52,270 nucleotides of DNA from a virus (taxonomy: Duplodnaviria; Caudoviricetes), in the IMG/VR virus record IMGVR_UViG_3300037424_000697, positions 1 through 52,270 of that record. One strand, given 5' to 3'. Below, in pieces: positions 1 to 52,270 of this stretch. Under the pieces are notes generated by a model. It had not been told where the DNA came from, did not search any database, and saw nothing but the letters and a program-made list of their open reading frames with translations. The position numbers and the translations under genes were made by a program. Positions within the stretch are counted from its first letter, which is position 1; each line of letters starts with the position of its first letter.

Positions 1-10
1 TGTAGGGGTT
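1..10. repeat. 10-bp terminal direct repeat, left copy; candidate cohesive end (cosN)
   Basis: TGTAGGGGTT at 1-10 is identical to 52261-52270. The joined ends read AAAGCCGAGTG-TGTAGGGGTT-CACTGACTTT (imperfect dyad), upstream of a lambda-like terS. Confidence 0.7.
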
Positions 11-252
11 CACTGACTTTGAAAATTTGGGACACAAAAATACTTTATTCCCCTGCTACAAAATAGTCAAAAACATGTTATTTTACCTAGAAAACATAAA
101 TAACTTACTTTTACAGTTAATAAACAATTCATCTGCTAATTAACCTAGATCAGAATCTACACCCTCTTTAATCTACTTAACCGTTTAAATAGAACAGAAA
201 AAGAATCTACTTTCTCGAGGTACACTTAAAGTACTACTTTAAGTAACTGATA

Positions 253-265
253 TAAGTTATTGAAA
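253..265 (-). promoter_or_regulatory. Possible IHF-binding site near the left end
   Basis: Reverse complement TTTCAATAACTTA has one mismatch to WATCAANNNNTTR; lambda cosB also has an IHF site. Confidence 0.35.
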
Positions 266-306
266 TATAACAAGTTATAGCTTTCCCAAAATCGCTATTT
301 TTAAGA

Positions 307-346
307 AAGAAAGAAAGAATCATTTTATACCCTTGAAACGTATATT
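307..346 (+). repeat. 40-bp element; inverted copy at 31160-31199; 22-bp core also at 32906-32927
   Basis: AAGAAAGAAAGAATCATTTTATACCCTTGAAACGTATATT matches the reverse complement of 31160-31199 at 39/40. Confidence 0.9.
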
Positions 347-582
347 CATATATATAGTGATAAATATTTTATATATAGAGGGATACGGTAATCTTCTTTA
401 TTCTTTTCCCTGAGAAAGCAGCACTGGTTCAAAGTGCTCTCTGAAGCTCTCCTGGACGCTTTAGGGACAGTTCAACGTTCAAGATGAACTACGCACTGTC
501 TACCTGTTAAACCCTGTCTATACCTATTATATGCATTATTTGAAAGAATCAATTCTATTTAACAAATTAAATAAGAAATAGG

Positions 583-611
583 TTGACACGGAAGGTATTT
601 TATAGTATATT
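583..611 (+). promoter_or_regulatory. sigma70-like promoter for the packaging/structural operon
   Basis: TTGACA (583-588), 17-bp spacer, TATATT (606-611). Confidence 0.65.
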
Positions 612-659
612 AGTGAGGGGAGGTATAACCAAAATTATACCTCTAGGTCAATTATACAG

Positions 660-680
660 TCTAGGTTAAGTTAACCTAGA
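660..680. promoter_or_regulatory. 21-bp palindrome made of two inverted ACCTAG motifs (operator/parS-like)
   Basis: TCTAGGTTAA-G-TTAACCTAGA, with further motif copies at 643 and 709. Confidence 0.6.
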
Positions 681-724
681 GTTGACAGAGAACTTGAAAA
701 ACTTTAATCTAGGTTAACTTTTAT

Positions 725-1330
725 ATGTCAGAAGAAATTTACGTCCCTCGAAAATGGCTCATAGAACAGTGTGGCTTTGAGATCATGGCTCTTAAGGATC
801 TATTAAAGCGTTTTGGTTTTAATGAGGATAAAACAGACGAGGGATATCCGTTATCACAAATTATCAAGGCATTGGCTGAGTCAAACAAAGTGAAGGGCAA
901 AAGACGTACTTTTAATCTAGCACAACTTGAAGAGATAAAAAAGCAAGAAGAGATTATCAAACTTCAATTGTACAATGGAGAAAAGAATGGTACACTTATT
1001 AAACGCTCCTATGCAAAAGAACGTGTACGTATAGTATTTCAGAATGTGGTCTCAAAGATACGTTATGCCATTAAAAATGTTTCACCTAGATTAGTTGGTG
1101 TTGACAGTGCACGTGTAATTGAAGAAGTGATAACAAAGAGCTGGAATGGAGCCATTGAACTTTTAGAAGGGCAAGCAAAATGCTCAGACTGGGAAAGTGA
1201 TACTGCCGATGGTACTGAGTTATCTTCAACTAAACCCCTGACTCAATATGAAAATATAAGTATGGAAACTCTAGGTAAAGAAGATGAATCATCTATAAAT
1301 GAATCAATGATTGATTCAATAGAAAGATAA
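725..1330 (+). CDS. terS: Terminase small subunit (lambda Nu1-like)
   Basis: First gene after the putative cos; N-terminal HTH-like region, coiled coil and a KLQL..GE..GTLI pattern typical of Nu1-like proteins; GpA-type TerL downstream. Confidence 0.7.
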   Translation: MSEEIYVPRKWLIEQCGFEIMALKDLLKRFGFNEDKTDEGYPLSQIIKALAESNKVKGKRRTFNLAQLEEIKKQEEIIKLQLYNGEKNGTLIKRSYAKERVRIVFQNVVSKIRYAIKNVSPRLVGVDSARVIEEVITKSWNGAIELLEGQAKCSDWESDTADGTELSSTKPLTQYENISMETLGKEDESSINESMIDSIER

Positions 1331-1335
1331 CAATT

Positions 1336-2133
1336 ATGGGTATCTACTCAGAAAACCTAATTGATTCAATGGGTGAAGCTGCTGTCATGTACGACGAAGC
1401 CAATCTGTACGACAAACTGACTATAATAAACGGGAGGAGACCAGTGATACACCAACGCTCTTCCGACTGTTTTGCTGTTACCCTGATTGGTAAAGAGTTA
1501 AGAATATCAATTCGTGGCTCTGACGGTAGTCATATATGGCAGAAGGCAATTGTGTGGATTGACAACCTGTTGAACAGTAAGCCAGATAAGCAAGGGTGTC
1601 ATCCCGGTTTTAAAGAAGCTGCAGAGTGGATACTCGGATGGCTTGTTTTGAGTTACCGTATTCTCGATAAGGACTTTGATTCAGTAAACGTATCGTGTCA
1701 TTCTCGTGGAACTGGAATAGGTGTGAACTTACTTCCTATTTTAGGTGAATATCTTTGGAGTCACGAAAAAAGAGTGCCTATTAATATGGATGCTTTTGCG
1801 TTCGTACCGGGGATGAATCAATTCGGTATAAAAAATATTTGGGATGCGGCTTACGATAAATACGGAATAACTGCCCGCTTCGTTCGCAATCCACGCGATA
1901 TCGCTACGACAATGCGACGGGGTCCGGGAGCAAGCCAAGGAGCCGACCCTTATAACGGTGTTAACTATATCGAGCTTCCTCCCGATACTTGGATACAGAA
2001 AGTTATAAAGAAAATAGGAGGATTCCACGAACATAGACCCAGAGAATATGCGGATGGAATGATTTTACTTTTTAAAGGTAATCAGAAATTGGTTGGGAGA
2101 ATTCGTAAATACCGTAACATGATGGTTAACTAG
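1336..2133 (+). CDS. Class 3 lipase-like alpha/beta hydrolase
   Basis: SIRGS oxyanion motif, HPGF, nucleophile elbow CHSRG, RFVRNPRD acid-residue segment and a C-terminal His (HEH). Confidence 0.7.
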   Translation: MGIYSENLIDSMGEAAVMYDEANLYDKLTIINGRRPVIHQRSSDCFAVTLIGKELRISIRGSDGSHIWQKAIVWIDNLLNSKPDKQGCHPGFKEAAEWILGWLVLSYRILDKDFDSVNVSCHSRGTGIGVNLLPILGEYLWSHEKRVPINMDAFAFVPGMNQFGIKNIWDAAYDKYGITARFVRNPRDIATTMRRGPGASQGADPYNGVNYIELPPDTWIQKVIKKIGGFHEHRPREYADGMILLFKGNQKLVGRIRKYRNMMVN

Positions 2134-2143
2134 GTTAAATCTT

Positions 2144-4669
2144 ATGGCAAACATCACAGTGACATCAACTGGTTATTGGGGAGATGATTCCATACTGAGC
2201 TCAGGATCGTGGTCTGGGCTGGTTTGGAATGAGACGGTTACTATTCAGGACGGAGCGGTGTGTACGGTTGATCCTGGGGTACGGTCTCCTACTGGAATTG
2301 ATGTAGGTGCGAATATTATCTGTATTGCTGGATTTTCTAAATTAGTATTTAATAATACATCTACAACCGTACCGGTTAAATACTATGGCCCAACGTCTGG
2401 AACGTTACAAGTTGAATCAGGTTGTGAATGGATTGTTAACGGTGATTGGATTACAATTCATACCGGAGATGGTTCTGAAGGGCAAACAACTTCTGGTTGG
2501 ACAGATGCAGGTTTTTTACCTGAAGATGAACCTGGAGGATTGTGGGTTGAAACAGGCGACGGTACAAATGTTTTCGAGGAGTGGGCAAATGTTGGGCACA
2601 CCACTAATGGGTTAGGCGGCATTGGTGTCGGGGTATTAGGACGATGGTTTAGTTATAACAATGCAACCGGAGTAATCACATTTGGCAATGGGGGTAAACC
2701 TAATGCAGTTACCTCTGCCGCAGGCTCCGGTCAGCCGACTATTAATGTGACTGTTGGAGCCGATTTTACGGTAGGTGATTATGTGCATATTATTGAAGGG
2801 ACTGTTCGTGAAACAATAATTATAAGCTCAATCAGCTCGAATGAATTAACGATGACAACAAATTTGGTTAATTCATATACTACAGCTGCAATTGTTAGAA
2901 TTGTAAAGGGCGGGAATATTGTTCCAACCGGGTCTAGGGTAAGAACTCCGAATATTTCGATTGGAACTATAAATAGTGGAGGAGTTCACGAATATAATAC
3001 AACATTAGCAAATAATTTTAGATTAGATTGTTCTCCCGGCGGAGTACTAAATTTTGCTTGTTTAATATTATTCGGTTTCTATTTAAATGTATCGTCTGCC
3101 GGTAGTTTAAATGTTACCTATGTCTCCGGATTAACTCGAATTTTATTGAGTAGTTCTCCAAGTTCATCATTATCACATGTCATTATTGGTATCTGTAGAT
3201 ATTTTTCCAGTGAGTTAGAGGCTTTTTTACTCCCTAGTTATAGTATCAGCCAAAATTGTATTATTACCAATTGTTTTTTTTCCAGAAAATCTATTCATGT
3301 TGTAAGTGGATACCCAATCGGGTGCACATTTACAGATTGCCTGTTTATAATAACTGAACGCGGTTTATCATATGCATCCAGGCCGTTGAATTTTACTGAG
3401 GTTATTAATTTAACTGTACGTAGATGTCTGTTTGTAGGGTCAGAGTCAACAGCGACGTATGGAAATGGTAATTTATTTGAAGATTGCTCCGTATCTGAGT
3501 CTCCCCATGGTGCTCCGTATGGATCAAATAACCCATCAGCTTTACTTTCGACACCCGGTACGTTCGATACTATAATTAATAACCTAGCAATAATTCCAGA
3601 TGGGTCAGCAACTGGAATTTCGTATATACTAGCTGGTGGTACAACTGTAATAAATTGCAATATCACACGATCCGATTTACGTGCATTATCACTAACATAT
3701 TCCATTCCGGAAAAAATTATTCAATCTGTATTGGTTGTTTTGGCTACATCAACTATAGGGCCTATTATCGGATCGTCTACTAATTATAGTATCACTATTC
3801 AAAATATTAAAACCAACTCGTTTGGTAATACAAATTGGACGCTGCCTACTGCAAATTATTTAATATTTAAGGGCTATCAGATACCATCAACAACATTCAC
3901 TCTCAGTCTAGGTGCAGTTACAGATACTCATTTTTATGAGTTGCATACCTCTACCGATGGCGGTTTGATGGGTATTATGTTTACTCCTAAAAAATCACAT
4001 TCCGGCTATGAGTGTTCAAATGATACTGATTTATTATGGAATTATAATGGATCACTATATATACCGGTTGCCGGCGGTTGGATAGAGTATACGTGGCCGC
4101 ACACAATTATTGGAATCACAGGTTTTTCGTCTGGTGGTTTAATTACTATAGATGGTTCAGGTACAGGTAATTTTACAATTACATATAAAATAGACGTTTT
4201 AGACGGAAATGGCTGGACAGATTGGGTAACATTAAGTATTGCTAATTTGAGTTCGCACACAATTAACCCGTTGTTAGGGTTCAAGTTCAAATTAAAAATT
4301 TCTCACAGTGTGGGTAGTATGTCTGATTATTTAAACAAGCTGCACTGGAGTACCGATGTTGATTATGACAATTACCTCTATCCAATTGACACAGTCAACG
4401 TCACCCTGCAAAACATTGTCGATGGTTCTAGGTACTATATCTACAATCAGACCACCGCAAAAGAAATTGCCAGCGGAGTACAATCCGGCTCCGCCGACAT
4501 AATCATACCCGACGTCCCCTACAACGGAGTCAACGAAATTTTACTTATTAGAGTACGCAAGGGTGGAGGAGGGAGCGATGATTATAAACCATTTGAAACT
4601 AATGCTACACTTACTGAGGATGGTGCAACAGTATGGATTTCACAAGTATTGGATGATCTTACAACCTAA
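2144..4669 (+). CDS. Large beta-rich virion/receptor-binding-like protein with a central beta-helix
   Basis: 841 aa, G/S/T/N-rich, repeats such as ITNCFF/FTDCLF/FEDCSV; C-terminal domain resembles that of the next ORF. Confidence 0.5.
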   Translation: MANITVTSTGYWGDDSILSSGSWSGLVWNETVTIQDGAVCTVDPGVRSPTGIDVGANIICIAGFSKLVFNNTSTTVPVKYYGPTSGTLQVESGCEWIVNGDWITIHTGDGSEGQTTSGWTDAGFLPEDEPGGLWVETGDGTNVFEEWANVGHTTNGLGGIGVGVLGRWFSYNNATGVITFGNGGKPNAVTSAAGSGQPTINVTVGADFTVGDYVHIIEGTVRETIIISSISSNELTMTTNLVNSYTTAAIVRIVKGGNIVPTGSRVRTPNISIGTINSGGVHEYNTTLANNFRLDCSPGGVLNFACLILFGFYLNVSSAGSLNVTYVSGLTRILLSSSPSSSLSHVIIGICRYFSSELEAFLLPSYSISQNCIITNCFFSRKSIHVVSGYPIGCTFTDCLFIITERGLSYASRPLNFTEVINLTVRRCLFVGSESTATYGNGNLFEDCSVSESPHGAPYGSNNPSALLSTPGTFDTIINNLAIIPDGSATGISYILAGGTTVINCNITRSDLRALSLTYSIPEKIIQSVLVVLATSTIGPIIGSSTNYSITIQNIKTNSFGNTNWTLPTANYLIFKGYQIPSTTFTLSLGAVTDTHFYELHTSTDGGLMGIMFTPKKSHSGYECSNDTDLLWNYNGSLYIPVAGGWIEYTWPHTIIGITGFSSGGLITIDGSGTGNFTITYKIDVLDGNGWTDWVTLSIANLSSHTINPLLGFKFKLKISHSVGSMSDYLNKLHWSTDVDYDNYLYPIDTVNVTLQNIVDGSRYYIYNQTTAKEIASGVQSGSADIIIPDVPYNGVNEILLIRVRKGGGGSDDYKPFETNATLTEDGATVWISQVLDDLTT

Positions 4670-4681
4670 ATAGGAGTACAC

Positions 4682-6379
4682 ATGGCTATAGAAGATGATG
4701 TTTTAATTGACTATGTAAATAAGAGGATTTATGGAGAAACTACATTCCTGGCAGGCAGTACGTTTTATACTGTGAATGAACTATATACTCATATTATGGA
4801 TACTTTTGACGGTGCATCTCAAATGGATGATTCTGTACCTTTTGGTAGTGGCTCTAACGTTTTAACATATATTGTTGCTAATGGTTGGTATATTGAACAA
4901 GCTCTAATAGAGCATTTAAAAGGAGCTTCAATCGAGACCAGTGGGTACAATGATGCAATACGTATTTTAACGTTAAATAGTGGGCATACAATTGTAGCGG
5001 CGGATATTGGTGAAACTGTAACTGGCGGTACAACCGGAGACACTGGAATATTATTAGATGTTCTAGGTAATAATTTATGGGTTCGTATGGATGATTCTGG
5101 TGATTTATTTGACGACGATGATGAAACAATTATATGTAATTCACATAGCGGTACTGTGGGAGGTTCTGTATCACTTACTGGTGAGGAGTTGTTTTCAAAT
5201 GTTTTCTCAATTGGAACAGTTAATAATGGTTATGCTTATATCTCACAGAACGGTTCAATATTGACATCATGGTGGGGTGAGGGTAACAGCGGTTTACAAA
5301 TTGATGTGCTGGTAAAAGTTCGCATAGCTGGAACACTTATTGATAGTGGAACAGTTACAGTATATAACCGTAATTACGGGGATACATATGCCAATGCAAG
5401 TGCCGATCTTTCCGGTGGAGGTCGTGTACCTGTTTCAATTGAAACTCAAGAAGATCCATCCATAACGTTAACTAGTGCACAAATTGATGATTATATTGCA
5501 TCAGCCCATGGTGGGACTGCTTCTACTTCTGAAATTGCCGTTGCATTTGGAACTTACGTAGCTGATATAGACGATAGCGGTGTAGATGAAGATTATGTAT
5601 GCCGTATAGATGAAGATTCTCAGGCACAATCTGTCGTATATCAGGCTCTTCAGTGGATGACTTCTAAAGATCGTACTGCACAAATATTAGATGGGGTTCC
5701 TGCTCCTCTATATAGAGCTTCAGACGCAGGGTATACCCCAATTAAGACCGCACCATTTGCTTCTATGGCCGGTACAACTCTTATTTTTGCACAAGGTAAC
5801 TATCCTATAAATGTAGGTACAGGTTCATATATTTCGACAGACACTATTGGCGTACAGCATACTCCACCTAGTACAATGTCTGTTGCATTAACTGGACTTG
5901 TTTCTGGTGATCGATGTGTAGTATTCAGAGCTTTGAATGGAGAAGTAATAAAGAATATGTTTACTTCTCATGCTACAAATAATGATAATACTGATGAAAC
6001 TTTTGAAGTACAAGAATCGATACCTAAAGATACACCACAATCTGGTTATATTAGGATTGTAGATACTTCAGCTAGTACGGAGCAGAGATATGCATATATT
6101 AGCTGGACAGGATCTGTATTTACACTATCTGATGCTTTATCTCAGGACTATGATGATACAGATACTGCATATGTAGGTTATATTGATGAGTCTGCATCCA
6201 CAACAAGTATAAGTAAATCTGGTCTTCAGTATGTTTCTGATCGAACAGTTATTGTTCGTGTAAGAAATTCATCGACTGGCGGTAACCAGATTATTCCGTT
6301 TGAAGTACAGGCAACAATTCAAAGTACAGGTCTATCTGTACCAGCATCTAGAAACCCTGATAACGTGATAGGAAACTAA
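4682..6379 (+). CDS. Acidic beta-rich putative virion structural protein
   Basis: 565 aa with AGGAG RBS; C-terminal VRVR..GG...PFE..AT motif shared with the previous ORF; N-terminus resembles the next ORF. Confidence 0.5.
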   Translation: MAIEDDVLIDYVNKRIYGETTFLAGSTFYTVNELYTHIMDTFDGASQMDDSVPFGSGSNVLTYIVANGWYIEQALIEHLKGASIETSGYNDAIRILTLNSGHTIVAADIGETVTGGTTGDTGILLDVLGNNLWVRMDDSGDLFDDDDETIICNSHSGTVGGSVSLTGEELFSNVFSIGTVNNGYAYISQNGSILTSWWGEGNSGLQIDVLVKVRIAGTLIDSGTVTVYNRNYGDTYANASADLSGGGRVPVSIETQEDPSITLTSAQIDDYIASAHGGTASTSEIAVAFGTYVADIDDSGVDEDYVCRIDEDSQAQSVVYQALQWMTSKDRTAQILDGVPAPLYRASDAGYTPIKTAPFASMAGTTLIFAQGNYPINVGTGSYISTDTIGVQHTPPSTMSVALTGLVSGDRCVVFRALNGEVIKNMFTSHATNNDNTDETFEVQESIPKDTPQSGYIRIVDTSASTEQRYAYISWTGSVFTLSDALSQDYDDTDTAYVGYIDESASTTSISKSGLQYVSDRTVIVRVRNSSTGGNQIIPFEVQATIQSTGLSVPASRNPDNVIGN

Positions 6380-6380
6380 T

Positions 6381-7016
6381 GTGTCTATTACACACATATA
6401 TACTGGAGTTACAGGTGATATTATATTTGATTTCACTACTCAAATTATATCTTGTGAAAACACGATTATTACCCTAGAGATACAGGAGCTAGTAAATGCC
6501 TGCAGAGAAGCAGAATATTCAGAAAAGGGAGTTTCTTTCCCCAAAATTTGCAATGCTAGCGGGAAAGAGTACCTTGACGTTGACAATGGGGTGCAGGTCG
6601 GTATCACCATCGTGTTATTGGACGGGTGGGTCATATATACAGAACGAAGTTCTGGAGTTTTCAAAGTCATCGGAGGGAATCTTGTGCAAGTGTCAGGTGG
6701 GGACCCGTTCGAGCCAAATCCCCTTGTCACCTATGTTAATATCCAAAGTGCAGCAAGTACTGTTGTCTCGGTCTCAAGTGGAAGCGGTCTCTCTACAGCA
6801 GAGCATAACAAACTCATGGCCATCCCTGAAGAAACAATTACTGAAGAAAGATATATCGACCTTGCCTTCAACAGAACGAACATTATTGAAGGAACCGAAA
6901 CAAGTAAAAGAATCACAAGTTATAAAGCAGGGAAAGTAGATGAAATTGATGTTAATGTTACTTATGATTCAAGTGATGAATATGCACTTCCTGAATCTGA
7001 AGAGGTACAGTCATGA
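6381..7016 (+). CDS. Putative virion structural protein
   Basis: 211 aa, GTG start, tightly coupled to neighbours; N-terminal similarity to the 4682 ORF. Confidence 0.45.
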   Translation: MSITHIYTGVTGDIIFDFTTQIISCENTIITLEIQELVNACREAEYSEKGVSFPKICNASGKEYLDVDNGVQVGITIVLLDGWVIYTERSSGVFKVIGGNLVQVSGGDPFEPNPLVTYVNIQSAASTVVSVSSGSGLSTAEHNKLMAIPEETITEERYIDLAFNRTNIIEGTETSKRITSYKAGKVDEIDVNVTYDSSDEYALPESEEVQS

Positions 7017-7282
7017 TTTCTAGGTCATTTATTTATAGACGTACATTAACAAATTCTGTTATATATTTCCCTTTTGGTTTTGTTGTTGATATATACATAC
7101 ATATTATTGGTGATTCTAAATTAACAATGTTTCTAAGAAAAGTAAGTAATTTAACTTTAAGTATAGTTAATCATTCTAGGTTAAATAACATCGACGTGAA
7201 CAGCAATCTGGTTACTGAGATTAATTCCAACTCTGGTACATCAATAAATATTATTGGTAATTCAACTTTACAGGTGAAATAA
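7013..7282 (+). CDS. Hypothetical protein
   Basis: Start/stop overlaps with both neighbours. Confidence 0.5.
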   Translation: MISRSFIYRRTLTNSVIYFPFGFVVDIYIHIIGDSKLTMFLRKVSNLTLSIVNHSRLNNIDVNSNLVTEINSNSGTSINIIGNSTLQVK

Positions 7283-7596
7283 TGGCTACAATATATAATT
7301 ATTTTGGAGATGATCAGCCGATCTTTTTAGATTTTTATCTTGGTGAAGCAGAGGATGTAGATTTATCTCTAGCAACACTGTATCAGACACGCTTAGTAAG
7401 AGTGTCTAATGTTGGTGCAGAATCTATTATAGATGTATATAGTGCCGCTAGAACTGGCACAACACAGAGGATTACTAGTTTTATTCCGGGAGGGATAGTA
7501 CAAAAAGGTAATAAATATTATGTACAATCACTTGTTACTTTTTCATTTGATCCTTACCCTATTCCAGGTGCGCCAATTTATTTTTATGTAAGATAA
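7282..7596 (+). CDS. Hypothetical small beta-sandwich-like protein
   Basis: TAATG coupling to the upstream ORF, AGGTG RBS. Confidence 0.55.
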   Translation: MATIYNYFGDDQPIFLDFYLGEAEDVDLSLATLYQTRLVRVSNVGAESIIDVYSAARTGTTQRITSFIPGGIVQKGNKYYVQSLVTFSFDPYPIPGAPIYFYVR

Positions 7597-7613
7597 CCGA
7601 AAGAGGATTTATT

Positions 7614-8681
7614 ATGGCAAATTATTATGTGAAACCAGATGGCGATGACGGTGATGATGGAACAACTTTCGCTTTAGCTAAAGCAACGTTAAATGCTGTT
7701 TATGCCTTGTGTTCAGCAGGTGATACTGTTTATGTATGTTCAAGTGAAGCTTCACCATTTGTTGATATACTTTTAGAATTGAGCGGCGCTGATAATGTTA
7801 CTTTCATAGGTACCAGTCCTACTGATGGTGCACCTTACACTGGCAACACTAGAGCAACTATCTCAGTAACAGGTGCATCTAATATAATAACTGCTATTAA
7901 TGATAATAATAGTTGTAAGTTTCACAATATACAATTACTGGGTGTATCTACATCTATAGGCTATATATGTTACCAACAAGCTACTGTAATTGGCAATATT
8001 TTTATAAATTGTGAGTTTAAGGGACTTCAAATTGGTATATATACATATAAAGTAGGCAGTATAGCCTCATCTGATGTACATGCTTATAATTGTATATTCA
8101 ACCAGTGCACGTACGGTATTTATATATATGACCTCGGTTCTAATTACGCCGCATCTGGAATATGCAATGTTTTTAACTGTATTTTTAAAGGATGTAGTTA
8201 TGGTATTTGTAGAGATGCTCCATACCTTACTGCTGGAATATATGCTTGTCAAAATATGTTAAATATCCAATCTTGCAGATTTATAGATAATAGTGTAGGT
8301 ATAAGAAATATAGGCAGTGGGACTATAGATATACTTAATAGTGTGTTTTACCTTAATTCATCTCACGGCATATCTTTAAATGCTGTATATGCGTATTTTA
8401 ACCTAGTTAACAGTATATTTCATTCTAATGGAGGATACGCAATATCTTCTGATGTAACTTCCGGTTTTGGTAGTTTTCATGGCTATTGTGATTATAACTG
8501 TTACTATAACAATACTACAGGAATAGTTAACGCCAATATTAACGGAGGAACAACACCTGGAAGTCATAATATTTTAACTAATCCATTATTTGCCTCAACT
8601 ACTTTAGGAAGTGAAGATTTTCGTTTACAAGAAGAGAGTCCATGTTTAGGCACAGGTATAGGGTATACTAGTGGACAATAA
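7614..8681 (+). CDS. Right-handed parallel beta-helix (pectin lyase-like) protein, possible depolymerase/adhesin
   Basis: N-terminal YYVKPDGDD..DG....A.AT, repeated NCxF..C.YGI coils, C-terminal NPLF...DFRLQ..SPC.G.G signature. Confidence 0.75.
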   Translation: MANYYVKPDGDDGDDGTTFALAKATLNAVYALCSAGDTVYVCSSEASPFVDILLELSGADNVTFIGTSPTDGAPYTGNTRATISVTGASNIITAINDNNSCKFHNIQLLGVSTSIGYICYQQATVIGNIFINCEFKGLQIGIYTYKVGSIASSDVHAYNCIFNQCTYGIYIYDLGSNYAASGICNVFNCIFKGCSYGICRDAPYLTAGIYACQNMLNIQSCRFIDNSVGIRNIGSGTIDILNSVFYLNSSHGISLNAVYAYFNLVNSIFHSNGGYAISSDVTSGFGSFHGYCDYNCYYNNTTGIVNANINGGTTPGSHNILTNPLFASTTLGSEDFRLQEESPCLGTGIGYTSGQ

Positions 8682-8703
8682 ATATAAACTTTAACTGGAG
8701 ACG

Positions 8704-8973
8704 ATGACGATGAGTGTTATTGAAGATGCAGTTAGGGAACACGAAGAACGTTGTAATGAAAATATCGAAAAGAGATTAGTGTCTTGGAAATGGTTGATCA
8801 CTGTTATTGCGGGTTTTTTAGTGACTCTTTTAACAACAGCTTGGACATTGGCATCATCTACAACTGAGTCTAGGGTAAAAATTAACGAACATGAGAAGCG
8901 TATAACTCAGGTTGAAGATATTTATAAGGGAATGCGTGAAGATATAAAGTTCATACGTAAACAAGTTGAATAG
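8704..8973 (+). CDS. Single-TM plus coiled-coil protein (holin/hemolysin-like candidate)
   Basis: One hydrophobic helix WLITVIAGFLVTLLTTAW followed by a charged coiled coil. Confidence 0.4.
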   Translation: MTMSVIEDAVREHEERCNENIEKRLVSWKWLITVIAGFLVTLLTTAWTLASSTTESRVKINEHEKRITQVEDIYKGMREDIKFIRKQVE

Positions 8974-8981
8974 GATATTTA

Positions 8982-10853
8982 ATGTTAAAGATTTCTAAAG
9001 AAGAGTTATCTTGGCTATATATACCGGATAGAATTCCTATTGACCAGGTAGTGAAGAAGATTCGCTTACCTCAAAAAGGGAATATTCTAGGTGAAATTGA
9101 CATGAGTTTAACTCCTTATTTGGAATTACCTTTATCTTTGGTTGGAAATTCAAAAGTTAAATGGATTATAATCATTGCTCCAACTCAATCTGGTAAGACA
9201 GTATTTTTACAAGCTGCTGTTGCAGATAGTATTGATCAAGATCCAGGACCACTTTTGTATTTACTTCCCAATGAAAAAATGGGACGTAAACATATAAAAG
9301 AAAAAGTAATAGGAATGATTGAAGAGACACCCGATTTGGCAGCTCATAAAACAGAGCGTGTACGTGACATCAGCAAATCTGGCATAGAGTTAGATCACAT
9401 GACTATCCATCTTGGATGGGGCGGTTCTCTAGGTTCAGTTTCATCCTTTCCCATGAAAAGAGTTTGTGTGGATGAAGCACGTTTAATGCCGTTAACGGTT
9501 GGCGGTGAATCTAATCCTATTCAATTGGCAGAAGATCGTCTCACAACTTATCTAGATATGGGTATAGGTCAGGGTTATATAGTTTCTTCTCCGTCTATTG
9601 AAGGTGATCTTTTACATCAACAACTTGACCGTAAAAACACTTCAGTGTGGTTTTGGCAAGTACCTTGTCCTGAATGCCGTGAATTTCAACCGTTATCCTT
9701 TAAAGATAACATAAAAAATGGCAAGTGTATATGTAAATACTGCGGAGCAATATTTAGTGATGAAGATAAGAAACGCTCATTTAATGCCGAAGGTAAATAC
9801 GTTCGTCGTATTTTAAATGACGATAATAAATGGGAGCACACAACAGCCGAAGAAAATAGTGATGACTTTTACCCGTTTGAGTTAACGGAAACTATGATTT
9901 TTTGGTGGAATAGCGAGGTATCCCCTTTTAGGTCCTTTGCTCGTATATGGAATAAGCATGAGGATGTAAAAAATAAGTTACATGATTACAAAAACTTTTA
10001 TCAATGTTGGGAAGCTGAATTTTGGGTAGATGATATATCTAAGACATCAGCCGTCAAGTTAAAACAGCAAAAAACTGATTTATATACAAAGGGAGAAGTT
10101 CCTAAGTCTGTTCGTGTTATAACTACAGGTATAGATACACAGGACGATGGATTCTATATTGTTGTACGTGGTTGGGGTTCACGAAAGTTCACATGTGTAA
10201 TTGATGAATATTTTATATCTTGTCCAATGGAAATAGCTACACGTTCAGATGTTATTGATGCCTTTCAGAAAATTGAAGATCATATTTATATCGGTGAAAA
10301 AGATCGTTGGAAATCTTGTCTGACGGCGATAGATACCGGTGGACACAGAACAAAAGAACTTTATGAAGCCATAGCTCATTTTGATAATTTTATAATGGTA
10401 AAGGGAAGAAATTCTCAACACGTTCGCTTTTCATATAATAAAGATTTAAATCTTTACCTAGTCCGTACTTGTGAATATTTGGACGAAACTGAAGAACGTT
10501 CAGAAAGTTCATCTTTTATTTTACCAAGGGATACTGATGATGATTTCTGTATTCAATACTGTAATATACGTAAGGTAAGAGAGACAAATAAAAAAACAGG
10601 TGAACAGAAAATAATTTGGAAGAAAACAGGACAGTGTGACTATCGTATGGCTGATGTACATTCTTTTATATGTCTTGATATACCTACAGATATAGGTGTA
10701 CTTAGGCATAAAATAGAAGAAGAATTTTTTGAATATAATCCATATAAGAAAGCAAAAGAAGTCACACATAATGTACAAAATTCTTCACCTAGTAACACAA
10801 CACACGAAGAGTCATATGATTTATATGATGATAATGGAAAGGACTGGGTTTAA
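8982..10853 (+). CDS. terL: Terminase large subunit, lambda GpA family
   Basis: TPYL, Walker A APTQSGKT, Walker B VDE, SSP coupling motif, CPEC/CKYC zinc motif, nuclease motifs GIDTQ and IDTGG. Confidence 0.92.
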   Translation: MLKISKEELSWLYIPDRIPIDQVVKKIRLPQKGNILGEIDMSLTPYLELPLSLVGNSKVKWIIIIAPTQSGKTVFLQAAVADSIDQDPGPLLYLLPNEKMGRKHIKEKVIGMIEETPDLAAHKTERVRDISKSGIELDHMTIHLGWGGSLGSVSSFPMKRVCVDEARLMPLTVGGESNPIQLAEDRLTTYLDMGIGQGYIVSSPSIEGDLLHQQLDRKNTSVWFWQVPCPECREFQPLSFKDNIKNGKCICKYCGAIFSDEDKKRSFNAEGKYVRRILNDDNKWEHTTAEENSDDFYPFELTETMIFWWNSEVSPFRSFARIWNKHEDVKNKLHDYKNFYQCWEAEFWVDDISKTSAVKLKQQKTDLYTKGEVPKSVRVITTGIDTQDDGFYIVVRGWGSRKFTCVIDEYFISCPMEIATRSDVIDAFQKIEDHIYIGEKDRWKSCLTAIDTGGHRTKELYEAIAHFDNFIMVKGRNSQHVRFSYNKDLNLYLVRTCEYLDETEERSESSSFILPRDTDDDFCIQYCNIRKVRETNKKTGEQKIIWKKTGQCDYRMADVHSFICLDIPTDIGVLRHKIEEEFFEYNPYKKAKEVTHNVQNSSPSNTTHEESYDLYDDNGKDWV

Positions 10854-11084
10854 ATGGCTTGGGAATCTTGGACTAGTTTATACAATAAATGGTTGGATGC
10901 TTTAGCAACAAGGGATATAAATGCATTTTTTCACTCTTCTACTGAAAACTCTAGAGAGATGAGGGTGACATATTCTACTATAAATAACATAGAGTCATTT
11001 ACATCTTGGTTAAAAGCTAAGTCTGATCAAGAACAGTCTGGTGTTGATGATGGTGAATTATTATCTTGTATAGGAGGTTGTTAA
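10854..11084 (+). CDS. Head-tail joining protein (gpW-like position)
   Basis: 76 aa between terL and portal, as for lambda W. Confidence 0.55.
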   Translation: MAWESWTSLYNKWLDALATRDINAFFHSSTENSREMRVTYSTINNIESFTSWLKAKSDQEQSGVDDGELLSCIGGC

Positions 11085-12571
11085 TGTCAACATATTTTAA
11101 GGGAGCAGAACACAACGCCTATAATATTGATTGGATTGTACGCTCTGAAGCTACTCCAGATGAAGAAATGTATGAAGGTGATTCTTTAGTTACGTTGAGA
11201 GAACGTTCACGGCAATTAGTAAAAGATAATCCTCTAGTTGCAGGATTACAACAGATGTATATTAACTTAGTAGGTACACCCAGTGCTGTGAATATAAAAG
11301 CAGCTTCTAGTGAATTTCTTAAAAGACAGGCACAAGAACGTATAGATGAATTCTATATAGATGCGTCCTTTGACAATCTTAATTTTGATGAGTTAATTGA
11401 ACAAATAGTTTCTTGTTGTTTCTTAGAGGGTGACTTATTAATAAGTCTTCCTTTGGATACTAAAAGAGAAGCTGGAAAACAAACTGTAGTTGAATTAATA
11501 GAGGGAAATCGAATTAAGACACCTTCTGATCTTCAAAGAGATAAAAATATCCGTAATGGAGTAAAATATGATTCTGAAGGACGCGTACTAGGTTATTATG
11601 TTAAAAAGTATGATAAAGTAGGTACATACGGAGATAACTCTGGTAGCTTTGATTTTTTTTCTAGAGTAAAGGGTGGTCGTGTTGTAACTCAGTTATTTAA
11701 GGCTCCTTTGAACTCTAGACCAAAGATGTCACGTCAGTATCCCATTATTACTCCTATCATCCCTTTGATAAAACACATGGATGATTACCTAGAGGCAATA
11801 ATAGTGGGTGCTAGAGTCGCTGCTTGTTTCGCAGGTTTTATAACAACTAATAATCCTGCTAAAGCAATGGCTTCAATGACTACTGATGGTGGAGGGTCGA
11901 TAACTGATCCTAAAGATTCGTATAGTGCTCGAAGAGTAACTAAGTTAAAACCTGGGATGTTAAGTTATTTAAAGCCTAATGAGGACATTTCTTTTGCATC
12001 TCCTAACCGGCCTAATGATAATGTTGATGCATTTTTAGTTAGGCTACAACGACTAATTAGTATGTATATCAGAGTTCCATATGAGATAGCTTTTCTCGAT
12101 TTAAGTATAACAAACTATTCATCTTGGCGCGGTGGCGACAACGAAGTAAGAAAGTTAAAACTTCGTTGGAGAGAACGTTTGGATTATTTTATTTCTTGGA
12201 TACAGAATACTGTTCTTCAAGAAGCTTCTATATTTGGAGTAATACGTTCAGGGGAATCTAGGTTAAGTATCAGATGGCCGTCATTCTCTTCTATAGATAC
12301 CTTAAAGGAAAACCGTGCAAATAAAATAGATATAGAGAACGGTACTACCACTCCTCAACGTATTATTGAAGAAAGAGGGGATTCTTATGATGAAATACAA
12401 CAGGAATTAACTGAGTATGCTTTAATGGAAACTGAACGTAAAGCACTTGTACTAAAACGTCAAAAGGAATTAGAAGAAAAATATGGTATAGTTTTTCCTG
12501 TCGAGGGTACAAGTTCTACTAATAATGATGCAAATAATACCACTAATACAGATGGGAATGAAGATGAATAA
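11084..12571 (+). CDS. Portal protein, lambda family
   Basis: LRERSRQLVKDNP, GV.YD.EGRVLGYY, LKPG....LKPNE, NYSSWR motifs; start moved to ATG 11084 (GGAGG RBS). Confidence 0.92.
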   Translation: MSTYFKGAEHNAYNIDWIVRSEATPDEEMYEGDSLVTLRERSRQLVKDNPLVAGLQQMYINLVGTPSAVNIKAASSEFLKRQAQERIDEFYIDASFDNLNFDELIEQIVSCCFLEGDLLISLPLDTKREAGKQTVVELIEGNRIKTPSDLQRDKNIRNGVKYDSEGRVLGYYVKKYDKVGTYGDNSGSFDFFSRVKGGRVVTQLFKAPLNSRPKMSRQYPIITPIIPLIKHMDDYLEAIIVGARVAACFAGFITTNNPAKAMASMTTDGGGSITDPKDSYSARRVTKLKPGMLSYLKPNEDISFASPNRPNDNVDAFLVRLQRLISMYIRVPYEIAFLDLSITNYSSWRGGDNEVRKLKLRWRERLDYFISWIQNTVLQEASIFGVIRSGESRLSIRWPSFSSIDTLKENRANKIDIENGTTTPQRIIEERGDSYDEIQQELTEYALMETERKALVLKRQKELEEKYGIVFPVEGTSSTNNDANNTTNTDGNEDE

Positions 12572-13937
12572 ATTAAGCATATCTACAAGTAGTCTTTTTT
12601 CTACTCCGTGGGCTATACGTCAATCATTTTTAGACTCTACTATTATCAATATTTTAAAAGTTGAGCGTGGTGGAGAATTAATAGTAGAATATAAAAATGA
12701 TATTGAGTACGAGGTTATCAATGGTAAAGCTGTTATTGATGTTCAAGGTATATTTTATAATAAAATGATGCTAGATGCTAATTTTGGTTACACGATTTGC
12801 AACCTAGAGAATTCTCTTTTGGCTGCTGTTGATGACTATTCTGTTGATGAAGTAATACTTAAAGTTGAATCGCCTGGAGGAGTTATTTTTGGTGTATCAG
12901 AGATACACAATCTTATCAAAGAATTAAATAACATCAAACCAATAAATGCCTACGTAAATGGCATGGCTTGCAGTGCTTTATATTGGATACCGTCGGCTTG
13001 TGAAAACATCTATTCTTATACTCAAAGTTGCATAGGTTCTATAGGTGTTTATCAAATGCATGTAGACTATTCTAAGTTTATGGAAGAAGTCGGTATAAAA
13101 GTAGAGTACATAAAAGCTGGTAAGTACAAAACAACTGGAAATCCATATGAATCGTTAAGTGAAGATGCTCGAAAATATTTACAGGAAGGGGTAGATTACT
13201 CTTATGGAGATTTCACAAAAGAAGTAGCCGTTGCCCGCGGTTTAGATTTAAATAAGGTTATTGAGTGGGCAGATGGAAAGGACTTTGAAACAAAGGAGGC
13301 TCTAGGATTAGGTCTTGTAGATGAAATAAGAACTTGGCAGGATGTTCTAGGTAATAATATAAGTAGTGAACCTCAAACAATAAGGAGAAGTGCTATGGCT
13401 ATTGGAGAGAAGAAAATCTCTGAACTTAGTGCAGAGGATCTTCAAAAAAGTAATCCTGATCTTTTTAACTCTATTCATAAAGAAGGAGTTATGGAAGGTC
13501 AGAAAGAGAATCTGAGTAAGTTGGAAACCTTAAAAGCTGAAAATGTTGAGTTTACTAGCCAGCTTAACAAGTACAAAGAGGCTGAAAAGGTTACAGAAGA
13601 CCAGAAAAAAATACGCAATTTTGCAAAATCACTTAATCTTGCAGAAGAAGGTGAAACTCTCATCAACGAAAAAAAGTCTGTTGTTGAAGCTTTTGAGACT
13701 CTTGCTGAAAAAGCAAGTAGCGCAAAGGCCGATGAACAGAAAAGTTTCGTTAATGGGGCACCTAAAGCTGCAGGAAATAGCAGCGACGGTATGGCAGATG
13801 ATACTCCCAAAACAGATGTAGAAGCAGTAAACTACTGTAAGGAGAAGTATAATCTGTCCAAACGTCAAGCATGGAAAAAAGCGCGTGTTGAATTTAGTTC
13901 ACTTTTTGGAAACACTAAAGAGGAGGAGAATGAATAA
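12564..13937 (+). CDS. S49 (SppA-type) prohead protease fused to scaffold
   Basis: ESPGG, ACSALYWI, IGSIGV, AGKYK motifs; charged C-terminal coiled coil; start uncertain (12525-12564). Confidence 0.88.
   Translation: MNKLSISTSSLFSTPWAIRQSFLDSTIINILKVERGGELIVEYKNDIEYEVINGKAVIDVQGIFYNKMMLDANFGYTICNLENSLLAAVDDYSVDEVILKVESPGGVIFGVSEIHNLIKELNNIKPINAYVNGMACSALYWIPSACENIYSYTQSCIGSIGVYQMHVDYSKFMEEVGIKVEYIKAGKYKTTGNPYESLSEDARKYLQEGVDYSYGDFTKEVAVARGLDLNKVIEWADGKDFETKEALGLGLVDEIRTWQDVLGNNISSEPQTIRRSAMAIGEKKISELSAEDLQKSNPDLFNSIHKEGVMEGQKENLSKLETLKAENVEFTSQLNKYKEAEKVTEDQKKIRNFAKSLNLAEEGETLINEKKSVVEAFETLAEKASSAKADEQKSFVNGAPKAAGNSSDGMADDTPKTDVEAVNYCKEKYNLSKRQAWKKARVEFSSLFGNTKEEENE
13395..13937 (+). CDS. 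Nested in-frame scaffolding protein (lambda Nu3-like)
   Basis: TAAGGAG RBS before an in-frame ATG (MAIGEKK) at the protease/coiled-coil boundary. Confidence 0.65.
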   Translation: MAIGEKKISELSAEDLQKSNPDLFNSIHKEGVMEGQKENLSKLETLKAENVEFTSQLNKYKEAEKVTEDQKKIRNFAKSLNLAEEGETLINEKKSVVEAFETLAEKASSAKADEQKSFVNGAPKAAGNSSDGMADDTPKTDVEAVNYCKEKYNLSKRQAWKKARVEFSSLFGNTKEEENE

Positions 13938-14896
13938 TGTCTATTTCTAAGTACACGGGAACTCAGAAATTCCCTAGACAACTAACAGCTGCTTCGCAGC
14001 TTATGGAACGTCGTGTTGTAAAAATAACCGCAGATGTACCTTCATATGCTACATATGGAGATATTGCTCTAGGTTATATTACACAACGCGGAGATGAAAA
14101 TGATTATGAAGTAACGGTAATGCCGCTTGATTTTGTTGACGGTACATTCTTTCTGGATCTTGCAGGAACAGTTGTTGCCAATGCTCCACTTTTTGCAACA
14201 GGAGTTTTGGGCAAGGTAAAAACCTATACTGCAATCGCTGGTGGAGCGACGTACACTGTTAAGAGTCGTTCTCTTGATCTGGCATTGGCTCCTACTTCTG
14301 GTGATACTTATATCATCCCTTTGAATTCTACACAGATAGCTACATGGAATGCGTCTGCGGATATTACTGGAGCTGTTTACGGGGATGTAGTTTACTACGA
14401 TGGCTCAAATTGGGTAGCGGCAGATGACGGTACAACTGTTGCCACTACTGCCGGAAATTGCACACCGGTAGCCGGTGATGTGTATTACGTGGAAGATGAA
14501 GGTATTTTTGTAATCTGGAGTGGTACAGCTTGGGTAGAGGCTCCTGTTCTTGCTTATGCAGGTGATGCAGGTGTTTCTGGTGGGTATATTGCCTGTTACA
14601 CCTATAAAAAAAGTGCTCAGGTGTCTATTGAAAATCTTGATTCTGGAGTACGGTCACCTATTAAAATTGTCTGTATTGGTCAGATCACCATTGCAGATGA
14701 TGCAACGTCTGGTGCTTATCATAACGATCAGGTTCTTTCAACTGATATGGTATTTGTATCAAAAGTAACTACTACCAGTGGTGTATCTATTCCTGTAAAT
14801 GCTGTTGCCACTGCTGATACCGTTACTGTTACATGTACCGATCCCGGAGCAGATGGACTTACTGTGAACATCATGGTCGTTAGGGCCGCATCGTAA
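13937..14896 (+). CDS. Head decoration/cement protein with extra domains
   Basis: Position between scaffold and MCP; internal W/Y-rich segment resembling DUF2793-type modules. Confidence 0.6.
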   Translation: MSISKYTGTQKFPRQLTAASQLMERRVVKITADVPSYATYGDIALGYITQRGDENDYEVTVMPLDFVDGTFFLDLAGTVVANAPLFATGVLGKVKTYTAIAGGATYTVKSRSLDLALAPTSGDTYIIPLNSTQIATWNASADITGAVYGDVVYYDGSNWVAADDGTTVATTAGNCTPVAGDVYYVEDEGIFVIWSGTAWVEAPVLAYAGDAGVSGGYIACYTYKKSAQVSIENLDSGVRSPIKIVCIGQITIADDATSGAYHNDQVLSTDMVFVSKVTTTSGVSIPVNAVATADTVTVTCTDPGADGLTVNIMVVRAAS

Positions 14897-14914
14897 ACAT
14901 TAAAGGAGAATAAA

Positions 14915-15913
14915 ATGAAAAGAAGTTCAAGTGTAACTTTGCGTAACGATCTCGTTACGTTAGTAGAAGAGATCCAATTCGAGGATCTTAACCTAGCTGC
15001 GGAGTCTATAGCACCTACAGTGCCCGTAGCTAAAGAAGCCGGTCGCTATCCTGTTTTGGATAGGGAATCTCGTATGAAGGTTATGGATACTCGTAGAAAG
15101 AATGACGGGTCATTTCCTAAGTCAGAATGGACATGGAGTGATGATTCATACTTGACGTATGAATACGGCTTCGAGGAAGAAATTGATCTGACGGAAGAGA
15201 TGAAAGATGAGGAGTATATCGACCAGGAAGCTGTTTCTGCTGAACTTGCATGGCAGGGTCTGCTTCTAGGTAGGGAATCACGTGTTGCTGAAGCTCTGTA
15301 CAATACCACTACTTTTACTGGAGCTACCAATACCCACGGTATCACCGAGGAGTGGGACGATGCAACTAATGCTACTCCTTGGACAGATGTTGATACTTCT
15401 GCCAAGATTATTAGAGCAAAGTCGGCTATGCCTAAGTCTGTTTTTACTCTGATAACGTCAGAAGATAATATCGAGTATATGATTCTTACTTCCGAGATTA
15501 AGGAGTATTTTAAGTACTCTGGTTCATATGCAGATATGCTTAAATCGGGCATCGCTGTGAAAGCTGCCTTCCTTGCTGGTTACTTTGGTATTAAAAGAGT
15601 GCTGCCTGTTCAGTCTCTTTATGATACTTCTAATCTCGGAAGTTCAGCAAGTATAGGTAAGTTTTGGTCTAATGAGTATGCTATGTTAGGTTATATACCT
15701 CAAGGTACTGTTGGGATGAAAACACAGTGTCTCATTAAGCAGCTTAACTGGTCTAAATATACATCTAACTTTATTATGGAAGACTATGAACTTCCTGAAT
15801 TTAGGAAGATGCGTATTCGTGCAAGAGAACATCGAGGTATTAAAATCAATACTGACTATGGATGTTTGCTGACCAACTGTAAGACTACTGTTGGAGCAAC
15901 GTCTGGTATATAG
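14915..15913 (+). CDS. Major capsid protein (lambda gpE-like)
   Basis: 332 aa, strong RBS, synteny, E.RVA and WDD...ATP..D patterns, followed by a hairpin. Confidence 0.85.
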   Translation: MKRSSSVTLRNDLVTLVEEIQFEDLNLAAESIAPTVPVAKEAGRYPVLDRESRMKVMDTRRKNDGSFPKSEWTWSDDSYLTYEYGFEEEIDLTEEMKDEEYIDQEAVSAELAWQGLLLGRESRVAEALYNTTTFTGATNTHGITEEWDDATNATPWTDVDTSAKIIRAKSAMPKSVFTLITSEDNIEYMILTSEIKEYFKYSGSYADMLKSGIAVKAAFLAGYFGIKRVLPVQSLYDTSNLGSSASIGKFWSNEYAMLGYIPQGTVGMKTQCLIKQLNWSKYTSNFIMEDYELPEFRKMRIRAREHRGIKINTDYGCLLTNCKTTVGATSGI

Positions 15914-15922
15914 TGGAGTGCT

Positions 15923-15954
15923 GAGAGACGTGGAACGCTAACTCCGCGTCTCTC
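15923..15954 (+). terminator. Hairpin after the capsid gene
   Basis: GAGAGACGTGGA-loop-TCCGCGTCTCTC, then an AT-rich tail. Confidence 0.6.
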
Positions 15955-15983
15955 TAAATTTAATTTAATTTAATTGAGGAACT

Positions 15984-16667
15984 ATGACAAAGCCTGTTGC
16001 AGGAATTGAGATAAGTAACTTAAAGCAATTCCAAAAAGGGATTAAAAATATAAATCAAGAATATCGCAAAGAGGTATTTTTAATTTTATCTTTAGCTCTA
16101 GATCACATTAGGCAAGTCGCCGCTGATAAATATATTATATCTAATGTTGTAGGCAAACGTATGTCTCCTTGGAAGATGGCTAAGTTACAACCGTCTAATC
16201 CTACTAGGTTAACTGAGAGAACGGGACGTATGCTAACTATGATGAAACACAATAAAAAGTGGGAAGGTATAAAAGGTACACTTTTGCAGACTACAGCGAC
16301 AGCTGTACAGCGTACTATGGGTTTACGCGGCAGAATCGTTACTCAAAAAGCAGGTAGAAATATAAATGAAGCATACGAAGCAACAATAAGTGCGCTCATA
16401 TCAAGTGGTAATCCGTTCATAGGTAGGGGTTTTGTAGGCGGAGGAAGAATAGTGGCTGTCATAGATGGTAAACCAATAAGGACAGAAGGAAGAAAAGAGA
16501 CTAAAGCAACTTTACGTGCACGTTTTTTACATGAACACGGTGTACGCGGTGCTGTACGCCAATCTTTTACACCTGCTGCCCATGAAGAGGATATTCGTAT
16601 GCAACACTTATTTAATTCACGTTTATCACGTATCTTAAGAGTAAAGGAACAATATGGCCGCACTTGA
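15984..16667 (+). CDS. Basic neck/tail-completion protein
   Basis: Synteny; RTGRM and HEHG...R..F.PA patterns typical of virion morphogenesis proteins. Confidence 0.5.
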   Translation: MTKPVAGIEISNLKQFQKGIKNINQEYRKEVFLILSLALDHIRQVAADKYIISNVVGKRMSPWKMAKLQPSNPTRLTERTGRMLTMMKHNKKWEGIKGTLLQTTATAVQRTMGLRGRIVTQKAGRNINEAYEATISALISSGNPFIGRGFVGGGRIVAVIDGKPIRTEGRKETKATLRARFLHEHGVRGAVRQSFTPAAHEEDIRMQHLFNSRLSRILRVKEQYGRT

Positions 16668-17139
16668 TGAACTTCTTGAAGCTATAGATACTAAGTTGAA
16701 GTTGTGTTCTTTTATAAGCAATGCAGCTAATGTTGTATTTGGAGAAGAACCAGCTATATCTAGTCTGCCTGATGAAAAGTTACCTAGATTAGAGACTCTT
16801 ATAATAAAATTAAAATGTGATGGTTATGTAGATCAAAGAAATTTAAAATGGTCACTGCGTTTAGGTACAGCGGTGTTTTTTAAGACAGATAATGAAAATT
16901 ATACAGCAAATCTGGTAGAAATGAAAACAGCTGTATTGTATGGAAAAGAAATAGCCGATATGTATTTTTCTTTTTTAGATGACAGACAAGCTGGAAATCC
17001 TCCATGTAACGGATTTGAACAGATAGGAGATTACCCCGAGATATTTTTTGAGAAGGAATTAATACCTCACACTATGGCAGCTATAGTTCATACTGAAATA
17101 GAATTACTTTTACCTGACACTGAATTACTTCAACTATAA
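16654..17139 (+). CDS. Putative tail terminator protein
   Basis: Acidic, 161 aa, immediately before the tail tube gene. Confidence 0.5.
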   Translation: MAALDELLEAIDTKLKLCSFISNAANVVFGEEPAISSLPDEKLPRLETLIIKLKCDGYVDQRNLKWSLRLGTAVFFKTDNENYTANLVEMKTAVLYGKEIADMYFSFLDDRQAGNPPCNGFEQIGDYPEIFFEKELIPHTMAAIVHTEIELLLPDTELLQL

Positions 17140-17148
17140 GGAGTTAAG

Positions 17149-18105
17149 ATGGCCACTGTAAAATGTTTAAAAGCAGCAGCAGTACAATTGCAGTCTGGTG
17201 ATACTTTTGAAGAGAACGCTATGTTTTCATTACCCTTTACTGCAGAGGAGATGAATCAAAATTTTGATACAATAGAAGACGAAGCTATTGTAGGAGTTGC
17301 ATTTAAAAATGTACCTGTTCAAGGAAATAGGCATGTTGGTGGTTCTATAGGTATGCAACTTGATGCTATATCTATTGAACCCATACTTGAGACAGCTTTT
17401 GGTACAAATAGTTCAGGAGTATTTAGTTGCAATGGAACAACAAATACAAAAAAGTTGTCAGTTGTTACCCTAGATAGTGTTAATTGTTACCAGTACGCAA
17501 ATGTGTATATGAAATCTCTATCTATAAAAGGCTCTGCTGGAGGAAAATTCACCGTTGATATCGAATTTATTGGAGTAACAGCTGAAAGTCGTCAGGTTGT
17601 AGGTGAATACCCTGCAGCACCTTCAGAGATAGGTACATTTTTTGTATTTAATCATGCGGGAGGCACAGGTTATTTTAGGGTTGGAGATCAAACTGATGCT
17701 TTGGATTCTGGTGATAATGTTCTTATTGATGATTTTGAAATCAGTATGGACTGTGGTTTTGATGAACAGTTCGCTTCTAGCCAGACTACTTTAACTCCTA
17801 TTTTTGGGATGACTCCTCCGCAATTTACTGGCTCCTTTAAAGTTGCACGTCATGAAGATAATACTTTTCTAGATTTCAGAGATAATTCCACTTCTCTACA
17901 AGCAGCGTTGTATATTTACCTAGATGCAACCCATACAATACTTATAGAGATACCTAACTTTAAAGTTAATACTGCTGTATCAGATGATGATCTTCCTCAG
18001 CAAAGTATAACTATGATGATTGGACGTAATGGACTTGGTACATCTTATGCTAATGCTAATATGGCTTTCACGTCGCCCGTAAGGATAACTGTAGTTAACT
18101 CATAA
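17149..18105 (+). CDS. Tail tube protein 1
   Basis: Synteny; beta-rich; LPF..E......IEDEAI...G...VGGSI pattern. Confidence 0.7.
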   Translation: MATVKCLKAAAVQLQSGDTFEENAMFSLPFTAEEMNQNFDTIEDEAIVGVAFKNVPVQGNRHVGGSIGMQLDAISIEPILETAFGTNSSGVFSCNGTTNTKKLSVVTLDSVNCYQYANVYMKSLSIKGSAGGKFTVDIEFIGVTAESRQVVGEYPAAPSEIGTFFVFNHAGGTGYFRVGDQTDALDSGDNVLIDDFEISMDCGFDEQFASSQTTLTPIFGMTPPQFTGSFKVARHEDNTFLDFRDNSTSLQAALYIYLDATHTILIEIPNFKVNTAVSDDDLPQQSITMMIGRNGLGTSYANANMAFTSPVRITVVNS

Positions 18106-18120
18106 ATAAAGGAATATAAA

Positions 18121-19449
18121 ATGGCTTCAGTCAAAGCATTACAAAAAGCAGCTTTTAAACTTGAAAAGGGATTAATAGCAGATCAATCACCGGGATGGGG
18201 GGAAGATGATTCCGAACAAACTCTTAGCACAGGCGATGCCTTTCCTTATCTTAGTTTGGGGAAAGGTAAAACTATTAATACTGTTGAAGATGAAAGCATT
18301 AGCACCAATGGTTTTAAAGATACTCCTAGAAAAACTGGGGAGTTTATCGAAAAGTCACTCGAACATGATGCTTATTTTACTGATGTTAATAATAAGCATT
18401 TTTGGGCTTTTGGTTTTGAAAATAGTATTGTAGAAGAATGTTGTTTTACAGTTACTACCCCTACTATTGAACCAGTCGCTGGTGCTGTGTATGAAGATAC
18501 TGATACTAACTCCTTTACTTTCTTGAGAAGAGAAGTTCACGGTAGCACGGTATACCATGTTTTTAGTTGTGATGATGGAGCAGTACCTACACTGAGTACA
18601 GGAGATCTTACAAAAATAAGCGGTACAGGTGATGCTACTCTTTCTTTTACAGCTAGGTCAAGTTTGATGTATAATCATCTGTACGAGTTGGATGCCCATG
18701 AAAGACATCTATCAGCTTACAGAACAGCTGAACAGATCACCGGTTACTCTTCTGGTGATCTAAAGAATCGTATGGCAACAATTGGTTTGGCACTTGTTAA
18801 TGATATGATATATAAGAATGCTATGTGTTCTAAGTGGGGCATATCAAGTAGTGCTGGGCAAGTAGCTAAGCTAATGTACGATTTTGTTGCACATACCGAA
18901 TTGAGAGGAGACTATTCCTCTTCTGGTTGGACTTTCCCTTCAGGAATTATCACCAATACAAACAGAATGAGCCATGATCAATTTAAAGTTGAGGTAGGAG
19001 AAAGTGAAAGTACATTGGTGACTTTAGGTGTGTCTGATTTTGACGTTAGTGTAGAAATACCTCTCAATAAAATACAAGACACTATAAGCGGTCTGTATTT
19101 ATCTGAACCTGTTTTTGAAGGACAGTATAATCTAGGTTGCAATTTAACTTTATCAAGGCATGCAGCTAATACCTATCAAGATCTTATGGATGCTTGGACA
19201 ACTGTATGTGTGCGCATAAGCGCAATATATGGTTATTATCGTTTTGAGTTACTAATAAATGCTGCAAAGGTAAAATCCCCAGGCGCGTCGGATGATGATG
19301 TCGCCAAGGAGAATCTAGAGCTTATTCCGTATTACACATCAACAAATAATTTCGCTACTTGGTTGGAAGGAAATACTTTAATTCAAAACAGCCCTATAAT
19401 TCTTAGGGTACGTGATTTGTCGTCAACTAATCAAATGTTTGCTAATTAA
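18121..19449 (+). CDS. Tail tube protein 2 (paralog with insertion)
   Basis: MASVKALQKAA vs MATVKCLKAAA; TVEDESI..GFKDTP vs TIEDEAI..AFKNVP; SPIILRV vs SPVRITV. Confidence 0.65.
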   Translation: MASVKALQKAAFKLEKGLIADQSPGWGEDDSEQTLSTGDAFPYLSLGKGKTINTVEDESISTNGFKDTPRKTGEFIEKSLEHDAYFTDVNNKHFWAFGFENSIVEECCFTVTTPTIEPVAGAVYEDTDTNSFTFLRREVHGSTVYHVFSCDDGAVPTLSTGDLTKISGTGDATLSFTARSSLMYNHLYELDAHERHLSAYRTAEQITGYSSGDLKNRMATIGLALVNDMIYKNAMCSKWGISSSAGQVAKLMYDFVAHTELRGDYSSSGWTFPSGIITNTNRMSHDQFKVEVGESESTLVTLGVSDFDVSVEIPLNKIQDTISGLYLSEPVFEGQYNLGCNLTLSRHAANTYQDLMDAWTTVCVRISAIYGYYRFELLINAAKVKSPGASDDDVAKENLELIPYYTSTNNFATWLEGNTLIQNSPIILRVRDLSSTNQMFAN

Positions 19450-19479
19450 TTAATTAAATTAAGTTAAATTGGAGGTATT

Positions 19480-19920
19480 ATGTTTGTTTTAAATCCTACA
19501 AGGAAATTCACAGTAAAATATACAGCACCCCCAGTAGAGGGTTCATCAATTGAGGATTCTTTTGAAGCAGATTTTGAGTTTATTTTAACAGAGGACTGTT
19601 TTACCGATGATATACGAAAACGTGTAATTGAGTTAAAACCTATTCTTGAAAAGGATACTAATGAAGAAAAAGTTGAAAAGATTTATAAGCAGCAATCTGT
19701 TATATGGCACAAGATACGTCGTTCATTAAAAGCTGTTCGGGGTATTAATGATGTTGATGGTAATCCAATAAATATTATTATCGACGGTAAAGTTAATGAA
19801 GATATTCAAGCGGCAGTGTTTGAATTTATTACTAACTTTGATGATGTGTCAACAAAAGTATTAAGTGCCTATCTAGGTTTAAACACAAAAAACTTGAATG
19901 CTGGTGCGATGAAGTCATAG
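19480..19920 (+). CDS. Tail assembly chaperone (gpG-like)
   Basis: Between tube and TMP; in-frame slippery site A AAA AAC at 19887-19893. Confidence 0.7.
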   Translation: MFVLNPTRKFTVKYTAPPVEGSSIEDSFEADFEFILTEDCFTDDIRKRVIELKPILEKDTNEEKVEKIYKQQSVIWHKIRRSLKAVRGINDVDGNPINIIIDGKVNEDIQAAVFEFITNFDDVSTKVLSAYLGLNTKNLNAGAMKS

Positions 19921-19922
19921 AC

Positions 19923-20267
19923 ATGAAGTTTGATTTCATGCGCTGCACATTGTGCCAGCACGGTATTTGCAATGACTGTAATATACAAGAAGGAAATGAA
20001 GGTTTTAAATATGTTGTACAGTGTACCAATATTATTAAATATTGGTCACTGTTTTGTTTGATAATAGGTGTCTCCCCGTTAGATGGCAATGGATTTTTTA
20101 CTTTAAGTATGGCTAAGGATATAATTGACACCGAGAACCTTGATGACATTTCACCTAGAGTATTTTGGGAAACAATGTCATATTTTTTAAGCAGGAAGAA
20201 CCATAAATTATATTTAGACAGGAAGCGTAAAAATGCCAACAATGCTAGTAAAAATAAACGTCGATGA
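19923..20267 (+). CDS. gpT-like C-terminal part of the frameshifted chaperone
   Basis: The -1 frame is open from the slippery site into this ORF. Confidence 0.6.
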   Translation: MKFDFMRCTLCQHGICNDCNIQEGNEGFKYVVQCTNIIKYWSLFCLIIGVSPLDGNGFFTLSMAKDIIDTENLDDISPRVFWETMSYFLSRKNHKLYLDRKRKNANNASKNKRR

Positions 20268-22881
20268 TAAAGGCAACGTAGCTATTCAAAAGTTAGCTGC
20301 TAATGCTGGTAAGGCTCAACCTAAAGTTAAATCTCTAGGTAATACTATGAAAAATGCCTTTGCCGTCATTGGTGTTTATAAAGGTATTAATATGCTTTCT
20401 GCTAAACTTATGCAAGCAACAAGTGAAGCACTTAAGTTTGAAAAAGCCATGAAGAAAATTCAAGCCATAGGCAATGAGAGTGGAGCTACTATGGGCAATA
20501 TGGGCAAGGATATTGAAAAACTTGCTCTTACCACAGAACACTCATTTACTCAAATTGCTGAAGCTCAACTTGGAATTAGCAAAGCAGGTATTCGTGGTGC
20601 AGAGGGAATGGAAGTATTAAAAAGTGCTTTAGACTTAGCAACAGTTTCTGGTGAAGAACAAGGTGCTACATCTGAAGGACTTATTAACATTTTGAATGCT
20701 TTTAACATGGGAACTGATCAGGCTGGATATGCTGCAAATGTTATGAGTCGAGCACTCAATGAGACGATTCTTAACCTAGAAGAATACTTAGAGGCAATGA
20801 AGTATACTGCTCCTGTTGCATCACAACTGGGAGTCTCGTTTGAAGAATTATCTGCTATGATAGGTATTCTAGCACAGACTGGCCAGAGAGGTTCTTTAGC
20901 CGGAACAGGTTTGCGTAATGATTTGCTTAATCTATTAAAAATAACACCTGCAGTTGCTGCTTCTCTTAAGGATGTTAAAATAGAAGAAATGGGAGTCACA
21001 CAGTTACTTGAATTAATGCACAAAAATGGTGTACCTGTAGTTGATCTGCTAAAACAGTTCAATAAAAGAGGTATTTTATCTGCAATGGCTCTAGGTAAAA
21101 ATGCAGAAGCCATATATGAACTACAGTCCAGATTAACAGATTTAAGTCGACCATTGAACGTTGTGGCCGATGAAATGCGTGATAACCTTCTAGACAAACT
21201 TCAGATGGTTAATGATCATTTTGTAATGATTCTGAACACTCTAAATAAGGAGATGGGTTTTGGAGCCGATACATTCTTAGATAATATGATGGCAAAGATG
21301 GTTGACTTCAACGAGACACTTAAAGATAATCCAGAGATGTTAAAAGCGTGGACAGATACATTTGTCTCTCTAGGTAAAACTTTAAATATACTCATACCTA
21401 TAATGGGTTTCGCTGTAGACCATTCAAGGGAAATATTGATAGCCCTATCTGTAAGCAAGTTAATAAGTATTACAAATAATTTTAAGGTTCTTGGCACTAC
21501 AATGAAAACAGCTTTTACTGGTTCCCTGGGCCCGGTAGGGTTGTTGATTACATCTCTGACAACTATGTATATATTAGCTAAGGATATTACAGAGCAGTTT
21601 AAAGCGATGTATGAAGAGAAACGACTTTCTAATTTAGAAGACCCCGTGGTTAAAAGGATAATTACTTTAGAAACTCTAATAGAATTATATGAAAAATTGC
21701 AAAGTAGTCCGGATAATATTACCGATATATTACCTGAAATAAAAAATCTAGAAAATAACCTAGCCGGTTTAGGCACAGAAATAGACCTAACAGCTGGGAG
21801 TCAGGAGAAGTTAAATCAAGCTTATGCTGAATACAATAAAATAATGAGAACTACAGCATCTGTAGGAATAGGTGAAAAAGATAAAATACCAAAACCATAC
21901 GGTGCCTTTCCTACCTTACCAGAGGTTAAAGAAAAGAAAGGTAGGAAGGAAAGAGAAGATTCTTTTGGTAAACTCTTTGATATGCATAATATACAAGGAG
22001 GGTTTCAGGAATCTTTAAAACGTCTTCAAGCAGGGTGGACCGACATTGTTTTCCCTGTAGATATTGAAGCAAATGACGAAGCAAAAAGAGAAATTGAAGA
22101 GTTTGTTGAAGATTCTTTAAATAAGCTAAAAAAACTGCAAGAAGTTAAGATAGACCAATATGAAGGAATAAATACTTTTTCTAAAATATACTCTACTGTA
22201 CTTGATGTGTATAATCCAGTTATGGATGCTATATCAGAGCGACGTGAATATCTACATGAAAGACAGCTTCAAATTTTTAATGAGGAGATGCAAGCAGCTT
22301 CTGAGAGATATGAAATTGAATCTAAAGCCGCAGGTGATAGTGCACTTCAAAAGTCACTTGCTGAAAATAAATATCAAAAAGAACAAGAAAAGATTAGAGA
22401 AAAAGTACGTCAAGAGAATAAAAAAGCTGCTAAAGCTGCATGGAAAGCAGATATGATGAAAATTGGTCTAGGCGGAGCCACACTATCTATGTCCTTAATT
22501 GGGTCACTAGCTGATTCTGGTGTTCCTGCATATGTCGCCATTCCTCTAGGTATAGGGCTCGCTGCAGGTGTTACAAGTGTTCAGTTAGGTGTTGCTGCTG
22601 CCAATAACCCGGCTGATGCATATTTTACTGGTGGTTGGGTAAGAGGTAATGGTAATGGAACAAGTGATAATATAAATATTCGTGCATCTAGAGGTGAATA
22701 TGTATTAAGTAGAGACGATATTGATCGTCTAGGTGGAGATTCAGCAATAAACAGAATGGTATCTTTTGGAGATACAAATAATAGCAGTACAACTACAATA
22801 TACATTGATACAGTTATAGGGGAAGAAAGTTATGTAAGAAAGAATATTATCCCCCGAATAAAGGAGGAATTAAGACGATGA
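20233..22881 (+). CDS. Tape measure protein (TP901-like core)
   Basis: 882 aa, helical; EAMKYTAPVA..LGVSFEE..A.IG.LA..G.RGS.AGT.LRN core; C-terminal YFTGG.V.G.G...SD.I....S.GEYV. Confidence 0.9.
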   Translation: MPTMLVKINVDDKGNVAIQKLAANAGKAQPKVKSLGNTMKNAFAVIGVYKGINMLSAKLMQATSEALKFEKAMKKIQAIGNESGATMGNMGKDIEKLALTTEHSFTQIAEAQLGISKAGIRGAEGMEVLKSALDLATVSGEEQGATSEGLINILNAFNMGTDQAGYAANVMSRALNETILNLEEYLEAMKYTAPVASQLGVSFEELSAMIGILAQTGQRGSLAGTGLRNDLLNLLKITPAVAASLKDVKIEEMGVTQLLELMHKNGVPVVDLLKQFNKRGILSAMALGKNAEAIYELQSRLTDLSRPLNVVADEMRDNLLDKLQMVNDHFVMILNTLNKEMGFGADTFLDNMMAKMVDFNETLKDNPEMLKAWTDTFVSLGKTLNILIPIMGFAVDHSREILIALSVSKLISITNNFKVLGTTMKTAFTGSLGPVGLLITSLTTMYILAKDITEQFKAMYEEKRLSNLEDPVVKRIITLETLIELYEKLQSSPDNITDILPEIKNLENNLAGLGTEIDLTAGSQEKLNQAYAEYNKIMRTTASVGIGEKDKIPKPYGAFPTLPEVKEKKGRKEREDSFGKLFDMHNIQGGFQESLKRLQAGWTDIVFPVDIEANDEAKREIEEFVEDSLNKLKKLQEVKIDQYEGINTFSKIYSTVLDVYNPVMDAISERREYLHERQLQIFNEEMQAASERYEIESKAAGDSALQKSLAENKYQKEQEKIREKVRQENKKAAKAAWKADMMKIGLGGATLSMSLIGSLADSGVPAYVAIPLGIGLAAGVTSVQLGVAAANNPADAYFTGGWVRGNGNGTSDNINIRASRGEYVLSRDDIDRLGGDSAINRMVSFGDTNNSSTTTIYIDTVIGEESYVRKNIIPRIKEELRR

Positions 22882-23294
22882 GTACAGTAACTTTTACACA
22901 ATCAGATAATGGCATAGCCAGCGTATCTATCATAGGTAAGGTTGTCTATGGGACAACTTTTTATAAAAAACGTATAAATCATTTTATTTTACCCATAGTA
23001 GATGGCACAGAAAAAGTCTATGATGCTGGACCATATAAGATATATGGAACAATATTAATGAAAGATATTTCTGTAACAGATAAGGATGCTTTAGATGAAT
23101 GGTTAACTGAGGACATAATATTAAGTAAAAATAGATTTACACTCAATGCTTTAGTTGGTATTAATTGGGGTCTAGGTTTAAATACATCTATTCCTTTCTG
23201 TCGTTATCCTGAAAGTGATACTAAAGATTTATTTGAACACTTAGCTCCAGGTATATATAATATGACTTTTCCTTACATGGCGGTAATTTCATGA
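22878..23294 (+). CDS. Putative distal tail protein
   Basis: Small ORF coupled directly after TMP. Confidence 0.5.
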   Translation: MSTVTFTQSDNGIASVSIIGKVVYGTTFYKKRINHFILPIVDGTEKVYDAGPYKIYGTILMKDISVTDKDALDEWLTEDIILSKNRFTLNALVGINWGLGLNTSIPFCRYPESDTKDLFEHLAPGIYNMTFPYMAVIS

Positions 23295-26200
23295 TAACAA
23301 AAATACTGATAACTAAAAATAGTAACGACGATTGGAGCACTACTTCACCTTTCGCTGGTTATACTACTGTTGATAGTGGATTTTTTATTTGTAATGTATC
23401 TGGTCAGACAGTCACAAATTATATTGAAATTCCTCATATGCTTTTGTCTATGGGCAGTATAAACCGTTCAGTCGACATATTTAACAATAATAACCTAGAA
23501 TCTGACGCTACAATTGAAGGAATAGGTGGAGTATCTAAAGTAGGAGATTGGAATTTCTCTCTTGAAACTATATCAAATGTCCTATCTTCATTAGGACTTA
23601 TGGGTAGAGGTATAACTGTAATTGTTGAAGGTGTAACTATATTTACAGGTAAAATATATAGCACAGAAGTGGAGTATGACAGAGTAAAATTTACTGTACG
23701 TTCTAATTTTTTAATCAATGATAAAGAAATAGGTACTGTTGTTGAATCTGAAATTAGTTCCAGTAACAATAAAATTATTCCTATAGTGTATGGAGATTTC
23801 AGAGATAGCGATAGCTATATTCCTTTAATTGTTGACCTAGAGAGTGACCACTCTATTAAAGCATATACAGGAGAACAGTCATTAGGAGAAATAACTAATG
23901 TTTTTGTTTGGGACGTTGCCCGAGGTACTGCGGATCAGTGCACTAATGGTGTAGATGATATAACACTAAATGTAAGTAACACAGAGATATTGTTTAGAAA
24001 GTATAGTGCAGCTTCACTATTATCTGCCATAACTGATACAAATGATTTCAGTGTAGTAGGACTAAATGTAGCAGCTACTATAGGAATACAATTTACCACA
24101 TCCCCTACTTTTACAGTAGGAGATTTATTTAGAAGCGAAAATAATGGAAATAACTATTATGAGTTCGTAGAGCAAGTGGGTACCGTTTATAAATTTAAGG
24201 TAGGTAAATATACTTCTTCCATTGAATATTTTTTAGATCCGCAATATGGTGAATGGGATGTTTTAAAGCCCAATGAAGATACAGATGGTTTTGAAAATGT
24301 ATCAACTTCTACTACTTACACTGTGGGTAGTTCTTCTGATATCTTTATCCCTGAAATGTTTGCCAGACAAAACGATTCAGATGTAAGAACAACATATCTA
24401 ACAAATAGTTATCTAGGTGAAAGTTCTCCAGGTTTGAAATATGACTACAATGATCAAGTAAGATCACGTATAATACAAATAGACAATGAAAAAATGTTAG
24501 TATACCAATCTATCCCAGTATATAATGCTTATGGTGTTAGCTCACTGCATTATGTGTTTAGAGGATACAGTAATACAGCTAAAGCTACTCATGCAATAAA
24601 TACTGCAGTAGTAATAAAACAAGATGAAGAGGATAATACAGAACATACATTGAAGATGAAAACAGTTATACCTGTTACCACTATCAGTAATTGGAAATTA
24701 TTATGTGAACTTGCTAATGGAGACTATGATGTATTTACAGGTCATAAAAGAATAGATGAAATTACAAACAGTGTATCTAACCTAGAAAACTTAATTAGTA
24801 ATTTTAGTTACCAATATACAGATACCAGTCCACTAACTATAGATTGCGATATTTTAACTGATTTAAATTACGATCCAGTTTGGCCAGAAGAGTATGGAAA
24901 TATACAAGCAGCTGTAGGTACTATTTTACTCGACCTAGAACTAAATAAAACTACAGATTTAAAAGGTAAAATTTCTGGTATATGGTTATTAGGTAGTTTT
25001 GAAGTTGATAAACCAGGGGATACAGCGGGGAGTACAAATAATACAAGAGCACCGACTGGTATATCTTTAGCTATGCGTTCAGCTGCTTCTGATTCTTATT
25101 TTAAGAGGGTAGGTATAAATCTATACAATGCTTATCTGTTAGGTTTGGGAGATATTAATGATCCGCTAGGTATGCCTATTTTTAATGGAGATACTGCAAG
25201 TAGTTGGTATGCTCCTGTAAATGCTTTATCTAATATTGTTTGTTGGGAACCGTTTGAGGGTACAAATACATTTGAGAAATATAGTAATAACCCTTATGCC
25301 GGTAATTGTTGGGAAAAGAGTTTCCCATTATTTGGAGCATGGTACACAGTATCTACTGATTACCCAAGTTACACTCATGGAAATATAGAAGATCCAAAAA
25401 TGCCTCAAACACTGGATGATTTTTTAAGGCAACGTTTTGTATTACAGTTGCATCTTCGTGATTATATAGCTAATAGTGCTACAAAAACAGTATTTTATAT
25501 AAATAATGTAGGTTTTTTAATTGAATATACAGTAGATATAAGGGATACAGATTTATTCTTCCAAGGGCAAGGTAGACTACTAGAAGGTAGCACTATTGTA
25601 AATCCTTCCACTGTTTTAGCAGATTTACTAGAAGATGAAATGAGCATAACAAATATTGATGCAACATCTTTTGCTTTTGTTGAAACAAATACATCTGATC
25701 AAACTTGTTCCTTCGCACTATTTGATAAGCCAATTAAAAGTTCTGAGCTACTGAATAAAATCTGCCGGGAACAAGGACTGATTCTAGGTGAACTTCCAAA
25801 TGGGGATATGTGCCTTTTTACATTGTTAATGGGAGCAACTCCTACTGTTTTGTATAACACTGATATCCTTTTAGATACTGGAAATAATAGACCAGACTAT
25901 ACTGAAAGCATCACAGGCGTGAATAATTTAATAACTGGTTTGACTATTAAGTATAAGAAACGCTATACTGATAATACATTCACTCAACAGTATACAGGGA
26001 CAGGATTTACAGAAGCTGTAGATTATTTAGATCAGACAAGAGTAGCGACGTTTGAATCTGAAACAATTAGAGATGCCACTACAGCAGAGGTTTTAAATGA
26101 CCTATGTGTAGATTTCTACACTGTTCCGTTTCGTAAACTAGTAGTGCATTGTAATCCAGAGAATACAATGGATTTAGTTCCCGGACAACTGGTCACATTT

Positions 26201-26536
26201 GATGACGATACATATATTAAAAACTCAGATGAATGTGTGTATTTAATACTGGAGACAGATTTTCAACCTGGGTATGGAGATACTGAACCTAAACTAACTC
26301 TAGGTTTATTACAATTAACAGGTATGCAGTATTCGGAACCAGAACAGATTTATCCGGGTAATGGTTTAACTAATATTGGAGCATATCAAACTTTTAGCAA
26401 TGTAGGGGTATATAATAATTATGGGATTAAAGCTACAGATGCCGGAAATCCCGGTGAAACGGGAGACCCGGCATCTAACTATAGCTTAAATATAGGTTGT
26501 GATCAAAATGAAGGTACCGATAATATAGGATTTTAA
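23291..26536 (+). CDS. Tail tip/baseplate hub protein with large insertion
   Basis: 1081 aa; IFTGKI and IPIVYGD motifs at the N-terminus, hub-like C-terminus; last gene of the operon. Confidence 0.6.
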   Translation: MITKILITKNSNDDWSTTSPFAGYTTVDSGFFICNVSGQTVTNYIEIPHMLLSMGSINRSVDIFNNNNLESDATIEGIGGVSKVGDWNFSLETISNVLSSLGLMGRGITVIVEGVTIFTGKIYSTEVEYDRVKFTVRSNFLINDKEIGTVVESEISSSNNKIIPIVYGDFRDSDSYIPLIVDLESDHSIKAYTGEQSLGEITNVFVWDVARGTADQCTNGVDDITLNVSNTEILFRKYSAASLLSAITDTNDFSVVGLNVAATIGIQFTTSPTFTVGDLFRSENNGNNYYEFVEQVGTVYKFKVGKYTSSIEYFLDPQYGEWDVLKPNEDTDGFENVSTSTTYTVGSSSDIFIPEMFARQNDSDVRTTYLTNSYLGESSPGLKYDYNDQVRSRIIQIDNEKMLVYQSIPVYNAYGVSSLHYVFRGYSNTAKATHAINTAVVIKQDEEDNTEHTLKMKTVIPVTTISNWKLLCELANGDYDVFTGHKRIDEITNSVSNLENLISNFSYQYTDTSPLTIDCDILTDLNYDPVWPEEYGNIQAAVGTILLDLELNKTTDLKGKISGIWLLGSFEVDKPGDTAGSTNNTRAPTGISLAMRSAASDSYFKRVGINLYNAYLLGLGDINDPLGMPIFNGDTASSWYAPVNALSNIVCWEPFEGTNTFEKYSNNPYAGNCWEKSFPLFGAWYTVSTDYPSYTHGNIEDPKMPQTLDDFLRQRFVLQLHLRDYIANSATKTVFYINNVGFLIEYTVDIRDTDLFFQGQGRLLEGSTIVNPSTVLADLLEDEMSITNIDATSFAFVETNTSDQTCSFALFDKPIKSSELLNKICREQGLILGELPNGDMCLFTLLMGATPTVLYNTDILLDTGNNRPDYTESITGVNNLITGLTIKYKKRYTDNTFTQQYTGTGFTEAVDYLDQTRVATFESETIRDATTAEVLNDLCVDFYTVPFRKLVVHCNPENTMDLVPGQLVTFDDDTYIKNSDECVYLILETDFQPGYGDTEPKLTLGLLQLTGMQYSEPEQIYPGNGLTNIGAYQTFSNVGVYNNYGIKATDAGNPGETGDPASNYSLNIGCDQNEGTDNIGF

Positions 26537-26682
26537 TTAGTACCCTTCACATCATGTGAAGGGTATTTTTTATGTATCAATTCAATCATTTCTGATTCTG
26601 ATATCATGTAACCGCAAATTTCACATATATAATATCCATCTTTATATATTTGACTTTCGTGGTTACATATATTTTTATCCAT
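26533..26682 (-). CDS. Small zinc-ribbon-like protein (49 aa, not in the ORF track)
   Basis: MDKNICNH...YYICEICG...; start overlaps the exonuclease stop; AGGAG RBS. Confidence 0.5.
   Translation of the reverse strand: MDKNICNHESQIYKDGYYICEICGYMISESEMIELIHKKYPSHDVKGTN
26541..26571. terminator. Terminator between convergent operons
   Basis: TACCCTTCACAT-C-ATGTGAAGGGTA followed by a T-run. Confidence 0.75.
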
Positions 26683-27299
26683 CACAAGTCTCCTTTAACA
26701 AGTTTATTTAAAGCACATAGTAAATCTATACACGTCAATGCATCACCTTCTGATGTATGTGCAGTACGTGACGGTAAATTGAAAAACTTCTTTAATCCCT
26801 GCAATGATAGTTTTTCACCTAGACTGTAGCCCATACTTTGTAACCATTTCACTATGACTTTTGTGTCAAGTGAATGGTGATTAAAATTTTGGTCATAGTT
26901 AAAACTATTCATCTTAGCAATTAAAAATTGTTTATCGAAACTTACATAGTTATGACCTACTGGTATGAATCTGTATTCAGGATACATTTCAAGTTTCCAC
27001 TCATAGAAACTATTAAGTATCTGAAACAGATTTGTTGGTATAGCCATTAACTCTTCCTTTGTAACTCCTCCCACTTCTAGTGCTTTAGGTTGCATCGACA
27101 TAGGATTCTGTGGACGCATCCTAGCCTTAAATGTACAAGGTAAAACCTTAGCTGAGGTTTTATACTCATTTAGTTCAAATGGTACTACAGCTATTTCCCA
27201 CATATCGTGTAAATATGGATCTAGTCCAGTGGTTTCTAGATCAATTGATACAAGTAAATCCTTTACTTGTAAATCTTTTATAGTTAATTCGTTTGACAT
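26682..27299 (-). CDS. DEDDh 3'-5' exonuclease (DnaQ/RNase T-like)
   Basis: IDLETTG, GHNYVSFD, AHTSEGDA motifs; start taken at MSNEL. Confidence 0.88.
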   Translation of the reverse strand: MSNELTIKDLQVKDLLVSIDLETTGLDPYLHDMWEIAVVPFELNEYKTSAKVLPCTFKARMRPQNPMSMQPKALEVGGVTKEELMAIPTNLFQILNSFYEWKLEMYPEYRFIPVGHNYVSFDKQFLIAKMNSFNYDQNFNHHSLDTKVIVKWLQSMGYSLGEKLSLQGLKKFFNLPSRTAHTSEGDALTCIDLLCALNKLVKGDL

Positions 27300-29986
27300 A
27301 TTCTTTTTTTGATCCTTCCTGTTAAATCTGTATAACATTCTTCTGTTTCAGGGTCGCTACATTCTTGCGAGTTGTTAAATAAAATATTACCTAGATAAAT
27401 GGCTCCTGTTCCACCGTATCTGCCCTTACAGTATGGTGAATCCGTTGGATAGAATTTACTGACTTTAGATTTAGTCCAGTATAACTTTTGATCATCATCT
27501 AACCAGTTATAAAATTCTATATAGAAGTCATCAAAACTTATTGCTTTTCCTAGGTGAACTTTTATATGCTCCTTCATAAACTTTAACAGGTATGATTCAC
27601 TTTTATCCTCCATTACTGTTTTATGTGACGTTTGGATACATGGTATACCTAAACGACCAGCCGGATCTGGTAAATGTAAATTAAGACAAGCATGTAAAAA
27701 TGCCTGCTTTTCCTTTTCCAACTGTTTTAATAACTGTCCCTTAGGTATTTCTTTTTTTGGCACACTGACATTTATAGGTACGATTCTAGTGTCACCAGAT
27801 AGTATAGGGCAGTTCTTAACATTGTTTGCGCATTGCATCCAATGGCTAGTGTTTATTATATCATAAGCATTCTTATATAATGCTCTAATACTGATACGCT
27901 TTCCTGTTACCCAATCTTTAATTCTGTTAAGAGCCTCTGGACTCTTACTCAGATCTGTTTCTTCTATAACACAAAGCACTGCATTAGCGACCTCTGAATT
28001 GAAACCTGCATTACTGCTGAGAGCGTTATCAGCCCTTACATAGCCACGTTCCATAATTAAACCTAGAGCTTCATGCAAGGTACTTTTTCCACAATTCTGT
28101 GGTCCAACAAAAAATAGGTAAGGAAGAGGCTCCTCTGGACGCTGAAACATGCTGGCTATCCAGTAAAAGAGATAGTCTTTACCTGTCACCACTTCGTATG
28201 TACTGCACCAAGTATCCTCTTTAACATCATTATCTATGTTTTTACCTAGATGCCCCAGAACAGTATTCCATGTGTCAAAGGAACCTTCTTTTGGATCACA
28301 AGAAAAACATGCTGCATTCATATTCCACTGTCTGTTTCCTGGATATTCTTCAGTAAACGGCATATTAACTAGTTCCCAAGGATCGAGAACTGCTTTGCTC
28401 ATCATCATTTCAACATCCATTCGAGACGCTGAATGTGTTTGACTTTGTAAAACAGTAACTACATTACACCTTTGCTGCCCAATCCATCCTTTTTTAGTTA
28501 ATATATACCACCCTGCTTCTTCACCGCTGGTTACTAAGTGCCGTATCAGGTGATCAGGAGAACTGAAAGTTTTTCTTATTGTGGGTATAGTTAAAACTCT
28601 CTCCCACCTATTTCCTTGCTTGTTTGACACAAATCCCTGTATATTAAAGTTATCGTCTATTTCTTTTAGACGATCAAACATCAATATAACTTTATTCTCC
28701 TTTTTTGGACGTATGGTAAAGCTGCGTTTACTTAATACACTTTCATATACAGTATTACGTTTCAATATATCATTGATTTCAGTTACTCCTAAGTCTTCAA
28801 GTGCTTTTAAACCTAGATCCATGTTCTCGAATATGTAGTCTCCTGAAGCATTTTCTAAACCACCGTTCGCTCTAACACATGTACCCAAATCACTTTCACA
28901 GTTAAAATTGCACCTAGTCCAACCAGACGGATCTGTACTCCATGAAGGGTGCTCTTTAACTCCTCTGGAATGACGACGTATAACCCACGAACCATCTTCA
29001 CTAGGAAAAGCGTAACAATTCTGTTCAGATGATCCAGAACTGTTGGTATAAAATACTCCTTTATAACCTAGCTCTGTATGGGCTTTCTTTAAATCTAGAG
29101 TATGGCATACCAACATTATATGGTCACTGTCCCACCACCAATCGAGTATTGAGGTATTCTTAAACCAATCCAATAATACCTTGTGCTTTCCATCTAACGG
29201 CGTACTACGTGTAGCTGAGGCCATTATTTGAAATAACTGATCATCTTCGTCTTTTATAGGACACCGAGTTCTCCTTTTTTTGCCTGATATAACCTCTATG
29301 TGTGTGCGCCAATTAGAAGGTATCCTGTTAGAGGGAAACTTAGCCGTTGCTTCTTTTATCAATTTAAAAGCATTGGGATTCCCTTCAATTTTTCTATGCC
29401 ATACCCATAGAACCATACCGCACACATCAATTGAGTTATTAAAGTTAAAATAAGCATCAACACTTAATGTACCTAGAAGTGATCTAGCCATAGCAGCATG
29501 TTCAGTGTGTGTGCTTGTGGCTGCAGGTTTATCTAGGTGAATATACAGATGTATTCCTTTACCTGATGTACTTTTAATTACAGTCACATAAGGTATATCT
29601 GTTATTCTTAACACTATTTGTTCTATGTCTTTTTCACTTAACCCTTCCTTATGGTTAATTATTGAATCAATATCATAACCAAACCAGTGAGATTGTCTCT
29701 GTTTCCAATTCCAGCCGGTTAAACCTATCGCCTCAATGTGCTTCTCTAGGTTAAACTTAAGCTCAGTATCTGAATACTCTGGTTCGGTATCAGCGTTGTA
29801 TGGTATTCTAAAGTGCTTCCACACTTCGATATTATCTGTGTAGAAATAAGAATTCTTATTACTACGTGATTTTGTACCACCATCTTGAGCCACATTTACC
29901 TGTACTTCCATTTCTGGAGTATATAGTTGTAAATGTGGCAAGGTATAGATTTTAATGAAGTTCTGTACTGCTTGTGTCTTTAGCAT
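27284..29986 (-). CDS. AEP primase/polymerase fused to a P-loop (SF3/D5-like) helicase
   Basis: YDID and STSGKGIHLY (AEP motifs I/II); Walker A GPQNCGKST, Walker B VIEE, GDTR. Confidence 0.8.
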   Translation of the reverse strand: MLKTQAVQNFIKIYTLPHLQLYTPEMEVQVNVAQDGGTKSRSNKNSYFYTDNIEVWKHFRIPYNADTEPEYSDTELKFNLEKHIEAIGLTGWNWKQRQSHWFGYDIDSIINHKEGLSEKDIEQIVLRITDIPYVTVIKSTSGKGIHLYIHLDKPAATSTHTEHAAMARSLLGTLSVDAYFNFNNSIDVCGMVLWVWHRKIEGNPNAFKLIKEATAKFPSNRIPSNWRTHIEVISGKKRRTRCPIKDEDDQLFQIMASATRSTPLDGKHKVLLDWFKNTSILDWWWDSDHIMLVCHTLDLKKAHTELGYKGVFYTNSSGSSEQNCYAFPSEDGSWVIRRHSRGVKEHPSWSTDPSGWTRCNFNCESDLGTCVRANGGLENASGDYIFENMDLGLKALEDLGVTEINDILKRNTVYESVLSKRSFTIRPKKENKVILMFDRLKEIDDNFNIQGFVSNKQGNRWERVLTIPTIRKTFSSPDHLIRHLVTSGEEAGWYILTKKGWIGQQRCNVVTVLQSQTHSASRMDVEMMMSKAVLDPWELVNMPFTEEYPGNRQWNMNAACFSCDPKEGSFDTWNTVLGHLGKNIDNDVKEDTWCSTYEVVTGKDYLFYWIASMFQRPEEPLPYLFFVGPQNCGKSTLHEALGLIMERGYVRADNALSSNAGFNSEVANAVLCVIEETDLSKSPEALNRIKDWVTGKRISIRALYKNAYDIINTSHWMQCANNVKNCPILSGDTRIVPINVSVPKKEIPKGQLLKQLEKEKQAFLHACLNLHLPDPAGRLGIPCIQTSHKTVMEDKSESYLLKFMKEHIKVHLGKAISFDDFYIEFYNWLDDDQKLYWTKSKVSKFYPTDSPYCKGRYGGTGAIYLGNILFNNSQECSDPETEECYTDLTGRIKKRICQTN

Positions 29987-30131
29987 CTATATACCTTTCT
30001 ATTTCATATAAGTAACCTGAAAAGTAGCCAATGATACATACTACAAATAAAAACAAGAATAGAAGTATTACATGTTTGAGGCGTAACACTATTTCGTAAC
30101 TAGGTATAAAAATAACAGGTTCTGTTGACAT
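29952..30131 (-). CDS. Small membrane protein (59 aa, not in the ORF track)
   Basis: MSTEPV...VILLFLFLFVVCIIGYFSG...; AGGAG RBS. Confidence 0.5.
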   Translation of the reverse strand: MSTEPVIFIPSYEIVLRLKHVILLFLFLFVVCIIGYFSGYLYEIERYIDAKDTSSTELH

Positions 30132-30270
30132 TAGTTACTCCTTTCCTAAAGCTTTATTTAAAAGTTTCTTTAACTCTTCCCATTCGTAGGATATCTCATA
30201 CGCATTTCTTACTTCACTTATAACATAGTCTACATCTTTGACCATTAGATCAAATGTGGATTTCTCTTCT

Positions 30271-30492
30271 TCAGATAAATTTATTATTTTTAGAATTTAG
30301 AGGAGTGAATTTACCTAGACAGCCTCCACCTGAATGCTTATAGTAATAGCATACATCTACATGCATACACTGTAAACATACTTCATTAACATTCTTTGGC
30401 TCTTTCATTGTTTCTGTTAATTGCTCTATAGCAAATGTAAGAGCTTCAATACGTCTAGTATCCGTCTCGCCTAAATATACACATTCTGACAT
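30271..30492 (-). CDS. Small Cys-rich hypothetical protein
   Basis: AAGGAG RBS; CxxCxHxxVC motif. Confidence 0.55.
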   Translation of the reverse strand: MSECVYLGETDTRRIEALTFAIEQLTETMKEPKNVNEVCLQCMHVDVCYYYKHSGGGCLGKFTPLNSKNNKFI

Positions 30493-30534
30493 AACTTACT
30501 CCTTTCAAGTGATTGTTAACCTTTCCTATCTTCT

Positions 30535-30787
30535 TCAGATAAATTTATTATTTTTAGAATTTAGAGGAGTGAATTACCTAGACAGCCTCCACCTGAATGT
30601 TATAGTAATAACACATCCATATGAGCACAACGTAAACATACATTATCTTCTTCTTCTTTTCACAGGCAATATGACTTATAACTACATCTATCAAATTACT
30701 TAGTCTTTCATCAGCAGATACTTTATGTCGTTCTGTATTCCTACCGTATATCATTTCAACCAATTCCTGCTCAGTAATTTTACCCAT
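30535..30787 (-). pseudogene. Frameshifted ORF whose 3' end duplicates that of 30271..30492
   Basis: 30529-30640 repeats 30265-30380 with several single-base deletions; likely start MGKITEQ after AGGAG. Confidence 0.45.
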
Positions 30788-31159
30788 AATCCACTCCTTC
30801 ATTAATCATACATATAGTTAAATGAATATCCTTCATCTTGCATGTCGTTAATAAACTGTATAACTTGTCCCTAGTAAGGTTAACTTGCTGTTTCTCTAAT
30901 ACACCAGATACTGAAATAATCAATTCTTCATTATTACACATAATCTACTCCTTTCATCTGTTTGTTAACCTAGACTTGCTATATCAATTTGATATATCAA
31001 TTTGATATACTACTACCTCTTGTCATTCTTTCTTGTTTGTCAATCCTTTCTTGTTTGTCAATTTATCGCTATTCCATTATATAATATACTTTTTGCCGCT
31101 CAAAGAAGAAAGAATAATCTCTATACCTCTATATATAATACTTTTTATATAAATAAATA

Positions 31160-31199
31160 AATATACGTTTCAGGGGTATAAAATGATTCTTTCTTTCTT
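31160..31199 (-). repeat. Inverted copy of the 307-346 element
   Basis: 39/40 identity; weaker similarity extends to about 31100. Confidence 0.9.
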
Positions 31200-31244
31200 C
31201 CATTATATATAAACTTTTTTTTGAAAAGAAAAATAATAAAATAC

Positions 31245-31278
31245 TTGCGCTTGAATATGGCATTAGGTATTTTATAGT
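31245..31278 (+). promoter_or_regulatory. sigma70-like rightward promoter
   Basis: TTGCGC/TTGAAT then TATTTT/TATAGT; shares AGGTATTTTATAGT with the 583-611 promoter. Confidence 0.45.
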
Positions 31279-31382
31279 GTATGTTTTATTTTTTGAATAT
31301 ATATTGTATTTAAACGCTTAAATAGACTATAAACCTGCTAGGTTAAAAGTCTAGGTCAAAAATCACTTGAAAGGCGGTTTAA

Positions 31383-31775
31383 ATGTTAAAGATTCAAATC
31401 TCCGGCTATACTATCCACAAAACAAATCCTTCTTTATTCTTGTTTGAAAGAAAACATAAGTTTTCTTACCTAGTTAAAGTAACCAATAAAGGTATAACTT
31501 GTAACTGCAGAGAATTTTATAAATACAGTCACTGTGGTCATTCTACAATTGCATATAATATGATGTATATTGTTGATTTAGATAAAGACTCTACTCTTCA
31601 TCAAAAATATTGGGATCTTTTAAACTTAAATGGTCTAGGTAAAGATCTAAATGAAGACTTTAAAATCAGATTAGAGTCACTTGATGAAGTGACATTTGAA
31701 GACGAGAAAATGGTTGTAGGGAAGTATTATAGTAGATTAGATGGTAAGTTCATTATGATAACCATTAACAAGTAG
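31383..31775 (+). CDS. SWIM zinc-finger protein
   Basis: Y.V......CNC........CGH (CxC...CxH). Confidence 0.65.
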   Translation: MLKIQISGYTIHKTNPSLFLFERKHKFSYLVKVTNKGITCNCREFYKYSHCGHSTIAYNMMYIVDLDKDSTLHQKYWDLLNLNGLGKDLNEDFKIRLESLDEVTFEDEKMVVGKYYSRLDGKFIMITINK

Positions 31776-31786
31776 GAGGTAAGTAT

Positions 31787-31996
31787 ATGAGTACACAATT
31801 AACAGTTATGCAAAATACAGGTAGTCGTAATGTACCTATACAAGTTACACGTTACAGTGGAGGAGATAGGGGTGCATGTGTACAATTAACAGGAGATATG
31901 GAGAGAGGGATTTCTGGCTATATCCAGTTGAATAAAAAAGATATGGAACAGTTAGTAAATATTTGGCAAAAATATATTGGTAGATTAGATATTTAA
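31787..31996 (+). CDS. Hypothetical protein
   Basis: AGGAGG RBS. Confidence 0.65.
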   Translation: MSTQLTVMQNTGSRNVPIQVTRYSGGDRGACVQLTGDMERGISGYIQLNKKDMEQLVNIWQKYIGRLDI

Positions 31997-32015
31997 CCTA
32001 GGAGGTAAGTATGAA
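31904..32015 (+). repeat. 112-bp direct repeat, copy 1
   Basis: Near-identical to 32322-32436 (one substitution; A5 vs A8 run). Confidence 0.95.
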
Positions 32016-32322
32016 TTTCTTAGTATCTAGAGTATCAAATAGGGAAGATATGCCTCATCCCTTAGCTGTGCTAAAACCTTATATATATGTAGATGAAAGG
32101 GATGTAGATGATCCACATGATATTAATTGGTACAAAGAAGGAACTAATCATAGAGTAGAGAATGGGTATATAAAAAGGGATTTACAGAGAAATGACTGGT
32201 TTATAACTATTGACACGATGGAGAAATTAAAAGATTTTATAAAAAGTGAAGGAGATATTATTTTACATGAAGGTAGTGGGGATTTTATGAAATTAACGAT
32301 ATATGATAATTACATTGAATAA
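32011..32322 (+). CDS. Hypothetical phage protein flanked by direct repeats
   Basis: AGGAGG RBS; WY.EG.NHRV.NG.I.R and IYD.Y.E patterns. Confidence 0.7.
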   Translation: MNFLVSRVSNREDMPHPLAVLKPYIYVDERDVDDPHDINWYKEGTNHRVENGYIKRDLQRNDWFITIDTMEKLKDFIKSEGDIILHEGSGDFMKLTIYDNYIE

Positions 32323-32436
32323 GAGGGATTTCTGACTATATCCAGTTGAATAAAAAAGATATGGAACAGTTAGTAAATATTTGGCAAAAAAAATATATTG
32401 GTAGATTAGATATTTAACCTAGGAGGTAAGTATGAA
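32322..32436 (+). repeat. Direct repeat, copy 2
   Basis: Copy of 31904-32015. Confidence 0.95.
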
Positions 32437-32713
32437 AGTTTTAAAGCTTGCAATTTCTAAACATGAACAGTATGCTTCAGAGTACCCGAATGAGATAGTT
32501 GGGGTTATTCAAATCAGCGGCGAAACTGGAAAGATGGAAGTTAGACTTTCACCTAGTACTGTTTCTAAAATCTTCCGTTTGTGTAAAGAGGATGTGCAAA
32601 AAGTGGCAAATTACAATGCATCACAAGCTGCTAATGCATGTGTCACAGCAGCCGATACTGTTGACCTTCAAATTGAAAATAAGGAACTCAAACAAATAGA
32701 TGGGCCACTTTAA
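32432..32713 (+). CDS. Hypothetical protein
   Basis: AGGAGG RBS supplied by the repeat. Confidence 0.65.
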   Translation: MKVLKLAISKHEQYASEYPNEIVGVIQISGETGKMEVRLSPSTVSKIFRLCKEDVQKVANYNASQAANACVTAADTVDLQIENKELKQIDGPL

Positions 32714-32714
32714 T

Positions 32715-32978
32715 ATGAATAGAATAAGTGCATGTGAGTCCATGATAATTTCTAATGCTGCTAATGATATTTGTGATATGATTGGACTTAATAAACAACG
32801 ACATCATGAAATTTATGATAAGTAAAAACCTAGATTTACAGAGTTTACTAAACAAAAAATCATGGGCAATACCTATAATATAGTTGATTTTAGAAATGAA
32901 ATTGGAGAATCATTTTATACCCTTGAATGGGTAGTAAAAAAACTGAGAGAATTAGTCAAACAAATAGATGGAGTTTAA
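32715..32978 (+). pseudogene. 87-codon frame interrupted by an in-frame TAA (32823-32825)
   Basis: Fills the gap between neighbours exactly (1-bp spacing each side); frame continues after the stop. Confidence 0.4.
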
Positions 32979-32979
32979 T

Positions 32980-33348
32980 ATGTGTACTCTTCAACAAAAA
33001 ATAGTTATGAAGGAATTGGAAATTAAAGCAGCCCAAGAACAATTGGATAGGTTAAAAAAGCAACAGAAGGAAGAACAGTTAATTAATGTTTCCGATATTA
33101 TTGTTTATCATTCTGGCACTAGATTACAACTGTTGGCTGCCTACCACAAAAATGGAAAAACACTGATACTTGTCAACCGAGATACAGGAACCATATATCG
33201 TCAGAAATTTAATCACTCTGATTCTCCAAGTTTGCATGCAAATGATTTGGTTGTTCCATTTGGAGAACTTGTATGGCCAGTTTTTAAAATTCTTGATTGG
33301 TTTGGAATCAAAAAAAGCAAATTTTCACACATAGAAGGAGCTAGGTAA
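32980..33348 (+). CDS. Hypothetical protein with N-terminal coiled coil
   Basis: GGAG RBS before MCTLQ. Confidence 0.6.
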   Translation: MCTLQQKIVMKELEIKAAQEQLDRLKKQQKEEQLINVSDIIVYHSGTRLQLLAAYHKNGKTLILVNRDTGTIYRQKFNHSDSPSLHANDLVVPFGELVWPVFKILDWFGIKKSKFSHIEGAR

Positions 33349-33352
33349 TACT

Positions 33353-33529
33353 ATGGTAACAAAAGAAATGAAAATTAAACTTGGTTTGGCAAAGAGTGAG
33401 ACTGCAAATGAACGTGAAATTGCAAAACAAGGAGGATCACCCTATAAAAGAATGGTTAAGAAATTACCTCATAAAGCAGGTTTTGTTGTGCCTCCTCAAT
33501 ATGAGCCTTTACCTTGTACAATGGGATAA
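33353..33529 (+). CDS. Small basic hypothetical protein (58 aa, not in the ORF track)
   Basis: MVTKEMKIKLGLAK...; tightly packed between neighbours. Confidence 0.5.
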   Translation: MVTKEMKIKLGLAKSETANEREIAKQGGSPYKRMVKKLPHKAGFVVPPQYEPLPCTMG

Positions 33530-33532
33530 CTT

Positions 33533-33730
33533 ATGTTAGTTGTAAATTATAAAACGAAGAAGAGTCTCAAAGAGTCTCTAGGTAAAGATTTACTTCATAC
33601 TGAAACATCATTATTTGGAAAGGAGTTTAAAGCAAACGGAACTTTTTGTGTCGTCGGACCTAGCGCATACGTTCGTAAATGGTATGCTGAAGTAACAATG
33701 AAAGATGGTAAAATCGTTAAGGTAACCTAA
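33533..33730 (+). CDS. Hypothetical small phage protein
   Basis: Operon packing; VVGPSAY.RKWYA.V...DGKI.KV. Confidence 0.65.
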   Translation: MLVVNYKTKKSLKESLGKDLLHTETSLFGKEFKANGTFCVVGPSAYVRKWYAEVTMKDGKIVKVT

Positions 33731-33746
33731 TTAGAAAGTTTTACAA

Positions 33747-34730
33747 ATGGAAATTCTTAATATTAGTCCGCTCAAAATCAAGTTCCCCTATGACAATAAT
33801 GAATGCGGTCTTCGTCCCGAGCCAAAAGAAACTGATCCCGATTGGAATGTTACCCTAGAACTTCTCGAAGATATCCGAGGCAATGGTATGTCCGATCTGT
33901 TCAGTGTACGTCCTCTAGGTGATGATTTTTATGAAGTCATCAATGGTTCACGTCGGGCGAAGTGTTGTCAGATTCTCTGTAACGAGGGTGATCCGGCTTA
34001 CCAGAGTATTCCGGTCCAGATCAGTAACATTGATGAAATCACATCACTGGAACGACAGATCAGTGGAAATGCAAACGTAAAAGCAACCAATGCTAAGCAA
34101 TTTTCTGCCGCGCTGGTAAAGGTGATGGTACACAAGCAGTATGATCTTCCTACTCTCGCAAAAAGTGTAGGCAAAAGTGAATCCTACGTTAGCAACATGT
34201 TGCGTTTTAATCGTCTGCCGGACGTTATTCAGACTTTGGTGGCGGAATATAAAATGCCTGTGACTAACGCCATTGCCATGACCAAGCTCCCAAAAGACCT
34301 TGATATCATGGAATTGGTTGAGGATGCTTGTATGCTTGACACCAATGCCTTTGCAATTCGTATTAAAGAAGCTGTAGATGCATATGCAGCAGAGAAAAAG
34401 GCTCTGAAGGGTGGAAAAGAGCCTGTGTTTGAACTTACCGAGAAAAAACTCAGTAACGATCAGATCAAAGCTAACCTAGAGAAAGCTAAAAATCTGGTAG
34501 AAGACGATTCGTCTGAGTTTAATCGCGGCTATCTCTTTGCCTATGAAGAAATCTTTCAGGTAGATGAGAAAGCTGCTGCTGAGCGTAAAGCGAAGTGGGA
34601 TGCTAATAAAGCAGCAAAAGAAGCTGCCAAAGAAGCTCGCAAAGCTGACACTGAAGCTCAGAAGCGTAAAGAGTTGGCTGAGTATGCGAAAAAGCATAAT
34701 ATCACTGATTTGTCACAGCTGACAGCATAA
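33747..34730 (+). CDS. ParB/Spo0J-like protein 1 (ParB-N, HTH, helical C-terminus)
   Basis: L.EDIR.NG....SVRP....YEVINGSRR (GxRR), HTH LAKSVGKSESYVSNMLR...LP. Confidence 0.82.
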   Translation: MEILNISPLKIKFPYDNNECGLRPEPKETDPDWNVTLELLEDIRGNGMSDLFSVRPLGDDFYEVINGSRRAKCCQILCNEGDPAYQSIPVQISNIDEITSLERQISGNANVKATNAKQFSAALVKVMVHKQYDLPTLAKSVGKSESYVSNMLRFNRLPDVIQTLVAEYKMPVTNAIAMTKLPKDLDIMELVEDACMLDTNAFAIRIKEAVDAYAAEKKALKGGKEPVFELTEKKLSNDQIKANLEKAKNLVEDDSSEFNRGYLFAYEEIFQVDEKAAAERKAKWDANKAAKEAAKEARKADTEAQKRKELAEYAKKHNITDLSQLTA

Positions 34731-34738
34731 TTAACCTA

Positions 34739-34767
34739 TAAGGCGCATATCCTAAGTATGCGCCTTA
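34739..34767 (+). terminator. Hairpin after ParB-like gene 1
   Basis: TAAGGCGCATA-loop-TATGCGCCTTA. Confidence 0.55.
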
Positions 34768-34797
34768 CCTATAATAAATAACAAGGAACAATAATAA

Positions 34798-35508
34798 ATG
34801 AACGATTTAATTATGAATGTAAATCCTACCGATCTCCTTAACCAAGCAGGAGAAATTGAACCTAGTGAATTATCAAAGCTCGGAGCTACTGACTGGATTC
34901 CGCTTATGAGTGTGGCTCATTACCTCAGTGGATCTGTTGATAAGGGAGTAGCAAAAGCTGGCGAGTTTGTTCTAGGTGGACAAACATCACTTGGAACAAA
35001 AATTAAGGCAGTACCTCTGGCTTATAGATTACATGTGGCCCTTATAAATACAGCGTCCAATGAGTTTGTAGAAAATAAGTACTGTATGATGGGGCAGACT
35101 CCTGATGAAGGATATCGTACACTGGCCACAATGGCTGCTCCTGAGAATTGTGTTATTTCAGAGGGTGCAGACATGTTCTTTTATCTACCGGAACAAGATT
35201 CCTTTGCTCAGTTTTTTATGAAAGGACAAATTGCAAAAGATGTACAAGCTGTTTGGACCTCTGGTCGAGGCGGCAAGGTAGTTATATTAACTACAAGTAA
35301 GCAGGAAAACAAGCAAAGAACCAGAAAATGGTTCCGTATTGCTGTTTCTACTACTTCGTCTTCATTGACCATAGCTAATGTTGGAGACAAGGATATACCT
35401 ATTGACGTAGATATGTACAAGAAGTATCTAGGTCAATTCTCAAATCCTGTCAAAGCAGTAGCTGAAACTGTCAAGGATGATGGTAATACTGAAAGTATTG
35501 AAAGGTAA
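34798..35508 (+). CDS. Hypothetical protein, possibly ssDNA-binding
   Basis: Replication-arm position, beta-rich with KWF motif and acidic tail; function inferred only. Confidence 0.35.
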   Translation: MNDLIMNVNPTDLLNQAGEIEPSELSKLGATDWIPLMSVAHYLSGSVDKGVAKAGEFVLGGQTSLGTKIKAVPLAYRLHVALINTASNEFVENKYCMMGQTPDEGYRTLATMAAPENCVISEGADMFFYLPEQDSFAQFFMKGQIAKDVQAVWTSGRGGKVVILTTSKQENKQRTRKWFRIAVSTTSSSLTIANVGDKDIPIDVDMYKKYLGQFSNPVKAVAETVKDDGNTESIER

Positions 35509-35513
35509 CACAA

Positions 35514-35894
35514 ATGAATCTAGTTTCAATTCCAGTCGTAGACATTTCCTTACTGCCTATTAGTTTACCGGTGGCAGATGGTATAAACAATGGGGGATTT
35601 AAAGTGCCTAACAGTATAAATACTTCTACGCATGAGTACTCTCCCATTGATTTGCTGATAGCTGGAATTGAAGCTCTGCGGCGTGACATTATTGTCACGT
35701 CGCTTGCCTCTTTTTTTGACAATAACCGAGATGGGTGTTCAAGTGAAAGTGATGTATATATAACACTAAAAGATATAGGAGGTATATATACTTGGTCAAT
35801 TTCACGTTTGAGACAAGAAATTAAGTTTGACGATTCTTTATATAAAATGATGTTAAGAAATGCACCTTTAACCTTTAAATGGGTAGACAAATGA
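35514..35894 (+). CDS. Hypothetical protein
   Basis: Operon packing, AAGG RBS. Confidence 0.55.
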   Translation: MNLVSIPVVDISLLPISLPVADGINNGGFKVPNSINTSTHEYSPIDLLIAGIEALRRDIIVTSLASFFDNNRDGCSSESDVYITLKDIGGIYTWSISRLRQEIKFDDSLYKMMLRNAPLTFKWVDK

Positions 35895-36127
35895 AAACAT
35901 ATCCTCTTGAAAGGGTAGTAAGGGATAAAAAAGGAAAACTATGTATAGCACCCAAGTTCTTTGATAGAGGGTGTTATTTTTATTTCGTACCGTATAAGTT
36001 TCTAGGTAAAATTTCAGAGGGCCAAATATACTTATTTAAGTTTGGTCCCCCCAAATATAACGGAAAGAAAGATAAAAAAGGTAAACGTATATATGTCTGT
36101 GCAGCTATACCTATAATAAAGGAGTAA
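35891..36127 (+). CDS. Hypothetical basic protein
   Basis: Operon packing; start at MKTYP approximate. Confidence 0.5.
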   Translation: MKTYPLERVVRDKKGKLCIAPKFFDRGCYFYFVPYKFLGKISEGQIYLFKFGPPKYNGKKDKKGKRIYVCAAIPIIKE

Positions 36128-36130
36128 ATT

Positions 36131-36502
36131 ATGGCAACTGAATTAATTGATTCTGGAAAACGTGAACAATATTCACCTAGTAGTGCAGTGCGAGAACCTG
36201 AAAAAGGTAAGGGACGTTATGATTTAATTTCACCTATAGCTCTGCATAGATTAGCACAACACTATGAAAATGGAACCGCTAGGTATGCTGATCGTAATTG
36301 GGAAAAGGGTATACCGTTGTCTAGGTGTCTTTCCTCGGCAGCTCGTCATTTGAATAAATTAATAGCTGGAATGGATGATGAAGATCATGCAGCTGCGGTT
36401 TGTTGGAACATCTTTGCCTATATGCATATTAAAGAAATGGTAAACAGGGATAAGTTAAGTGAAACATATAACAATATGCCTGAAGGAATAGGAGATTTAT
36501 GA
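36131..36502 (+). CDS. DUF5664 / dATP-dGTP diphosphohydrolase-like protein
   Basis: GKGRYDLI, G..RY..RNWEKG, SAARHL, EDHAAA..WN signature. Confidence 0.8.
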   Translation: MATELIDSGKREQYSPSSAVREPEKGKGRYDLISPIALHRLAQHYENGTARYADRNWEKGIPLSRCLSSAARHLNKLIAGMDDEDHAAAVCWNIFAYMHIKEMVNRDKLSETYNNMPEGIGDL

Positions 36503-36900
36503 TGAGAGCATTTGTTGTGACCGATATAACAATATTAGAGGTACCTAGTTCAAGTAATACAGCTATACTATTTAAGGATAAAAATAGTTTTGTACGCCCA
36601 GATATTGCTGCATGTATAGATTATCCATTTGAAAGACAGATAATAGAACTGACAACCTTGCATTACCCAAAAGAGAATATACATTGTCGTATTGGTTTTG
36701 CGTATAATGTAGATAAAAAATTATTTCCATTTGGGGCTATAATTACTGAAAATAATGCTTTAAGAAGTAAGATAGGTAAGTTAGAGTCTGCTGTATTTTA
36801 TCTAAACTGTATAAACGAGGTTAAAAATAAATTACTTAAGAGATTTTATGGTGCTAAATTAAGTCAAAGGCTTAAATATCTCTTTACCTGTAAAATTTGA
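36499..36900 (+). CDS. Hypothetical protein
   Basis: ATGA coupling to the upstream ORF. Confidence 0.6.
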   Translation: MMRAFVVTDITILEVPSSSNTAILFKDKNSFVRPDIAACIDYPFERQIIELTTLHYPKENIHCRIGFAYNVDKKLFPFGAIITENNALRSKIGKLESAVFYLNCINEVKNKLLKRFYGAKLSQRLKYLFTCKI

Positions 36901-36914
36901 ACCTAGGAGTATAA

Positions 36915-37295
36915 ATGGGAATAGATGTATGGGCAATGAAAGATGGGCAACCTATTGAAATAGTATGGAGAATAGCTAATGAGGAGTATATAAAAGACCA
37001 TCAACTTAGAACAGCATTTGAGGAAGCTTCTAAAAGAGTAATAGAAGAACATGGTACAGTAGATTATATGTTAGCGTTAGGAGGTTTAGATTGTAGTGAA
37101 AGTATCTCTGCTTTAGTTAGGTGTAGTGGTGTATATTATAGAGAGTTATATTTTTCAGCAGCTGAAATAAAAGAATTTCATTTTATCTCAGATTGGACAG
37201 AAGCACCAGATTATCTGGATAAAGCGTTGGTAGCTTCAGCACAGGAATTCTTAAGAGTTTGTGCTGAAAATAACTTAGGCATACTGTTTACCTAG
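36915..37295 (+). CDS. Hypothetical protein
   Basis: AGGAG RBS. Confidence 0.65.
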   Translation: MGIDVWAMKDGQPIEIVWRIANEEYIKDHQLRTAFEEASKRVIEEHGTVDYMLALGGLDCSESISALVRCSGVYYRELYFSAAEIKEFHFISDWTEAPDYLDKALVASAQEFLRVCAENNLGILFT

Positions 37296-37306
37296 AAAGG
37301 TATACT

Positions 37307-39076
37307 ATGGATTGCTTTTTTAACACACCTACTGGCCGCAAAAAGATAAAAGTAGATATGTGGCTAGACCCCGAAGCCAAGGGGAATATATATTGTTTAA
37401 AGTTTCCCTATTTCAAACCTATGGTTGAATACGTCAAGACTCTGGATAGACCTAGTTCAAACAGTTTTGATCCTGCCAGTAAGGTGTGGAGAATAAAAAA
37501 TAACCGTCGCAATTTATTTAGTTTGGATCTTATTACAAGAAATGAAATGGTTAAAAAGTTTATAAGACCCCTATATACAGAGGTCTTCGAAGGTAACTGG
37601 AAACACCAGAATGAAATGCAAAACGCCATTATAACACGTAAAACGTGTATTATAGGTGGTGAGATGCGTACCGGTAAAACAAAACCTACGCTCAACTGTA
37701 TTCGTGATCTAGCTCAAGGTAATGCATGGATTATATCTACAAAGACTGCTTTACGTGGTGTTAAACGTGAAGCGGATAAATGGGGAGTAACAAAGAATAT
37801 CAACATTAATTATTTCACTTATGCTGGATTTAGGAACTATATACAGGAACTGCATAGTAGTGAACAGGCGTATAACGCTGCTGTTCTAGGTCAAGGTTTC
37901 ATAACAAGTAATCTGATTCCTAATTTCGTTGTATTTGATGAAATGCAAAACCTGAAAACTCCTAATACTCGAGTATCAGATGCCTCTGATATTTTAAGTA
38001 GTTGGATGCATGAGTTGTATGGGTGGGATAATTACTATTTGGTGGGTTTGAGCGGTACTCCTGCGCCAAAGAATCCCGGCGACTGGTGGCATCTATTAGA
38101 GGTTATTTGTCCGGGATATATCAAAGAACCTAATAGGATGATGTTTGAGCGCCGTCTAGGTGAATTTGAACAGCAAGAGAGTGGGATAGGGCAGATGTAC
38201 TGGAGACTCAAGCAGTGGAGACAAGAAGAGTTGACGGCTCTTTATAAGAGGTTAAAACCTATAGTGTTTATATTTCTTAAGAAAGACTGTCTTGACCTTC
38301 CACCTATTGAGTATGAGATAGTGGACTTACCACCAACAAATGAAATGCTCAGGACGGCTAAGTTAATTACTAAAAATACATTGAACACCTTGAGTTGTCT
38401 AAATAAACTAAGACAGTTGAGTGACGGTTTTATGTACCAATACGAATACAATGAGGAGGATAACACAAAAAAGCGTACCGGTGCAGAATTTACTGGATCA
38501 CCTAAAATTGAACAGTTGAAAGATGACCTAGATGAATATAAAGATATTGGTAGAATTATTATCTATGCTGGATTTCAAGGCTCATTGGACATTATAACCG
38601 AGGAATGTCTAAAGAAAGGTTGGGTAGTTTTACAGATTGATAGTAGGGGATGGAACATATTTTTACCATTGGTTGATAAAGATGAGAATGACCTTAAGGG
38701 ACAGAATTTTGAAACTGTTATAGGTCAAAAAGTAGACATTGATCTTTGTCTACAAGAAATGGACAGGTCATCTGATAAAGGTGTGTTGGATAAATTAGCG
38801 ATAGTAGCCAATCCTGAAGCAGGAGGAGAAGGTAATGAATTTAGTGCATCACCTGTAATTATTTATTACTCTAATACCAATAAAGGTGCAGCACGTATGC
38901 AAAGTGAAGCACGTGCACACAGCAACAATATGGATAAAATGCGCGGTTTGTTGGTGAAAGACTATTGTCATTTACCTAGTGATTACAAAATACGTGAATC
39001 ACTAATCAATAAAAAGGATTTGCAAGCGATAACAATGGGAGATATTCAATCAGTTTTTGCAATGGTGGAGATTTAA
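37307..39076 (+). CDS. SNF2-like SF2 helicase/ATPase
   Basis: EMRTGKT, FDEMQ, LSGTP, GGEG, QSEARAH motifs. Confidence 0.85.
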   Translation: MDCFFNTPTGRKKIKVDMWLDPEAKGNIYCLKFPYFKPMVEYVKTLDRPSSNSFDPASKVWRIKNNRRNLFSLDLITRNEMVKKFIRPLYTEVFEGNWKHQNEMQNAIITRKTCIIGGEMRTGKTKPTLNCIRDLAQGNAWIISTKTALRGVKREADKWGVTKNININYFTYAGFRNYIQELHSSEQAYNAAVLGQGFITSNLIPNFVVFDEMQNLKTPNTRVSDASDILSSWMHELYGWDNYYLVGLSGTPAPKNPGDWWHLLEVICPGYIKEPNRMMFERRLGEFEQQESGIGQMYWRLKQWRQEELTALYKRLKPIVFIFLKKDCLDLPPIEYEIVDLPPTNEMLRTAKLITKNTLNTLSCLNKLRQLSDGFMYQYEYNEEDNTKKRTGAEFTGSPKIEQLKDDLDEYKDIGRIIIYAGFQGSLDIITEECLKKGWVVLQIDSRGWNIFLPLVDKDENDLKGQNFETVIGQKVDIDLCLQEMDRSSDKGVLDKLAIVANPEAGGEGNEFSASPVIIYYSNTNKGAARMQSEARAHSNNMDKMRGLLVKDYCHLPSDYKIRESLINKKDLQAITMGDIQSVFAMVEI

Positions 39077-39078
39077 TT

Positions 39079-39405
39079 ATGGATGGCATATTAAAAAGTT
39101 ATCTAAATTGTATAAACGAGGTAAAGGAAGAGTTAGTTACTGCATTTATTGCAAAACATGGCTTTGATCCGGATCATGCCGAGATAATTCAAGAAACGGA
39201 AGAGAATTGTATTAAAATATACATAAGAAAACGTAATAATGGTAAGGTTTGTAGAATTAGCAGTCTCACTAATTCCTGGGTACTTGAAGTAGAAGGTAAA
39301 ACAGAGTACTTCGCAGGATATGGATTAGCAGGGTATTTGAAAAATATACATGAAGAACTAGGTTATAAAGTTATATATGAACCTTTAAAATTTATGGAGG
39401 TTTAA
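39079..39405 (+). CDS. Hypothetical protein
   Basis: GGAG RBS; flanked by an 18-bp near-identical repeat. Confidence 0.6.
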   Translation: MDGILKSYLNCINEVKEELVTAFIAKHGFDPDHAEIIQETEENCIKIYIRKRNNGKVCRISSLTNSWVLEVEGKTEYFAGYGLAGYLKNIHEELGYKVIYEPLKFMEV

Positions 39406-39407
39406 TT

Positions 39408-39629
39408 ATGGAAGTCATTATAACATTTGGTCAAGTACACGTGCACAGAGTAAATAATACAACGTTCGATAAAGATTGTGTAGCCGTAATAACATGTCTT
39501 GATTATGAAGATGGTCGTATAAAAGCTTTTGCACTATTTGATACAAAGTGGCACAATTGTGTGCCTAGAAAAGAATGGAATGAATTAAGTATGAAATATT
39601 ATCCACGCGGTTACTTGAAAGCGAATTAA
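39408..39629 (+). CDS. Hypothetical phage protein
   Basis: GGAGG RBS; ITFGQ.H.H pattern. Confidence 0.65.
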   Translation: MEVIITFGQVHVHRVNNTTFDKDCVAVITCLDYEDGRIKAFALFDTKWHNCVPRKEWNELSMKYYPRGYLKAN

Positions 39630-39631
39630 CT

Positions 39632-40033
39632 ATGTTTATAATTCAAGAATACGTTCCACCTGACATATATGAAAAATATTATGAACATTCTGTATGGTTT
39701 ATCAACCCCAAATTAATGGAAAGTGATTTAACTTTACGTAAGTATTTTGATGTACCTATTATAATTAATAATTGGCATAACGGAGGACAAAGAAAATATA
39801 GTGGTTTTAGACCTAGAAACTGTAATATAGGTTCTGATTTGTCACAACACCGTTTAGGTAATGCTTCAGATAAAATTTTTAAAGGATTAGATGTGTTAGA
39901 AGTGCAACAGGAAATAATAAAAAATCAAGATAAATTTCCTTTAATAGGTGCAATAGAAACAGGTGTTAACTGGGTACATACTGATGTGAGGACTAGAATT
40001 AACGGTAGTTTACTTGAATTTAAAAAGACTTAA
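39632..40033 (+). CDS. Peptidase M15-family protein (endolysin candidate)
   Basis: SGFR, SQH..G.ASD, WVHTD zinc ligands. Confidence 0.8.
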   Translation: MFIIQEYVPPDIYEKYYEHSVWFINPKLMESDLTLRKYFDVPIIINNWHNGGQRKYSGFRPRNCNIGSDLSQHRLGNASDKIFKGLDVLEVQQEIIKNQDKFPLIGAIETGVNWVHTDVRTRINGSLLEFKKT

Positions 40034-40052
40034 TTATATAAAGGAGATAGAT

Positions 40053-40865
40053 ATGCAGATCAAAGAACAAGTACAGTTTATTAATGAGACTTCTAAAGTA
40101 GTTGAAATATTTAAAGCCAGTAATGGAGGTATCAGACCTCATTTTATAGTGACCGGCCCGTCCGGATGTGGAAAAAGTTACACAGTTCAGATGCTAGCCA
40201 ATAAATTTGACCTAGCTTATTTGGAAATAAACGCAGCCCAGCTTACAAAAGAGGGTACAAGTGGTAATAGTTTATCTAAAGCCTTATCTCCTTTAATGCA
40301 GAGAAGTGATAAACTCACACTGTGTTTTGTAGATGAGTTTGATAAATTATTTATTTCTGGAAACTCTAATTCATCTGTTGCACATGAAACTACCACAGGT
40401 GTACAAAATGAATTTTTAAAAATATTAGAGTCAGATACTACATCTGTATTTGGTGACTATGGTAAATATATTAATGTATCTGTTAAGAAAATGCTTTTTA
40501 TTTTTGCAGGTGCCTTTAATGGAGAAGAAGATGTAACTGTAGACAGGCTTAGAGAATTTGGTATAAAAACAGAATTTCTAGGTAGAGTAGGACTTGTCTT
40601 TAATACTCCAGAGGTATCTTTAGATTCTATGTATGGATTAATAGACAATAGTGATTTACTAAAAAAATATCTTTTACTATTCCCTTCAGTAAATAAAAAG
40701 GATGTGGTAGATAGGGTAAAGAACTTTATTACTGAGAATTACGAAAAGAATACTTTGGGGATAAGATTAATAAGCACGGCCATAACTAGGTACTTTATTA
40801 GCGGTGGCAAAATAAATGAAGAAAAAGATAAAAAAGATGCATTTCAAACAACCCTAACTGTATAA
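40053..40865 (+). CDS. ClpX/HslU-like AAA+ ATPase lacking the N-terminal zinc domain
   Basis: GPSGCGKS, FVDEFDKL, GVQNEFLKILE, FIFAGAF, EFLGR, G.R motifs; start at MQIKE after AAGGAG. Confidence 0.8.
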   Translation: MQIKEQVQFINETSKVVEIFKASNGGIRPHFIVTGPSGCGKSYTVQMLANKFDLAYLEINAAQLTKEGTSGNSLSKALSPLMQRSDKLTLCFVDEFDKLFISGNSNSSVAHETTTGVQNEFLKILESDTTSVFGDYGKYINVSVKKMLFIFAGAFNGEEDVTVDRLREFGIKTEFLGRVGLVFNTPEVSLDSMYGLIDNSDLLKKYLLLFPSVNKKDVVDRVKNFITENYEKNTLGIRLISTAITRYFISGGKINEEKDKKDAFQTTLTV

Positions 40866-40875
40866 GGGATTAACT

Positions 40876-43179
40876 ATGTTCTACATGGATACAGAGTCAA
40901 TAGGTTTTTACGGGCCCACGGTGCTCATTCAATGGGCCATAGATGACGGGCCAATACAGATTCATAATGTATTCCGAAGAACTGCATATGAAACATGTAG
41001 ACTTATTGAGTTAATGTGTGAGCATACTGTCGTTGGTTTTAACCTAGCCCACGACAGTTTTCACATTAACAGAACATATGGTGTACTAAAACATTTACCC
41101 GGAAATAAAGTTCCGACACCACTGGATATCCATGATTGGGAAAATGATCCCGTATGTCATGATACCTATTGTGTTAAGCCAAAGAATTGCATTGACTACC
41201 TTGTTATAGGTAAGAAGGGACTTTTTCAATCTGTACTTAAACAGAAGGATATTGTTCTTAAAAAAGTTCCAAAGGTATTGGCTCCTTTAATTTTAGAAGA
41301 GTTAAAGAATAAGGTTGAAATACCAGATATTTACTTTAAAGGTAATAAAACAATCCGAGGTGCAAATTGGAAAATAATTGACCTAGTTGATCATGCAGAC
41401 GGCTCCTTTAGCGAAATTACCAATCCTAATGAAATCAATGAAGCTATAAAAAAAGGAACACTGAATACTAACTTTGTAAATATTAGGTTATCGTTTAATC
41501 CCAGTGCTGCGCTAAAGAATATAATTGAGTACATAACAGGCGACGAGTGCATAACTATTGAGGATCTACCTCAGTTAAAAAAGCCTGAAGAGTATTCTTA
41601 TTTTCCAACTCTAGGTACGTGGTTGGGTGTGGCCGATGAACATATAAAAGGATGGTCAAATGATCCACAAAGGATTAAATATGCAGAGAATGATATATCA
41701 TATCTACGTATTCTTAGAGACTATTATCATAATAATGATATTAATTTCGATGATAGCTCTGTCGATTCTGATAGCAATTTGGCTTGGGCAGTAGGTGTTG
41801 CATTTTGGAAAGGTTTTAATGTAGATTTAGAAAAGATTAAAATTCAACGGGAAAGAATTGACCTAGAGCTGCGCGATAGCGCAGCTGTGAGTTTCAACTC
41901 TCCTCAATGGGTTTTAAAGTATTTACATGAAGCAGCCTCTCCACTAGAGAAACAAGGAATAAATGATACAAAAAGTGAGACACTTAGGAATATTGTTGAA
42001 GATATTGATTTCCAAGAAGGTAATCCTGAATTGGTAAAACGCTGTAGTCTCATTTTGAGATTAAGACATATTTATAAGGAGTTAGATTTATATGTTAAAC
42101 TGTTGGCTGCAAAACGTCTTTATGTCCAGTTTAAAGTTATCGGTACCAAGTCTAATCGTATGTCTGGCGGTGGTGAATCATTTACGACATCTAGAGGTGC
42201 CATTAACCCTCAAGGAATTAAAAAGGCTCCAGAAGTTAGGGAGTGTTTTTTATTGGCTTTTACTGATATGCTTCTCAGTGGTGGTGACTTTGATGGTTTT
42301 GAAGTTAGTATAGCCGAAGCTGAATATAATGATCCTGAGCTTAGGAAAGATTTATTGGGAGGTAAGAAGATACATGGATTATTTGCCGAAGCTATGTATA
42401 ATATCACTTATAGTGATATTCTTCTAGGTAAGGATCTAAGTGAACAGGAACCAAATGGGCATTATGCAAGGGGTAAAAAAGCTTTCTTCGGTCGTTTATA
42501 TGGTGCTCAGATTACAAAATTGATGAATGTGCTCTGGCTAACAGAAGAACAGATACTAAAAGGACTTGAGACTTTCTTCACTCGTTATAAAAAAGTAAAA
42601 GAGAATCAAGATAATATTTATAATGACCATCAAGCATTGGTACAAGAAGGAGGTATAGGTACAAAAATAGTATGGAAGGAGCCTAAACAATATATAGAAT
42701 CCTTTCTAGGTTTTAAGAGATACTTTACCTTAGAGTATTCTATATGCAGAACATTGTTTACTATGGCACAGAATTTAAGTGATACGTTCTCTGAGAAATC
42801 CCTACGATCAGTTAGATTAGTTAGAAGAGACAGAGTTCAAACAGCCGGTGGTGCAGCACAATCAGCAATATACGCTGCGGCATTTAATATGCAGTCTCAA
42901 ATTATGAGAAGTGCAGTTAATCATAAAATACAAAGTCCGGGAGGTCAGATAACTAAAGATTTACAATTTAGAATATGGGATAAATTTCAACCGTATGGGT
43001 GTAATAAGTGGCATGTGATGTTATTCAATGTGCATGATGAACTTATGGTTTGTCACCTAGAAGAGCTAAGTGACGCTATAGCGTCACTTGTAAATGCTTT
43101 TCTTGAAGAAATGAAAAAAATTATACCATTAATAAGCATGAAGTGGAAAATCGGATTAAAGAACTGGGGTATGAAATGA
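40876..43179 (+). CDS. polA: Family A DNA polymerase with 3'-5' exonuclease domain
   Basis: DTES and GFNLAHD (exo); motif A GDFDGFE; motif B KKAFFGRLYG; IQS; motif C VHDEL. Confidence 0.9.
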   Translation: MFYMDTESIGFYGPTVLIQWAIDDGPIQIHNVFRRTAYETCRLIELMCEHTVVGFNLAHDSFHINRTYGVLKHLPGNKVPTPLDIHDWENDPVCHDTYCVKPKNCIDYLVIGKKGLFQSVLKQKDIVLKKVPKVLAPLILEELKNKVEIPDIYFKGNKTIRGANWKIIDLVDHADGSFSEITNPNEINEAIKKGTLNTNFVNIRLSFNPSAALKNIIEYITGDECITIEDLPQLKKPEEYSYFPTLGTWLGVADEHIKGWSNDPQRIKYAENDISYLRILRDYYHNNDINFDDSSVDSDSNLAWAVGVAFWKGFNVDLEKIKIQRERIDLELRDSAAVSFNSPQWVLKYLHEAASPLEKQGINDTKSETLRNIVEDIDFQEGNPELVKRCSLILRLRHIYKELDLYVKLLAAKRLYVQFKVIGTKSNRMSGGGESFTTSRGAINPQGIKKAPEVRECFLLAFTDMLLSGGDFDGFEVSIAEAEYNDPELRKDLLGGKKIHGLFAEAMYNITYSDILLGKDLSEQEPNGHYARGKKAFFGRLYGAQITKLMNVLWLTEEQILKGLETFFTRYKKVKENQDNIYNDHQALVQEGGIGTKIVWKEPKQYIESFLGFKRYFTLEYSICRTLFTMAQNLSDTFSEKSLRSVRLVRRDRVQTAGGAAQSAIYAAAFNMQSQIMRSAVNHKIQSPGGQITKDLQFRIWDKFQPYGCNKWHVMLFNVHDELMVCHLEELSDAIASLVNAFLEEMKKIIPLISMKWKIGLKNWGMK

Positions 43180-43745
43180 AAGAAGAAAATGGGTACCACA
43201 CAGATAACAATGGTAATAAATGGAATAAACTGTTTTATACAGAAGAACTGGCTTTAAAAGCTTCAAATAGTTGCATAAATTGCATAAATTGCACGGATTG
43301 CATGAATTGCACGGATTGCATGAATTGTGGGTATTGCATGAATTGTGGGTATTGCATGAATTGCACGGATTGTGGGTATTGCATGAATTGCACGGATTGC
43401 ATGAATTGTGGGTATTGCATGAATTGCGTAAATTGCACGGATTGCATGAATTGTGGGTATTGCATGAATTGCGTAAATTGCACGGATTGCATGAATTGTG
43501 GGTATTGTAGTAATTTTTTATCTAATCCAGAGAGAATAGTATCTCCTGTTTTAGGTTCTAGAAAAAGTCAAACATGTATATACTTTCTAGGTAAAATCTC
43601 GCAAGTTACATGCGGATGCTTCAATGGAACATTAGATAATTTTGAAAAAGCTGTTATAGAGACACACAAAGGTACTAAATATGCACAGGAATATTTGAGT
43701 TGGATAAAAAGAGTAAAAAATTATATCTATGGAGATGTTAAATGA
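43176..43745 (+). CDS. Cys-tripeptide repeat protein with GCFxGTL C-terminal domain
   Basis: (CMN/CTD/CGY/CVN)n; C-terminal GSR...CGCFNGTLDNF. Confidence 0.7.
   Translation: MKEENGYHTDNNGNKWNKLFYTEELALKASNSCINCINCTDCMNCTDCMNCGYCMNCGYCMNCTDCGYCMNCTDCMNCGYCMNCVNCTDCMNCGYCMNCVNCTDCMNCGYCSNFLSNPERIVSPVLGSRKSQTCIYFLGKISQVTCGCFNGTLDNFEKAVIETHKGTKYAQEYLSWIKRVKNYIYGDVK
43272..43508 (+). repeat. 9-bp-unit coding tandem repeat
   Basis: Shuffled units TGCATGAAT, TGCACGGAT, TGTGGGTAT, TGCGTAAAT. Confidence 0.9.
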
Positions 43746-44737
43746 AAGATTTTCTCTGTAAAGCACACAGTGCCGGTATTAATGGTGACTATTCAAATTA
43801 TATTTGGTCACGTAAACTTAATGGATTCTCTATGTTGTGGGACGGGGGAATAAGTATAGGTCAACCTATAGGTCAAGTCTTATGGGGTAAAGAAAGAGCC
43901 AATGAAGATCGTTATACCAAGTGCACTGGTCTTTGGACAAGTGACGCACATATTGTTCATGCTCCTGAGTGGTGGTATATAGACTTCCCTAAATTTATAC
44001 CGTTGCAAGGAGAGTGCTGGTATAACGATAATAAAACATATAGTTCGGTGTGTAACTGTACACTAAAGAAAAGCATAGAGGATTCACGTTGGCATAAATT
44101 AAAGTTTGTAGTGTATAACTATAAACCCTATTGTTTATTTAATGGTCTAGGTGAATATAATTTTGAGGGTAATATTATGTTTCATCAACACTACCCTAAT
44201 ATATCTTATTCTAAAAGGCTAAAAAACATAGTAGGTACATCTATTATTTATAATATATCTGAGAGTAGTATAATAAATGTTATTGATTTTTATATAGGTT
44301 TTCCTACTAGTCTAGGTGAACTTTTAAAAGAGAAAACCATAGATTCTAACAACTGGGAAGGTATAATGTTAGCTAACCCTAACGCTCATTATACCTGTGG
44401 GCGTTCTTATGATCTCTTAAAATTAAAACCAGAATATGATATCGAGGTAGAGGTTATAGGATATAACCAAGGAGATAAACGTCACACAGGAAGAATGGGT
44501 TCACTCAATGTTAGGTTGAAATGGGATGAAAAGGTTGAAAGTTTTCATGGAGGTAAAAAAGATTATATAGGTAAAACTGTTTACTTTTCAGTAGGAGGAG
44601 GGTTTGACGATACTCAACGTGAATGGAGTTATGTACATGATAAGTTCAGTATAGGTAAAGTTATCAATATCAAGTTTAATGAGGTAGGTGAAAATGGATC
44701 TATTCCTTCAGCGAGATGGAGCGGCGAAAATGAGTGA
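43742..44737 (+). CDS. ATP-dependent DNA ligase
   Basis: SRKLNG (motif I), QGE, EGIML, LLKLKP, OB-fold VGGGF. Confidence 0.82.
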   Translation: MKDFLCKAHSAGINGDYSNYIWSRKLNGFSMLWDGGISIGQPIGQVLWGKERANEDRYTKCTGLWTSDAHIVHAPEWWYIDFPKFIPLQGECWYNDNKTYSSVCNCTLKKSIEDSRWHKLKFVVYNYKPYCLFNGLGEYNFEGNIMFHQHYPNISYSKRLKNIVGTSIIYNISESSIINVIDFYIGFPTSLGELLKEKTIDSNNWEGIMLANPNAHYTCGRSYDLLKLKPEYDIEVEVIGYNQGDKRHTGRMGSLNVRLKWDEKVESFHGGKKDYIGKTVYFSVGGGFDDTQREWSYVHDKFSIGKVINIKFNEVGENGSIPSARWSGENE

Positions 44738-44963
44738 CATTACTTGCGTAGAAAAAATTGAAATTGAAACAGATGTAACTTATATGGATTACAGTTATTC
44801 TTGGGAAAAATTAAAAACTTTTCTTATAAATCTTAAAGAAATTAAAGTTTCTTCTCTAGAGAAAATTATGGTAGCTTTAAAAGACTACGGTGAACTTTTA
44901 CCAGAGAAGGGTGATCTTAGTAAAATTAGAGATTTACTTTTAAATATAGGTGAAATCATATGA
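44730..44963 (+). CDS. Hypothetical protein
   Basis: Operon packing; start at MSDIT. Confidence 0.55.
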   Translation: MSDITCVEKIEIETDVTYMDYSYSWEKLKTFLINLKEIKVSSLEKIMVALKDYGELLPEKGDLSKIRDLLLNIGEII

Positions 44964-44976
44964 AAGGTAATACACT

Positions 44977-45339
44977 ATGATGCAAGAAGAGACTTTAAAA
45001 ATAGGAAATCCTTTAAGAGTCTACATGGAGCATCTAGGTTGGGCAACAGTAAAAACACATGGAAATCAGTTTCAAAAAGGGTTACCAGATTTCTATGCAA
45101 TGCACCATAAATATTCACCTAGATGGATTGAGACCAAAATACACGGTAGATCTTTAACAACAGCACAATTAAAACTATTCCCTATTATGCTATCTATGAA
45201 TGTGCCACTTTATATAATAGATGGAGATGACTTCAGAGGAGAGAAAGGATTACCTTCACTTAAACAGGCATATCAAAAATTATTTCAGCCCTCTAGGGCA
45301 GCATTTTATTTAACTTCGGCTTTAAGGAGTTTAGTATGA
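44977..45339 (+). CDS. VRR-NUC-like nuclease
   Basis: KGLPD, WIETK, LTTAQ motifs. Confidence 0.75.
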   Translation: MMQEETLKIGNPLRVYMEHLGWATVKTHGNQFQKGLPDFYAMHHKYSPRWIETKIHGRSLTTAQLKLFPIMLSMNVPLYIIDGDDFRGEKGLPSLKQAYQKLFQPSRAAFYLTSALRSLV

Positions 45340-45545
45340 AAGTAGGGGATTTAGTTGTTCCAGTAACAAAAGAATGGGATAAGAAGAGGTATACAGTTTT
45401 GGATATTTTTGTATCTGAACGTAATGGTGATAGATTAATTCAGGTAGGGTTCATAGGAAGTATGCAGCAACCACAAATAGCCATAGTAAATGAGAGATTA
45501 TTTGAAAGGAGCGAATTAAATGAAACTGTACCTAGTCCTGTTTAA
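45336..45545 (+). CDS. Small SH3-like hypothetical protein
   Basis: MKVGDLV start; ATGA coupling. Confidence 0.55.
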   Translation: MKVGDLVVPVTKEWDKKRYTVLDIFVSERNGDRLIQVGFIGSMQQPQIAIVNERLFERSELNETVPSPV

Positions 45546-45930
45546 TGATGGAAAAGGAATAGCACCGTATCTATGGGATGTACTTACAGTTAAAGATGAA
45601 AAACCTGATATGCTGCACCTGTACTCTGGTCAAGCTATTGACTTATTGTTAGATAAGGATGTTCAGCCGCTATGTAAACTTCAAAACGGACAAACCGTTT
45701 ACACTGTTGTTGTTAAAACTTTACCTAGGAATATGGTAGCTTTTGATATAACCAAACATGTTAAACTGTTGACAAGTGATGCATTCTTTGCTTTGAAGGT
45801 ATTCACTTTGAAATGTAAATTTAGTGCTATAGCAACAATGGCTATGGAAAAACACGGATCAGAACAGCAAAAGAATTGGTATAAAGTAATAGGGTTTATG
45901 GAGCCCATTTTTAACGGAGGTTGGATGTAA
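45520..45930 (+). CDS. Hypothetical protein
   Basis: AAGGAG RBS. Confidence 0.6.
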   Translation: MKLYLVLFNDGKGIAPYLWDVLTVKDEKPDMLHLYSGQAIDLLLDKDVQPLCKLQNGQTVYTVVVKTLPRNMVAFDITKHVKLLTSDAFFALKVFTLKCKFSAIATMAMEKHGSEQQKNWYKVIGFMEPIFNGGWM

Positions 45931-46484
45931 TGGAAATACATGTAAGAGTAATAGAGGAAGCGGGATACAATTCAGCTATGCTAGGTTTATCTTTTAATAA
46001 AAATCAAAATGCAGATAATATGTTCAATGTGGCAAAGAAATTGGCTCCTTTGGATTTAGGACATAATAAATTTCTGGAACAGATCTATGTATGGGTTGAA
46101 GTAAATGCACCTAGGTATTGGTGGCAGGAAGCTGACACATTTAGGTTGTCTAGTAAGTCAAGTCAATCCACCATGCACACAATACTTAAGAACGAATTAA
46201 CTGAAGAGAATTTTGAGGATCATGATACTGACGGTATTAATTTATACTTTCTTAATACCCTTTTAAAAGCGGAAATGCTGGTTGAGTTAAAAAAGAAATT
46301 ACCTGAAGGATTTATGCAAAAGCGTATGTGGTGTATGTCATACAGGACACTCAGGAATATAATCTTACAGAGACGGAACCACAGATTACCTCATTGGAAG
46401 GAGTTTATTAAACAAATGCTAATACAAGTTATTCATCCTGAACTTTTACCTAGCCTTGAAGGAGATAATAAATGCAACAATTAG
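45930..46484 (+). CDS. ThyX-fold-like phage protein (divergent)
   Basis: GH.KFLE, APRYWWQEAD, STMH, LPEGF.Q, YRTLRNI..QR..HRL; lacks the canonical RHR motif. Confidence 0.55.
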   Translation: MEIHVRVIEEAGYNSAMLGLSFNKNQNADNMFNVAKKLAPLDLGHNKFLEQIYVWVEVNAPRYWWQEADTFRLSSKSSQSTMHTILKNELTEENFEDHDTDGINLYFLNTLLKAEMLVELKKKLPEGFMQKRMWCMSYRTLRNIILQRRNHRLPHWKEFIKQMLIQVIHPELLPSLEGDNKCNN

Positions 46485-46804
46485 ACTATTTACTGGGTCA
46501 ATGCGTGTTACAAATAAAATTAGATAATCTTATGGTGGCTAAAGACTTTTTAATTATACGTATAGACACTAATGAGAAGGACGTGGCTAGGTGTAAACCC
46601 ATCAGTGAAAGCGAAGCAAGTAAAATTATTCAAAAATATGGTTTCAATATAGGTTCTGCATTGAGGCATATCTTTGCTTTCACAAGAACAATTAAAAAGG
46701 GAAGTCGTCCCAATAAAGCCGAGCTAAGAACAGCTTTAAAGTACATTAATAAAGAAATAGAAAGACTTTCTCCTAAGGAGGACACACACAGTGAACAAAA
46801 TTAA
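46472..46804 (+). CDS. Hypothetical protein
   Basis: GFNIGSA...L.TA.KYI..EI pattern similar to the DUF3310 C-terminal half. Confidence 0.5.
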   Translation: MQQLDYLLGQCVLQIKLDNLMVAKDFLIIRIDTNEKDVARCKPISESEASKIIQKYGFNIGSALRHIFAFTRTIKKGSRPNKAELRTALKYINKEIERLSPKEDTHSEQN

Positions 46805-47738
46805 ATTTCTTAGCGTTAGTGCTCTTAATATGTTTCTTGAGCAGCCAAACAAGTTTTATTGTACACGTTTAGCAGATGAAAAGTTACCTAGAGAACCACA
46901 ATCACTTGCTGCTGCAGCCGGTACAATATTTGATATTAATGTGAAACTGTGCTTAATTGATAATAGATTACTAAAAGGTTACATTGACAACGCAGAAGCA
47001 GTTAGAACTATAAAGAATAGATTTGTAAACTTTCCTTGGTATCAAGAAGGAAAAAAAAGTAAGACTCTCATTGAACTCTTCGAGGAATCATTGGAGCCGC
47101 AGAATAGAATTGATGAGATTTACAAAGTAGGTAAAAGACTTTTTGATGCTTACTTTAATAGTCCGTTGATTAGGAGCAATTACTTTGATATTGAAGATAA
47201 AAATATCTTTGAATTAAAGGTGAAAATAGGTGGAGTAGAACACGTTGTACCCATCTATACTGTTATAGATTGTGTTTTACAGGGAAAGGATTATGGACTT
47301 TTTCCAATGGATTTAAAAGTCTCAGGATATTCAAGTGGTGCCTCACCCAAACCTAAGTATAGTGGGAGTTGGGACGAGTTAGGTAATAGTTTAGGTGCTC
47401 ACAAGAACTACGTTAATGATATTTCTTTTGAGTTAATTGATGAAGCATGGGCAACTCAAGGGTGTACTTATGGATGGAGTCTAGGACGAAAACTCTTTGA
47501 GCCTTTCCCTTTTCATATTCATGGTGTATATATGGGCATACCAAAACAAGATGGATCTAGGTCAATAAAGGTGTGTGAATATAAAGGAATTATAACAGAA
47601 GAGTTTCAAAAACTGACGGCGTTAAAGTATATCACTGCGTGGAACACAATTAACGCTGCCAGTGGTAGCGTTGCCCCTTGGTGTGATGAACCATTGTTGT
47701 GTGAAATGTTATCAAGGACAGAACATTTTGGATGGTGA
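46791..47738 (+). CDS. PD-(D/E)XK nuclease (Cas4/RecB-like exonuclease)
   Basis: LSVSAL, GT.FD, IE, VID, DLK, Q...Y motifs; GTG start after AGGAGG. Confidence 0.7.
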   Translation: MNKIKFLSVSALNMFLEQPNKFYCTRLADEKLPREPQSLAAAAGTIFDINVKLCLIDNRLLKGYIDNAEAVRTIKNRFVNFPWYQEGKKSKTLIELFEESLEPQNRIDEIYKVGKRLFDAYFNSPLIRSNYFDIEDKNIFELKVKIGGVEHVVPIYTVIDCVLQGKDYGLFPMDLKVSGYSSGASPKPKYSGSWDELGNSLGAHKNYVNDISFELIDEAWATQGCTYGWSLGRKLFEPFPFHIHGVYMGIPKQDGSRSIKVCEYKGIITEEFQKLTALKYITAWNTINAASGSVAPWCDEPLLCEMLSRTEHFGW

Positions 47739-47794
47739 ACGTAGTATCCTTTTGTAGCTTTTTGAAAAAATCAAAAAACATTTTTATTTAAGAA

Positions 47795-47824
47795 TACAGA
47801 GTGCAATTTAAATTGCACTCTGTA
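47795..47824. terminator. Perfect 30-bp palindrome at the end of the replication operon
   Basis: TACAGAGTGCAATTT-AAATTGCACTCTGTA. Confidence 0.6.
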
Positions 47825-47825
47825 C

Positions 47826-48263
47826 CTATTTATATATAAATATATGTATTAATAAATATATACATTTATAAATGTATGTGCTTATATATAAAAGTGTTTA
47901 TAGATAAATGTATTTATAAGTAAATAAAAGTGTTTATAGATGTATGAGTATTTATATATGTGTATTTATAAATATATGTATATACATTTATTTATGAGTA
48001 TTTATATATTTATACCTACATTTATGTATATACATTTATTTATAAATAAAAGTGTTTATATAAATATTAATTTAGTGTATTTTATATATTTATATATAAG
48101 CACATGCATTTATTTATAAATACATTTATTTATAAATAAATGCATATGTATGTGTATTTATATATTCATACATATATAAATATATGGATATTAACCTAGT
48201 GTATATTTATATTTATTTATATTTATTTACATATTTATATAAAAATAAAAAAATAAAAAAAAA
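47826..48263. repeat. Very AT-rich low-complexity non-coding tract
   Basis: Recurrent TACATTTAT and AAAGTGTTTATA words; no ORF. Confidence 0.8.
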
Positions 48264-48453
48264 CTCCGGTTGTTCTTCGTGGCCTTACCATTGTTACAGC
48301 GGAGCAGCGAAATTGACAAATGATTATTATTTGTAAATTGACACCGTTTGTCAATTGACAAATAGGAATACCTCAAGTAAACTAGGTTAACGTTTTGTCA
48401 AGGTGCACTTTGAATTGTGTTCTTATTGTGTCAACTATACCATATATGGTATG

Positions 48454-48650
48454 GTGAAATGACTACAATTTTTGTATAAATGTAAGTCATTGATTTTTAT
48501 ATAGATATAAAGGTATTTTATTAGGTGTAAACTTTTTGGGGTGAAATGACTACAATTTTTATATGAATGTAAGTCATTGATTTTCATACAAATACAAAGG
48601 TATTTTATCGGGTGTAAATTTATTGTGGCCAAATGACTACAATTTTTATA
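48454..48650 (+). repeat. 87-bp tandem repeat (about 2.3 copies) carrying IHF consensus sites
   Basis: AAATGACTACAATTTTT at 48457, 48544 and 48631; AATCAATGACTTA (minus strand) at 48483-48495 and 48570-48582. Confidence 0.85.
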
Positions 48651-48757
48651 TATACTATAAATGATATTTACTACATGAATGATATTTATATATAATAGAA
48701 CGGGTACCTATTATATATACGCTATATATGAGTGTATATAGGTTATGTTTTATCTAT

Positions 48758-48773
48758 TGGCATGATGATTGCT
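48758..48773 (+). promoter_or_regulatory. sigma54 (-24/-12) promoter
   Basis: TGGCAT-N5-TTGCT with exact spacing, upstream of small ORFs and ParB-like gene 2. Confidence 0.7.
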
Positions 48774-48809
48774 TTATATATTAGTGTGCTTAAACGAAAG
48801 GTTTTTAAA

Positions 48810-48887
48810 ATGTTAGTAAACATAATCCATTTTTTAGTGCTTGCGATTTCTTTAGGATTTATAATTTTATCGTGTAGGTATAAATAA
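48810..48887 (+). CDS. 25-aa hydrophobic peptide
   Basis: GAAAGG RBS; MLVNIIHFLVLAISLGFIILSCRYK. Confidence 0.4.
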   Translation: MLVNIIHFLVLAISLGFIILSCRYK

Positions 48888-48889
48888 TT

Positions 48890-49085
48890 ATGAAAAAAAA
48901 AACCTACTATATCCGGTAACGGTAAATATATTGTTGAAGATGGCGAACAGAGAACAAAAACAGCTTATTATATGAAAAAATTGTTAGATAAGGAACAGAT
49001 AATTATGAAATTGCATTTTTTATATTGTGCTCTATATGTTACACTATGTATATTAGTTATAATTTTTTTATTAAAAGGAATATGA
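48890..49085 (+). pseudogene. Small membrane protein gene frameshifted in an A10 run
   Basis: Removing one A from 48893-48902 gives a 64-aa ORF with a C-terminal TM helix. Confidence 0.4.
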
Positions 49086-49086
49086 A

Positions 49087-49218
49087 ATGTATGAACTAAT
49101 TCAGGAACTTGAGCAATCGCTTGACTTGTGCGAAACGGTCGAAATGAATCAATCTATTATTGATTGGATTATTGAAAATAGTTTAACTTATAATATGGAA
49201 GGAACATTACATATCTAA
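49087..49218 (+). CDS. Small acidic protein (43 aa)
   Basis: AAGGA RBS; MYELIQELEQSLDL... Confidence 0.45.
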   Translation: MYELIQELEQSLDLCETVEMNQSIIDWIIENSLTYNMEGTLHI

Positions 49219-49292
49219 TAATCGTCAGGCTGTCGTTCATACGTGAACGTAAAATTTAACTTATATTTGACAATTTACAAAAGGAATTTATT

Positions 49293-50258
49293 ATGAATAC
49301 TAATAATTTTAAAATTGTTTCCGTTTCTTCAATCCTCATGCCCGTTAACGGGATGCTTCGTCCTTTTGAACAGGGAAAACAGGAAAAAGATAAAGAAGGC
49401 AATCCGATTGAAGGAAAGGGCGATAAAGCATATCTTACGTTTTTTGAGAGAAAAACGTCAATGATCAAGGAACTTAGTATATCAGGATACGCGAACCATA
49501 CTCCCATTACAGTGTATGAAGGGCGCAAAGGATTGACAATTGAGATAGAGGAAGGTGTTGTAGATACCGAAGGGAAATACATTGTTGCAGATGGCATGCA
49601 GCGTACCGGAACAGCTTTACAAATCGGAATTGATACACCAGTTCAAATCATGATCATAAGTGAAGTACGTGCAAGAGAGTTAATGATTAGTGCCGGATAC
49701 CATCGTAAACAGAATAGCCCGGCACAATTCACAAAAATACTTCGCGAAGATATAAAGAGCAATCCCGATGTAACTGTCGATTCCCTTTGCAAACGGTATT
49801 CTATGAGTGAAGCGACTATCAAGCGTTTTCTTGATATTTTGACTTTGCCTATAGACGTAACGGATAAAATAGGTGTATCAATCCCGTTACATGTGGGTGT
49901 TACCCTTGCAGATAAAATCAAACGTCTAGGCAAAGGGAAAAAGGAAAACATTGACCTATTGATAATGAGTGCTATTGATGGCACACTGGAAAAAGTAGCG
50001 GGTGACATATCGGCAAAGCAACAGGCGGAAAAATTGGCAAGTAAGAATATTACTCCTGTTTATCAAGAATTGGCGCCTGTTTACAATTCGGAACGGGCAA
50101 GAATTATCAAAGCGGAAATTGACAATATGATTGAAGAGTTGCCCGATTCTGAATTTTTCAAAGGACAATTGGAACTATGGAATTTCATTCACGGAATTTC
50201 AGAGAGTGATCGAAAAGCGGATCACGAAAAATGGGATACTCTTCACGCGAAAAAGTAA
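49293..50258 (+). CDS. ParB-like protein 2 (paralog of 33747..34730)
   Basis: PITV...YIVADGMQR, HTH LCKRYSMSEATIKRFL..L.LP, shared C-terminal SEF..G...KWD. Confidence 0.72.
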   Translation: MNTNNFKIVSVSSILMPVNGMLRPFEQGKQEKDKEGNPIEGKGDKAYLTFFERKTSMIKELSISGYANHTPITVYEGRKGLTIEIEEGVVDTEGKYIVADGMQRTGTALQIGIDTPVQIMIISEVRARELMISAGYHRKQNSPAQFTKILREDIKSNPDVTVDSLCKRYSMSEATIKRFLDILTLPIDVTDKIGVSIPLHVGVTLADKIKRLGKGKKENIDLLIMSAIDGTLEKVAGDISAKQQAEKLASKNITPVYQELAPVYNSERARIIKAEIDNMIEELPDSEFFKGQLELWNFIHGISESDRKADHEKWDTLHAKK

Positions 50259-50282
50259 ACTGGTGAAAGTTAACCTATAACT

Positions 50283-50306
50283 AACGGCACTAAATTTAGT
50301 GCCGTT
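50283..50306 (+). terminator. Hairpin after ParB-like gene 2
   Basis: AACGGCACTAAA-TTTAGTGCCGTT palindrome followed by T-rich sequence. Confidence 0.6.
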
Positions 50307-50331
50307 TACTTTAACTAAAAGAAGGTGTGCT

Positions 50332-50976
50332 ATGTTAAAAAGAATTAAATTATATCACATTGTTGATAATAAAGAAATAATCGGAATACATAAAAGGTTG
50401 ATAGGTGATTGCTCTGGTTTGCATGGTGATTGCTCCGGCTTGATAGGTGATTGCTCCGGCTTACGGGGTGATTGCTCCGGCTTGATAGGTGATTGCTCCG
50501 GCTTGACAGGTGATTGTTCCGGCTTACGGGGTGATTGCTCCGGCTTACGGGGTAATTGTTCCGTTTTGCTAGGTAATTGTACCGACTTGACAGGTGATTG
50601 TACCGACTTGATAGGTGATTGCTCTGGTTTGCATGGTGATTGCTCCGGCTTGATAGGTGATTGCTCCGGCTTACGGGGTGATTGCTCCGGCTTACGGGGT
50701 AATTGCTCCGGCTTATGGAACGATTGCACCGGCTTGACAGGTGATTGTTCCGGCTTACGGGGTAATTGTTCCGGTTTGCACGGTGATTGCACCGGTTTGC
50801 TAGGTAATTGTACCGGCTTGGCAGGTGATTGCACCGGTTTGCACGGTGATTGTTCTTGCTTGGCAGGTGATTGTTCCGGTTTGCACGGTGATTGTTCTTG
50901 CTTGCTAGGCAATCTTAACCTTTGTATAATTGATAAAATAAATGGAACAGATATTAATACTTTAATAAAGGAGTAA
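50332..50976 (+). CDS. Heptapeptide (GDCSGLx) repeat protein
   Basis: About 24 tandem 21-bp units; start at MLKRIK after AAGGTG. Confidence 0.75.
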   Translation: MLKRIKLYHIVDNKEIIGIHKRLIGDCSGLHGDCSGLIGDCSGLRGDCSGLIGDCSGLTGDCSGLRGDCSGLRGNCSVLLGNCTDLTGDCTDLIGDCSGLHGDCSGLIGDCSGLRGDCSGLRGNCSGLWNDCTGLTGDCSGLRGNCSGLHGDCTGLLGNCTGLAGDCTGLHGDCSCLAGDCSGLHGDCSCLLGNLNLCIIDKINGTDINTLIKE

Positions 50977-50984
50977 AATATTCT

Positions 50985-51506
50985 ATGTCAATGTATAGAT
51001 GGGAAGATAAAAAACAGTATTTTCAACGTCTAAAATCAGGTGCCTTTGAGCATACTTATGAGAGAGTTATTCATTATCTAATGAACAACGGGTATGCCGC
51101 AAAAGTCAAGCAAGTATCGGACGCTTTAAGTATTCCAAGGAATACACTTTTATATGTTCACGTTAATAGATGTGAATATCTTGTATATGATAAACAACAC
51201 CAGTTAATTAGTTTGAACAGGAAAGGAAAAACTCTAGGTGATTTAGGTATAGATACAGAATTCCCGGAGGATAATACTAATATTTTTAATTTTGTAACCG
51301 CACTATTAGTTAATAGTGGTATGGATGAAAATGGTGTGTTTGGATTGACGTTCAAAAATAGTATTCCAAACGTGCAACAGTTTTGCAGAGACAAGGGAAT
51401 ACCGTTCGGGACATATGATATTGATCAAAATACTGTTTTTGAACAGTGTAAAAAAATTGCACGTAAATTCAGAAAGGAAGGTGAATTAAGATGTAAAATA
51501 TCCTGA
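50985..51506 (+). CDS. Putative winged-HTH DNA-binding protein
   Basis: AAGGAG RBS; VKQVSDALSIPRNTL HTH-like segment. Confidence 0.5.
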   Translation: MSMYRWEDKKQYFQRLKSGAFEHTYERVIHYLMNNGYAAKVKQVSDALSIPRNTLLYVHVNRCEYLVYDKQHQLISLNRKGKTLGDLGIDTEFPEDNTNIFNFVTALLVNSGMDENGVFGLTFKNSIPNVQQFCRDKGIPFGTYDIDQNTVFEQCKKIARKFRKEGELRCKIS

Positions 51507-51526
51507 CAACTGTAAGATTATTTTAC

Positions 51527-51569
51527 AGCCATATAAACTATTGATATTCAATGGTTTATATGGCTTTTC
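51527..51569 (+). terminator. Long inverted repeat with T-tail; contains an IHF consensus
   Basis: AGCCATATAAAC...GTTTATATGGCT-TTT; TATCAATAGTTTA on the minus strand at 51534-51546. Confidence 0.6.
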
Positions 51570-51632
51570 TATTTTAAGTGTAAAATAGTTTTACATATAG
51601 GTTAATTTACACGGTTAAAGAGCACTTTTTAT

Positions 51633-51648
51633 TGGCACGAGTATTGCT
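51633..51648 (+). promoter_or_regulatory. sigma54 (-24/-12) promoter
   Basis: TGGCAC-GAGTA-TTGCT, a perfect consensus, about 38 bp upstream of ORF 51686. Confidence 0.8.
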
Positions 51649-51685
51649 GTAATATAGGGTACACAATTTAACGAGAGGTTCAATT

Positions 51686-51949
51686 ATGAAGAGAGAATAT
51701 GAATGTAAGATGTACAAAGTGTGTTTTGAAGGTATGTTTCTTCTTTATATGTCATTCAATGTTGCTTATAAAGTAGCATGTATCATACAAAATAAAGGGA
51801 TACAAAGCAGAGTGGACGAGGAAGACGACATAATGTACCTTGATCACGATAATGCGCCTTTTGTTCCTTCTAATTATTTAAGAGGTAATGTATCTTCAAT
51901 TATGGGTAAAGTTACTAATATGGTTGATGCTATAAAATTAATGAGTTAA
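51686..51949 (+). CDS. Hypothetical protein
   Basis: GAGAGG RBS; own promoter and terminator. Confidence 0.6.
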   Translation: MKREYECKMYKVCFEGMFLLYMSFNVAYKVACIIQNKGIQSRVDEEDDIMYLDHDNAPFVPSNYLRGNVSSIMGKVTNMVDAIKLMS

Positions 51950-51975
51950 ATAGCATATTCAATTCAATTAATCCG

Positions 51976-52070
51976 GCACTATGTACACAGTACATAGTGC
52001 TTTTTTATTGGCATAATGTTTACTGTAATCAATTCATCCGGCACTATGTACATAATACATAGTGTTTTTT
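51976..52070 (+). terminator. Two near-identical intrinsic terminators
   Basis: GCACTATGTA-loop-TACATAGTG(C/T)+T-run at 51976-52006 and 52041-52070. Confidence 0.7.
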
Positions 52071-52095
52071 ACTACACACAATATAAAAGTTAACC

Positions 52096-52225
52096 TATAG
52101 TTTACATTGTATAGTTTACATTGTATAGTTTACATTCACGCTTTACATTCACGCTTTACATTCACGCTTTACATTCACGCTTGACGGTTGCGCTTGACGG
52201 TTGCGCTTGACGGTTGCGCTTGACA
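52096..52225 (+). repeat. Three consecutive triplicated 13-14-bp tandem repeats
   Basis: (TATAGTTTACATTG)x3, (ACGCTTTACATTC)x3, (CGCTTGACGGTTG)x3. Confidence 0.9.
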
Positions 52226-52260
52226 AATATTGGGTCCTTTGTCAAATAAAAAGCCGAGTG

Positions 52261-52270
52261 TGTAGGGGTT
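52261..52270. repeat. 10-bp terminal direct repeat, right copy
   Basis: Identical to 1-10. Confidence 0.7.

What the first reader, a model, noticed from the sequence alone, without database searches (positions are those of the whole stretch)
85..51240. Genome-wide dispersed motif ACCTAG/CTAGGT (about 125 copies): candidate DNA coating or marking system
Seen: by eye I count about 125 ACCTAG or CTAGGT hexamers (e.g. 85, 143, 643, 661, 674, 709, 1084, 1271, 9087, 12258, 20335, 24413, 28061, 31338, 36002, 41861, 46109). That is about one per 420 bp, in both orientations about equally, often extended to TCTAGGTNA. A rough base-composition expectation at about 33% GC is about 18. It occurs in different codon frames (CTA GGT, xAC CTA Gxx, xxA CCT AGx, xCT AGG T) and between genes, so it is not an amino-acid effect. 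Known: CTAG is usually among the most avoided tetramers in bacterial and phage DNA. The longest gaps (2136-3581, 5872-7019, 7182-8400, 48388-50568) are mostly in accessory-looking DNA. Inference: the motif is selected at DNA level as a repeated protein-binding, modification or nicking site. The best in-genome candidate readers are the two ParB-like HTH proteins.
Basis: partly seen in the sequence, partly recalled or inferred. Interest (0 to 1): 0.92.

Follow-up and report, generated by a model that had tools for sequence, protein, structure and literature searches.

The report
Evenly spaced genome-wide phage DNA word
This uncultured phage carries about 126 evenly spaced, conserved copies of the word CTAGGT, its relatives carry sister words built on the same GGT core, and the most likely reader is the phage's own primase-helicase rather than its ParB-like proteins.

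Summary
CTAGGT/ACCTAG occurs 126 times (66+/60-). Dinucleotide shuffles give 22+-5 and codon-preserving shuffles give 29-33.

It is a DNA-level signal. All non-stop frames are used. The footprint is T-CTAGGT-N-A-A-N-W-T-T with an AT-rich 3' flank.

Spacing is more even than Poisson, and only fully so when both orientations are pooled (CV 0.59; 0.82 after shifting one strand's set).

In a relative at 79% nucleotide identity, 19 of 21 sites are kept in place, against 26% of all hexamers.

More distant relatives lack CTAGGT. They carry their own enriched, mostly even words (CTGGGT, TTGGGT, GTGGGTC, TGGGTTA, AGGTA) at new positions. The shared frame is N-T-R-GGT-N-A-N-N-T.

ParB-like genes do not track the signal.

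The 900-aa primase-polymerase/SF3-helicase folds like the phage NrS-1 enzyme. That enzyme's published recognition 8-mer, TTTGGTTA, fits the frame and lies in an iteron cluster.

Best reading (about 0.4): initiator/priming words tiled across the genome. No binding, nicking or modification was tested. The host is unknown.

The parts
85..51239 (.). Field of 126 CTAGGT/ACCTAG words (66 read CTAGGT on +, 60 on -). Extended form T-CTAGGT-N-A-A-N-W-T-T-Y-A. Mean gap 409 bp.
643..714 (.). Cluster of four words (643+, 661+, 674-, 709+), including the perfect palindrome CTAGGTTAAGTTAACCTAG at 661-679. It lies between a TTGACA/TATATT promoter-like pair (583-611, read by eye) and the ATG at 725. An 8-bp inverted repeat at 621-628/635-642 abuts it. 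Candidate strong site: origin-like, cosB-like or operator.
   Evidence: close-pair list
31338..31356 (+). Two direct words 13 bp apart in the leader of the rightward early operon (ATG at 31383).
30983..31060 (.). Two pairs of short direct repeats (TATATCAATTTGA x2, CTTTCTTGTTTGTCAAT x2) in the divergent intergenic region next to the primase-helicase operon. Possible classical origin or regulatory iterons, different from the dispersed word.
   Evidence: read by eye
27284..29986 (-). 900-aa primase-polymerase (AEP) fused to a D5/SF3-type helicase. Best candidate reader of the word.
   Evidence: Pfam DUF5906 at 626-727, E 2.4e-14. Invariant D105xD107 and S139..G142xG144xH146 in 15 homologues. Model pLDDT 84.4. 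Foldseek: NrS-1 polymerase C-terminal region E 1.4e-13, AsfvPrimPol, MPXV E5, PriRep1, SaPI5 primase-helicase. N-terminal 420 aa: S-2L PrimPol AEP domain E 1.4e-3, Prim-PolC, LigD-Pol, CAPP, NrS-1 N300 E 0.04-0.09.
725..1330 (+). Small-terminase-like gene, assigned by synteny only. Alternative candidate reader.
   Evidence: Homologues at 26-36% identity lie directly upstream of the large terminase in 7 related loci. No Pfam or PHROG family.
33747..34730 (+). ParB-like protein 1 (ParB HTH domain; GSRR arginine patch seen by eye).
   Evidence: PF17762 E 2.4e-9; sequence; distribution in relatives
49293..50258 (+). ParB-like protein 2, a paralogue of 33747-34730.
   Evidence: Profile built from the ParB-like homologues hits it at E 3.6e-67. 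No Pfam hit above cut-off.
40876..44737 (+). Family A DNA polymerase (40876-43179), an unknown gene, and DNA ligase (43742-44737). This is the rest of the phage's own replication set.
1336..8681 (+). Word-poor island of about 1 word per kb, made of genes without known families, inserted between the TerS-like gene and the large terminase. The gene at 7614-8681 is missing from the closest relative L009.
48388..50568 (.). Longest word-free stretch (2187 bp).

Best explanation
The word is the recognition element of the phage's own replication initiator, the 900-aa AEP primase-polymerase fused to an SF3 helicase (27284-29986, minus strand).

In phage NrS-1, which encodes a similarly built enzyme, such words sit in one iteron cluster beside the gene. 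In this clade they are tiled over the whole chromosome at about one per 400 bp, in either orientation.

Proposed working: the enzyme docks on the core N-T-R-GGT-N-A. The adjacent AT-rich stretch melts easily or is bound as single strand. A primer is then laid down, or a helicase ring is loaded. As a result every few hundred base pairs of phage DNA, and not host DNA, can be primed or re-started.

Selection keeps at least one site per interval and removes redundant close neighbours. That would give the even, orientation-blind spacing.

Shown here: enrichment, conservation, even spacing, lineage 'dialects' sharing one frame, the fold of the enzyme, and the fit to the published NrS-1 site.

Inferred: that this enzyme reads the word, and what binding leads to.
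For: 1. The signal is under selection, not composition. 126 copies against 22-33 in three nulls. 19 of 21 sites kept in place at 79% nucleotide identity, against 26% of all hexamers, with the conserved footprint running from -1 to +12.

2. The frame is shared across lineages. 10 of the 14 loci that the TerL-alignment scan returned, beside L009 which carries CTAGGT itself, and 5 of the 18 primase-helicase relatives examined (L012, G001 and the 16 loci of at least 5.5 kb), carry their own enriched word built on GGT. The words are CTGGGT, TTGGGT, GTGGGTC, TGGGTCA, TGGGTTA, GGGTTAC and AGGTA. Aligned on GGT they share N-T-R-GGT-N-A-N-N-T. A conserved core with drifting flanks is what a conserved reader with evolving specificity would give.

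3. Site positions are not shared between dialects: 0-2 of 13-34 aligned sites. Density and evenness are kept.

4. The 900-aa protein is an AEP primase-polymerase plus SF3 helicase. Its best structural match is the NrS-1 polymerase C-terminal region (E 1.4e-13). Its N-terminus matches AEP PrimPol domains. The DxD and SxxGxGxH motifs are invariant in 15 homologues.

5. The NrS-1 enzyme needs an 8-nt template word, given as 5'-TTTGGTTA-3' (PMC8718748, passages read; PMC7102993, passages). That word matches all five frame-invariant positions (T-x-GGT-x-A).

6. In the NrS-1 genome the word lies inside 11 iterons (G)GTTACACTTT, in both orientations, within about 310 bp directly after the primase gene. 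The dialect GGGTTAC of L049 and L022 shares GGTTAC with that iteron.

7. The five enriched primase-helicase relatives are all at least 44% identical to the window's enzyme.

8. The 3' flank is 75% AT, against 62% for the 5' flank and 65% for the genome.

9. Word density is highest around the primase operon and the replication genes: 5-9 per 2 kb at 28-48 kb, against 3-5 per 2 kb in the structural genes.
Against: 1. No binding or priming was tested. The link to the enzyme rests on homology and on one published site of a distant relative. N-terminal fold matches to NrS-1 N300 itself are weak (E 0.04-0.09).

2. A template-strand priming signal should be spaced evenly on each strand separately. 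Here evenness is a property of the pooled set: CV 0.59 pooled, 0.71 and 0.77 per strand, 0.82+-0.06 after shifting one strand, with none of the roughly 1000 shifts reaching the observed value. In L017 the single strands are not even at all (1.25 and 0.89) but the pool is (0.68). This fits duplex-level docking better than lagging-strand priming.

3. There is no switch of orientation on either side of the presumed origin: 35:32 left of 31 kb and 31:28 right of it.

4. Thirteen examined relatives with the same enzyme family show no even genome-wide word: G001, L020, L021, L023, L024, L025, L027, L028, L030, L032, L033, L038, L039. Twelve are at 31-40% identity. L033 has only a partial N-terminal match. 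NrS-1 itself has no genome-wide enrichment. The enzyme alone is therefore not sufficient.

5. All relatives were found through TerL or through this enzyme, so co-occurrence is not an independent test. No relative contig holds both modules.

6. Word clusters in 5' leaders next to the TerS-like gene (W 643-714; L010 209 and 269; L045 84-167) could equally mark a packaging or operator site.
Confidence: 0.4

Rival explanations
1. The words are docking sites on duplex DNA for another phage protein: the TerS-like protein (725-1330), one of the ParB-like proteins, or an unannotated protein. That protein would coat, bend, compact, tether or mark the chromosome. One site per roughly 400 bp gives full coverage. 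The clusters in leaders are the high-affinity operator or cosB-like sites.
For: Evenness is orientation-blind, as expected for a duplex-level binder with a symmetric outcome. There is a palindromic pair and a four-site cluster immediately upstream of the TerS-like gene, with a lambda-type large terminase and portal, which recalls the lambda cosB layout (recalled). Comparable clusters occur in L010 and L045.
Against: ParB-like genes occur in 8 loci without the signal and were not found in L019 or L022, which have it. Clusters next to TerS or TerL are seen in only 3 of the 11 structural-module sequences listed (W, L010, L045). Nothing explains why a GGT core matching a primase-polymerase site would be kept. 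No function is known for dispersed small-terminase sites.
Confidence: 0.25
2. The words are targets of a site-specific nickase or base-modifying enzyme. Virion DNA would then carry a nick or a modified base about every 400 bp on either strand. Close neighbours are avoided because two nearby nicks would break or gap the DNA.
For: Short gaps are depleted in all four orientation pairs: 13 gaps under 150 bp against 35 expected. The phage has its own ligase, and small nuclease-like genes at 44977-45339 (weak VRR-NUC, E 0.044) and at 46791-47738 (Cas4-like by eye). A MazG-like dNTP pyrophosphohydrolase domain gene (36131-36502) hints at nucleotide-pool editing.
Against: Phages listed as nicked carry few nicks. 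From search listings and abstracts only: phage Andromeda has four, and tf, BF23/T5 have 'localized' or 'multiple specific' nicks. That such nicks lie on one strand is recalled. No methyltransferase, transglycosylase or HNH/GIY-YIG family was found among the 53 ORFs scanned. A modifying enzyme does not need its site to be enriched.
Confidence: 0.12
3. The words are dictated by the host. They would be an analogue of DNA-uptake sequences, or of Chi, read by a host machine. The dialects would then reflect different hosts.
For: Uptake sequences of Pasteurellaceae and Neisseriaceae (recalled) share the same statistics: an asymmetric core, AT-rich flanks, both orientations, even spacing, all frames, and lineage dialects with a fixed core. 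The word-poor islands look like recently imported DNA.
Against: The density of 1 per 400 bp is higher than I recall for uptake sequences (about 1 per kb). Chi-type signals are orientation-dependent, and here orientation is irrelevant. If host DNA carried the word, imported islands would not be word-poor. The host is unknown and no prophage relative was found, so this was not tested directly.
Confidence: 0.1
4. Molecular drive without benefit. A primase-polymerase that lays down a fixed DNA primer, or a biased repair tract, converts near-cognate sites into perfect words.
For: The enzyme class can make DNA primers (PMC8718748, passages). Word-poor islands are consistent with slow accumulation.
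Against: Strong conservation of existing sites and of a 14-bp footprint including uncopied flanks. Depletion of both short and long gaps. Near-cognate variants are not depleted as a class.
Confidence: 0.08

Closest known systems
Template recognition word and origin iterons of the phage NrS-1 primase-polymerase/helicase (and the pRN1 ORF904 GTG site)
   Same: The enzyme architecture is the same: an AEP domain plus a ring helicase, with fold matches. The published 8-mer TTTGGTTA fits the frame T-x-GGT-x-A. The NrS-1 iteron GGTTACAC shares GGTTAC with the GGGTTAC dialect. NrS-1 iterons occur in both orientations.
   Different: NrS-1 has one cluster of 11 copies in about 310 bp and no genome-wide enrichment (TTTGGTTA 1 copy, 1.8 expected). 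Here about 126 single copies tile 52 kb evenly. Recognition by the window's enzyme is untested.
T7 gene 4 primase sites 5'-(G/T)(G/T)GTC-3' with a contributing 3' flank
   Same: A short asymmetric word containing GGT(C) plus about 10 nt of 3' flank that matters (PMC12839067, abstract and section 3.5 read). The dialect GTGGGTC contains GGGTC.
   Different: T7 primase is a Toprim/zinc-finger enzyme on an SF4 helicase. The paper maps 26 active sites, some of them clustered, and reports no enrichment or even spacing. T7 sites act strand-specifically.
ParB/parS, Noc and KorB-type multi-site binding
   Same: Many sites for one DNA-binding protein over a replicon. The phage encodes two ParB-like proteins. 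There is one palindromic site at 661-679.
   Different: Known sites (recalled) are 14-16-bp palindromes, and tens rather than over a hundred. ParB-like genes do not track the signal in relatives.
DNA uptake sequences (USS/DUS) of competent bacteria
   Same: The statistical behaviour is the same: an asymmetric core with AT-rich flanks, both orientations, even spacing, all reading frames, and dialects with a fixed core (recalled from the literature, not looked up here).
   Different: Those are chromosomal signals read by the uptake machinery of the cell, at about 1 per kb. Here the signal is in a phage clade, is denser, and no host signal is known.
Site-specific nicks of T5, tf, phiKMV-type phages; stoperators of cluster A mycobacteriophages
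   Same: Asymmetric short words repeated along a phage genome.
   Different: Nicked phages have a handful of sites (listings and abstracts). That those nicks lie on one strand, and that stoperators number about 30, are intergenic and are oriented with transcription, is recalled. Here there are 126 sites, mostly inside genes, in both orientations.

Membership tests
AEP primase-polymerase + SF3 (D5-like) helicase (the proposed reader, 27284-29986) | SF3/D5-type helicase core with Walker A | tested here: met
   Pfam DUF5906 E 2.4e-14. Invariant G633-K634-S635. Foldseek NrS-1 C-terminal region E 1.4e-13, MPXV E5, AsfvPrimPol, SaPI5 primase-helicase.
AEP primase-polymerase + SF3 (D5-like) helicase (the proposed reader, 27284-29986) | AEP catalytic fold with DxD and SxxGxGxH-type motifs | tested here: met
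   D105xD107, S139, G142, G144 and H146 are invariant in 15 homologues. The N-terminal model (pLDDT 85.7) matches the S-2L PrimPol AEP domain, Prim-PolC, LigD-Pol and CAPP at E 1.4e-3 to 5e-3. No Pfam family was hit.
AEP primase-polymerase + SF3 (D5-like) helicase (the proposed reader, 27284-29986) | Helix-bundle domain that reads the template word | tested here: inconclusive
   Helices at 246-258, 266-278 and 296-306 follow the catalytic domain in the models. No specific match to the pRN1 or NrS-1 helix bundle was obtained (pRN1 E 0.49).
Primase/initiator recognition word (iteron-like) | Sequence-specific binding or priming by the initiator at the word | not testable with these tools
   Needs gel shift or primer-synthesis assays. 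The only support is the fit to the published NrS-1 8-mer.
Primase/initiator recognition word (iteron-like) | Clustering of repeats at one origin next to the initiator gene | tested here: not met
   Words are dispersed. There is only local excess near the primase operon (8-9 per 2 kb) and a four-site cluster at 643-714. This is the respect in which it differs from classical iterons.
ParB/parS | Palindromic site read by a ParB dimer; co-occurrence of ParB with its sites | tested here: not met
   Only 661/674 and the overlapping 46109/46111 pair form palindromes. Every other site is a lone asymmetric word. ParB-like genes are present in 8 loci without the signal and were not found in L019 or L022, which have it.
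Chi-like recombination hotspot | Orientation-dependent action, strand or orientation bias | tested here: not met
   66:60 overall, 35:32 and 31:28 on the two halves. Evenness holds only for the pooled orientations.
DNA uptake sequence | Same word enriched in the host chromosome and read by its uptake machinery | not testable with these tools
   Host unknown. The scan of species genomes gave only two hits at 26-27% identity in alphaproteobacterial MAGs.
Site-specific nicks (T5/tf type) | Physical interruption of one strand at the word in virion DNA | not testable with these tools
   The single public holder is kept as contigs, which cannot show molecule ends.

The most novel reading that the evidence does not exclude
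A clade of uncultured phages tiles its whole chromosome with a short 'self' word read by its own replication initiator. Any fragment of a few hundred base pairs would then be an autonomous priming or loading unit, giving a distributed origin. This would be a phage-encoded counterpart of bacterial uptake-sequence dialects, acting in replication (or in protecting phage DNA) rather than in uptake.
Probability: 0.3. Interest if true: 0.9.

Novelty: new variant of a known kind. Interest (0 to 1): 0.82.

Why it matters
Short words that are enriched five-fold, evenly spaced and conserved are rare. Where they are understood (Chi, uptake sequences, KOPS, parS), each revealed a machine that tells one DNA from another.

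Here the signal has four features that make it tractable.
- It runs against the general avoidance of CTAG.
- It is shared as a family of dialects by a dozen divergent uncultured phages.
- It is rebuilt at new positions whenever the dialect changes.
- It points to a concrete, testable reader.

If the primase-helicase reading is right, sequence-specific AEP primases would shape whole genomes, and there would be a natural set of enzyme/word pairs for studying how their specificity evolves. If it is wrong, an unknown DNA-marking or coating system is hidden in these phages.

My six literature searches found no description of such a genome-wide even word in phages. This covers the held library only. 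Supplements were not opened.

Tried and rejected
Amino-acid or codon effect: rejected. The word survives synonymous-codon and codon-order shuffles and uses all open frames.

Translation signal (the AGG of the word acting as a ribosome-binding site): considered because some sites precede an ATG. Rejected as a general reading because 112 of 126 sites lie inside genes, on both strands.

Broader or narrower cores: 20 variants were tested. Exact CTAGGT gives the most even spacing (z -4.3), and TAGGT, AGGT and AGGTA are less even.

Replication-direction bias: none.

Close cultured relatives: megablast of 15 kb against 50,697 phage records found no match. tblastn of the large terminase gave hits only below 30% identity.

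Host: the scan of species genomes gave two distant alphaproteobacterial MAG hits only.

Iteron clusters next to the primase gene in relatives without the signal: none seen with a 7-mer cluster count.

Positional conservation between dialects: essentially none.

L023 (CTGGT), L046/L047 (TCTGGTA) and L048 (GGTAC): enriched but clustered words (CV above 1). I treated them as coding or tandem repeats and did not count them as cases. L032 is a tandem repeat.

Sequencing runs: one DNA holder, kept as contigs, labelled sediment metagenome and possibly the source sample. No RNA holder is listed. Read laying was not used because contigs cannot show nicks or molecule ends.

Not used: complex prediction, the protein-atlas search, the search for homologous proteins, the search of protein representatives. 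Supplementary files of papers were not requested.

Rows dropped:
- In one search, loci shorter than 5.5 kb (9 of the 25) were not analysed.
- L010/L011 are near-identical to each other, as are L012/L017/L035. Each group counts as one lineage.
- Small ORFs under about 90 aa were mostly not scanned against Pfam.

Full report
WHAT THE WINDOW IS. The window is a complete virus record of 52,270 bases. It is classed as linear and about 72% complete, with 35% G+C. Pfam scans were run on 53 ORFs and PHROG scans on 10.

Genes identified:
- Lambda-type large terminase, 8982-10853.
- Lambda-family portal, 11066-12571.
- S49 protease, 12525-13937.
- Tail tube and tape-measure genes.
- On the minus strand, an exonuclease (26682-27338) and a 900-aa DUF5906 protein (27284-29986).
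- A ParB-HTH protein (33747-34730).
- An SNF2-like helicase, an AAA protein, a family A DNA polymerase (40876-43179) and a ligase (43742-44737).
- A MazG-like dNTP diphosphohydrolase domain gene (36131-36502).

No cultured phage is close. Megablast found nothing, and terminase hits were below 30% identity. The only public run that holds the sequence is a sediment metagenome kept as contigs.

CTAGGT/ACCTAG occurs 126 times, 66 and 60 on the two strands. Dinucleotide shuffles give 21.75+-4.99, with a maximum of 34. The backwards-read control word gives 10 and 9. Synonymous-codon shuffles give 33.3+-4.3 and codon-order shuffles 29.3+-4.0, with maxima of 45 and 40 in 200 each. These nulls keep the inflated CTA and GGT codon counts, so they are conservative.

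Fifty of 108 Leu-Gly dipeptides are written CTAGGT, although CTA is 219 of 1376 Leu codons. Every frame that does not create a stop is used, on both the sense and antisense strands, and 14 sites are intergenic or at a gene edge. Outside the word, CTAG is scarce: 76 against about 167 expected from composition.

The logo extends the core to T-CTAGGT-N-A-A-N-W-T-T-Y-A. The 3' flank is 75% A+T, against 62% for the 5' flank. Single-mismatch variants are not enriched, apart from ATAGGT at two-fold.

SPACING. Gaps have CV 0.76 over the whole window and 0.59 between 8.4 and 48.4 kb. Poisson simulation gives 0.98, and 0 of 5000 simulations were as low. Both tails are depleted: 13 gaps under 150 bp against 35 expected, and 5 over 800 bp against 12.7.

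The evenness belongs to the pooled set.
- Per strand, the CVs are 0.71 and 0.77.
- Sliding one strand's sites relative to the other's gives 0.82+-0.06. None of the roughly 1000 shifts reached 0.59.
- Median gaps are about 350 bp for all four orientation pairs.
- The order of orientations is random (runs test z 1.1).
- There is no switch of orientation across the presumed origin (35:32 and 31:28).

Exact CTAGGT gives the most even pattern of the 20 variants tried. Whatever reads the word, the outcome does not depend on its orientation.

CONSERVATION. L009 is a contig whose terminase is 90% identical. It aligns over 12.2 kb at 79% nucleotide identity. Nineteen of the window's 21 sites in that stretch are kept at the same column and strand. 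Only 26% of all hexamers and 19% of 816 same-composition hexamers are kept (binomial p about 1e-9). The conserved footprint runs from -1 to about +12. The gene at 7614-8681, which lies in a word-poor stretch, is absent from L009. The word-poor islands (1336-8681 and 48388-50568) therefore look like later imports.

RELATIVES SPEAK DIALECTS. Relatives were found through the terminase and through the 900-aa protein.

Of the 14 loci that the terminase-alignment scan returned:
- L009 has CTAGGT.
- 10 others have no excess of CTAGGT but have their own top-ranking GGT word.
  - TGGGTC/GTGGGTC in L010, L011, L045, L051, L052.
  - TTGGGT in L042 (31 vs 4.2).
  - CTGGGT in L043 (24 vs 3.5) and L050 (26 vs 3.3).
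  - TGGGTTA in L044.
  - GGGTTAC in L049.
- L046, L047 and L048 have only clustered words.

Pooled spacing is significantly even in L009, L010, L042, L043, L044, L045, L050 and L052. It is not in L049 (p 0.08) or L051.

Eighteen primase-helicase relatives were examined: L012, G001, and the 16 loci of at least 5.5 kb.
- L012, L017 and L035 are one lineage. They carry AGGTA: 148 copies in 20 kb against 48 expected, pooled CV 0.68, and no shift reached the observed value.
- L022 and L019 carry TGGGTCA-type words.
- All five are 44-51% identical to the window's enzyme.
- The other 13 have no even word. Twelve are at 31-40% identity, and L033 has only a partial match.

Aligned on GGT, the dialects share N-T-R-GGT-N-A-N-N-T(T). 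Protein-guided codon alignments show that site positions are not shared between dialects: 0-2 of 13-34 sites, although this is slightly above chance in L050 and L012. The lineages are at most 72% identical in DNA to each other. The word is therefore rebuilt at new places whenever the dialect changes, while density and evenness persist.

WHO READS IT. ParB is a poor candidate. A profile of the ParB-like family finds the second window copy (49293-50258). It also finds homologues in L024, L025, L027, L028, L030, L038, L039 and G001, none of which has the signal. It finds nothing in L019, L022, L020 or L023.

The gene at 725-1330 has homologues directly upstream of the large terminase in seven loci, so by synteny it is a small terminase. 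Four words, including the palindrome at 661-679, lie in the leader just upstream of it. L010 has two of its own words in the corresponding leader. L045 has three just before its terminase. Other loci do not show this.

The 900-aa protein is the best lead, for four reasons.
- Fifteen homologues keep DxD, SxxGxGxH and the Walker A GKS motif.
- The model (pLDDT 84.4) matches the NrS-1 polymerase C-terminal ring at E 1.4e-13. It then matches AsfvPrimPol, MPXV E5, PriRep1 and the SaPI5 primase-helicase.
- The N-terminal model (pLDDT 85.7) matches AEP primase-polymerase domains, although only at E of about 1e-3, and NrS-1 N300 at 0.04-0.09.
- The NrS-1 enzyme is reported to depend on an 8-nt template word, given as 5'-TTTGGTTA-3', with primer synthesis starting just 5' of it (PMC8718748 passages; PMC7102993 passages). 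That word fits T-x-GGT-x-A, the five positions that never vary in the clade.

In the NrS-1 genome I find TTTGGTTA once. It lies inside 11 copies of (G)GTTACACTTT, in both orientations, within about 310 bp directly after the primase gene. There is no genome-wide excess. PMC7102993 states there are two copies of the 8-nt site in the centre of the genome. I could not see which 8 letters that paper underlines.

A recent T7 paper also reports that about 10 nt of 3' flank contribute to primase site choice (PMC12839067, abstract and section 3.5).

READING AND ITS LIMITS. My best reading (0.4) is that the words are initiator or priming words. In this clade they have spread from an origin cluster to the whole chromosome.

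The orientation-blind spacing is the main tension with a simple lagging-strand priming role. It fits docking on the duplex, or any role in which a site on either strand serves the same interval. The enzyme is also not sufficient, since more distant relatives that carry it lack the signal.

The rivals are another duplex binder such as the small terminase (0.25), nick or modification sites (0.12), a host-dictated signal (0.1), and pure molecular drive (0.08).

None of these could be settled here. No binding, nick or modification data exist. The host is unknown. All relatives were found through the very genes under suspicion.

Noticed in passing
window 50432-50755: A 21-bp tandem repeat carrying AGCCGGAGC on the minus strand: 12 copies in two runs, with at most 1 mismatch. 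It lies inside gene 50299-50976, which hits a 'minor head protein' PHROG and the MSG repeat in Pfam. It is probably a 7-residue peptide repeat.
   Followed up: partly
window 725-8981: The TerS-like gene (725-1330) is separated from the large terminase (8982) by about 7.6 kb of genes without known families, including proteins of 841 and 565 aa. In seven relatives the two genes are adjacent. The insert is poor in the word, and part of it (7614-8681, a beta-helix protein) is missing from L009.
   Followed up: partly
window 30983-31060: Two pairs of short direct repeats lie in the divergent intergenic region between the primase operon and the early rightward operon. They may be a classical origin or operator. 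A motif CGCTTAAATAG just upstream of the first early gene is shared with L012.
   Followed up: no
window 36131-36502 and 45921-46484: A MazG-like dATP/dGTP diphosphohydrolase N-terminal domain gene (E 1.3e-17) and a weak ThyX-like gene (E 6.4e-5, below cut-off). These hint at nucleotide-pool editing. No base-modification enzyme was found.
   Followed up: no
window, whole: The palindrome CCTAGG is strongly avoided given how common CCTAG and CTAGG are: 12 counted on both strands against 55 expected by the maximal-order Markov model. CTAGGA, CTAGGC and CTAGGG are rare (10, 4, 9).
   Followed up: partly
window about 43136-43540: The 7-mer GCATGAA (or its complement) occurs 11 times within 400 bp at the start of gene 43143-43745, which belongs to a PHROG of unknown function. 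It is probably a tandem repeat.
   Followed up: no
L055 (phage NrS-1) 17061-17371: Eleven (G)GTTACACTTT iterons, six on one strand and five on the other, directly follow the primase gene. The single genomic copy of the published recognition 8-mer lies at a junction between two of them.
   Followed up: yes
L012 19856-20185: A dense tandem array (13 copies of a unit containing ATTGACA and AATATCAT) lies at the end of the contig. It may be a terminal or origin repeat of that phage.
   Followed up: no
L010 150-270: Five or more copies of TTGGCTAACTGA are interleaved with the two GGGTCGATTTTG words in the leader after a TTGACA/TATATT promoter. This is a second repeat family in the same control region.
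   Followed up: no
L048 (contig of 208,085 bases): This terminase relative lies at the end of a very long contig classed as viral. It could be a prophage in host DNA, which might name a host for the clade.
   Followed up: no

Follow-up and report, generated by a model that had tools for sequence, protein, structure and literature searches.

Two ParA-less ParB-fold paralogs in separate transcription units of an apparently lytic phage

Noc is a chromosomal, ParA-less paralog of ParB, derived by duplication, which needs a membrane-targeting N-terminus and binds many dispersed, palindromic sites. KorB, encoded in a partition and regulatory operon along with IncC (ParA), regulates genes on its own replicon. 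In plasmid RK2 it is described as a CTP sliding clamp that represses at long range and is locked by KorA or TrbA (PMC11790492). Orphan ParBs, in the accessible part of a survey (PMC12704722), are reported as common on mobile elements and in phages: they have the ParB-CTPase fold, lie away from parA, lack a ParA-binding motif and often feature a divergent Box III, their nucleotide specificity being predicted by neither sequence nor AlphaFold3. The ParBs associated with 5mYOX enzymes, as described in the accessible part of their report (PMC13229309), are phage-encoded and play no partition role; they keep the nucleotide-binding and C-terminal domains, are without an obvious DNA-binding domain and lie beside a TET/JBP enzyme. 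P1 ParB and the ParABS proteins (TIGR00180) combine a ParB N-domain with a helix-turn-helix (HTH), and P1 ParB is likewise phage-encoded.

The window, that is the whole stretch of DNA analysed (52,270 nucleotides, from the record of an uncultured Caudoviricetes phage), encodes two proteins of this fold, both on the + strand: copy 1 (P0001, 327 aa, 33747..34730) and copy 2 (P0002, 321 aa, 49293..50258). A sequence-only reading, based on the letters and a list of translated frames, had placed two full-length ParB-type paralogs without ParA at these positions. The assignment is borne out by BLASTP (E 1e-5; an alignment of 214 aa, 24% identical, that starts at the GxxR box and reaches the C-terminus), by profile-profile comparison of the two families (98.2%, E 3.8e-14, 224 columns), by the structural models and by the absence of the ParA families AAA_31 and CbiA. 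Both copies are ParB/Noc/KorB-fold proteins, composed of an N-terminal NTP-binding domain, an HTH and a common, family-specific C-terminal domain.

Copy 1 has a ParB/Srx N-domain, with R23, G67-S-R-R70 and N108, an HTH at about 134-166, a helical family-specific C-domain and a Lys/Glu/Ala-rich terminal helix (274-316). HTH_ParB (2.4e-9) is the only Pfam family passed; ParB_N (0.014) and KorB (0.022) are below cut-off. Its best NCBIfam match is Noc (TIGR04285, 2.8e-13), with 49.8 bits against a family cut-off of 315. Noc is also the best Foldseek match of its model (pLDDT 92.4; 7nfu, 1.1e-11), the KorB chains 8qa8 and 8qa9 being among the best, and the profile of its family (A2) matches ParB and Noc chains at 1e-11. 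Palindromic sites and a membrane-targeting N-terminus are features of Noc itself, the phage proteins being known here from sequence and models.

For copy 2, library scans gave no Pfam or PHROG match, and a sub-threshold one to parB_part (1.9e-5). Because these scans are weak, its ParB identity rests on profiles and model: the family profile (A1) matches Spo0J at 6.8e-5, while the model (pLDDT 93.3) has ParB-CDP 6sdk as best Foldseek match (9e-8), followed by ParB, Noc and KorB, again with 8qa8 and 8qa9. Phage ParB-like proteins, many of roughly 300-350 aa, are also found among the structural matches. The ParB-N domain, claimed for both copies by the earlier reading, is thus upheld by profiles and models, the library scans being weaker than that reading implied. 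The sequence strings it had named are all present: the HTH is followed by L157-P158 in copy 1 and, after an HTH at about 162-182, by L185-P186 in copy 2; the same C-domain carries PVFE, SEFNRG and KWD in copy 1 and PVYQE, SEFFKG and KWD in copy 2; NGSRR is found at 66-70 of copy 1 and DGMQR at 100-104 of copy 2.

The Box I arginine and the Box II G..R, mapped onto Spo0J (1vz0), are kept in both copies (R23 and D100-G-M-Q-R104 in copy 2, which also has R138) and are near-invariant in alignments of 148 and 149 sequences. The earlier reading had contrasted DGMQR with the GxRR kept by copy 1, but DGMQR is not a decayed GxRR: the consensus of the wider family is DGxQR, and among ParB-A orthologues the residue in question may be R, H or Q. 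The actual oddities of copy 2 are elsewhere: an N-terminal insertion at about 26-60, the lack of the charged C-terminal tail, and G135, which replaces the near-invariant Box III asparagine (at least 90% conserved in the alignment). Box III is non-canonical in both copies (GNANV in copy 1, AGYHR in copy 2, versus ENLQR) and, given the loss of the asparagine from copy 2, nucleotide cycling in one or both may differ from that of ParB. Both copies score below the cut-off of TIGR00180 (46.1 and 24.5 bits, versus 58.45) and below the curated Noc cut-off. Neither matches any PADLOC entry, and neither contains the ParA-binding motif, as defined in the accessible part of the orphan ParB survey (PMC12704722).

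Relatives were defined as records sharing the DNA polymerase (n=10). All ten encode ParB, and seven have at least two copies; completeness is 11%, 28% and 49% for the three with a single copy. ParB-A orthologues are present in nine of the ten, between primase and helicase, and copy 1, itself embedded in a co-directional block of replication genes, is the local member of this group, a replication-module gene of every sufficiently covered relative. Two ORFs on the + strand (236 and 126 aa, 34798..35894) come after ParB-A here and, by tblastn, in both nearest relatives (L047 and L049); they have no match in Pfam, PHROG, NCBIfam or PADLOC, and all their scores in an Atlas search are below 0.9. The second copy of the relatives, ParB-B, is canonical-looking and distinct from copy 2. 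By hhalign, the copy 2 family aligns with ParB-A (99.4%, E 2.4e-21, 248 columns) and hardly with ParB-B (11.5%, E 0.0026); in the tree, it forms a branch of length 2.52 beside the ParB-A groups, with ParB-B outside. Copy 2 is, from profiles and tree, a very fast-evolving duplicate of ParB-A. Its HTH is invariant across the eight-member family, and the DNA-binding part is therefore under selection.

AAA_31, CbiA and Phage_integrase (tyrosine integrase) are absent from all 11 records, one of them 100% complete, while controls were matched in 14 of 14 genomes; no parA gene adjoins either parB, and no partner resembling KorA was identified, differently from the KorB operon. The earlier statement that no ParA, integrase or adjacent methyltransferase is recognisable agrees with these scans and with the absence of N6_N4, D12 and C5 families from the window. 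Paired ParBs without ParA and integrase are a layout common to the whole phage group, and the ParBs therefore do not partition a plasmid. A classical plasmid-prophage system, with ParA and centromere in an unsequenced part of the genome, is accordingly very improbable. It could be argued from the completeness of the record (72% by CheckV), by which a partner gene could lie outside the window, from the tandem arrays and AT-rich repeats near copy 2, and from the use of ParB by plasmid-prophages such as P1, mentioned in the accessible part of the survey (PMC12704722). However, the contig ends share 10 identical bases, so that the genome may be complete; the ParA-binding motif is missing; no relative of the phage was found in 185,579 species genomes; and the phage encodes its own polymerase, primase, helicase and ligase, with a gene content that looks lytic, unlike P1.

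We favour, at about even chances of being right, the explanation that the two ParBs are ParA-less, NTP-gated DNA-binding switch proteins, acting on the phage's own DNA, which they would organise or regulate; that they do so during lytic growth is pure conjecture. Both are orphan ParB-CTPase-fold proteins, with an N-terminal gate domain, predicted to bind nucleotide, an HTH and a phage-family-specific C-terminal domain. Copy 2 is an old, strongly accelerated ParB-A duplicate: its recognition helix differs, its Box III is altered, it carries an N-terminal insert and lacks the charged tail, and it has a transcription unit to itself, preceded by a control region rich in repeats. On phage DNA, each protein may load in dimeric form at sites specific to it, with nucleotide binding driving closure and spreading or sliding; the outcome might be transcription control or the organisation of replication or packaging, as for KorB, Noc and VirB. 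The pair would thus provide two specificities and two expression times. KorB shares fold and domain order with the phage proteins and acts on its own replicon. A full-text literature search returned no orphan ParB pair conserved in a lytic phage clade, and none is featured in the accessible part of the orphan ParB survey, whose supplements may list such cases (PMC12704722). The present proteins are of the known orphan ParB kind, from whose described members they differ as a pair conserved across such a clade.

The roughly 125 dispersed motifs noted from the sequence were recovered: ACCTAG occurs 126 times in the window, versus 21.75 +/- 4.99 expected, a count reached by 0 of 100 shuffles, and ACCTAGA 80 times, versus 6.9 expected. 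The extended motif, T-R-W-W-W-N-T-T-N-ACCTAG-A, is about 16 nt long and shows no dyad symmetry. Since 21 of the 126 sites are intergenic and the others use all reading frames in which the motif creates no stop codon, the motif is selected as DNA; its enrichment is real and acts at the DNA level. The intervals between sites are more regular than chance would give (CV 0.757 versus 0.985 +/- 0.085; 0.0002 of 5000 simulations as low).

The earlier reading proposed that the ParBs could coat, compact or shield the entire phage DNA, with one paralog modulating the other. One or both would load at these sites, perhaps as a heterodimer whose subunits read the two unlike halves of the motif. Enrichment, even spacing and a motif length close to that of a ParB-dimer site, about 16 nt, fit with this idea. 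Relatives lend further support: L049 features a motif with related core, TTAACC, at similar density (38 in 17 kb, z 11-15), and L003, whose ParB-A is 67% identical, has 2 ACCTAGA in 1281 bp. The top strand-balanced k-mer z has a median of 8.5 in 11 relatives, versus 6.2 in 38 ParB-less loci (Mann-Whitney p = 0.008, the sequences not being independent), yet the two sets overlap, with a control maximum of 12.4. The sites of ParB, Noc and KorB, moreover, are palindromes, while this motif is asymmetric. L047, with a ParB-A orthologue 37% identical, has only 5 ACCTAG in 20 kb; there the best motif is TACCTYC, which follows the coding strand 32 times out of 43 and overlaps the Shine-Dalgarno-like GGAGGT. 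Motif density falls from 2.5 per kb before 47738 to 1.1 after, and the 2187-bp gap containing the copy 2 gene does not exceed chance (a gap of this size or more arises in 44% of simulations). The motif could belong to another protein that binds or modifies DNA, and we consider coating by the ParBs unlikely.

Alternatively, the ParBs may serve a DNA-modification or nicking pathway as accessory subunits or activators, in which case ACCTAG would mark the modified sites. Models for this would be the ParB activator of phage thymine dioxygenases, or the DndB- and GmrSD-type ParB-fold proteins. A subclass of T-dioxygenases requires a phage ParB homologue, according to the accessible part of the report (PMC13229309); five of the eight members of the copy 2 family weakly match GmrSD_N (best 0.0082); and a short asymmetric, strand-symmetric, evenly spaced motif could look like an enzyme target. 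Copy 2 itself, however, has no GmrSD_N match in the Pfam scan, and the 236- and 126-aa neighbours of copy 1 belong to no recognised family. TGT/DpdA was not found, nor was Tet_JBP in the window or in the 10 relatives, by a search without a positive control above cut-off. Both phage ParBs, unlike the dioxygenase-associated ones, have an HTH. Such a role is quite improbable.

Copy 1 and copy 2 lie in separate transcription units, as had been proposed: copy 1 in the replication block, copy 2 downstream of some 1.5 kb of DNA that is non-coding and rich in repeats. Each gene, again as described earlier, is followed by its own hairpin. Directly 3' of the copy 1 stop, the 11-mer TTAACCTATAA precedes a hairpin with a 12-bp stem (34739-34767; whole element 34731..34767, + strand), of -17.5 kcal/mol (z -4.43). 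The same 11-mer, 12 nt past the copy 2 stop, precedes one with a 10-bp stem (50283-50306; 50270..50306, + strand), of -17.6 kcal/mol (z -4.72). For either hairpin, 0 of 200 shuffles fold as well, and exact copies of the 11-mer are found only at these two places (34731 and 50270). The non-coding region between the replication operon and copy 2 (47760..48700, no strand assigned) contains a hairpin (47795-47824) and AT-rich degenerate repeats at about 47827-48250, among them a 20-bp palindrome near 48107. It also has ATTGACA elements in a cluster, together with a 14-bp palindrome, TTGTCAATTGACAA (48348-48361), and 2.3 units of an 87-bp repeat, whose 27-nt head recurs three times. Of the sigma54 promoter claimed for copy 2, what stands is a match to the -24/-12 consensus TGGCA-N6-TTGC, with the sequence TGGCAT-N5-TTGC (48758..48772, + strand), about 520 bp upstream of the gene; sigma54 dependence is indicated by this consensus match only. 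The window has 2 exact matches where 0.30 are expected, and shuffled sequences attain this number in 4 of 100 cases.

This arrangement bears on a further possibility, that copy 2 is directed early against the host, acting on host DNA, on host ParB/parS, on nucleoid organisation or as an anti-defence protein, instead of on phage DNA. Two features of copy 2 point in this direction: the promoter-like elements clustered upstream of it, its unit being separate and including small ORFs, and its long branch, which fits an arms-race or neofunctionalised protein; anti-defence or phage-host roles have been suggested for prophage-enriched ParB-fold fusion proteins, in the accessible part of the survey (PMC12704722). 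No host target can be named, however, and the lack of PADLOC matches speaks against it; we regard it as distinctly improbable. The small ORFs lie on the + strand at 48891..49085, 3' of an A10 run. The peptide ISGNGKYIVEDGEQRTKTA, encoded in one frame ahead of a hydrophobic stretch, is similar to Box II of copy 2 (12 of 19 residues identical, E 1e-5 in a single comparison). Beyond copy 2, perfect 13-14-bp tandem arrays occupy 52096-52224.

Two full-length ParB-like genes had been described in the sequence-only reading, and both are present in the window, with every quoted string: copy 1 (P0001) at 33747-34730 (+), 327 aa, and copy 2 (P0002) at 49293-50258 (+), 321 aa. The two proteins are paralogs: an alignment of 214 residues, which begins at the GxxR box and runs to the C-terminus, shows 24% identity (E 1e-5), and a profile comparison between the alignments of their families gives 98.2% (E 3.8e-14, 224 columns). 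Close relatives are 9 at 62-85% identity and 1 at 33% for copy 1, and 7 at 49-79% for copy 2. Copy 1 scores above the cut-off for Pfam HTH_ParB (2.4e-9) and for PHROG 1033, "ParB-like partition protein" (3.4e-14); for ParB_N and parB_part it stays below the curated cut-offs. No Pfam or PHROG match is found for copy 2, and the profile of its family reaches Spo0J (6sdk) at 6.8e-5: copy 2 is recognisable as a ParB-fold protein by sensitive methods only. When this profile was compared with 1.84 billion representatives, 178 matches had E <= 0.001, 5 had E <= 1e-10 and 1 had E <= 1e-30; the family of copy 2 is small and isolated.

AlphaFold models, obtained from input alignments of 148 and 149 sequences, have a pLDDT of 93.3 for copy 2 and 92.4 for copy 1. 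In the PDB, they are closest to ParB-CDP, Noc and KorB (9e-8 for copy 2, 1.1e-11 for copy 1), and the ParB/Noc/KorB chains matched by both models have a probability of 1.00, with E from 1e-11 to 9e-8. In a viral structure library, copy 2 matches many phage "ParB/Spo0J" proteins of 300-350 aa. Both copies accordingly have the ParB/Noc/KorB architecture, an N-terminal ParB/Srx fold followed by an HTH. Copy 2 differs from copy 1 by an extra N-terminal insert, and lacks its 35-residue charged terminal helix. A heterodimer of the two proteins, predicted with alignments and without controls, reaches a best score of 0.26, for a mark of 0.32, a value that speaks neither for nor against such a dimer.

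The motifs of the nucleotide pocket may be followed by placing the wide profile on Thermus Spo0J (1vz0), an alignment that pairs LR with QPR (Box I), DGxQR with GERR (Box II) and saNlhR with ENLQR (Box III). The Box I arginine, R23 in both copies, aligns with PRQPR of 1vz0 and is invariant or near-invariant; the GxxR of Box II (G67..R70 in copy 1, G101..R104 in copy 2) aligns with GERR of the same protein. In the 148- and 149-sequence alignments, conservation is at least 90% for the Box I Arg and, in Box II, for the Gly and the final Arg. Copy 2 indeed reads DGMQR where copy 1 keeps GxRR, but this is no sign of decay, because DGxQR is the consensus of the family, and the third position of Box II is R, H or Q in the orthologues of copy 1. 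The canonical Box III, ENxxR, is absent from both copies: copy 1 has G-N-A-N-V, with the Asn kept and the Glu and Arg gone, while copy 2 has A-G-Y-H-R, with the Arg kept, the Glu gone and G135 in place of the Asn, a residue at least 90% conserved and persisting in three more distant members of copy 2's family. According to PMC12704722, Box III is often divergent among orphan ParBs, and nucleotide specificity is not predictable from sequence or AlphaFold3.

Relatives of the phage were defined as records carrying a DNA polymerase 32-53% identical to that of the window; 10 of them were searchable. They are syntenic with the window, with primase, ParB, helicase, polymerase and ligase in this order. 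All 10 carry a ParB-like gene, and 7 at least two copies; the three with a single ParB are 11%, 28% and 49% complete. The first copy, marked here as ParB-A, is orthologous to copy 1, shares its C-domain and tail, and has a length of about 325 aa. The second, marked as ParB-B, is about 275-300 aa long, features canonical GHRR and ENLQR boxes and a C-terminus of its own, and is located in the interval between helicase and polymerase in the three records mapped. No ParB-B was found in this interval in the window or in its two nearest relatives, L047 and L049. Two relatives show further peculiarities. In record G045 (L062 11817-13589), ParB-B is 590 aa long, with an insert of about 320 residues within the Box I region (FNC | RG); the flanks rejoin normal ParB-B sequence, and the insert is intein-like by eye only. 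In G042, the one complete relative (82.5 kb), a third, weak ParB-like ORF of 344 aa (L068 980-2014) has a GNRR box and matches the wide profile with E 6.9e-5.

Compared with the profile of ParB-A, the family of copy 2 scores 99.4% (E 2.4e-21, 248 columns); with that of ParB-B, it scores only 11.5% (E 0.0026). In a maximum-likelihood tree of 35 sequences, ParB-B forms a separate clade, while the branch of the copy 2 family, 2.52 substitutions per site long, joins the two ParB-A groups in an unresolved trichotomy. Copy 2 is thus an ancient duplicate of ParB-A, whose evolution has been strongly accelerated. In one lineage, a fast-evolving duplicate of the first copy appears to have taken the place of the canonical-looking second ParB, and copy 2 may be a neofunctionalised duplicate, standing in for the ParB-B of the relatives. 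The L047 and L049 contigs stop before the position expected for copy 2.

Viral contigs, searched with P0002 and with the profiles of both families (A1 for copy 2, A2 for copy 1), gave no relatives; metagenome contigs searched with A2 gave 5 loci, of which only L003 (1281 bp) carries a close ParB-A. No relatives of copy 2 were found with A1 in 185,579 species genomes. By tblastn against GenBank phages, P0001 has two weak matches (27-29% identity) and P0002 none. As candidate relatives, 39 loci sharing the AAA ATPase encoded at 40014-40865 were also considered, and rejected: this gene is spread over unrelated Vibrio, Salmonella, Proteus and Pseudomonas phages, and no ParB was found in 39 loci with A2 (no positive control) or in 29 with profile A4, for which the window was the positive control. 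Since they lack a ParB and share a widespread ATPase, these loci served only as controls without ParB.

The absence of ParA and integrase, noted earlier for the window, extends to the relatives searched: AAA_31 and CbiA are found in none of 11 records (the window included, and one relative 100% complete), and neither is Phage_integrase, in searches where controls were found in 14 of 14 genomes. The N-terminal ParA-binding motif [LFI]G[KR]G[LFI], as defined in PMC12704722, is not matched as a regular expression in either copy. With the partition ParB model TIGR00180 (cut-off 58.45 bits), copy 1 scores 46.1 and copy 2 24.5 bits; the score of copy 1 with the Noc model TIGR04285 is 49.8 bits, for a cut-off of 315 bits. 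The ParB pair is not a partition system. Membership of DNA modification systems was also evaluated: Tet_JBP (PF12851) is absent from the window and from all 10 relatives, in a search where no positive control exceeded the cut-off, and the window features neither TGT nor a match to three DNA-methyltransferase families. GmrSD_N has no match in P0002, and weak ones in 5 of 8 members of its family (best 0.0082); DGQQR and DGQHR are the motif names of GmrSD_N and DndB-type ParB-fold proteins.

Orphan ParB-fold proteins are reported to be common on mobile elements and in phages (PMC12704722). VirB is reported to use a CTP switch (10.1101/2023.06.01.543266), and KorB to be a sliding clamp, dependent on CTP, that has become a repressor (PMC11790492). 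The phage ParB that activates a thymine dioxygenase is, according to PMC13229309, without an obvious DNA-binding domain; unlike such a 5mYOX-associated ParB, copies 1 and 2 have an HTH, and no TET/JBP neighbour was found. Full-text searches of the literature, supplements aside, gave no conserved pair of orphan ParBs for a lytic phage clade. The reading preferred here, with about an even chance of being right, is that the two copies are ParA-less, putatively NTP-gated switch proteins that bind DNA at specific sites and, in the lytic cycle, act on the genome of the phage itself. ParB-fold nucleotide switches do far more than chromosome segregation, and a function is known for almost no phage copy. 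An uncultured, lytic-looking phage group is defined here, in which an orphan ParB pair is usual, placed within the replication module or close to it. The clade is a natural comparative system for the role of ParA-less ParBs in lytic infection, offering a pair of paralogs, conserved neighbours of unknown family, candidate palindromes and an extreme genome-wide motif with even spacing. One of the conserved neighbours, of 236 aa, matches no family in four libraries, and its Atlas scores are all < 0.9.

The two genes had been assigned to separate units, each followed by a hairpin, and both statements hold. Separate transcription units are well supported by gene layout: 16 bp separate the start of copy 1 from the ORF before it, within the co-directional block 31383-47738, while copy 2 lies behind about 1.5 kb containing a hairpin, AT-rich degenerate repeats, small ORFs, an ATTGACA cluster and a 14-bp palindrome. 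The hairpins following the genes have predicted energies of -17.5 (copy 1) and -17.6 kcal/mol (copy 2), and none of 200 shuffles is as stable. Taken as a whole, the original observation of two paralogs, without ParA and in separate units, is confirmed. For the sigma54 promoter placed upstream of copy 2, the consensus match is there, but control by sigma54 does not follow from a match only; exact matches of this type in the window are 2, versus 0.30 expected, a number reached by 4 of 100 shuffles. The second of them, TGGCAC-N5-TTGC at 51633-51647, is located 39 bp before the ATG of ORF 51686-51949, after a terminator-like hairpin (18-bp stem, T-run) in the same region, 51527-51686.

Several other features surround the two genes. 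An 87-bp repeat, in 2.3 copies, precedes copy 2, and its 27-nt head recurs three times. Each ParB-gene hairpin is preceded by the 11-mer TTAACCTATAA, which has no other exact copy in the window. The 11-mers of the TTAACCTATA type are located at 34731, 50270, 51595 (minus strand) and 52090, two being exact and two having one mismatch, and may be a shared regulatory or processing element; all are intergenic and adjoin hairpins, and their TTAACC core resembles dispersed motifs of the window and of L049. At 48891-49085, after an A10 run, one frame encodes a Box II-like peptide, with 12 of 19 positions identical to copy 2 residues 90-108 (E 1e-5), followed by a hydrophobic segment; an ATG precedes the A-run in another frame. 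A remnant of a third ParB gene, a small protein that depends on slippage, or a sequencing error could each account for this. Immediately after copy 2, the gene at 50299-50976 consists of 21-bp repeats (23.9 copies) and so encodes a protein of heptad repeats, which weakly matches the repeat families MSG and TigB.

It had also been proposed that the pair could coat the phage chromosome through dispersed ACCTAG motifs, with one paralog modulating the other; both ideas keep the rank of proposals. The enrichment is extreme: 126 copies are observed, versus 21.75 +/- 4.99 expected, and the 7-mer ACCTAGA occurs 80 times, versus 6.9 expected. The copies are distributed on both strands (60 versus 66) over 1-52270 (e.g. 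85, 143, 643-714 ... 51234), in all frames that avoid an in-frame stop, 21 of the 126 being intergenic. Their spacing is evener than random (CV 0.757 versus 0.985 +/- 0.085; a fraction of 0.0002 of 5000 simulations is as low). The consensus extends to about 16 nt, T-R-W-W-W-N-T-T-N-ACCTAG-A, and has no dyad symmetry; known sites of HTH-ParB proteins are palindromes. As to its role, the motif might mark sites of protein binding, modification, nicking or priming.

The evidence for a link between motif and ParB is circumstantial and mixed. In L049, a motif of the TTAACC type is about as dense (38 in 17 kb, z 11-15), and L003 contains 2 ACCTAGA in 1.3 kb; L047 carries ParB-A, yet only 5 ACCTAG in 20 kb. 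The best motif of L047, TACCTYC (43 in 20 kb), was weighed as an equivalent of ACCTAG, and set aside because 32 of the 43 copies follow the coding strand. The median top k-mer z-score is 8.5 in relatives versus 6.2 in ParB-less phages, 38 of the 39 AAA-ATPase loci being long enough to serve as controls (p = 0.008, for sequences that are not independent), and the two distributions overlap. We consider it improbable that a ParA-less two-ParB system operates in which unlike recognition helices jointly read the 16-nt motif, and NTP-gated clamps cover the whole replicating chromosome. In such a system, the bipartite motif T-R-W-W-W-N-T-T | N-ACCTAGA, occurring about once per 410 bp with near-regular spacing, would be an array of loading sites; the clamp cover would organise the chromosome, or mark it as "self" versus nucleases, and related phages would have their own ParB pair and motif, such as the TTAACC type of L049. 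If the motif were truly a ParB target, it would be the densest ParB loading array known. Candidate ParB sites are the extended ACCTAGA motif, TTAACCTATAA with its hairpin, TTGTCAATTGACAA, the inverted repeat inside the 87-bp units and the 13-14-bp arrays at 52096-52224.

The window encodes terminase, portal, protease, major head protein and tape measure, as in tailed phages, and a replication set composed of a minus-strand exonuclease and primase, then helicase, a family-A-type DNA polymerase and ligase, along with a MazG-like pyrophosphohydrolase and the AAA ATPase. By gene content, the phage group looks lytic. Among 50,697 GenBank phage records, no DNA near-identical to the window was found by megablast and tblastn, and its DNA polymerase has no tblastn match; the group is therefore uncultured, with no cultured relative to name. 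The window is a whole IMG/VR virus record of 52,270 bp, filed as linear, and CheckV puts its completeness at 72%. The first and last 10 bases (1-10, 52261-52270; TGTAGGGGTT) are identical, this being the longest exact overlap of the ends, so that the sequence, instead of being a 72% fragment, may represent a closed, circularly permuted genome, the CheckV value then perhaps being an underestimate.

Palindromes and repeat arrays are found at 47.8-48.7 kb and 52.1-52.2 kb, and nothing links them to either ParB. Short tandem arrays, seen near copy 2 and at the L047 end, were considered as centromeres and set aside: none adjoins the ParB genes in 7 of 7 ParB loci of distant relatives (L059-L065). 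At 52096-52224, three adjoining perfect arrays (14 bp x2.9, 13 bp x4.2 and 13 bp x3.6, each 100% matching) resemble iterons or a centromere, and are followed, at the contig end, by the inverted repeat TTGACAAA...TTTGTCAA. The contig of L047, the nearest relative, ends, at 19899-20185, with a 14-bp array x10.5 (ATTGACAGAATGAT, 99% matching); before this array stands a 28-bp unit x3.1 with TTTGTAAATTGA, a string that also occurs in the window at 48332-48343, inside a longer stretch at about 48328-48345.
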